A model generated the notes under the pieces. The model saw only the letters and a list, made by a program, of their open reading frames with translations, was not told the origin of the DNA and searched no databases. A DNA stretch of 32,000 bases from an uncultured Nitrososphaerota archaeon (GTDB lineage: Archaea; Korarchaeota; Korarchaeia; Korarchaeales; Korarchaeaceae): contig CAYZRF010000016.1 in the NCBI GenBank assembly GCA_964480775.1, positions 8,929-40,928 of the forward strand, given 5' to 3'. Position numbers and translations under genes: made by a program. Positions 1 through 32,000 of the stretch are shown here, piece by piece; positions within the stretch are counted from its first letter, which is position 1; each line of letters opens with the position of its first letter.

Positions 1-1283
1 TAGAAGAGCTAGAAGACATGAAATTTAGGTTAGAAGATGAGATAAGGAGCGCAAGAGCCCTTTCTTCATCTTTAGACCTGAGCTTCTTTCCCTTAATGGT
101 TGGCTATGCCCTTGGCTCCACGCTAGGAGGAAATGACGAAGCAAAGTTCAAGGAACCCCTCTCAACACTTCTAGAAGAGAGGAAGAAGAACATTTCTATT
201 CTCTCAGAAAAGAAACGCAAGTTAGAAGACGTTGAAGCTGAACTAGAAAGTCTTAAGAGCAGATTGGAAAAGATCTCTGGAGAAACTGTCGAGGTTGGAG
301 CCCTGAGGATGGAAGTTTCATCTTCTGGAGGAACTGTGTCTTTCGAAATTACTTACAACCTTGGTGGCGCCTTTTGGAGCCCAACGTACGATATTTTAGT
401 CGAAGATAAAAAGGCAAAAATCATCATGTTTGCAAATATCGTACAAAATACTTCTTTTAAATGGGAGAATGTCTCTCTAATAATCTCATCTAAACCTGTT
501 GCGAGAGCAGTCAAGCCTTCCCCTAAGCCTTGGTACATACAACCCTACCCGCCCAGAAAGTTTCGAATGGCAAAAGAAGGTATGCCCTCAATGGAGCGAG
601 AAAAAAGAGGAGCTGAGCTATTGGAAGGGACCTTCGAAGAAGCTGAGTTAGCCATGGAAATGGCCGATGTCTGGAGTGGTGAATACGTTACCTACACTCC
701 TAAGGCTTTGGTTACAATTGAACCAAACAAGCCCAAACAAATAGCTTTAGAAGAACTTGAATTTGAATCAAAGATAAGGTACATTTGGGATGCTTATACT
801 CAGCCTGGGTTTGTTTCGATAGTGGAATTCAAAAATGGAGAAAGATCTCTCCTTCCAGGAAAGTATAGAGTTTACAGAGACGATTTATTTATTGGAACAG
901 GGGAACTACCCCTTATATCTCCTAAGCAAACGGTAGAACTTGCTTTAACTGCTGAAGAGAGATTCGAAACAAAGAGAGAGTTAATTATAAGAGAAGAAGA
1001 AAAGAAAGGGGTTCTAAAGGATAAAGCATACGTGAAGATGGGCTATAGGCTTACCATCAAGAACCATAAAAACGAAGAGGCAGACATAAGGATCTACGAT
1101 AGGATACCTGTCTCAAAACATCCTGAAATAAGTGTTGAGTTGGACAAATCCGAACCTAAACCAGATAAAGTCGAGATGGGGATCTTAGAGTGGAATTTTA
1201 AGATAAGACCTGACGAAACGATGAAGATAGAATACTCTTTTACAATAAAGTATCCTCCAGAACTTCCTTTGTACATTCCGTAG
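1..1283 (+). CDS. DUF4139-like protein with a coiled-coil segment; 5' end probably lies outside the window
   Basis: ORF 18..1283, but the frame is open from nt 3 to the first ATG, so the N-terminus is likely cut by the window edge. The run GGAFWSPTYDILV...IIMFANIVQNTSFKWENVSLIISS and the C-terminal RIYDRIPVS...ISV resemble DUF4139/CHP02231-type proteins. There is an E/K/L-rich heptad-like stretch near aa 50-90. Family assignment is from memory of motifs, not a search. Confidence 0.6.
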   Translation, partial: EELEDMKFRLEDEIRSARALSSSLDLSFFPLMVGYALGSTLGGNDEAKFKEPLSTLLEERKKNISILSEKKRKLEDVEAELESLKSRLEKISGETVEVGALRMEVSSSGGTVSFEITYNLGGAFWSPTYDILVEDKKAKIIMFANIVQNTSFKWENVSLIISSKPVARAVKPSPKPWYIQPYPPRKFRMAKEGMPSMEREKRGAELLEGTFEEAELAMEMADVWSGEYVTYTPKALVTIEPNKPKQIALEELEFESKIRYIWDAYTQPGFVSIVEFKNGERSLLPGKYRVYRDDLFIGTGELPLISPKQTVELALTAEERFETKRELIIREEEKKGVLKDKAYVKMGYRLTIKNHKNEEADIRIYDRIPVSKHPEISVELDKSEPKPDKVEMGILEWNFKIRPDETMKIEYSFTIKYPPELPLYIP

Positions 1284-1294
1284 GAGGCCGAGGG

Positions 1295-2260
1295 TTGAGC
1301 CTCAGGTTCGGTGTTCGAATTCCAAATGTTGTGCTCCCCAGATATTTTCCAATGTATAAGAAACTGGATTACAAAGTGTTGGTCAATTACACTGTAGAGG
1401 CGGAATCGCTTGGCTATAATTCTGTCTGGGTAAATGATCACTTGATATTTGGATCAGGCATCTTAGAGTGCTGGACAACCCTCTCTTCTTTAGCTCCTAT
1501 CACCGAAAAAGAGAGATTAGGAACTCTTGTTCTTTGTAATAACTTCAGATTTCCGTCCGTACTTGCTAAGATGGCTGCTACCTTGGACTACATCTCAGAA
1601 GGGAGGCTTGAATTCGGGATAGGGGCAGGTTGGAACGAAGAAGAGCATAGAGCATATGGCATTCCCTTTCCTAAACCTGCGGAGAGAGTAGAACGGCTAA
1701 AGGAAGCGGTTGAAATAATAAAGAAGATGTGGACGGAAGAAGCTCCTTACTACAATGGAAAGTACTACAAAATTGAAGGAGCAACCTGTGAGCCAAAGCC
1801 AATGCAGAAACCACATCCTCCCATCATGATCGGAGGAGCAGGGGAAAAACTAATGATGAAGGTAATAGCCCAACTTGCTGACAAGTGTAACTTTGCTCAT
1901 CGTTCTCCTGCTGAATATGCTCATAAGTTGAAGGTTTTGAAAGAAGCATGTCGACAGATTGGCCGCAACTTTGATGAGATAGAGAAATCTTGGTGGGGAA
2001 GGGTGATGATTTCAAGGAATAAGGATGAGGTTATTGCACAGCTAAAGGCTCTTTATTTGTCTCAAAGAAGAGAATCTCCTTTTAAGAGGTGGATTGAAGG
2101 GATAAAGGCCAATAGCATAATTGGAACTCCCGAAGAATGCGTTGAGAAGCTTAGGGAGTACATGAAGCTAGGAGTAACCTACTTCATTTTCAGGTTTGGA
2201 GATGCACCTTCAAAGAAAGGACTGAGGCTATTCGCCGAAGAAGTTATCCCAATGTTATGA
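1295..2260 (+). CDS. Luciferase-like monooxygenase (LLM) family oxidoreductase, probably F420- or flavin-dependent
   Basis: 321-aa ORF with a TTG start preceded by GGAGG/GAGGG at 1284-1294. N-terminal FGV..P......VEAESLGYNSVWVNDHL and GIGAGWNEEEH are typical LLM TIM-barrel motifs. A T6 tract at 2287-2292 follows the stop. Confidence 0.75.
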   Translation: MSLRFGVRIPNVVLPRYFPMYKKLDYKVLVNYTVEAESLGYNSVWVNDHLIFGSGILECWTTLSSLAPITEKERLGTLVLCNNFRFPSVLAKMAATLDYISEGRLEFGIGAGWNEEEHRAYGIPFPKPAERVERLKEAVEIIKKMWTEEAPYYNGKYYKIEGATCEPKPMQKPHPPIMIGGAGEKLMMKVIAQLADKCNFAHRSPAEYAHKLKVLKEACRQIGRNFDEIEKSWWGRVMISRNKDEVIAQLKALYLSQRRESPFKRWIEGIKANSIIGTPEECVEKLREYMKLGVTYFIFRFGDAPSKKGLRLFAEEVIPML

Positions 2261-2322
2261 AAGGAGAGATCACATCTATTCAGGGATTTTTTCCACATCG
2301 TTAAATTGATAAGGCTGTAATT

Positions 2323-3039
2323 TTATGAGCTTTCCTCATACATCTTCAGAACTCTCTCTATGTATCTTGTATGCAGTCTTTCGTGGTCTACTAACCTCCT
2401 TAATACTTTTCTTGCGGTCCACAGATTGCATACTGGGCTTAGGTCCTTCTTAGGTTGAAAGACTCCTCTCATTCTATCACGTGGAAAATTTTCTAAGAAA
2501 TTCATCACAACCTTTCGCGTGTAATCGAGTAGTTTAAACACATCTTTTGGGTATTTGCACGGCAAATCAACGTTAAGTCGGGTAATGTACCATGGTTCAA
2601 CATAAGCTATGTGTCTCAAACAGTTTCTTATAGTACGCGGCTTTCCTGGAGGTAACCAATCGAGACATTCATCACTCAAGTCAGAAACAAGCTTAAGCAA
2701 ATCTTTACGGGAATACCCCATTAGACGAAGGGTTCTCGTAACATCTTCCTTAGTTATTGGAAGTACTTCAGACCAGAACAAGGGTTCTGGCTTGCCAGCT
2801 TCAACCGGATTATAATTAACTCTCAGCATTTCAGCAACTTCTACTTCAAAGTCTCTAACTTCTGCTGGAATTTGTTCTCCGTGTTTTTCCACCCAATCAA
2901 ACCACTCAGCAATCGTAATCCTCACTTTCTTTAGAGCACTTTCTGGCGTTCTCCCAAAAACCCAACAACCAGGATAATCAGGAACAAAAGCCCCCGTTCC
3001 TCCTTGACCAACCTCCAGACAGACCGATATTCTCTTCAA
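2323..3039 (-). CDS. Fusion protein: N-terminal HicB-like (UPF0150) domain plus C-terminal DinB-like helical-bundle domain
   Basis: 238-aa ORF with a TTG start. The N-terminus ISVCLEVGQGGTGAFVPDYPGCWVFGRTPESALKKVRITIAEWFDW matches the HicB-family pattern (..GGY.A.VP.LPGC...G.T.EEA......AI). The C-terminal part has spaced His residues (LRHIAYVEPWY ... DHERLHTRYI), as in DinB/YfiT-like metal-binding bundles. Confidence 0.55.
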   Translation of the reverse strand: MKRISVCLEVGQGGTGAFVPDYPGCWVFGRTPESALKKVRITIAEWFDWVEKHGEQIPAEVRDFEVEVAEMLRVNYNPVEAGKPEPLFWSEVLPITKEDVTRTLRLMGYSRKDLLKLVSDLSDECLDWLPPGKPRTIRNCLRHIAYVEPWYITRLNVDLPCKYPKDVFKLLDYTRKVVMNFLENFPRDRMRGVFQPKKDLSPVCNLWTARKVLRRLVDHERLHTRYIERVLKMYEESS

Positions 3040-3206
3040 TTATACCCAGACTTCCTAAATGGCGGAAAAAGAAAAAAGCTTCTACATTGGGTCTGTGAAT
3101 TCGCTAAGCGACGTTTCATGTTAACAAACCGTTTATTATCAGAATCTATTCTATCGGCAAGAGTATTTTACGACTTTTTATCTTTCAAGCAACAACAAAT
3201 ATAACG

Positions 3207-3638
3207 ATGTCTCGAGATCCCAAAAGATATGTTGGCTATTGTGGGCTCTTCTGCCCTTCTTGCGATTGGAGAAATGGAGTTATAAGATCTACTGCAAAGG
3301 AATTGACATCCATCTTGGAGAGAAACGATGAGTTGAAGTATATTGCAGAAACCACCGGAGCCTTCAACTATGAAGAACTTATGAAAGCTCTTGACTGGCT
3401 AGCAACAAACCCAAGATGTAATGGAGGAAGCTGTAGGGCTGGAGACGGTTGGACTGATTGCCCGATAAGAAAATGCTGCAAAGAGGTTGGGGTTGATTTC
3501 TGTTACGAGTGTCCAAAATTCCCTTGTGAGACGTTTGCAAAGCATCCACTATTCGGGGAGCGTTTCATTTCAATTCAAAAAGAGATAAAGGAGTTGGGTC
3601 TTGAGGAATGGATAAAGAAGCAAGAGGAGCTTTTTTGA
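3207..3638 (+). CDS. Cys-rich DUF3795-like protein (putative metal/Fe-S binding)
   Basis: 143 aa with 11 Cys arranged YCGLFCPSC ... RCNGGSC ... DCPIRKCC ... FCYECPKFPC, the pattern I associate with DUF3795. ATG start. Its stop codon abuts the stop of the convergent D-aminoacylase gene with zero spacer. Confidence 0.55.
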   Translation: MSRDPKRYVGYCGLFCPSCDWRNGVIRSTAKELTSILERNDELKYIAETTGAFNYEELMKALDWLATNPRCNGGSCRAGDGWTDCPIRKCCKEVGVDFCYECPKFPCETFAKHPLFGERFISIQKEIKELGLEEWIKKQEELF

Positions 3639-5234
3639 CTAAGTCCTCCTGAGAACCTTTCCAGGCTTTGCCTTTGTATGCTTTTCCCCCTCTACCACAA
3701 TCTCTCCATTGACTAAAACGTACTTAATTCCTTCAGCATACTGGTGAGGATCCAAAAATGTAGCCTTGTCGATAATTCTCTTGGGATCGAAGATAACTAT
3801 GTCCGCAGCAAAGCCCTTCCTTATCATTCCCCTATTCAACAGCCGTAATCTAGTAGCTGGGGCGTTAGTCATCTTTTTTACAGCTTCTTCTAGTGTCAAA
3901 ACATTTCTATCCCTTGAATAGTGTCCTAAGACTCTAGCAAAAGTTCCGTAAGCTCTAGGATGAGGTCTTGTCTGAGATAGGGGACCATATGGTGCAGAGC
4001 AGGAGCTGTCGCTCCCAACACAGGAAAGAGGATGTCTCATCACTCTAAGCAGATCGTCCTCATGCATCCCGTGAATGATGATCCCAACTTTTCCCTCGGA
4101 TCTCAGTAAAAGTTCGAACACGGTTTCGTAAGGATCCAGTTTCCATTCCTTAGACACTTCCGCAACGGTTTTCCCTTGAACTGTCCTATCTGGAGAAAAG
4201 TCTGTTATTCTAATGATGTCATATACTTCCTTATCCATGTAATGCCCTTTCTTTACACTCTCTTCCATGTATTTCCTAATTCTTTCTCTAGTCTCGGGGT
4301 CTGCGAGCCTTCTCAGCATGGCATCAACTCCCCCTTCTTGTGCCCACTCTGGAATAAGGACATCAAGACCTGTGGAGCTTGCAGTGTAGGGATAGAAGTC
4401 AAATGTCACCTCAATCCCTTTTTCCCTAGCTTCCTCAACAATCCTGCACGATATCTTCGTTTTCCCCCAGTTCTTCTTGCCAGAAGCTTTGAAGTGAGAT
4501 ATCTCTACCCTGCATCCTGACTTCTCTCCTATTTCTATGGCTTCTTTTACGGCATCTATAAGCATATCTGACTCTCCTCTTATGTGAGATGCGTACATCC
4601 CTCCATATTGGGAAACGACCTTGCAGAGTTCAATTATCTCATCGGTCTTAGCATAGGAGCTTGGGGGATAGATAAGCCCCGTCGAAAGACCAAAGGCCCC
4701 TGCTTCCATACCTTCTCTTACATACTCTTTCATCTCTTCAAGCTCCTTCTCGTTAGGAGGTCTACGTTCGAACTGGAGAACATTCATTCTTATTGTGCCG
4801 TGGCCAATAAATGGAACGACGTTTATGCTTATGCCATTTTTCTGTAGCCTTTCTATATATTCGGCCATTGTCCTCCAATCAATGGTAACGAGCCCTTTTA
4901 TGTGATCAGCCATGGTTTTTTCAAGATATCTTGCACTCCAATCATTTATAGGAGCAAGAGAATAACCACATTGCCCTATGACCTCTGTAGTAACTCCTTG
5001 TCTAATTTTGCTTTCAGCATATGGGTTGACGAGCAAGCTTATGTCACTGTGTCCGTGCATGTCAATGAATCCAGGAGAAACTACAAGACCTGATGCATCT
5101 ATCTCTATTTCGGGTTTCTCATCCCATTTCATGCCTACTTCAGAAATTATTCCATCAGAAACGTATACATTTGAGTAGAACCAAGGACTTCCGGTTCCAT
5201 CTATAACCTTTCCGCCAACAATCGCTATTTTCAT
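3639..5234 (-). CDS. N-acyl-D-amino-acid deacylase (D-aminoacylase), amidohydrolase superfamily
   Basis: 531 aa. N-terminal beta-sandwich signature IVGGKVIDGTG...DVYVSDGIISEVG, metal-binding GFIDMHGHSD, and the C-terminal return to the small domain (FAADIVIFDP..I.DKATF.DP.QYAEGIKYVLVNGE). Length and layout are typical of D-aminoacylases. Confidence 0.8.
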   Translation of the reverse strand: MKIAIVGGKVIDGTGSPWFYSNVYVSDGIISEVGMKWDEKPEIEIDASGLVVSPGFIDMHGHSDISLLVNPYAESKIRQGVTTEVIGQCGYSLAPINDWSARYLEKTMADHIKGLVTIDWRTMAEYIERLQKNGISINVVPFIGHGTIRMNVLQFERRPPNEKELEEMKEYVREGMEAGAFGLSTGLIYPPSSYAKTDEIIELCKVVSQYGGMYASHIRGESDMLIDAVKEAIEIGEKSGCRVEISHFKASGKKNWGKTKISCRIVEEAREKGIEVTFDFYPYTASSTGLDVLIPEWAQEGGVDAMLRRLADPETRERIRKYMEESVKKGHYMDKEVYDIIRITDFSPDRTVQGKTVAEVSKEWKLDPYETVFELLLRSEGKVGIIIHGMHEDDLLRVMRHPLSCVGSDSSCSAPYGPLSQTRPHPRAYGTFARVLGHYSRDRNVLTLEEAVKKMTNAPATRLRLLNRGMIRKGFAADIVIFDPKRIIDKATFLDPHQYAEGIKYVLVNGEIVVEGEKHTKAKPGKVLRRT

Positions 5235-5327
5235 CTCACTGAGGGCTAAAGGATATTGCTTTAATTCCTTTCTGCTATATTATAGGTCAATCTTTTATGA
5301 TGTGCCTTCAAATAAGGGTAGAGACTC

Positions 5328-6440
5328 ATGGACATTAGCGTCTTAGATTTGGCATCATCTTTAATCTCCATAAATTCTACGAACCCCCGAGCTCTAGAAT
5401 TAGAGATAGCGGATTGGCTTGGGGATGTACTGGAAGAAATGGGATTTACTGTGATGAGGCAGAAGTATAACGACTCAAGAATGAATCTCTTTGCATTTAA
5501 ACGCCCTGAATTAGTCAAACTACTGCTTTGTGGCCACCTTGACACCGTACCTCCAACAGAAGGATGGAGGGGAGATCCCTTTTCCCCTAAAGTCAGAGGA
5601 GGAAAGCTCGTTGGTCTTGGTGCATGCGACATGAAGGGCGCCATTGCCACAATGATTGTTGCGGGCATTGAAGCAATTTCCGAGAACGACGAGGTAGGAG
5701 TTGGCTTTCTTTTCACATCAGATGAAGAAGTAGGAATGTCAGGGGCTAAGATGGCTGCTCCAAGGGTAAAAGACGTGTTCAGGAATTTGAGACTCTGCGT
5801 GATAGGTGAACCAACAGATCTGAGGCTAGTTACTTGCCACAAAGGGTCATTTAAAGCAAGTTTAAAGGTAAGAGGAATTGCAGCTCATAGCAGTATTCCA
5901 GAGACTGGATCTAATGCCATACACCATGGCATAAGGATTCTAAACGAAATAATTGAGCAGGGAATACCTCCTTTAGAACATCCTCTTTTGGGGAAACCAA
6001 CCCTCCAAGTTACAATTGTTAAGGGTGGAATAGCAGAAAACATAATACCAGATAGCTTTGAAGCTAGGATGGACATGAGGCTAATCCCCTCAGAGACGGA
6101 GGAAAGCAGAAAGAGTCTTTTAATGAAAATAGTAAAGGAAGACGCCAATGTCACAATGGAATTTGGTCCTTATTTTCCTCCGTATGAGGCACCGCAACTC
6201 CCTGAAATTGATTTAATAGCAAGAGTAATGGAAAGCATTGGGCTTAATTCAAGGGCTTGTGGAGTTCCTTATATGACAGAGGCCTCAGTTTACTGGATGG
6301 CGGGAATACCTTCTGTGATAATAGGACCTGGTGACATAAAACAGGCTCACAGGCCCAACGAGAGCATTTATGTGAGCAAACTCGCGCAAGCAAAAAAGCT
6401 ATACAAGAACCTTATATCGACCCTTAATGTCCCCCAATAA
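5328..6440 (+). CDS. M20-family metallo-deacylase (ArgE/DapE/LysK type)
   Basis: 370 aa. CGHLDTVP (His ligand), GACDMKG (bridging Asp) and FTSDEEVG (catalytic/ligand Glu pair), with an inserted dimerisation-type domain in the middle. I cannot separate acetylornithine, succinyl-DAP and LysW-lysine hydrolase specificity by eye. Confidence 0.75.
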   Translation: MDISVLDLASSLISINSTNPRALELEIADWLGDVLEEMGFTVMRQKYNDSRMNLFAFKRPELVKLLLCGHLDTVPPTEGWRGDPFSPKVRGGKLVGLGACDMKGAIATMIVAGIEAISENDEVGVGFLFTSDEEVGMSGAKMAAPRVKDVFRNLRLCVIGEPTDLRLVTCHKGSFKASLKVRGIAAHSSIPETGSNAIHHGIRILNEIIEQGIPPLEHPLLGKPTLQVTIVKGGIAENIIPDSFEARMDMRLIPSETEESRKSLLMKIVKEDANVTMEFGPYFPPYEAPQLPEIDLIARVMESIGLNSRACGVPYMTEASVYWMAGIPSVIIGPGDIKQAHRPNESIYVSKLAQAKKLYKNLISTLNVPQ

Positions 6441-6455
6441 CCCTGTTTTTAGGTA

Positions 6456-7313
6456 TTAATCTCCATTAAGGCCAAACATCTCCTTACAAAGGATTCCATC
6501 AAAGACCTTAACCACTCCGCCTTTCAAGTAAAGCTCATCAGTATCCTCAAAAGATACTTCTAAAACTTCTCCTAATTTAGTTATGACTTTAACTTTCCTT
6601 TCTTTGATCTTTCCCTTCAAAAAGCAGGTCAAAGCGCTTGCTGCGACTCCAGTTCCACAACTAAGCGTCTCGTTTTCTACACCCCTCTCATAGGTTCGAA
6701 CTGCTATGGTATCTCTCCCTAGAAGTTTTACAAAGTTAACATTTGTACCTCTTGGTTCGAACGCTTTGTTCCTTCTTATTTCTCTTCCAAGCTTGATGAT
6801 ATCAAGTTTTTCTAGATCCTTAACCTCTACCACAAAATGAGGTACTCCTACCTCTAAATACGTTCCTTCAAGTGTTATTTCTCCCAAATTTATAGTTAAA
6901 GCTTCTTCTATAATTAAGGGCTTCGTGAGTCGAACTTTAACGCTCCTTCCTCCCTCTAGGATTTGTCCCTCAATTACTCCTACGAGAGTCTCAAATCTCA
7001 CGATTTTGCAATCCTTTCTCACAACTTCGCTGTCATATGCAAATCTTATAGCACATCTTGCCCCATTTCCACACATTTCCCCAACAGAACCATTAGAATT
7101 GAAGAACTTCCACTTGAAATGATTGTCTGGGTTATTTGGATCCTCTATCAAGATTAAACCATCAGCGCCGATGCCCGTATGAGGAGCACAGATTTTTCTT
7201 ACAAAGTCGCCTATATCCGTTCTGACTTCTATTAAAAACTCCTGAACTTCCTTTCGCCTGTTATCTATGAGGATGAAGTCGTTTCCTGATCCATGATACT
7301 TGCTGAATTTCAT
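6456..7313 (-). CDS. dapF: Diaminopimelate epimerase
   Basis: 285 aa. Classic N-terminus MKFSKYHGSGNDFILID, first catalytic Cys in NSNGSVGEMCGNGARC and second in ETLSCGTGVAASA. Two-domain length is typical of DapF. Confidence 0.9.
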   Translation of the reverse strand: MKFSKYHGSGNDFILIDNRRKEVQEFLIEVRTDIGDFVRKICAPHTGIGADGLILIEDPNNPDNHFKWKFFNSNGSVGEMCGNGARCAIRFAYDSEVVRKDCKIVRFETLVGVIEGQILEGGRSVKVRLTKPLIIEEALTINLGEITLEGTYLEVGVPHFVVEVKDLEKLDIIKLGREIRRNKAFEPRGTNVNFVKLLGRDTIAVRTYERGVENETLSCGTGVAASALTCFLKGKIKERKVKVITKLGEVLEVSFEDTDELYLKGGVVKVFDGILCKEMFGLNGD

Positions 7314-7495
7314 GTTGCTAGTTATGCTTGGCTTTAGTTATATTTTCAACGATTGTATCTGAATTACTGACTTATTGTATGTGGTATAAAGGAACGGCAC
7401 TACTCCTTTATCCACTTTTCTTAAAAGGTAAAACTGTGGTCTTTGAAATAAACCGGGATAGCGTTTCTGCACAACAGCTAAAAGGTATTTAAAAT

Positions 7496-9079
7496 ATGGG
7501 CTTTGGAAAGGATTCAATGAAAGCCGAATCAGCATTTGTGAACGGAGTTATATTCACCCCCTCAGGAAGGGAGGAGGCTTTAGCTGTTTATAAAGGAAGA
7601 ATAATAAAGATAGGGACAAACGAAGAGATAAGATCTTTAGTTGGGCCTGAGACCAAAGTGATGGATCTCAAGGGAAAGACAGTATTACCTGGCTTAATGG
7701 ACGCTCATGTTCATCTCTCTATGTACGGACTTGCTCTCAGTCAGCTAGACCTTAGAGGTGCTAAATCGATAAAGGAAATCAAAGAAGCTGTGAAGGAAAA
7801 GGCATCATCTCTATCCAAAGGAGAATGGATCTTAGGGAGAGGGTGGGATCAAGAGCTATTTGAAGAGAAGCGATACCCGACAAGATGGGATTTAGACGAG
7901 GTCGCTCCAGATAATCCCGTATTCTTGAAAAGGGTTTGTGGCCACATAGCTGTGGCCAACAGCAAGGCCCTCGAGATTGCTTCAATATCAAAAGATACAG
8001 AGGATCCACCGAGAGGTAAAATAGATAGAGATGAAAACGGAGAGCCAACGGGAATCTTAAGAGAATGGGCTTTGGAGTTAATTTATGAGAAAATTCCGCC
8101 TCCAAGTTTAGAGCAGCTAAAAGAAGCCTTAGCAAAGGCTATTAAGGAAGCTGTAAAGAGAGGACTAACCACAATTCACTTCATATGCTCTGATATGTTT
8201 CCTAATGAATTTCGGGCTCTTCAACTCCTAAGAAAGGAGGGAAGATTGCTTTTAAGAATCTATTTAATTCCTCCGTACGCTTTCTTAGAGAAACTAGAAG
8301 AAATAGGCATCTTTACTGGATTTGGAGATAACATGCTAAGGATTGGAGGAATAAAAATACTGGAGGACGGCTCCTTAGGTGGAAGGACAGCAGCACTTGA
8401 GGAACCCTATGCAGACATGCCAGAAAAGAAGGGAATGTTGATTTACTCTCCAGAAGAACTAAAAGAGATGGTTCTAAAGATCCATAAGGCTGGATTTCAA
8501 GCAGCAATCCATGCTATAGGGGATAGGGCCATCAATGTGACCTTGGATGCGATAGAATATGCTATAAAGCATGAACCAAGGGACCACAGGCACAGGATAG
8601 AACACGCATCGGTTGTTAATCCTAAAATAATTGAGAGAATGAGAAAACTTAATGTCGTTGCAGTTTGCCAGCCCCACTTCATATTTACTGATTTTTGGGC
8701 AAAGGACAGGCTTGGACCGGAAAGAGCAAGGTGGACTTATGCCTTGAAATCACTTAGAGAGAATGTTGTTGTGGTTGGTTCCTCTGACTGCCCCGTTGAA
8801 CCTATAGACCCACTAAGAGGAATTTGGGCCGCAGTAACTAGACCGTTTTTGCCCGAAAATGAAAAACTAACAGTTGAGGAAGCCATTGAAATTTACACGA
8901 AAGGAGGCGCTTATGCATCGTTCGAAGAGAATGAAAAGGGATCAATAGAAGAGGGAAAGCTAGCGGATCTTGTAGTGTTATCTGAAGACCCAACAAAAAT
9001 CGATCCTGATAAAATAAAGGACATAAAAGTTGATATGGTAGTGGTTGATGGGAAAATAGTTTACGAGAGAAAAACTTAG
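7496..9079 (+). CDS. Amidohydrolase family protein (Amidohydro_3 / YtcJ-like metal-dependent hydrolase)
   Basis: 527 aa. LPGLMDAHVHL (HxH), HAIGDRA, HRIEHAS, and a C-terminal GSIEEGKLADLVVLSEDP...V..VVVDGKIV closure. The true start may be the ATG at 7517 (M8), because a TATA-like TATTTAAAATA (7486-7496) overlaps the first ATG. Confidence 0.75.
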   Translation: MGFGKDSMKAESAFVNGVIFTPSGREEALAVYKGRIIKIGTNEEIRSLVGPETKVMDLKGKTVLPGLMDAHVHLSMYGLALSQLDLRGAKSIKEIKEAVKEKASSLSKGEWILGRGWDQELFEEKRYPTRWDLDEVAPDNPVFLKRVCGHIAVANSKALEIASISKDTEDPPRGKIDRDENGEPTGILREWALELIYEKIPPPSLEQLKEALAKAIKEAVKRGLTTIHFICSDMFPNEFRALQLLRKEGRLLLRIYLIPPYAFLEKLEEIGIFTGFGDNMLRIGGIKILEDGSLGGRTAALEEPYADMPEKKGMLIYSPEELKEMVLKIHKAGFQAAIHAIGDRAINVTLDAIEYAIKHEPRDHRHRIEHASVVNPKIIERMRKLNVVAVCQPHFIFTDFWAKDRLGPERARWTYALKSLRENVVVVGSSDCPVEPIDPLRGIWAAVTRPFLPENEKLTVEEAIEIYTKGGAYASFEENEKGSIEEGKLADLVVLSEDPTKIDPDKIKDIKVDMVVVDGKIVYERKT

Positions 9080-9181
9080 CATCTTTGTATCAACCACTGT
9101 AAGCTCTAAAGTGGCTATTAGCGAACATCTCCAACTTATGCTCATGGTTATAGGTAATGCTCGAATTCAGCATCAAGGTCG

Positions 9182-10624
9182 ATGATCATGACAGATCTCT
9201 TGATAAAACACGGGTTTCTCCTCACTATGACGGGAGAAGGTGTAGGAATGATAGAGGACGGGGCGATCGCCATAGAAGAAGGAGTAATAGTTGCTGTAGG
9301 AAAGACTGACCAAGTTCTTAAAGAACATCCATCGGCCGACATAGAATACGATGCAAAACATAAGGCTGTGCTTCCAGGTTTTGTGGATGCTCATATTCAT
9401 ACAAGATTGACACTTCTAAGAGGAGAAGGGCAGGATGTACCGGAAATTGAATGGATGCTCAAAACGATGAAACCCTTTAATCGATATATCAGGGAAGAAC
9501 ACATAGTTAAGGGTTCAGCACTCGGAGTCCTAGAAGCGGTAAAATCTGGAACCACTTGTTTTTGCGATATAGGTAGGAATATGTCTCTATTGGCTGAAAA
9601 GGTGTATGAACCATCTGGAGTTAGGGCTGTTCTTGGAGAAACGATAAACGAGATGGGACCAGAGTCTATGAAGGATCCAAACGAGCTCTATGTATTTGAC
9701 AAGGAGGTTGGAGAAGTTTCATTCAAAAAAAGCATAGAACTCATTGAAAAGTGGAACGGAGCATCGAATGGCAGGATTACTTGCTTATTCGCGCCACATG
9801 CAGTGGATATGATGAGCAAAGAACTGCTTCTTAGAGTAAAAGAGGAAGCAGGGCGAAGAGGGCTTATGACCCACATACATGTAGCTCAAGGCGGAAGAGA
9901 GGAGATTCAAGTGAGGAAGAGATATGGAAAATCCGCGGTAGCTTTTCTGGATGAGATAGGCTTTCTAGACTCGAGCATCATTGCTGCGCATTGCCATCAA
10001 ACAACAGACGAGAAAGTAAAACTGATTGCAGAAAAAGGGGTGCATTATGTCAGCTGTCCTTCATCAATAGGGTTAATTGATGGAATAACCCCGCCTTTAG
10101 GTCTCTATTTGATGTTCAGAGGGACCGCTGCAGGTATAGGAACCGATCAGGCTAGTGGAAACAACAGTCATAACATGCTCGTTGAAATGAAGGTAGCAGC
10201 TCTCCTCAACAAGACCAGACATAGAGATCCTACCGTCCTGCCAGCTTGGAAGGTGCTAAGGATAGCAACTATTGAGGGGGCACGTTGTTTGGGACTGGAT
10301 AATATGATTGGATCATTGGAGCCAGGAAAAAGGGCAGACATAGTTATACTCGACTTAAAGAGACCTCATATGACGCCCGTGATAACAGACCCAGTGAGGA
10401 ATATAGCTCCCAACATCGTGTATAGTGCTAGGGGAGATGAAATCGAAACTGTGATAGTAGACGGGAAGGTAATAGTTGAAAACGGCAAAGTTCTGACACT
10501 AGACGAAGAAAAAGTCATGCAAGATGCTCAGAAAGCAGCTGAAGAAGTTACAAGTGCTGCTTCTGATGAATATAAGAAAGCAGGATCAAGGTTAGTCTGG
10601 GCAATGGAACAAAAACTCCTCTAA
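9182..10624 (+). CDS. Amidohydrolase, ATZ/TRZ / MtaD / SsnA-like deaminase-chlorohydrolase subgroup
   Basis: 480 aa. LLIKHGFLLTM...IEDGAIAIEEGVIVAVG, LPGFVDAHIHT, THIHVAQ, AAHC.H, GTDQASGNNSHNM, and GSLEPGKRADIVILD. Substrate cannot be determined from sequence. Confidence 0.7.
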   Translation: MIMTDLLIKHGFLLTMTGEGVGMIEDGAIAIEEGVIVAVGKTDQVLKEHPSADIEYDAKHKAVLPGFVDAHIHTRLTLLRGEGQDVPEIEWMLKTMKPFNRYIREEHIVKGSALGVLEAVKSGTTCFCDIGRNMSLLAEKVYEPSGVRAVLGETINEMGPESMKDPNELYVFDKEVGEVSFKKSIELIEKWNGASNGRITCLFAPHAVDMMSKELLLRVKEEAGRRGLMTHIHVAQGGREEIQVRKRYGKSAVAFLDEIGFLDSSIIAAHCHQTTDEKVKLIAEKGVHYVSCPSSIGLIDGITPPLGLYLMFRGTAAGIGTDQASGNNSHNMLVEMKVAALLNKTRHRDPTVLPAWKVLRIATIEGARCLGLDNMIGSLEPGKRADIVILDLKRPHMTPVITDPVRNIAPNIVYSARGDEIETVIVDGKVIVENGKVLTLDEEKVMQDAQKAAEEVTSAASDEYKKAGSRLVWAMEQKLL

Positions 10625-10653
10625 AAAACGTTTAGAAATGCCACCTTAGTTTG

Positions 10654-10680
10654 GCTATAGTTGTGAAATATAGCTTTGTT
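10654..10680. terminator. Possible bidirectional terminator hairpin between convergent genes
   Basis: GCTATA (10654-10659) and TATAGC (10669-10674) form a 6-bp stem with a 9-nt loop, followed by TTTGTT. It lies in the 66-bp gap between the amidohydrolase and livF stops. The stem is short, so support is weak. Confidence 0.25.
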
Positions 10681-10690
10681 GTCTAGTGCA

Positions 10691-11404
10691 TCAAGACACG
10701 ATGCCTAGATAGAGCTTTCCAAGCTCAGGGTGAGCTAGTAGCTCCTTGGCATCTCCCTCAAACACGACTCTACCACTTACAAGCAGGTAAGCTCTATCTC
10801 CTATTTCAAGTGCCTTTTTCGCACTTTGTTCTACCATAATGATGGTTAAGCCGAGTCGTTCCTTCAATTCTACTATTTTCTGGATAACTTCGAAAGCAAT
10901 CCTTGGAGCAAGATGGGCTGTTGGCTCGTCAAACATCATTACTTTTGGCTCCATGATAAGAGCCATTGCCATCGCGAGCATTTGTCTTTCTCCTCCACTT
11001 AACGTCCTGGCTTTCCTTGGCATATAGTGCTTAATGCTGGGAAACACATCAAGAGCCATCTCCAATCTCTTTTCAAACTCATCTTTGTTTTTTATAAGGT
11101 AGCCAGCCATTATGAAGTTTTCTTTGACTGTTAGATTTGTAAATGTGCTTTGAAGTTGTGGTAGATAAGTAATTCCTATCTTTGCCCTTTCATGTGCGGG
11201 AACAGACGTTATCACACTATCTCTAAACTTAATTTCACCAGAGTATATGTCAGTTAACCCCATTATTGTTTTTAGCAAAGTTGATTTCCCACTTCCATTT
11301 GGTCCCACTATTACAGTGATCTCTTCAGGATTTGCAACAAAGTTTACGTCATAAAGGACGTGGATCTTACCATACCCTGCATTTAACAAATTTGTTTCGA
11401 TCAT
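10691..11404 (-). CDS. livF: Branched-chain/hydrophobic amino-acid ABC transporter ATP-binding protein (LivF type)
   Basis: 237 aa. Walker A GPNGSGKST, signature LSGGERQMLAMA, Walker B MMFDEPTAHLAP, and the C-terminal ELL.HPEL.K.YLG motif typical of LivF. Confidence 0.85.
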   Translation of the reverse strand: MIETNLLNAGYGKIHVLYDVNFVANPEEITVIVGPNGSGKSTLLKTIMGLTDIYSGEIKFRDSVITSVPAHERAKIGITYLPQLQSTFTNLTVKENFIMAGYLIKNKDEFEKRLEMALDVFPSIKHYMPRKARTLSGGERQMLAMAMALIMEPKVMMFDEPTAHLAPRIAFEVIQKIVELKERLGLTIIMVEQSAKKALEIGDRAYLLVSGRVVFEGDAKELLAHPELGKLYLGIVS

Positions 11405-11412
11405 GCTTTCAC

Positions 11413-12168
11413 CTAACCCAAATAGGACTCTATTACTTTCGGATCGTTTAAGACTTCGTCAGGCTCTCCATGAGAAATTACCTTGCCCTCAGCCATTGCA
11501 TACACATAATCTACGTACTGCATAGCGATATCTAGCCTGTGTTCGATTATGATGAAAGTAAGACCTAACTCGTCCCTTAATCTTCTTATATGAGAGAAGA
11601 TTTCGTGAGCCAGAACAGGATTAACGCTTCCAGCAGGCTCGTCCATCATTATGGTTTCAGCACCAGTCATTAAGGTTCTTCCAATCTCTAATAATTTCAA
11701 TTGTCCTCCGCTAAGCTCAAAAGAAGGTCTGTCCCATAGGTGATCTAACTTGAGAAGGCAAAGAATCTCAAAAGCCTTTTCGGCCATCTTTTTCTCATAT
11801 TCTAACCATTTTTTCGAGAAGAGCGACCGAAGAAGATCTTCGCCAGGATTATGGGATGCGGTGAGTAAGTTCTCAAGGACAGTTAATTTTTGGAATGGTT
11901 GAGGAATTTGAAAAGTTCTAACTAAGCCGGTCCTTGCAATCAAATGAGGTGGTTTTCTCGTTATATCAATTCCTTTGTATACAATTTTTCCTTCATCAGG
12001 TTTGTAGAAGCCAGAAATACAATTAATTAATGTAGTTTTCCCACTTCCATTTGGTCCTATTATCAAAGATATCTCTTTGTCCTTAAAAACCATATCGACA
12101 CAATCTACAGCTTTTAGAGCACCAAAAGATTTAGAAAGTGAATGAATCTCAAGTTTTTGTCCTTGCAT
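11413..12168 (-). CDS. livG: Branched-chain/hydrophobic amino-acid ABC transporter ATP-binding protein (LivG type)
   Basis: 251 aa. Walker A GPNGSGKTT, RTFQ.PQPF motif, signature LSGGQLKLLEI, Walker B MMDEPAGSVNP, and C-terminal V.NDPKVIESYLG typical of LivG. Confidence 0.85.
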   Translation of the reverse strand: MQGQKLEIHSLSKSFGALKAVDCVDMVFKDKEISLIIGPNGSGKTTLINCISGFYKPDEGKIVYKGIDITRKPPHLIARTGLVRTFQIPQPFQKLTVLENLLTASHNPGEDLLRSLFSKKWLEYEKKMAEKAFEILCLLKLDHLWDRPSFELSGGQLKLLEIGRTLMTGAETIMMDEPAGSVNPVLAHEIFSHIRRLRDELGLTFIIIEHRLDIAMQYVDYVYAMAEGKVISHGEPDEVLNDPKVIESYLG

Positions 12169-12191
12169 TTCTGGCCTATTCGAGAAGATCG

Positions 12192-12202
12192 AAATTTATA
12201 AG
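12192..12202 (-). promoter_or_regulatory. TATA-like element upstream of livG (internal promoter)
   Basis: Plus-strand AAATTTATAAG (minus strand CTTATAAATTT) sits 24-34 nt upstream of the livG ATG (12168), consistent with a near-leaderless archaeal transcript. The same 11-mer recurs at 13702-13712. Confidence 0.35.
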
Positions 12203-12298
12203 CCTTCCTCTCCTACCACCGGCGAGGCCATGATAGGAAAACCTATACAATCAATTACTAAAAAGATTCAAGATAAATTTTCCTAAGTTTAGAGTTTT

Positions 12299-12317
12299 AA
12301 AAAAGGAGGGGGAGGAT
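12299..12317 (-). terminator. Oligo-T tract immediately after the Liv binding-protein gene
   Basis: The minus strand reads TAA-ATCCTCCCCCTCC-TTTTTT directly after the stop at 12318-12320. A T6 run is the usual archaeal termination signal. It would uncouple binding-protein expression from livG/livF. Confidence 0.3.
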
Positions 12318-13670
12318 TTAAGAACCAAGCCCTACCTCCGCTGGAATAGTGACGTACCAAGTCACGCTATCTGAGAGCGGATCGTACACTCCAGCAAGAA
12401 CCCAGTTCGGTTTACCTGGGCTGTACTGTTCAGTTCCTGGGCCGTACAGCCATTCATAGTCTTCTGGATTTTCTAATTCTCCTGGGTCATAGACTGCCCA
12501 TATGTTGTATATTGAGGCTGCTCTATCTCCATCTTCGTTGAGAAGACACCATCCACTTACACCAAAGTAGGAGGCAGCAACTTGTGGTATGGCTTCCTTG
12601 ACGACTTTAGGATCAGTGGATCCTGTCTCCAATATTGCCTTGGCAAATATCCATATGCTGTCGTAAAGATAACAGGCATATGTTCCTGGCACGTATCCTA
12701 CCTTCGGAATGAATTTCTCCTCGAATCTCTTGTACACATCAGATTTAGTAACACCAGCGTATGTTGAAAAGTGCCTGGTTGCCAATGCTGTATCTGGCTG
12801 TTCCTCTAATAGCTTAGTAGATCTAACATACCCGTCGTTTCCAAACCAAGGTATGCTCATAAGTGCAGGATAATCTCTAGCGGTCGCTTGAATTGTGGAG
12901 ATCTCTTCAAAACCAATGACTTCAACAGTTACAGCATCTTGCCCATACGTCTCAATTGCTTGCTGAACAGCATCATTTATTGCAGATACTTCTGCGGAAA
13001 AGTCTGTTTTATCAGGGTCATACCTTATGTATTCGATGATGGTGCCCCCTAGCTCTTCAAATCTGTTCTTGAACGCTGAATAAAGACCGTCTCCCCAGTC
13101 GTCTCCTCTCTGCAATACAGCCACTGCCCTTATTCCATAATCCCACAACATTCTTGCCATGGCAGGACCCTGAAGAAGATCGGTTGGGGGCAATCTGAAG
13201 AGGTTGTCCCCCGGGATTGCAATTTTCGGAGAAGTGGATCCGTCGCTTATCATGATTATATCATTGTCGTTTGCATATTCTAGGCATGCTTTGCAATGTG
13301 AACTCCATCTCATCCCAGTTACAAAGTGAACACCTTTTGCGTACAAGCTCTGCATTTTCTCAAGTGCTGTAACAGCAGAGCCTTCTGCACATTCTATATA
13401 TGCCTTAAATGTGACATTTAGGCCGATACTCTTGCAGTAATTGTTCACATCCTCTAGAGCAATTTCGATGACCGGTTCCTCCCACTCCATCCCAGCAACG
13501 CTGGCGCCTATGTGGCCCAGCCAGATAGTCTTTCCCTCAAGAGGATGTTTTTCTACTGGAACCTCAACTTGCTTTACCTTCGATGGCGCCGCTCGCGTAC
13601 CAATGGGATATCCAATTACCAGTCCGATGATGAGGGCAACAAGGATATACCCAACGATTTTGGATTCCAT
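12318..13670 (-). CDS. Type-I periplasmic-binding-fold (LivJ/family-4-like) amino-acid ABC substrate-binding protein, N-terminally membrane anchored
   Basis: 450 aa. N-terminal hydrophobic helix IVGYILVALIIGLVIGYPIG, then an alternating beta-alpha pattern with GHIGASVAG ... AECAEGSAVTALEKM ... VTGMRWSS typical of Leu/Ile/Val-binding-protein-like receptors. Divergent from livH and upstream of livG/livF. Confidence 0.7.
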   Translation of the reverse strand: MESKIVGYILVALIIGLVIGYPIGTRAAPSKVKQVEVPVEKHPLEGKTIWLGHIGASVAGMEWEEPVIEIALEDVNNYCKSIGLNVTFKAYIECAEGSAVTALEKMQSLYAKGVHFVTGMRWSSHCKACLEYANDNDIIMISDGSTSPKIAIPGDNLFRLPPTDLLQGPAMARMLWDYGIRAVAVLQRGDDWGDGLYSAFKNRFEELGGTIIEYIRYDPDKTDFSAEVSAINDAVQQAIETYGQDAVTVEVIGFEEISTIQATARDYPALMSIPWFGNDGYVRSTKLLEEQPDTALATRHFSTYAGVTKSDVYKRFEEKFIPKVGYVPGTYACYLYDSIWIFAKAILETGSTDPKVVKEAIPQVAASYFGVSGWCLLNEDGDRAASIYNIWAVYDPGELENPEDYEWLYGPGTEQYSPGKPNWVLAGVYDPLSDSVTWYVTIPAEVGLGS

Positions 13671-13699
13671 TAAAGGATCACTGCATGAAGTTAATTTCC

Positions 13700-13709
13700 A
13701 TAAATTTAT
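13700..13709. promoter_or_regulatory. Palindromic TATA-like element in the 52-bp divergent intergenic region
   Basis: ATAAATTTAT is a perfect 10-bp palindrome and the only strong A/T box between the binding-protein gene (start 13670, minus) and livH (plus). Geometry fits a TSS near 13680 on the minus strand and near 13735 on the plus strand. Confidence 0.35.
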
Positions 13710-13722
13710 AAGTTTTCCCTAA

Positions 13723-14766
13723 ATGGGGACAACTCAACATTTTCTTGCACGTGAAGAGGTTGTAGAAATGTTTCCCCCAATTATTAAGGACGCAGTGATC
13801 TATGCTAATCTCATCCTTATGTTAGCAATAGGATTTACTTTAACATATCTAATCGCAAAGATCCCTAACTTTGCTCATGGCACATTTGCTGGCGTAGGTA
13901 TTTACACAACTTTTTGGGTCGCAAGGCTCAAAGGTTTGAATCCATATTTATCTCCACCATTAGCCTTTATTCTAGGGGCTCTGCTAGGAACATTTGTATT
14001 TGTAGTTGTTATTCAGACTCTAAGGAAGTACAGGGCAACCCCAATATCCCTTACAATATCAACGATAGCCCTCGACATAATACTTGTGGCCCTATTGAAC
14101 ATTTATGCTGACTATGTAAGGCAAACGAGGGAAGAAACAATCTACTCAAGGGGCTTTCAATTGAGGAGATTTGATTTCAAAATTTTTAACTTACCGGGTG
14201 TGTTAATAGTTACTACCATACTAATAGCAGTATTGATAATTCTTATTCATTTGATGCTAACGAAAACAAAATTTGGAATAGCTCTTAGGGCAACCGTTGA
14301 GAACTCTGATCTTGCTACAATGATGGGAGTGAATGTAGACCGAGTATCAACCTTTTCTTGGTTCATTACGGGAGGACTGGCAGCGCTATCCGGATCTTTT
14401 TTGCCTCTATGGTTCCAAGGGTATCCAGCAACTGGAAGCCTGCTTATGACTAGCGTTTTTGCAGCAAGCATCTTGGGAGGTGTAAGCAGCATTTACGGAG
14501 CTATGATAGGAGGTTACACTATCGGCCTTTCCGAAATTTTGATAACTTACCTTCTTGCGAGGTACGTTAGTGGTAGCTTGGCAGCCTATAGGTTACTAAT
14601 TCCTCTATCCATACTTTCGATAACCCTCCTAATTGCCCCAACAGGTATAATGGGTCTCGTAGAGAAATACAGAGCAAAGAAGGCAACGGTAGCAAGAGAG
14701 GAGATGGGAAGGCCCGAGAAGGGTGAGGATCTTACAGAAAAAGGAAGGGAGGTTGTGGAAGGTTGA
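13723..14766 (+). CDS. livH: Branched-chain amino-acid ABC transporter permease (LivH type)
   Basis: 347-aa polytopic membrane protein. The ALRATVENSDLATMMGVNVDRV motif is the conserved LivH cytoplasmic loop. The likely true start is the ATG at 13768 (MFPPIIKDAVIYANL...), preceded by GAGGT at 13755-13759, because the first ATG lies too close to the TATA element. Confidence 0.8.
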   Translation: MGTTQHFLAREEVVEMFPPIIKDAVIYANLILMLAIGFTLTYLIAKIPNFAHGTFAGVGIYTTFWVARLKGLNPYLSPPLAFILGALLGTFVFVVVIQTLRKYRATPISLTISTIALDIILVALLNIYADYVRQTREETIYSRGFQLRRFDFKIFNLPGVLIVTTILIAVLIILIHLMLTKTKFGIALRATVENSDLATMMGVNVDRVSTFSWFITGGLAALSGSFLPLWFQGYPATGSLLMTSVFAASILGGVSSIYGAMIGGYTIGLSEILITYLLARYVSGSLAAYRLLIPLSILSITLLIAPTGIMGLVEKYRAKKATVAREEMGRPEKGEDLTEKGREVVEG

Positions 14767-15839
14767 ATTCTGAGACCTTTCTGGTTTTCGTTCTTGATAT
14801 TATTTCATTTTACGCGGCGTACCTTATAGTCGTCATCAGCCTAAACTTGCAATATGGTTACTCTGGCATCCCTAACTTCGGACTAGCTTTCTCAGTAGCT
14901 GGGGGAGCCTATGTCACAGGAGCTCTCACTGGAAGAATAGCAATGTGGTACTACGGGATAGATTCTGGTCTTGACTTCATAGACGATAACTCGTTCGTCA
15001 CAGATATGATAAATGAACACCTAGCTAAGGACCCAAAAGGAGCGATGCTGATCTTCTTCCTAATGTTATTGATATGTATAGGCGCCAACGCTTTGCTTGG
15101 GTTCATAGCAGCATATCCAGCCATTAGGTTGAGAGCAGACTACTTGATGATGACTTTAATTGCAATGGCCGAAGGAATTAGGGTTATTGGAGTGAACTAT
15201 AAGAGGCTAGTCGGAGCGACATTTTGGATACACGTACCAGACCTCTTTGCGTGGTTAGGAGAATATAGAAGATTAGTTGTAACCCTAACAGCCTTAGGAT
15301 TTTCGTTCATGGTACTGTTTTTAGTGCACTTAATTGTAAACTCTCCAGCTGGAAGGCTTATAAAGGCTATGAGGGAAAACGAACTCACCGCTGAATCGGT
15401 AGGGAAGGATATTACAAGACTTAGAATGAAAATTGTGGTTCTAGGCGCCGTTTTAGCGTCATTTGCTGGCTTCTGGTGGTCAATCCTTAATGGCGTGGTT
15501 CTTTCAGCGGCTTATACTAGGAACGATTGGACGTTTTGGCCTTGGCTGATGCTCATGATTGGCGGAAGAGGAAATAACTTTGGCTCAGCGGTGGGAACAG
15601 GAGCTGTGATCCTGCTCAGGAGATTTATCATATATTACAAACACAGTCTTGAGCAATACATACCCTTCTCCGTCATCTGGCTGGAACGGATCCTATTAGG
15701 AACTGCTCTGATTATAATCATAACGTTCAGGCCAGAAGGCCTAATTCCTGAGAGGCCAATAATTGTGAGGGGAATAAAGAACTATCGCAGATTCTTAGAC
15801 AAGATAAAAGGCAAGAAAGGTAAAGATAGTAATGGCTGA
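14763..15839 (+). CDS. livM: Branched-chain amino-acid ABC transporter permease (LivM type)
   Basis: 358-aa polytopic membrane protein. The IKAMRENELTAESVGKDITRLRMK loop is typical of LivM. The TTG start overlaps the livH stop (TTGA), indicating translational coupling. Confidence 0.8.
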   Translation: MNSETFLVFVLDIISFYAAYLIVVISLNLQYGYSGIPNFGLAFSVAGGAYVTGALTGRIAMWYYGIDSGLDFIDDNSFVTDMINEHLAKDPKGAMLIFFLMLLICIGANALLGFIAAYPAIRLRADYLMMTLIAMAEGIRVIGVNYKRLVGATFWIHVPDLFAWLGEYRRLVVTLTALGFSFMVLFLVHLIVNSPAGRLIKAMRENELTAESVGKDITRLRMKIVVLGAVLASFAGFWWSILNGVVLSAAYTRNDWTFWPWLMLMIGGRGNNFGSAVGTGAVILLRRFIIYYKHSLEQYIPFSVIWLERILLGTALIIIITFRPEGLIPERPIIVRGIKNYRRFLDKIKGKKGKDSNG

Positions 15840-15841
15840 AG

Positions 15842-17413
15842 TTGAAAGAGTCTAAATGCGAGTCAACAAAAAGCGGCAGTTCACGGAACAAACTAAGTAG
15901 AGCGCTATTTATTCTACTACTACTTTTTATTTTCTTTTTTTCATTAGAAATAAAGGTAAAAAAGCCTTATAGGTTGGAAGAGCTGTCTATCGTTTGGTTA
16001 GAAGATGCTAAAACCATAGATCCAATCAAAGCCGAAGATCCACAATCCATAGAACTCGTTATAAATATTTATGACAGACTCCTTCAATATGGGATTAAGA
16101 GTCGGGGAAATGTGCGATCTATAGATCCAGAAAATTTTGTGTCGTCTCTTGCTGAGAATTTTGAAGTTGCTGGAGGAGGAAAATGCTATACTTTTAAGCT
16201 GAGAAAGGATGTAAAGTTTCATGACGGTTCCCTTCTAACTTCAGAGGACGTCAAATTCTCCTTTGAAAGGTTATCTTCAATGGATGAAAAGTTCGGGAGC
16301 ATGGTAGAGAAAATTGAAACAATCGACTCATATACGATTAGAGTTGTGTTAAAAGCTCCGAATTCCCTTTTTCTCCATTATATCTGTAGCTACAAAGCAA
16401 GTATAGTGAAGAGTGGCTTTTCGGAGGAGATTAATTCAGGAAGTGGTCCCTATAAGATAGTTGAATGGATAAAAGGGGAAAAAATCGTTTTAGAAGCAGT
16501 AAAAGGCCATTTTTTAGATCCTAAGTTCGATAAGGTCATTATAAGAATTGTGAAGAGTACAAAGATTTTAGAGTCCATGCTAATTGGCGGAGAAGCTAGT
16601 GGCCCATCAATGATTCCTTTGGAGGATTTAGAAGTTATGAGAAAAAGTAAGAACCTAAAAACGATAGAAGCTCCAACTTTTGACGTAATACTCTTTGTTC
16701 TAAATTGCAATAAGAACCCCTTCAACAACTCAAAAGTTCGACAAGCAATGGTCTGGGCAGTTCCTACTGAAAGAATAAAAGAAGTTGTTTTTCATGACGC
16801 TGGAACTAATGCAAGAAGCGTAATACCGGAAAAATTGCCGGAGCACAACTCGACTTTTCAGAAGTACTCTTACAATACTACAGAGGCTAAAAGGCTTATA
16901 TTTCAATCCAAAACAAGATCAGAGATCGTCATCTCGATGACGGTTCCCTTGGGTGATCCTAAGCAAATCGAAGTAGGATCGCTCCTTCAGATAGCTACAG
17001 ATTCCATTGGAGTGAGGCTGATCATATCTCAAGAGGAAGTTAGCGAGTATAAAGAGACTTTAAAGAGAGGAGAGTTTCAAATGGCTCTAATATGGAAGAG
17101 GAACCTATTCCCAGATTCTGCAGAAATTCTTAAAGAAATCTTCTTAAATGACTCAATTCAATATTCCTTTTACTCAGATTCTAGGCTTAATGAGCTTATT
17201 ATGGAGGCATTTCAGCTATCAGGTTCGGCAAGAAAGAGGGTTCTAACAGAAGCCCAAGCCATTATAGCCGAAGAAGTACCTGTAATCCCCGTTTTATATC
17301 CTGTAGATATTCTCTTGGCAAATAAAGCGATCGAAGGTTATGTACACTATCCAGATAAAGCCTTAAGATATTGGGAGCTATATCGGAGCAATACAAATGG
17401 AAGTAAAAATTAA
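15842..17413 (+). CDS. ABC transporter substrate-binding protein, family 5 (peptide/opine/nickel, DppA/OppA-like); orphan
   Basis: 523 aa. TTG start 2 nt after the livM stop, N-terminal anchor LSRALFILLLLFIFFFSL. Family-5 hallmarks: DPIKAEDPQSIELVINIYDRLLQY, YTFKLRKDVKFHDGSLLTSEDVKFSFER, GSGPYKIVEWIKGEKIVLEA. Confidence 0.75.
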   Translation: MKESKCESTKSGSSRNKLSRALFILLLLFIFFFSLEIKVKKPYRLEELSIVWLEDAKTIDPIKAEDPQSIELVINIYDRLLQYGIKSRGNVRSIDPENFVSSLAENFEVAGGGKCYTFKLRKDVKFHDGSLLTSEDVKFSFERLSSMDEKFGSMVEKIETIDSYTIRVVLKAPNSLFLHYICSYKASIVKSGFSEEINSGSGPYKIVEWIKGEKIVLEAVKGHFLDPKFDKVIIRIVKSTKILESMLIGGEASGPSMIPLEDLEVMRKSKNLKTIEAPTFDVILFVLNCNKNPFNNSKVRQAMVWAVPTERIKEVVFHDAGTNARSVIPEKLPEHNSTFQKYSYNTTEAKRLIFQSKTRSEIVISMTVPLGDPKQIEVGSLLQIATDSIGVRLIISQEEVSEYKETLKRGEFQMALIWKRNLFPDSAEILKEIFLNDSIQYSFYSDSRLNELIMEAFQLSGSARKRVLTEAQAIIAEEVPVIPVLYPVDILLANKAIEGYVHYPDKALRYWELYRSNTNGSKN

Positions 17414-17433
17414 GGATGGAAAGATAAAAATTG

Positions 17434-18609
17434 TTAAAGGGTAAAGTCTTCTGCAACCTCGCATTTTACCGTCCTAATCAGTATTCCCTCGTCTCTAAGC
17501 ATCTTGACTATTTCTCTAAAGGTTTCTTTCCTTGTGCCAAGCTCCTCCGTAGTCACCATACCTGCGTCCTTTATCTTGCCTGAAGCTATTAAGCGAGCTA
17601 CTATGGAAGCTGTGTAGGCTGTTGTTCTACCCATGGCAGTTACTTTTTTCTCCCTATCGTAAAAATCAACGAGCTCGAATACTTGTCGTTCTTCTTTTTC
17701 TTCCCCTTCAACTACCACCTTCAGGATCATTAGATCCTCTTCGTCTCCGAGCCTGAGCTTTGGCCCTAAAATCGCGTTTACAAATTCTCTTGGCGTCATT
17801 TCCACTCCTTTGAATTTAATGGGTTCCTTACTAAGCAGTCCACATTCAATCAAGCCCTTTACTCTTTCAATGTGCCCAGGATACCTTAAAGTCTTCTCAA
17901 ACATGTCTTTTATGCCCTTAAAACGCTTATCCTCCATAAAAGTGAAGGTTAGGCTTGCGAGACCATCCGTGAGGAAAGCCTCTAGCTCACCAACACCATC
18001 TACATATACTGACTCAATCTCTGTTAAGGGTTCAACTTCTTGCAACTTGCCATCCTTTATCAATCTCACCTTTCTTGTGTAGACATTCCACACACTGTTA
18101 ATGTGAAAGAGAATTTTATAATAGAGAGGGGGCTTTGGAACCCTTGGTAAGCCTCCACAGTAAATCTTGACACTTCTTGCGTTCTTAACGTTGACTACAC
18201 CATATCCAGCAAGCATGTTGCCTATGCCTGGGTCTACACCGCATCCAGTAATCATCGTAACTCCCATTTCTTTTGCCCTACTTCTCAATTTCATCTGGTC
18301 TCTCTCAAATGCCATGTCGACGATGTTGACTCCTGCCTCTATCTCTACTTTAATAGCTGGAACGCTGACTTCATGTGGAACTGCATTTATGACGACGTCA
18401 AAGTGGTTTTCCTTAAAGTACTTAGTGGCCTCATCTTGATTCAGGATATTAATTAATACCGTCTCCAGCCCTGGATCTTTGACGTATTCCTTGCAGTATT
18501 TCAGACTCTTCTCATCATTTGATCCCACAGTGACTTCCATACCTTTTTCAACTAAGTACTTGGCTGCTACCGACCCCATTAGTCCCGACCCAAGAATGAA
18601 AAACCTCAT
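17434..18609 (-). CDS. Saccharopine dehydrogenase family NAD(P)-dependent oxidoreductase
   Basis: 391 aa. N-terminal Rossmann motif FILGSGLMGSVAAKYL, then TGCGVDPGIGNMLAGY and a C-terminal domain layout typical of the saccharopine / carboxynorspermidine / lysine dehydrogenase family. Confidence 0.75.
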   Translation of the reverse strand: MRFFILGSGLMGSVAAKYLVEKGMEVTVGSNDEKSLKYCKEYVKDPGLETVLINILNQDEATKYFKENHFDVVINAVPHEVSVPAIKVEIEAGVNIVDMAFERDQMKLRSRAKEMGVTMITGCGVDPGIGNMLAGYGVVNVKNARSVKIYCGGLPRVPKPPLYYKILFHINSVWNVYTRKVRLIKDGKLQEVEPLTEIESVYVDGVGELEAFLTDGLASLTFTFMEDKRFKGIKDMFEKTLRYPGHIERVKGLIECGLLSKEPIKFKGVEMTPREFVNAILGPKLRLGDEEDLMILKVVVEGEEKEERQVFELVDFYDREKKVTAMGRTTAYTASIVARLIASGKIKDAGMVTTEELGTRKETFREIVKMLRDEGILIRTVKCEVAEDFTL

Positions 18610-19100
18610 ACGACACGCCTAAGGCTTTTATAAGGTAAAAAATAAAAAATTACAGCTAGAAATAATCAGCAAAACTGTTTGACAAAACGCTATTTGTTAT
18701 CTTAATAAACTAAAATTGGCGTAACAATGTTAATGGTGCTTTTTCTGCTCATTATATTATAAAAAGATTTATCTAATGTCGAAGCTTGGATAGAAAAAGA
18801 GAAAAAACAGAATTTCACTTTATGATTTCAAAAGGAAAGTTCACTCTTTGTTATCCTTGAATCAACGAAAGTGCATACGTTTTCTGAAAGATCATGGAGC
18901 TGAAGTTATTTTGATTGTGTTAATGTTAAACAAAACTTCGTGGTCGAGTGTGTTTAACCAAAAGGGCTAGGTCCATGTGATAATGGCTTTTTTGAAGCGT
19001 ATAGTCAAGTTAAATTTCTTTTATCCAATCTACGATTTTTTCATAATAAAGTAAGGACGATTTTTAATGGAAGAAAAAGTAATAAAGAAGGTCTCTGTAA
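18610..19100. other. Long AT-rich non-coding region (divergent promoter region)
   Basis: About 490 bp with no ORF of 60 aa or more on either strand, against typical spacers of 0-180 bp elsewhere in the window. Contains the inverted repeat GTTAAACA (18925-18932) / TGTTTAAC (18951-18958), tandem TGTTAA x2 (18918-18929), the palindrome TAACAaTGTTA (18722-18732), and TTCACT direct repeats (18814-18819, 18840-18845). Confidence 0.6.
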
Positions 19101-20894
19101 TTGTTCCCACTTAGAAACTCTAAGGTGAGGAGCATATTGAGATGCATTAAAAAAAATTGTAGAATAATCTTGACCGCTCTTCTATCTGTTCTTATAATCT
19201 TTCCAGCAATTAGCACATTAAAGGAGACTCAAGCCCAAAATGAGGTCGTAGTTCATCTAAACCTAAAGTTCGATATGGACACCCTTAATCCATTTGTTTA
19301 TAGCTCCTACACAGCTGGTACTGTGCTAAGGAAAATATACGAGTCCATGTTCATCATGTCAAGAAACGGTTCTTACATACCTTGGCTTGCAGAGAGGTGG
19401 GAGATCTCTGAGGATGCTAAAACTTATACCTTCTACTTAAGGAAAGGCATTAAGTGGCACGATGGTCATCCCTTCACTTCGGCGGATGTAGCTTATACAT
19501 TCCAGCTTTGTATAGACTACAACTTCCATCCGGAGGTCACGAAAAACATTGTGAAGATCGAAACTCCGGATGAATATACAGTAAGATTCACCTTGAATGA
19601 AAGCTTGGTCACCTTCATTTGGCGTGCAGGTACCCTAATGATAGCTCCTAAGCACATATGGGAGAAGATAGAAGAACCAGATAAGTACGATAATCCAAAC
19701 CCGATAGGAACTGGTCCTTTCAAGTTTGTTGAGTGGGTTACAGAGCAGCACGTAATTTTAGAGAAGAACCCAGACTACTGGCAGGAAGGCAAGCCACATA
19801 TAGACAAGATCGTATACCATGTGATGCCAAATGTAGAAGCAGCAATTATGGCTCTAAAGGCTGGAGAGCTTGATGTAGTTGAGAACGTCATGCCAAATAT
19901 GCTTGGAGCATTAGTGGGAATACCAAACGTTTCCGTGTACATGTCTCCTGTGATAAACAACAGATGGCTTGGTTTCAACCTGAGAAGGTATCCCATGAAT
20001 TTACGTTTATTCAGAAAGGCCGTAAGCATTGCTATAGATAAAAAAGCAATCTTGTCCGATGTTCTGTATAACGTGGGCTTCTTAGGTTCCGACGGCTTCG
20101 TCATGCCCGTGCTGAAGTATTGGTATAATCCCAAAGCAGCGTGGAAAGGAGCAAATATGACAGACGAGGAGAGAATTGCTTTAGCCAACCAGTGGTTAGA
20201 TGCAATTGGCTCAACGGTAGGCGAAGATGGAGTAAGGGTCATGCCCAATGGAACTAGGCTCGAGTTTGACCTTCTTACTTTGGGAGACTACCCGACATTT
20301 GTTAGAAGTGCAGAAATAATAAAAGAAAGCTTAGAAAAGGTTGGAATAAAGATAAACGTCGTTCCTCTCGAGACTGGAACGGTCATAGATATGGTGTATT
20401 ACTCGAACTTTGACTTCGACATGTTTATGATGGGTTGCTCATACGCACCAGACCCAGATTTCTTATGGCTTGAGTTCTATGCAAGTCCACCAAATCCTGC
20501 TTGGGAGGCAGAGTGCGAAAATTACAAGAATGAGACGCTAGACTACTATCTTGATCTTCAGAGGAAAACTGCTGACATGGAGAAACGCAGGGAGTACATA
20601 TTCAAGTGCCAAGAAATATTGGCCGACGATGTTCCAGTCGTTGTGTTATGGCACAAGACCTATATAGATGCCTACAGGACTGACAGGTTCACTGGCTGGA
20701 TACCAGAAGAGGGAATAATGGGAATCTTGACATTGATAAACTTAGAACCAATCAAACCTCCTGAGACCCCGGCTCCAACAAGCCCAACGCCCACTCCAGC
20801 TCCAGCCAAAGTTCCAGGATGGGTCTACGGTGTAGTAATCGTAGCTGCCATTGCGGTCATCGCTTCCTTAGCCTATGCCTTCTCGAAGAAGTAA
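19101..20894 (+). CDS. Peptide ABC transporter substrate-binding protein, family 5 (OppA/DppA-like), with C-terminal Pro/Thr linker and TM anchor
   Basis: 597 aa. Family-5 motifs YTFYLRKGIKWHDGHPFTSADVAYTF and GTGPFKFVEWVTEQHVILEKNPDYW. C-terminal PPETPAPTSPTPTPAPAKVPG is followed by the hydrophobic helix WVYGVVIVAAIAVIASLAYAF. The start is ambiguous: the TTG at 19137, 4 nt after GGTGAGGAG (19124-19132), would give a cleaner signal peptide (RCIKKNCRIILTALLSVLIIF). Confidence 0.8.
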   Translation: MFPLRNSKVRSILRCIKKNCRIILTALLSVLIIFPAISTLKETQAQNEVVVHLNLKFDMDTLNPFVYSSYTAGTVLRKIYESMFIMSRNGSYIPWLAERWEISEDAKTYTFYLRKGIKWHDGHPFTSADVAYTFQLCIDYNFHPEVTKNIVKIETPDEYTVRFTLNESLVTFIWRAGTLMIAPKHIWEKIEEPDKYDNPNPIGTGPFKFVEWVTEQHVILEKNPDYWQEGKPHIDKIVYHVMPNVEAAIMALKAGELDVVENVMPNMLGALVGIPNVSVYMSPVINNRWLGFNLRRYPMNLRLFRKAVSIAIDKKAILSDVLYNVGFLGSDGFVMPVLKYWYNPKAAWKGANMTDEERIALANQWLDAIGSTVGEDGVRVMPNGTRLEFDLLTLGDYPTFVRSAEIIKESLEKVGIKINVVPLETGTVIDMVYYSNFDFDMFMMGCSYAPDPDFLWLEFYASPPNPAWEAECENYKNETLDYYLDLQRKTADMEKRREYIFKCQEILADDVPVVVLWHKTYIDAYRTDRFTGWIPEEGIMGILTLINLEPIKPPETPAPTSPTPTPAPAKVPGWVYGVVIVAAIAVIASLAYAFSKK

Positions 20895-20925
20895 GGAAGG
20901 TTTTTCCCTTCCCTTCTCTTTTTTT
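20895..20925 (+). terminator. Hairpin plus polypyrimidine/oligo-T attenuator between the binding-protein and permease genes
   Basis: GGAAGG (20895-20900) pairs with CCTTCC (20907-20912) over a 6-nt loop. Positions 20901-20925 form an uninterrupted 25-nt pyrimidine tract ending in T7 (20919-20925). The permease RBS GAGGTGGTGA follows immediately. Confidence 0.4.
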
Positions 20926-20939
20926 GAGGTGGTGATTGT

Positions 20940-21914
20940 TTGGAGTTTCGGGAATACGTAATTAAAAAATCAATTTTTAGTTTGATTACGTTTCTATTCG
21001 TTTTGATCTTCAATTTTGCCCTTCCAAGAATGATGCCAGGAGATCCCCTTTCTCATTTCATGAGTTCTGCCAGGCTTACCCCGGAAATGCAGGAGATGGT
21101 GATAAAGAGATTTGGTCTAGATAGACCCCTTTGGGATCAGTTTAAGATCTACATTAGGAATGTATTTAGGGGAGATTTTGGCGTTTCTTATTCATTCTAT
21201 CCTCAGACTGTTATGGAAGTAATAATGAAGAGATTGCCATGGACCCTGGCCCTTCTACTAATCTCAACCACAATTTCCACAATTCTTGGTGTTTTGACTG
21301 GGATAGTCGCTGCTTGGAAGAGGGGTAGCAAACTCGATGTGGGAATCCTTCTCTTTTCCCTAACTTTCTGGTCGATGCCTTACTATTGGTGGGCAATGAT
21401 GCTTCTGTTAATTTTTGGTTTGCATTTAGGATGGTTCCCGCTCGGCGGAGCGATGACAGCTGGCTTATCCCATCCTACCTTTTTCAGTTTCTTAAAAGAT
21501 TATCTCAGACATGCTGCACTTCCCATCTTTGCGTTAGTAGTAGCGAGCTATGCGAGTAGGACTCTCATAATGAGAAACACCATGATAACAGTATTAGGCG
21601 AAGATTACATTTTGGTAGCTGAGGCAAAGGGTCTGCCTGAAAAGAGAATAATGTTTAGTCATGCAGCTAGAAACGCGATGTTGCCCATTATAACCATGAT
21701 TGCCCTTAATTTTGCATTTATAGTTGGGGGCGCCGTTTTCACTGAGACGGTTTTTTCGTATCCTGGTGTTGGGAGAGCAATATATCAAGCAATACTCCAC
21801 AGAGACTATCCTTTACTGCAAGGCGCGTTTTTCATACTTTCAATCACGGTTATACTGGCCAATTTCATAGCAGATCTACTTTATGCCAAATTGGACCCGA
21901 GAATTAAGTATTAG
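20940..21914 (+). CDS. Peptide ABC transporter permease (OppB/DppB type)
   Basis: 324 aa. TTG start after GAGGTGGTGA. N-terminal LPRMMPGDPL motif and the conserved loop EDYILVAEAKGLPEKRIMFSHAARNAMLPIIT, typical of OppB/DppB. Confidence 0.85.
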   Translation: MEFREYVIKKSIFSLITFLFVLIFNFALPRMMPGDPLSHFMSSARLTPEMQEMVIKRFGLDRPLWDQFKIYIRNVFRGDFGVSYSFYPQTVMEVIMKRLPWTLALLLISTTISTILGVLTGIVAAWKRGSKLDVGILLFSLTFWSMPYYWWAMMLLLIFGLHLGWFPLGGAMTAGLSHPTFFSFLKDYLRHAALPIFALVVASYASRTLIMRNTMITVLGEDYILVAEAKGLPEKRIMFSHAARNAMLPIITMIALNFAFIVGGAVFTETVFSYPGVGRAIYQAILHRDYPLLQGAFFILSITVILANFIADLLYAKLDPRIKY

Positions 21915-21926
21915 GAAGGGAGGACC

Positions 21927-22853
21927 ATGAGCCTCGTTTCTACCCAATTGAAGAAGGCAGAAAGCATGGAGATAAGCCCCTTTAAGGAAAAGCTACATCT
22001 TTTTGGGAGATCCATCAAGGAATTTTGGAACCTTTATAGGAGGAGTAAAATAGGGTTGATAGGCCTCGGAATGCTTCTATTCTTTGTAGTAGTTGCACTG
22101 ACGGCCCCTCTAATATCCCCTTATGACCCTTGGCAAAGAAAAACAGGAGAACCGTTCTCAGGGCCAAGTAAAGAGCATCCATTAGGGACAGATGACATGG
22201 GAAGGGACATCTTAAGCCAAATAATTTGGGGAACAAGGATATCCTTGCTTGTTGGTTTCATTGCATCTCTGAGTGCAACGTTAATTGGCGTAACGGTGGG
22301 CATGATCTCAGGATATTTCGGCGGGACCATAGATAACATTCTAATGGGGCTCACAGACATAATCTTGATACTCCCAACGATTCCTTTAATGATTGTAATC
22401 GCAGCATATCTCGGCCAAAGCATATGGAACTTAGCTTTAGTTATTGCAATAGTGAGTTGGCCCAGCACAGCAAGAATAGTGAGGTCCCAAACTCTCTCCT
22501 TGAAAGAAGAGGCTTTCGTTGAAGCTGCAAGGTCCATAGGTGCTGGACACATACGAATAATCGTAAGCCACATCCTACCTAACGTGCTCCCCATAATACT
22601 AGCTAACACCGTTCTCATGATAGTAGGTGCTATAATCTCTGAAGCTGGCCTGAGCTTCCTTGGACTAGGTGATCCAACCCACCAGAGCTGGGGGATGATT
22701 CTTTACTATGCTCAGGTTGCAGGAGGTTTCATAAGGGGTGCTTGGTGGTGGATTGTGACGCCTGGAGTATGCATAACGCTGGTTGGGGTTAGCCTTACTT
22801 TCATCGGATACGCTCTCGACGAGATAATTAATCCAAGATTAAGACAGAGGTGA
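21927..22853 (+). CDS. Peptide ABC transporter permease (OppC/DppC type)
   Basis: 308 aa. HPLGTDDMGRDILSQIIWG and EEAFVEAARSIGAGHIRIIVSHILPNVLP are canonical OppC/DppC motifs. GGAGG precedes the ATG. Confidence 0.85.
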   Translation: MSLVSTQLKKAESMEISPFKEKLHLFGRSIKEFWNLYRRSKIGLIGLGMLLFFVVVALTAPLISPYDPWQRKTGEPFSGPSKEHPLGTDDMGRDILSQIIWGTRISLLVGFIASLSATLIGVTVGMISGYFGGTIDNILMGLTDIILILPTIPLMIVIAAYLGQSIWNLALVIAIVSWPSTARIVRSQTLSLKEEAFVEAARSIGAGHIRIIVSHILPNVLPIILANTVLMIVGAIISEAGLSFLGLGDPTHQSWGMILYYAQVAGGFIRGAWWWIVTPGVCITLVGVSLTFIGYALDEIINPRLRQR

Positions 22854-23815
22854 AGAACTTGTCATTACTTGAAGTTAACAACTTGAAGACCTACTTCTAC
22901 ACTCTTAGAGGAGTTGTAAGGGCTGTTGATGGGATTAGCTTCCACATAGATGAAGGTATGGCTTTTGGTCTTGCAGGTGAGTCTGGATGCGGTAAATCTA
23001 CAACAGCTCTGTCAATAATGGGCCTAATAAAAGATCCTGGAAAGATTGTGGATGGAGAAATAGTCTTTGAGGGGGAGGATCTTCTAAAAAAGACAAAAGA
23101 GGAGCTAAATCAAATAAGATGGAAGAGAATATCCATGATATTTCAAGGAGCGATGAATGCATTTAATCCAGTGCACAGGGTTGGAGATCAGATAGTAGAA
23201 GCAATACTATATCATGAGAACATCACAAGAGAGGAAGCATGGGAGAAGGCTGAAAAACTCCTTGAGATGGTGGGTATAGATCCCTCTCGAGCCAAGAATT
23301 ATCCTCACGAGTTTAGTGGCGGAATGAAGCAAAGAGCGATGATAGCCATGGCCCTAAGTTGCAATCCAAAACTTGTCATAGCTGATGAGCCCACTACAGC
23401 CTTAGACGTGATAGTTCAAAAGCAGGTGCTCGATCTCATGAAGGAATTACAGAAGAAGCTAAAACTTTCAATAATGCTGATAAGCCACGATTTATCGGTA
23501 ATTGCTCAAATGTGCGATTCGGTTGCCATCATGTACGCTGGAAAAATTGTGGAGTACGCAGATGCTATATCTCTTTTCAAAGAACCCCAACATCCGTATA
23601 GCAAGGGCCTAATTAACTCATTTCCAAACATCCTTAACCCAGGGAAGAAACCTGAAAGCATTCCAGGGCAGCCACCTTCTCTTATCAACCCGCCCCCTGG
23701 CTGTAGATTTCACCCAAGATGCCCCTTTGCAACAGATAAGTGCAGAGAAGTCGAGCCTCACCTAGTTAACATCGGAAACAAGCATTTTGTTGCATGTCAT
23801 TTGATAGGTGGTTAA
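22850..23815 (+). CDS. Peptide ABC transporter ATP-binding protein (OppD/DppD type) with C-terminal Cys-rich oligopeptide-ATPase domain
   Basis: 321 aa. GTG start overlaps the upstream stop (GTGA). Walker A GESGCGKST, signature FSGGMKQRAMIA, Walker B LVIADEPTTALD, C-terminal HPYSKGL...PPGCRFHPRCPFATDKC...FVACH. Confidence 0.9.
   Translation: MKNLSLLEVNNLKTYFYTLRGVVRAVDGISFHIDEGMAFGLAGESGCGKSTTALSIMGLIKDPGKIVDGEIVFEGEDLLKKTKEELNQIRWKRISMIFQGAMNAFNPVHRVGDQIVEAILYHENITREEAWEKAEKLLEMVGIDPSRAKNYPHEFSGGMKQRAMIAMALSCNPKLVIADEPTTALDVIVQKQVLDLMKELQKKLKLSIMLISHDLSVIAQMCDSVAIMYAGKIVEYADAISLFKEPQHPYSKGLINSFPNILNPGKKPESIPGQPPSLINPPPGCRFHPRCPFATDKCREVEPHLVNIGNKHFVACHLIGG
23684..23754 (+). repeat. Copy 1 of a 71-nt perfectly identical segment shared by the two Opp ATPase genes
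   Basis: ATCAACCCGCCCCCTGGCTGTAGATTTCACCCAAGATGCCCCTTTGCAACAGATAAGTGCAGAGAAGTCGA is identical at 23684-23754 and 24675-24745. It encodes INPPPGCRFHPRCPFATDKCREVE. Flanking conserved residues (e.g. HFVACHL) differ at synonymous sites. Confidence 0.95.
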
Positions 23816-24806
23816 AATGGATCCTCTCATAAGAGTTGAAGGCCTCAAAAAGCTCTTTCCAGTGAGAAAGGGATTACTTTCGATGATATTTTCCAGAAAG
23901 GCCGAGTATGTACATGCTGTCGACGGAGTGAGCTTCACAATCTCTAAAGGAGAGATCTTCGGGCTAGCAGGTGAGTCTGGATGCGGCAAGACGACAACTG
24001 GAAGGCTCCTTCTAAGGCTTGTAGAGCCAACCGAAGGGAGTGTCTACTTTGAGGGGGAAGATATTTTCTCTCTAAGTGGCAGAGAGTTGATGAGGAAGAG
24101 AAGAGAGATGCAGATGATATTTCAAGATCCTTACAAATCTTTAGACCCAAAGAAGACAGTAAAAGACATCATAAATGAACCCCTTTCTATCCATAAAATC
24201 GGAAAAAATAGAAGGGAAAAACTGGAAATTATATATGAGATGCTAGAAGCCGTGAAACTAACGCCACCAGAGGACTATATTTTCAAATACCCCCACGAAC
24301 TAAGTGGAGGAGAGAGGCAGAGGGTTGCAATTGCTAGAGCAATCATACTCAAGCCCAAGTTTATTGTGGCCGACGAGCCTGTTTCAATGCTTGATGTATC
24401 GATAAGGGCCTCCATTTTGGATTTAATGGTCGAATTAAAGGATAAGTTCAACCTTACATATTTGTACATAACACACGATCTATCCGTAGCAAGTTATTTG
24501 TGCAACAAGCTGGCAATAATGTATCTCGGAAAATTGGTTGAGCTTGGAAATACCTTAGATCTGGTAAAAGACCCTCTTCATCCTTACACCAAAATGTTGA
24601 TCTCGGCTGTTCCAGTACCCGATCCGACTTACAAGAGAGAAGGGATTAAGATAAGAGGAGAAGTAGGAAATCCGATCAACCCGCCCCCTGGCTGTAGATT
24701 TCACCCAAGATGCCCCTTTGCAACAGATAAGTGCAGAGAAGTCGAACCTGATTTTAATGAGGTAAAGGATGGGCATTTCGTAGCCTGTCATTTATTTCAA
24801 AGCTGA
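23808..24806 (+). CDS. Peptide ABC transporter ATP-binding protein (OppF/DppF type) with C-terminal Cys-rich domain
   Basis: 332 aa from GTG 23808. The more likely start is ATG 23817 (MDPLIRVEGLKK), 5 nt after GGTGG (23807-23811). Walker A GESGCGKTT, signature LSGGERQRVAIA, Walker B FIVADEPVSMLD, C-terminal HPYTKML...PPGCRFHPRCPFATDKC...FVACH. Confidence 0.9.
   Translation: MVKMDPLIRVEGLKKLFPVRKGLLSMIFSRKAEYVHAVDGVSFTISKGEIFGLAGESGCGKTTTGRLLLRLVEPTEGSVYFEGEDIFSLSGRELMRKRREMQMIFQDPYKSLDPKKTVKDIINEPLSIHKIGKNRREKLEIIYEMLEAVKLTPPEDYIFKYPHELSGGERQRVAIARAIILKPKFIVADEPVSMLDVSIRASILDLMVELKDKFNLTYLYITHDLSVASYLCNKLAIMYLGKLVELGNTLDLVKDPLHPYTKMLISAVPVPDPTYKREGIKIRGEVGNPINPPPGCRFHPRCPFATDKCREVEPDFNEVKDGHFVACHLFQS
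24675..24745 (+). repeat. Copy 2 of the 71-nt identical segment
   Basis: See copy 1. The first mismatch falls at 24746 (A, against G at 23755). Confidence 0.95.
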
Positions 24807-24869
24807 TTCGTGGATTTTATCTGAAGAAACCAACTGTTACAAGGATAAACTCACATAACTTAGAGGAAG

Positions 24870-24882
24870 AAATAATTAATTA
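24870..24882 (+). promoter_or_regulatory. TATA-like box for the aminotransferase operon
   Basis: AAATAATTAATTA is centred about 25 nt upstream of ATG 24901, which fits a leaderless archaeal transcript. It lies in the 91-nt gap after the Opp operon. Confidence 0.3.
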
Positions 24883-24897
24883 TCAGAGTTTTCAGAT

Positions 24898-26256
24898 TTG
24901 ATGCAATCTCCTGAAGGTCCGAGAAGTAAAAAGGTTGTTGAGAGAGATAGTAAGGTTTTCTCACCCGCTGACAGAATAAGATATTACTCCTTAGTTGTCT
25001 CAAAGGCAGAAGGCTCTAAGATCTGGGATGCAGATGGAAGAGAATACATAGATTTCCTTTCAGGTGCGGCCGTTACGAATACTGGACATAGACATCCTAA
25101 AGTGGTTGAAGCTATAAGAAAACAGCTTGACAGGTTTATTCATGGCTGTTCTATTTACATGTATTATGAAGAGGTTGTTAAACTTGCAGAAAAACTTACA
25201 GAGATCACTCCAGGAGACTTCCCAAAGAAGGTCGCATTTGGTTTAAGTGGTTCCGACTCAAACGATGGAGCCATTAAGTTGGCCCGAACAGCTACCGGAA
25301 GAACAAAAATAATGTCATTCATAGGGTCCTATCATGGGACTACTTTTGGAGCTCTAAGTGCTTCAGCCATTTCTCTGAGGATGAGAAGGAAGGTGGGTCC
25401 ATTACTTCCAGAATTCTACCACGTTCCTTTTCCAGATTGTTACAGATGTTACTTTGGACACGAGCCACCTTGCAATATGCAGTGCCTTAAATACATTGAG
25501 ACACTTTTTGACATGTTTATACCTCCAGAAGAGGTAGCAGCAATACTTTTTGAGCCCATTCAAGGAGATGCTGGAATTATAGTCCCTCCAGATAGTTTCC
25601 TCCCGAGACTGCAAGATATATGCAAAAAACACGGAATTTTATTCATCGACGAAGAGGTCCAGACAGGCTTCGCTAGAACTGGTAAGATGTTTGCTGTAGA
25701 ACACTGGAACTTAAGCCCAGATGTAATTCTCTTAGCAAAGGCAATTGCCTCAGGAATGCCTCTAAGTGCTGTGGTGGCTAAAGCAGATCTTATGAAGTGG
25801 GAGGCTCCCCTAAACTTCTTCACAACTCAAGCCAATCCCCTGTCCTGCGTGGCAAGTTTAGCTACAATTGAGGTGATACAGGAAGAAAGACTTGCACAAA
25901 GAGCTGAAAAGCTAGGAAGGAAGGTCATGGAACATTTCAACAGCCTAAAAAAGGAACACAAATTAATAGGAGATGTAAGAGGAAAAGGTCTTCTGATAGG
26001 TATCGACTTGGTCAAGGATAGAGAAAGCAAGGAGCCAGATAGAAAAGCAGCTCTTAAGATATGCTGGAGGTCCTGGGAAAACGGATTGGTTTTAGCTACA
26101 TTAGGAAGATTCGGAAATGTCCTAAGAATAGCGCCTCCTCTTACAATTAGAGAAGAAGAACTTGAAAAGGCCCTAGAAATAATAGATAATGCAATTTCAG
26201 ACGTGGAAAAGGGTAAAGTCCCAGATAATGTTCTTAAGCAAATGGGGGGCTGGTAA
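24898..26256 (+). CDS. Class-III (fold-type I) PLP enzyme, GABA/ornithine aminotransferase family; could be an aminotransferase or an amino-acid racemase
   Basis: 452 aa (TTG 24898, or more likely ATG 24901). GLSGSDSNDGAIKLAR, FEPIQGDAGIIVPP, DEEVQTGFARTGKMFA, and the PLP-Lys context VILLAKAIASGMPLSAV. Also carries an unusual four-Cys patch, PDCYRCYFGHEPPCNMQC. Confidence 0.85.
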   Translation: MMQSPEGPRSKKVVERDSKVFSPADRIRYYSLVVSKAEGSKIWDADGREYIDFLSGAAVTNTGHRHPKVVEAIRKQLDRFIHGCSIYMYYEEVVKLAEKLTEITPGDFPKKVAFGLSGSDSNDGAIKLARTATGRTKIMSFIGSYHGTTFGALSASAISLRMRRKVGPLLPEFYHVPFPDCYRCYFGHEPPCNMQCLKYIETLFDMFIPPEEVAAILFEPIQGDAGIIVPPDSFLPRLQDICKKHGILFIDEEVQTGFARTGKMFAVEHWNLSPDVILLAKAIASGMPLSAVVAKADLMKWEAPLNFFTTQANPLSCVASLATIEVIQEERLAQRAEKLGRKVMEHFNSLKKEHKLIGDVRGKGLLIGIDLVKDRESKEPDRKAALKICWRSWENGLVLATLGRFGNVLRIAPPLTIREEELEKALEIIDNAISDVEKGKVPDNVLKQMGGW

Positions 26257-26706
26257 ATGATAACTCCAGAATTCTTTGATTTGGAACTCTATGCAATTTA
26301 TAAGGCTATATTTGAGCTCATAGGAGAAAGAGCTTGGGATGTTGTTTGGAGATCGGGCGAGATTATAGTTAATGAACTCTGGGAGAAATTGAAGCTAGAA
26401 GAAGCTGATGTGTTTGAAAGTCTCAGAAAACTAGCTTCTTTTCTCAGCTCTTCTGGCTATGTCAAGGAGATAAAGGTTGAAAAGAAAGGAGAAAACATGG
26501 TAGAGTACATAATGTACGAACCTGTTATAGCTGAAGGCGCAAGGAGACTCATAAAGGAAGGGATGGTACCGCCGCACGTCTCAACCAGTTTGATGTTTGC
26601 TATCTTGAAGAGAAAAGGATATAGGGCTGAGATGGTAGGAGAGCCTGAATTCTTGAAAGATGGAAGGGTTGTTGAGAAATGGAAGCTAATACGCATTCAG
26701 GAGTAG
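26257..26706 (+). CDS. Hypothetical 149-aa cytosolic protein (weak resemblance to V4R-type small-ligand-binding domains)
   Basis: The ATG directly abuts the upstream TAA (26254-26256), and the 3' end overlaps the next gene by 28 nt. No TM segment and no Cys. The helical N-half followed by a beta-rich half (VKEIKVEKKGENMVEYIMYEP ... GRVVEKWKLIRI) is only loosely reminiscent of V4R domains. Codon usage looks the same as its neighbours. Confidence 0.5.
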   Translation: MITPEFFDLELYAIYKAIFELIGERAWDVVWRSGEIIVNELWEKLKLEEADVFESLRKLASFLSSSGYVKEIKVEKKGENMVEYIMYEPVIAEGARRLIKEGMVPPHVSTSLMFAILKRKGYRAEMVGEPEFLKDGRVVEKWKLIRIQE

Positions 26707-27944
26707 AAAAAAAGGATCCGAGAAGCTATTTCACTCATCTAAAATGTCTAAGCTGCGGAGCAACCTATGGGAAAGAGGAAATTTATCTCTGTCCAAGATG
26801 TGGCGGCTTCTTAGACCCAAAATATGACTACGACGGAATAGCAGAAGCATTTCGTATTGAGGATCTCCCCTTTAGAGAAAGAAGTATGTGGAAATGGAGG
26901 GAATTCATGCCAGTTGATAGGCCAGTAAGTCTAGGGGAAGGAGACACTCCTCTAATAAAATGCGAGAGGATCAACGAAGAAGTTGGTGTAAGAAACCTTT
27001 ACCTGAAGGATGAGACAGTTAATCCAACAGGCTCCTTAAAGGACAGATCCACATCTGTAAACGTAAGTGTTGCAAGAGAGTTAGGAGTAGAAACTGTTGC
27101 CATAATATCTACGGGAAATGCTGCAGCATCTCTGGCAGCATATGCTGCAAGAGCTGGTCTGAGGGCAGTGGTTATGGTGCCTGAAACAACTCCAGACGCG
27201 AAAGTCGCCCAAGCTTTGGTTCATGGAGCTCTCGTCTTGAAGATTAGGGCAGGATCCATGGCCGAGTTTTATGAGCTATATGAGGAGGCATGCTCGAATT
27301 TCGGCTGGATGAACTCTGTTGGTGGGGTTAATCCCTACAGAAACGAGGGTAAAAAGACTTATGCGTATGAACTGAGCGAAGCTTTCGATTGGGATCCTCC
27401 TGATTGGTTCATCATGCCAATGGCTGGTGGAAACGCTTTGATAGCTGCATGGAAGGGGTTCAAGGAACTTTTGTCCCTCGGGCTCATCTCAAAGGCACCA
27501 AAGCTGGTAGGGGTCCAACCAAAAGAGTGTGCATCGACCGTTAAGGCCTTTAGAGAAGGCAAAGAGGTTGCAAGTCCGATATTACCAGGTAAGACCATAG
27601 TTACAAGCTTACTTGTCTCGAATCCTGGACCAAAAAGCGCTTTGGTTCTCAAAGCAATTAGGGAATCAAATGGTACATGCGATGATCCGTCTGATGAAGA
27701 AGTCCTAGAGGCCATGAAGTTACTTGCTAAAGAGGGAGTATTCTCAGAACCTGGAGGGGCAATAAGCTTGGCGGCAGCAAAGAGGCTCCTGGACCAAGGG
27801 GTAATAGACCTATCCGAGAGAGTTGTATGTCTAGTGACAGGAAGCGGCTTTAAGGACATGAAATCGGTTAAAAACATCTTGATTAAGCCCATTTTGGCTG
27901 AACCTACTCTAGATTCCATTGAAAAGGCCATAAGGGGCCGATGA
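26679..27944 (+). CDS. Threonine-synthase-like fold-type II PLP enzyme with N-terminal zinc ribbon
   Basis: 421 aa. CLSCGATYGKEEIYLCPRCGG zinc ribbon, EGDTPLIK, PLP-Lys motif NPTGSLKDRS (canonical short ThrC has SFKDRG), STGNAAASLAAYAARAGL, NPYRNEGKKTYAYEL, LVTGSGFKD. Overall ThrC architecture is present, but several motifs are diverged. Confidence 0.75.
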   Translation: MEANTHSGVEKKDPRSYFTHLKCLSCGATYGKEEIYLCPRCGGFLDPKYDYDGIAEAFRIEDLPFRERSMWKWREFMPVDRPVSLGEGDTPLIKCERINEEVGVRNLYLKDETVNPTGSLKDRSTSVNVSVARELGVETVAIISTGNAAASLAAYAARAGLRAVVMVPETTPDAKVAQALVHGALVLKIRAGSMAEFYELYEEACSNFGWMNSVGGVNPYRNEGKKTYAYELSEAFDWDPPDWFIMPMAGGNALIAAWKGFKELLSLGLISKAPKLVGVQPKECASTVKAFREGKEVASPILPGKTIVTSLLVSNPGPKSALVLKAIRESNGTCDDPSDEEVLEAMKLLAKEGVFSEPGGAISLAAAKRLLDQGVIDLSERVVCLVTGSGFKDMKSVKNILIKPILAEPTLDSIEKAIRGR

Positions 27945-28041
27945 ACTCTCTAATGAATAACTATCGAGATCATGTTCAGAAATAATACCCATTAGCACTA
28001 CTAATTGCATGTTAATATGGCAGCATAGAATGAACTGATCT

Positions 28042-29031
28042 CTAAGAAACTGCTTCCTCTTCGATTATGAGTTTCCTAGATTCTGCATCAAGCATAGCTC
28101 TGCATCCCATTGGGAGAGTAAGCCTATAAGTGCCATGTCCACAAGCCACTCCATAGATAGAAGGTTTATTTGAGAGCTTTTCCCATAAGACTTCCTCTAT
28201 CGATGGACCAGTCCTCTTAAGGATGTTTGTGAACTCTCCAACTACGAAACCAGCCGCTTTCTTGATTATTCCCCCAAGTTCGAGCTGAGTAAGATAGCGA
28301 TGGACCCTATATGGCGCCTCGTCTACGTCCTCTATCACAACTATTCTGTTCATAGCTTCGATCTGATATGGAGTCCCCATTAACGAAGAGATCAACGTTA
28401 GATTTCCTCCTATAAGAGCCCCTTTTGCTACTCCATCGCCAATCGTTTGAATGTAGGGAGCGCCATAAGGGTTATTTATCTCTCCAATTGGTTCGGGATG
28501 GCTAAGAACATCAAGCAAGTGTTCTAGGTTACCCTTAGCTTGCTCAGGTCTTTCAACCCATAGAATATCCCCTATCATTGGCCCATGAAACGTTATGAGG
28601 TTTGAAAGCTGATTAAATGCTATCAAAAGAACGGTGATATCGCTGAAGCCCACAAAAGGCCTTGGATTTTCCTTTATCAGATCGTAATCCAGCAGGTCGA
28701 GGAGTTCCATACACCCATATCCGCCTCTTGCGGATATGATGGCTCCTATTTCCTCATTCTCAAACATGTCCATCAGCTCTTTCGCTCGTTCCTTAGCTTT
28801 AGCTGAGAAGAAGCCTGTCTTGGCGAGTTTCTTTAAGTTTCTTCCTGGAACTACCTCATGACCAAGCCTTCTAAGTTCTTCTATTCCTCTTTTCACTGCT
28901 ACTAGATCCGCCGCACCAGCCGGACATACAATTCCGATTTTAGCCCCTTTCCTAAGTCTTGGAGGTCTTATCAACTTTCGCCAAAAGGACATGTCTTTAA
29001 CCCTTATATTCTTATGGAGAAAGAGAGACAA
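28042..29031 (-). CDS. LD-carboxypeptidase (peptidase S66, LdcA/MccF-like)
   Basis: 329 aa from TTG 29031. ATG 28992 (MSFWRKLIRPPRLRKGAKIGIVCPAG) is a plausible alternative start. KIGIVCPAG, ISARGGYG, the nucleophile motif VGFSDITVL, the acidic VIEDVDE, and CGHG near the C-terminus reproduce the S66 Ser-Glu-His layout. Confidence 0.8.
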   Translation of the reverse strand: MSLFLHKNIRVKDMSFWRKLIRPPRLRKGAKIGIVCPAGAADLVAVKRGIEELRRLGHEVVPGRNLKKLAKTGFFSAKAKERAKELMDMFENEEIGAIISARGGYGCMELLDLLDYDLIKENPRPFVGFSDITVLLIAFNQLSNLITFHGPMIGDILWVERPEQAKGNLEHLLDVLSHPEPIGEINNPYGAPYIQTIGDGVAKGALIGGNLTLISSLMGTPYQIEAMNRIVVIEDVDEAPYRVHRYLTQLELGGIIKKAAGFVVGEFTNILKRTGPSIEEVLWEKLSNKPSIYGVACGHGTYRLTLPMGCRAMLDAESRKLIIEEEAVS

Positions 29032-29040
29032 TGAAGGAAT

Positions 29041-30342
29041 ATGGAGAGAAAACCGTTAGATGGAAGAGACAACTTTAGCATGAATGAGCGAGGTCATCTT
29101 TGCATGCGTGAACATGATTTAGTAGATCTCGCTGATCGTTTTGGGACCCCCCTCTATGTGGTTGATGCACAGAGAATAAGGGAAAATTATAGGAGGTTTA
29201 AGAAAGCTTTCAGCTCTTATCCACGAGTTCTCATTGCATATGCATATAAAGCAAACTCTAATTTAGCGGTATGCTCTATCCTCAAAAAAGAGGGAGCTGG
29301 AGCAGATGTGGTTTCGGGAGGGGAGCTATTTATAGCTCTATCTATTGGAGTGGACCCGGAGAATATAGTTTTCGATGGGGTGAGCAAAGGCGAAGATGAG
29401 CTACGGATGGCGATTGAGAACGGGATTGGGGCAATAAATGTTGAATCACTACAAGAACTTAGAAAAATCGAATCCATAGCAGCAGAACTTGGGAGAATAG
29501 CGAATATAGGCATAAGACTGAATCCTGATGTACCAGCTGAGACTCACCCTCATGACGTTACGGGGGTAAAATCATCAAAGTTTGGATTGGACTTTGAAAA
29601 TGCACTCAAGGCATGTGAGATAGCAAAGGGGATGGAACATGTTAAGATTAAGGGAATTCACATTCATATAGGTTCACAGATTACGCAAGTTGACTCTTTT
29701 AGGAGAGCAGTTTCAAAGCTCTTCGACTTCGCATCTAAACTATGGGAGAAGGGCATAAAACTAGATTACTTGGACTTTGGAGGCGGAGTTGGGATAACCT
29801 ATACAGGTTCCAGAAAAGACTATATCGAGGAATATGCGGATGCTTTGTTGGAAATAACTCTAAGTAAGATAGAGGAACTCAACCTTGGAGAGCCTAAACT
29901 TATTTTTGAGCCAGGAAGATACATTGTAGCTGACTCTTCTATCCTTCTGACAGGAATAAACTACGTAAAGGAAATCTTTGGGAAAAAATGGGTTCTCGTA
30001 GATGCTGGGATGAATGATTTCATTAGGCCTGCCATGTATGGTGCAGTTCATGAGATAGTATCGGTTAACAAGCCTGAAGGAGGAGAAAAAAGATATAATG
30101 TGGGAGGTCCTGTCTGTGAGAGTTCTGATGTCTTTGGAAGAGGCGTAAAGCTTCCAGAAATGGAAGTTGATGATCTTCTAGCGATCCTTGACGTTGGAGC
30201 TTATGGAATCTGCATGTCTAGTCAGTATAACTCAAGACCAAGACCAGCTATGGTCCTAGTTGACGGTTCTAAGGTTAGCGTAGTTAGAGAGAGGGAAACG
30301 TATGAAGATTTAATATCAAAAGACAGAATACCTGATGACTGA
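29041..30342 (+). CDS. lysA: Diaminopimelate decarboxylase
   Basis: 433 aa. FGTPLYVVD, PLP-Lys in YAYKANSN, HIHIGSQI, DFGGGVGITY, EPGRYIVADS, GPVCESSDVF and DVGAYGICMSSQYNSRPRPA are the canonical LysA (fold-type III) motifs. The start could also be the ATG at 29080. Confidence 0.9.
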   Translation: MERKPLDGRDNFSMNERGHLCMREHDLVDLADRFGTPLYVVDAQRIRENYRRFKKAFSSYPRVLIAYAYKANSNLAVCSILKKEGAGADVVSGGELFIALSIGVDPENIVFDGVSKGEDELRMAIENGIGAINVESLQELRKIESIAAELGRIANIGIRLNPDVPAETHPHDVTGVKSSKFGLDFENALKACEIAKGMEHVKIKGIHIHIGSQITQVDSFRRAVSKLFDFASKLWEKGIKLDYLDFGGGVGITYTGSRKDYIEEYADALLEITLSKIEELNLGEPKLIFEPGRYIVADSSILLTGINYVKEIFGKKWVLVDAGMNDFIRPAMYGAVHEIVSVNKPEGGEKRYNVGGPVCESSDVFGRGVKLPEMEVDDLLAILDVGAYGICMSSQYNSRPRPAMVLVDGSKVSVVRERETYEDLISKDRIPDD

Positions 30343-30454
30343 ACTCAAATTTCAATACAGCATGCATCTTAACACAGGCATAAGACTTTCATGAGACGTC
30401 TATGTTAAAAAGTCATTGTTAGGCTTTGTGAAAGAATCTCATTTGACTAAAACG

Positions 30455-30793
30455 TTAGCGAACTAGCTTGTAGAGTGAAGTTATAGCATAAGATAATATC
30501 GTCGCAGCTGACACATCAAATATAGGTCTTAATAAAAGCATAAGATCTTCTCCTATCCCTCCTAGGAGCCATAAAAAGCTAATAATCCTACCTAATGCAA
30601 ATAAAATGAAACTCATTGTCATTAAAATTAACATTCCAATGGTTTCCTTCTTTCTAAGGAATATCTTGGCAGTTGCATATTTTCTATTAGAATGGAGCAA
30701 CATGTACAGTTTGATCATGAAGCAAAGGGCTACAATACCAGCTAAACCACCTATGGCGGTCATGAAAACCAGATATGCTTGTAAAGATAGCAA
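30455..30793 (-). CDS. Small 3-TM membrane protein, paralog of the upstream gene
   Basis: 112 aa with three hydrophobic segments. Shares the ...(R/K)..(A/S)AKIFL... loop and spacing with the 111-aa neighbour. Only a 4-nt spacer to the upstream gene. Confidence 0.5.
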   Translation of the reverse strand: MLSLQAYLVFMTAIGGLAGIVALCFMIKLYMLLHSNRKYATAKIFLRKKETIGMLILMTMSFILFALGRIISFLWLLGGIGEDLMLLLRPIFDVSAATILSYAITSLYKLVR

Positions 30794-30797
30794 GCTT

Positions 30798-31133
30798 TTA
30801 ACCCCCTAGGATTCGATTAAACTCATAGATAGTTATGGATAAGGATACAAGTCCTCCTATCAAAAAAATTCCACCGATAATCCTAAAAACTTCCATTTCT
30901 AATATGAGATAAATTCCAACAAGTCCGGATCCTACAAGACTTAGCACCAAAAAACACAACATACCTAGTATAATATGCGAAAACAATATATCTTCGAGAA
31001 ATATCTTGGCAGCTGATAGTTCTCTCTTAGAAAGCTTATTTAACAAGCTGAAAGAACAGAATAAGAGGAATATGCTTAAGCAGATAAACACTCCTTCTCT
31101 TATTAAGGCAAAAGTGTCCAACATATTGGCCAT
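30798..31133 (-). CDS. Small 3-TM membrane protein, paralog of the downstream gene
   Basis: 111 aa with three hydrophobic segments. The 13-nt identity AATATCTTGGCAG at 31000-31012 and 30660-30672 (340 nt apart, about one gene length) marks a tandem duplication. Confidence 0.5.
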   Translation of the reverse strand: MANMLDTFALIREGVFICLSIFLLFCSFSLLNKLSKRELSAAKIFLEDILFSHIILGMLCFLVLSLVGSGLVGIYLILEMEVFRIIGGIFLIGGLVSLSITIYEFNRILGG

Positions 31134-31497
31134 CGCCTCATGTAAATGAACTCTATGAATTCCTTTTTAAATAAGTTTGTGTAAGAGTTGAACTGCTAAA
31201 AGTACAACGAACTGAGATATTCGCGCCGAAATTGCTCTTAAAACCGATATAGAGGAATAATTTAGATAACGCAGAGCCCTTATTCGTAAGATCTTATAAA
31301 CAGCAAAAAAGCATTTTAAATGAAGAACGAAATTTCTGATTTTAGAAAGAAAAAAGCACCTTACTTACAAGTTCGAATGTCGGTATAAGTGATGCATTCT
31401 CAAATCGAAGATTATTGGCTTCAGGTATATGGTATCCCTAATTATAACTAGGCAACCATGGCATAATCTAGGGGCTACAAAATTTGTGGTGGTTTAA

Positions 31498-32000
31498 TTG
31501 ATAAAATCCTATGATGTTGGGAGCTTGCCATTCTCAGGTGATTTTGAAAAGTTCATAGAAGGAGCAAAAAGCGGACCAGGTAGCGAATCATGGTTGTACT
31601 TCGAGCAGAAAGTAGAAGAAGGGCTTTTGGCAAAAATAAAGGCTGGGATAGATATTCCAAATTTTCCTCAATTTAGAGACATGACAGAGATGTTTTTGAG
31701 GGTTTTAGATGGCATTCAAAGATCTGAGAAGGGATATACTGTAATCGGGCAATTGAAGGTTAAGAACGATAAACTCATAATTCCAGAAGTCGAGGCCATC
31801 AAGAGAAAGGCAAGTGAACTTTATGGCGAAGTGGGTAAACCAATAGAACTTAAAGTATGTATCACTGGTCCATACACCCTTTCTACGGTTTTTTCACCTG
31901 AAGTAGATCGTGGTTGGCTTATAGAGCAGCTGGGGCATGTACTGGCTGAAATAGCTGGAGCAAATGTCTTTAGGAGTAAGAAGATAGGAGTAAAGATAGT
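31498..32000 (+). CDS. MetE-like (cobalamin-independent methionine synthase / UROD-MetE superfamily) protein, 3' end outside window
   Basis: Not in the supplied ORF track because it has no stop within the window. My own translation from TTG 31498 (in-frame TAA at 31495-31497, GTGGTGG at 31486-31492) gives LIKSYDVGSLPFSGDFEKFIEGAKSGPGSESWLYFEQKVEEGLLAKIKAGIDIPNFPQFRDM...LKVCITGPYTL..., open to nt 32000. The (S/T)..GS(L/F)P and ITGP.TL motifs recall short archaeal MetE-like proteins. Confidence 0.4.
   Translation, partial: MIKSYDVGSLPFSGDFEKFIEGAKSGPGSESWLYFEQKVEEGLLAKIKAGIDIPNFPQFRDMTEMFLRVLDGIQRSEKGYTVIGQLKVKNDKLIIPEVEAIKRKASELYGEVGKPIELKVCITGPYTLSTVFSPEVDRGWLIEQLGHVLAEIAGANVFRSKKIGVKI

Follow-up and report, generated by a model that had tools for sequence, protein, structure and literature searches.

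Introduction

Diaminopimelate (DAP) is essentially a metabolite of the bacterial cell wall and of the lysine pathway, and in bacterial murein-peptide catabolism the gamma-D-Glu-DAP amide is cut by MpaA or YkfC, while L-Ala-D-Glu is handled by the YcjG/YkfB epimerase and a dipeptidase. The korarchaeon considered here, whose habitat is a hot spring, lacks murein and a bacterial-type cell wall. Among other archaea, S66 peptidase genes of Pacearchaeota have previously been taken to indicate that the peptidoglycan of bacteria serves as food (PMC11537232), which softens the remark in a preliminary description of the present locus that no such pathway was known as a unit in archaea. In P. horikoshii, a class III amino-acid racemase and an adjacent transporter serve the use of D-amino acids (PMC13628549).

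The locus described here lies in a window (the whole stretch of DNA analyzed) of 32,000 nucleotides. We place at about 0.5 the probability that it represents a Korarchaeota neighborhood for the uptake and dismantling of murein-type D-amino-acid peptides, joined to enzymes that convert DAP to lysine. Since trimming and D-amino-acid enzymes lie beside a transporter and the DapF and LysA genes, the archaeon probably feeds on dead bacterial walls, and the locus is plausibly a new, archaeal form of the murein-peptide catabolism known from bacteria. The salvage reading first put forward is, overall, partly supported.

Organization and Conservation of the Locus

Families were assigned by Pfam and NCBIfam HMM searches, and the best solved relatives by PDB sequence searches. 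All gene families named in the preliminary description were confirmed at their positions, but its list had omitted threonine synthase (ThrC) and a conserved 149-aa protein, the genes for which both lie mid-block. The genome, described as archaeon-like, is that of a Candidatus Korarchaeota member, relatives of that name being 68-84% identical in S66, LysA, and DapF. The reported absence of dapA, dapB, dapD, dapL, and asd was borne out, in that no window ORF of at least 100 aa matched the DHDPS, DapB, Asd, DapD, or DapL families; none of these genes was seen in the ~32 kb here or in sequence from related Korarchaeota that amounts to ~55-60 kb once redundancy is removed.

The genes form at least seven transcription units of alternating orientation, divergent and convergent, rather than one operon. 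Co-localization in relatives had been set as a test of the island, and in a second Korarchaeota lineage (lineage B; L169-L171) the 15 genes of a core follow one another without interruption and in the order found here (D-aminoacylase-like, M20, DapF, YtcJ-like, SBP5-OppBCDF, class III, 149-aa, ThrC, S66, LysA), with 68-99% amino acid identity per gene. The proposed single island of ~27 kb nevertheless includes a strain-specific segment of 9.66 kb (9103..18761), a clean indel absent from lineage B when the window was compared with L170 by blastn. This segment encodes a TRZ/ATZ-type amidohydrolase (9182-10624, plus strand), which belongs to a deaminase family and is not a peptidase; a Liv importer comprising LivF (10691-11404), LivG (11413-12168), and a LivK-like binding protein (12318-13670) on the minus strand and LivH (13723-14766) and LivM (14763-15839) on the plus strand; the SBP_bac_5 protein SBP5a (15842-17413, plus), whose best PDB match is DppA; and a saccharopine-dehydrogenase-family protein (17434-18609, minus) whose best PDB match (1.8e-50) is 3ABI, the L-lysine 6-dehydrogenase of P. 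horikoshii (PMC10413350). The importers and accessory genes, which had been taken as one unit, are therefore divided, with all of the above outside the conserved core and only SBP5b-OppBCDF within it.

Importer and Hydrolase Genes

The core importer consists of SBP5b (19101-20894), an SBP_bac_5 protein with an N-terminal signal/TM segment and a C-terminal Pro/Thr linker and TM anchor, followed by OppB (20940-21914), OppC (21927-22853), OppD (22850-23815), and OppF (23808-24806), assigned by Pfam, all on the plus strand and 97-99% identical to lineage B. The best solved relatives of SBP5b bind chito-oligosaccharides and mannosides, with AppA and DppA ranking after them, and the ligand is accordingly not decidable from sequence; of the "peptide" ABC importer proposed earlier, the Opp/Dpp class with its SBP5 stands and the peptide ligand does not follow.

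Three hydrolase genes lie at the other end of the core. The first (3639..5234, minus; Pfam Amidohydro_3) encodes a D-aminoacylase/N-acyl-D-glutamate deacylase-like amidohydrolase, best matched in the PDB by N-acyl-D-glutamate deacylase 3gip (1.9e-85) and then by D-aminoacylase 1m7j; it scores 228 against PRK09061, under the cutoff of 340, retains visible HxH, Cys, His, His, and Asp ligand motifs, and is 88% identical to its orthologue in lineage B, which is placed likewise. L-Ala-D-Glu or other N-acyl-D-amino acids are its proposed substrates. The second is an M20 metallohydrolase of the ArgE/DapE family (5328..6440, plus; Pfam M20 and M20_dimer) with intact catalytic residues and an 81% identical orthologue in lineage B. 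It scores 211.7 against TIGR01910, slightly under the cutoff of 217.6, passes no equivalog model in the NCBIfam search, DapE included, and is matched at ~1e-35 by both ArgE (7rsf) and DapE (7uoi). By analogy, it is proposed to be a gamma-D-Glu-DAP (N-acyl-DAP) amidase, the alternative being biosynthetic DapE or ArgE; the M20 genes that adjoin S66 in other genomes are not its orthologues. The third is a YtcJ-like metal-dependent amidohydrolase (7496..9079, plus; Amidohydro_3, 434 bits), with the uncharacterized hydrolase 3icj as best PDB match and a 91% identical orthologue adjoining DapF in lineage B.

The S66 LD-carboxypeptidase-family serine peptidase (28042..28992, minus; Pfam S66 and S66C) is predicted to be cytoplasmic and conserves the triad Ser117/Glu221/His286. 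Its start is likely Met14 of an ORF reaching 29031, and a relative at 98% identity (P0001) is 316 aa long. It matches LdcA 6uuk with 116 bits (1.5e-32) in one uninterrupted stretch and MccF with 104 bits in two stretches, and some close homologues carry MccF-like names; in this respect it is about equally distant from LdcA and MccF, a point that counts against salvage. Its earlier assignment to the S66 LD-carboxypeptidase family is confirmed; its score against the LdcA equivalog (146.6) is under the cutoff of 378. The gene is kept between ThrC and LysA in lineage B and in L001. In a further Korarchaeote (L085) the ThrC-LysA unit is without S66 at this site, and a PBP4-type S13 DD-peptidase adjoins the Opp genes.

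Of the 80 S66 loci examined, 3 had LysA next to S66, where chance alone would give 0.25-0.85; the adjacency was seen in unrelated genomes (L003/L004, L066, L058, and L077). Two of these clusters, namely L003/L004 (beta-lactamase-like, two MR_MLE, SBP5, S66, NlpC/P60, PBP4, M20, and LysA) and L066 (S13, LysA, two P60, S66, and MLE), are unmistakable murein-peptide clusters by their PBP4 DD-carboxypeptidase, NlpC/P60, and L-Ala-D/L-Glu-epimerase homologues. In bacteria, S66 stands beside peptide-type SBP5/Opp genes in about 20 of 80 loci.

Racemase-Like Enzyme, ThrC, DapF, and LysA

The class III PLP enzyme (24898..26256, plus) falls within the subgroup formed by archaeal amino-acid racemases (BAR-like; PRK08360 623.9, cutoff 608). 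Its best PDB match is the broad-specificity amino-acid racemase 9wrf (458 bits), ahead of an Ile 2-epimerase (410 bits) and an Ala/Ser racemase (406 bits), with GABA aminotransferases at ~300 bits, and it scores 308.8 against the argD model, under the cutoff of 410. On these scores it groups with characterized racemases, not with ArgD or DapC.

The adjoining 149-aa protein (26257..26706, plus) has no Pfam match, and its gene lies between those of the class III enzyme and ThrC in all Korarchaeota loci. An AF2 model (pLDDT 65) of this V4R-like protein resembles Bet3, YslB, and H-NOX in Foldseek (E ~5e-4, TM ~0.5). Its fold is probably a small-ligand-binding one of the V4R/Bet3/H-NOX type, and it may act as sensor or regulator. 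ThrC (26679..27944, plus), with an N-terminal Zn-ribbon, exceeds the cutoffs of PRK08197 (333.9, cutoff 303) and TIGR00260 (216.9, cutoff 167.1) and best matches Aquifex ThrC 2zsj (2e-62).

DapF (6456..7313, minus; TIGR00652 255.7, cutoff 114.65) has both catalytic Cys motifs (Cys81 and Cys219) intact, and LysA of archaeal type (29041..30342, plus; TIGR01048 511.7, cutoff 297.9) retains its PLP-Lys and substrate motifs. The two differ in origin. Beyond Korarchaeota, DapF is nearest to Aquificaceae (53-58% identity) and came in as a single gene from Aquificota-like bacteria, which have mDAP-type walls and share hot springs with Korarchaeota, whereas LysA is nearest to Hydrothermarchaeota, Hadarchaeales, and Methanococcales (45-52% identity), apparently through vertical inheritance. 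None of 80 DapF loci of other organisms has a D-aminoacylase, YtcJ-like, or SBP5 neighbor; lysA neighbors bacterial dapF in 17 of 80 loci and an argD-like gene in 6 of 80.

Proposed Pathway

In the proposed pathway, SBP5b-OppBCDF would import stem peptides, e.g., L-Ala-gamma-D-Glu-mDAP-(D-Ala), from which cytoplasmic S66 would remove the C-terminal D-Ala. The DapE-like M20 enzyme would then cut the gamma-D-Glu-DAP amide in place of MpaA or YkfC, the bond being chemically close to that of N-succinyl-DAP, the DapE substrate, and the N-acyl-D-Glu-deacylase-like amidohydrolase would split L-Ala-D-Glu, replacing the bacterial epimerase and dipeptidase. Because the window contains no MpaA, NlpC/P60, or MR_MLE homologues, these last two steps are drawn by chemical analogy only. 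Freed D-amino acids would be racemized by the BAR-like enzyme, DapF would equilibrate LL- and meso-DAP, and LysA would decarboxylate meso-DAP to L-lysine. In this strain only, the inserted segment would contribute a Liv-type importer for amino acids along with the homologue of lysine 6-dehydrogenase. Both DapF and LysA may simultaneously serve de novo lysine synthesis; the model needs no salvage-only role for them, a role that would require dapA, dapB, asd, and dapL to be absent from the whole genome. ThrC is unexplained by the model, and the sugar-binding relatives of SBP5b, the division of the block into several transcription units, and the non-orthologous M20 genes beside S66 elsewhere count against it.

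Alternative Explanations

Ordinary amino-acid biosynthesis beside importers is possible, if rather unlikely. DapF, LysA, M20 (as DapE), the class III enzyme (as DapC/ArgD), and ThrC would be biosynthetic, lysC, asd, dapA, dapB, and an acyltransferase or dapL would lie elsewhere, and S66 and the D-aminoacylase-like gene would be passengers. M20, a class III aminotransferase, DapF, and LysA are also the last four steps of acyl-DAP biosynthesis, and DapF, LysA, and ThrC exceed equivalog cutoffs, ThrC moreover implying a cellular supply of aspartate-semialdehyde and homoserine. The apparently vertical LysA, the frequent pairing of bacterial dapF with lysA and argD-like genes, and an ancestral reconstruction of Korarchaeota (bioRxiv 10.1101/2023.09.28.559970), which reports that genes for lysine biosynthesis "expanded" in the ancestor of Korarchaeum/Fumariihydrokora, point the same way. 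The conserved, co-directional class-III-PLP/149-aa/ThrC/LysA unit looks like a biosynthetic, housekeeping operon; it persists as ThrC-LysA in L085 without S66, and in L001 and L085 a HemL-like enzyme replaces the racemase-like one. The position of LysA in this unit runs counter to the earlier statement that the DAP-handling enzymes lie outside a biosynthetic operon. Against biosynthesis stand the racemase-like rather than ArgD-like class III enzyme, the failure of M20 to pass a DapE model, and the missing dap and asd genes in the window and related sequence. It also leaves unexplained the recurrence of S66-LysA within murein-peptide clusters elsewhere, and the attachment of S66, the D-aminoacylase-like gene, and the L085 DD-peptidase, which are without obvious endogenous substrate in a murein-free organism.

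Use of D-amino acids, N-acyl-amino acids, and peptides in general, such as racemized or non-ribosomal peptides from hot-spring necromass, is a doubtful explanation. The importer, D-aminoacylase-like, M20, YtcJ-like, and racemase-like proteins would process such peptides, S66 would trim another C-terminal residue, and DapF and LysA would be adjacent for unrelated reasons. It accords with the racemase-like and D-aminoacylase-like assignments, with the action of the P. horikoshii BAR cluster on free D-amino acids (PMC13628549), with an S66 sequence that does not decide between LdcA and MccF substrates, and with a window in which no glycan-processing or gamma-D-Glu-DAP-specific enzyme was found. 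The essentially bacterial and lysine-pathway character of DAP, both of whose specific enzymes lie within the block, argues against it, and the repeated S66-LysA linkage in other genomes points instead to DAP-containing substrates.

It is very improbable that S66 resembles MccF in function, giving self-immunity to aminoacyl-nucleotide antibiotics or detoxifying them, and is unrelated to its neighbors: the close bit scores and the MccF-like names of some homologues are outweighed by its uninterrupted alignment to LdcA-type chains, by its kept position between ThrC and LysA, and by homologues in L003, L066, L008, and many bacteria that occur with murein-peptide genes and Opp.

Gene Content and Organization

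The window was mapped by scanning six-frame open reading frames (ORFs) with Pfam and NCBIfam models, together with PDB sequence searches. Its left end encodes a DUF4139 protein (18-1283, + strand), a luciferase-like oxidoreductase (LLM; 1295-2260, +), a DinB_2 protein (2323-3039, -), and a DUF3795 protein (3207-3638, +), followed by a D-aminoacylase/N-acyl-D-Glu deacylase-like amidohydrolase of the Amidohydro_3 family (AH3; 3639-5234, -), an M20 protein of the ArgE/DapE family (5328-6440, +; TIGR01910, 211.7 vs. 217.6), DapF (6456-7313, -), a YtcJ-like amidohydrolase (7496-9079, +), and a TRZ/ATZ deaminase-type amidohydrolase (9182-10624, +). The central part carries LivF, LivG, and LivK (10691-13670, -), LivH and LivM followed by SBP5a, a DppA-like family-5 binding protein (13723-17413, +), and a saccharopine-dehydrogenase-family protein (17434-18609, -) whose best solved relative is 3ABI, the L-lysine 6-dehydrogenase (LysDH) of P. 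horikoshii (PMC10413350). To the right lie a second family-5 binding protein, SBP5b, with OppBCDF (19101-24806, +), a class III PLP enzyme whose best solved relatives are amino-acid racemases (24898-26256, +), a 149-aa protein (26257-26706, +), threonine synthase (ThrC; 26679-27944, +), which exceeded two NCBIfam cutoffs and matched Aquifex ThrC at 2e-62, an S66 protein of the LD-carboxypeptidase family (28042-28992, -), and LysA (29041-30342, +).

The preliminary description had proposed 3639-30342 as an island for the import and breakdown of bacterial murein peptides, and the gene families that it named were recovered by the Pfam, NCBIfam, and PDB searches, with active-site residues intact in S66, DapF, LysA, M20, and the D-aminoacylase-like enzyme. 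Its list had omitted ThrC and the 149-aa gene, and of its "two more amidohydrolases," both present, the one at 9182-10624 belongs to the TRZ/ATZ deaminase family. The upper genes of the DAP pathway were correctly described as missing, no such family occurring among the window ORFs; asd, dapA, dapB, dapD/dapH, and dapL were found neither in the window nor in the related Korarchaeota loci examined.

The block is not one operon. Strands alternate at its left, where AH3 (-) diverges from M20 (+), M20 converges on DapF (-), and DapF diverges from YtcJ (+), while the genes from SBP5b to ThrC form a tight co-directional run of nine, with gaps of -28 to 91 bp. S66 lies between ThrC and LysA on the strand opposite to both. 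If S66 starts at Met14, the equivalent of which is the start of 316-aa homologues, the divergent start codons of S66 and LysA are only 48 bp apart (28993-29040), which would make for a very compact promoter region common to both. ORFs at 5261-5842 (-), which has no Pfam match, 4176-4520 (+), 7779-8135 (-), 19775-20248 (-), 22121-22618 (-), and 27359-27931 (-) overlap confirmed genes and were rejected as spurious.

Conservation Among Korarchaeota

Relatives of S66, LysA, and DapF at 68-84% identity are annotated as Candidatus Korarchaeota archaeon, near-identical contigs were recovered from sediment of Great Boiling Spring and from a hydrothermal-vent metagenome, and an identical DapF is also present on a 2.6-kb Logan contig. 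Exact-match searches with S66 and LysA gave no match. A profile search of genome contigs with the S66 alignment listed at least 600 matches, mostly bacterial, with no Korarchaeota genome among those listed. A second Korarchaeota lineage (lineage B) has the order LLM, DinB, DUF3795, AH3, M20, DapF, YtcJ, SBP5, OppBCDF, class III enzyme, 149-aa protein, ThrC, S66 (-), and LysA, and one of its contigs, of 93 kb (ERZ650341 NODE_44), bears DapF, S66, and LysA together. Other carriers of the block include GCA_024281195.1 and Guaymas MAGs. Co-localization in relatives, which the preliminary description had left to be checked, is thus found in lineage B, where the block is kept as a unit, though a more compact one. 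In a DNA alignment with the lineage B reference, window positions 9103-18761 form a clean 9.66-kb indel containing the TRZ/ATZ deaminase, LivFGK, LivHM, SBP5a (15842-17413) fused into the LivHM operon, and the LysDH homologue; all of these genes are therefore additions specific to the strain, and the conserved core is 15 genes. No convincing flanking repeats, mobile-element signature, or integrase were seen at the edges of this segment, and no tRNA genes were found in the window.

Identity to lineage B is mosaic from gene to gene, being 68% for DapF, 75% for LysA, 83% for S66, and 96-99% from SBP5b to the 149-aa gene. Across 18762-27002, DNA identity is ~95% and protein identity 96-99%, against 75-80% DNA identity in the left flank, a pattern that suggests recent recombination or transfer between populations of Korarchaeota of a cassette with the Opp and racemase genes.

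These comparisons partly support the salvage interpretation. The kept core synteny and a recurrent S66-LysA linkage speak for it, while the Liv importer, SBP5a, and the LysDH homologue, all placed in the island by the preliminary description, fall outside the core. We assign a probability of about 0.5 to the reading that the block is a salvage neighborhood for murein-type, D-amino-acid-containing peptides.

DapF, LysA, and Their Origins

DapF (TIGR00652, 255.7; cutoff, 114.65) and LysA (TIGR01048, 511.7; cutoff, 297.9) both have intact catalytic motifs, and together with M20 and the class III enzyme they mimic the lower acyl-DAP pathway, which argues against salvage. Ordinary biosynthesis that happens to sit beside importers is accordingly a live alternative, and one that we hold to be possible, if on the unlikely side. 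DAP-pathway operons (argD/dapC, dapE, dapF, lysA) resemble the block in their bona fide DapF and LysA and in the nearby M20 and class III PLP genes, and dapF-lysA adjacency is common. They differ from it in that the class III enzyme here is racemase-like and not of the DapC/ArgD type (TIGR00707, 308.8; cutoff, 410), M20 falls below every dapE model (e.g., PRK13009, 164 vs. 284; TIGR01246, 145.6 vs. 361.8), and the upper-pathway genes are not in the block. A background set of 80 loci of other organisms was taken from the metagenome-contig DapF matches listed (identity at most 46%); among these listed matches, lysA was a neighbor in 17 loci and an argD-like gene in six, whereas D-aminoacylase-like, YtcJ-like, SBP5/Opp, and S66 neighbors occurred in none of the 80. 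Dual use of DapF and LysA, in biosynthesis as well as salvage, would be compatible with the best explanation.

The two enzymes appear to differ in ancestry. LysA is archaeal-type, with its next relatives in Hydrothermarchaeota, Hadarchaeales, and Methanococcales (~45-52% identity), while DapF nests among Aquificaceae (Aquifex, Hydrogenobacter, and Thermocrinis; 53-58% identity outside Korarchaeota), and no archaeal names other than Korarchaeota-like ones were found among the best 120 DapF matches listed. This placement points to inter-domain transfer of DapF from co-resident hot-spring bacteria, and since Aquificae dapF genes have no window-type neighbors, DapF was probably acquired singly. 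Co-transfer of M20 and DapF from Aquificota was rejected, as the Aquificae dapF genes are without M20, amidohydrolase, and Opp neighbors. A polyamine reading, with a carboxynorspermidine dehydrogenase and decarboxylase, was also rejected, because LysA reaches 511.7 bits with the lysA model against 50 with nspC and the saccharopine-dehydrogenase-family protein is far nearer LysDH 3ABI than CASDH.

Putative D-Amino-Acid Enzymes and the Opp Importer

AH3 belongs to the D-aminoacylase/N-acyl-D-Glu deacylase subgroup (3gip, 1.9e-85; 1m7j, 1.3e-83), and its metal-ligand motifs are visible (HGH, QCG, SHIR, SHFK, and GSD); it scores under the PRK09061 cutoff (228 vs. 340). SBP5b (19101-20894) has an N-terminal signal or transmembrane segment and a C-terminal Pro/Thr-rich linker with a transmembrane anchor. 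Among solved structures, it is closest to binding proteins for chito-oligosaccharides (Vibrio) and mannosides (Thermotoga) rather than to OppA or MppA (MppA 3o9p, just 2.3e-21). The cargo of the importer might be glycan-containing or sugar substrates, and this relationship to sugar binders argues against salvage.

The top PDB match of the class III enzyme is a broad-specificity amino-acid racemase (BAR; 9wrf, 458 bits), and the enzyme passed PRK08360 while remaining below the racemase models (LeuMetRace, 488.5 vs. 800; Ala/Ser racemase, 417.8 vs. 639). The gene is racemase/BAR-like in the window and lineage B and is swapped between close relatives: a HemL-like, non-orthologous class III gene (PRK00062, 422; cutoff, 398), 26-27% identical to the window protein, replaces it in L001 (12788-14092), a Great Boiling Spring contig otherwise 95-96% identical to the window, and in L085 (6933-8234), a contig of a third Korarchaeote with 49.6% G+C. 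Remnants of an SBP5a-like gene are present at the class III site of L001. No S66 gene lies between ThrC and LysA in L085. The class III/149-aa/ThrC/LysA unit is thus kept without S66 and with a HemL-like enzyme, which counts against salvage, as does ThrC, for which the salvage scheme has no place; the unit resembles a housekeeping operon for PLP enzymes. The 149-aa protein has no Pfam match, and its single-sequence AF2 model (pLDDT 65) matches TRAPP Bet3, YslB, and H-NOX in fold (E ~5e-4, TM ~0.5), a weak match to a V4R-type small-ligand-binding fold by which it may serve the operon as a sensor.

A related arrangement is the BAR cluster PH0137-PH0138-PH0140 of P. horikoshii, which uses free D-amino acids and has an FFRP regulator, DARP (PMC13628549). 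In this hyperthermophilic, peptide-using archaeon, as in the window, a class III PLP gene adjoins an importer, the window gene being a candidate member of the racemase subgroup. The window differs in that its importer is an Opp-class ABC system with peptidases and DAP enzymes attached, and no match to the Lrp/AsnC (FFRP) family was found in it, the V4R-like protein standing where a sensor might be expected. Generic use of D-peptides is a further reading of the block, which we consider improbable. Archaeal D-amino-acid metabolic genes have also been reported in a trench-microbiome survey (PMC12363236).

The S66 Protein and Its Gene Context

The S66 protein matches both Pfam S66 and S66C, and an alignment of 25 sequences shows no variation at Ser117, Glu221, or His286. 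With 146.6 bits against the LdcA equivalog PRK11253 (cutoff, 378), it is a member of the family and at most a candidate orthologue of E. coli LdcA. It is as near to MccF as to LdcA, which argues against salvage, and an MccF-like immunity function is nonetheless very improbable for a gene of this family set in a kept neighborhood and recurrently linked to LysA. Identity falls in steps from 84% to 46% to ~40% (bacterial), and the patchy distribution would be consistent with transfer.

The nearest S66 group outside Korarchaeota (45% identity) is on L003/L004, archaeal-looking Logan contigs with an Nre gene, which we take as an archaeal marker. Their LysA is archaeal-type and, like their S66, 45% identical to the window protein. 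The cluster comprises a beta-lactamase-like gene, two MR_MLE genes that score best with the L-Ala-D/L-Glu epimerase model, SBP5, S66, NlpC/P60, PBP4 DD-carboxypeptidase, ArgE/DapE M20, and LysA, and L066, an uncultured "bacterium" MAG, has S13, LysA, two P60 genes, S66, and MLE. LysA also adjoins S66 in two further loci of other organisms (L058 and L077). Across 80 S66 loci, LysA is found in three (chance expectation, 0.25-0.85), and S66 is linked to SBP5/Opp in ~20 of 80 bacterial loci. The L003/L004 and L066 clusters share with the window an S66 gene within a few kb of LysA, to which L003 adds an ArgE/DapE-family M20 and SBP5; they differ in having homologues of PBP4 DD-carboxypeptidase, NlpC/P60, and L-Ala-D/L-Glu epimerase, which the window is without, and in lacking DapF, D-aminoacylase, the racemase-like enzyme, and ThrC. 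The L003 M20 is merely 26% identical to that of the window.

S66 is paired with an MR_MLE gene in L008, a Nanoarchaeota MAG, and in the cultured Picrophilus oshimae (L174, 6848-11712) an M20 gene overlaps an S66 gene, with HemL, HemC, and HemD next in order; this archaeon could be a tractable system for archaeal S66 function. The Picrophilus M20 is unrelated to that of the window, and a single orthologous group of S66-linked M20 genes was rejected, identity being 26% or undetectable.

Comparison With Bacterial Murein Recycling

Bacterial murein peptides are recycled by MppA-Opp, LdcA, MpaA, YcjG, and PepD in E. coli and by ykfABCD in B. subtilis. The Korarchaeota block resembles these systems in placing an S66-family enzyme with an intact triad beside an Opp-class importer, with all enzymes cytoplasmic. 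Window ORFs of at least 100 aa gave no Pfam match to M14 (MpaA) or NlpC/P60 (YkfC), tblastn with the L003 P60 protein gave no match in the window, and no MR_MLE (YcjG/YkfB) match was found there. The absence of a canonical gamma-D-Glu-DAP peptidase and Ala-Glu epimerase argues against salvage, and with these two defining features of bacterial murein-peptide catabolism missing the block is not a strict member of that class, though it would work alike. The only candidates in the window for the MpaA/YkfC and YcjG/YkfB steps are the DapE-like M20 and the N-acyl-D-Glu-deacylase-like amidohydrolase. Two further differences are that the korarchaeal host is without murein of its own, so that the substrate would be foreign, and that DapF and LysA are tied to the block, so that the products would feed lysine rather than wall resynthesis.

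Use of bacterial peptidoglycan has been proposed from S66 (muramoyltetrapeptide carboxypeptidase) genes in Pacearchaeota, of the DPANN (PMC11537232). That case likewise concerns an S66 gene in an archaeon without murein and the scavenging of dead bacterial walls, yet it is one of single-gene presence, whereas Korarchaeota, another phylum, have a kept multi-gene neighborhood tied to DapF and LysA. The preliminary description knew of no account of such a pathway as a unit in archaea. No description of a conserved archaeal S66/D-aminoacylase/racemase/Opp/DapF/LysA block was found in the literature, coverage of which was incomplete, so that novelty is not proven; the idea of feeding on peptidoglycan had already been voiced for Pacearchaeota.

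Proposed Pathway and Its Implications

In the salvage scheme, each step of which we infer from family membership, intact active sites, kept synteny, and recurrent linkage, the Opp-class system would import peptides, S66 would take off D-Ala, and the DapE-like M20 would cut the gamma-D-Glu-DAP bond, a role assigned by analogy since gamma-glutamyl-DAP resembles N-succinyl-DAP. The N-acyl-D-Glu-deacylase-like enzyme would then split L-Ala-D-Glu, the BAR-like enzyme would racemize, DapF and LysA would turn DAP into lysine, and, in this strain only, the LysDH homologue would oxidize onward. A bolder proposal, and a doubtful one, is that a dedicated murein stem-peptide pathway operates in Korarchaeota and, judging from L003, L008, and Picrophilus, in further archaea, with chemistry unlike the bacterial one, in which the DapE-like M20 is a gamma-D-Glu-DAP amidase, an N-acyl-D-Glu-deacylase-like amidohydrolase replaces the Ala-Glu epimerase route, and DapF (from Aquificota) and LysA make wall DAP into lysine. 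If so, archaeal lysine supply would depend partly or wholly on bacterial neighbors.

Bacterial peptidoglycan holds a great deal of organic carbon and nitrogen, much of it as D-amino acids and DAP, and its use by archaea has been mostly guesswork from single marker genes. The conserved block would supply a concrete pathway open to testing, made up of transporter, LD-carboxypeptidase-family, D-aminoacylase-like, and racemase-like enzymes, DapF, and LysA, would help to explain why Korarchaeum, as has long been noted, depends on other members of its community, and would offer candidate non-canonical catalysts in the DapE-like M20 (gamma-D-Glu-DAP cleavage) and the amidohydrolase (L-Ala-D-Glu cleavage). 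Should the biosynthetic reading, which stays live, hold instead, the finding shrinks to an unusual gene arrangement; the claim of korarchaeal murein-peptide and DAP salvage is partly supported, by gene context.

Flanking Genes in Related Contigs

A PBP4-type (S13/beta-lactamase-like) DD-peptidase gene directly flanks the Opp operon of L085 (1-1093), a further murein-type peptidase in a host without murein. After LysA, L001 carries one more gene, for an AP_endonuc_2 protein with a xylose-isomerase-like TIM barrel (7720-8556), that the window is without (~30420-30430). Tandem ORFs for small membrane proteins of 112 and 111 aa, without family match, follow LysA in the window (30455-31133) and are kept beside it in both L001 and L085 (78-95% amino acid identity).
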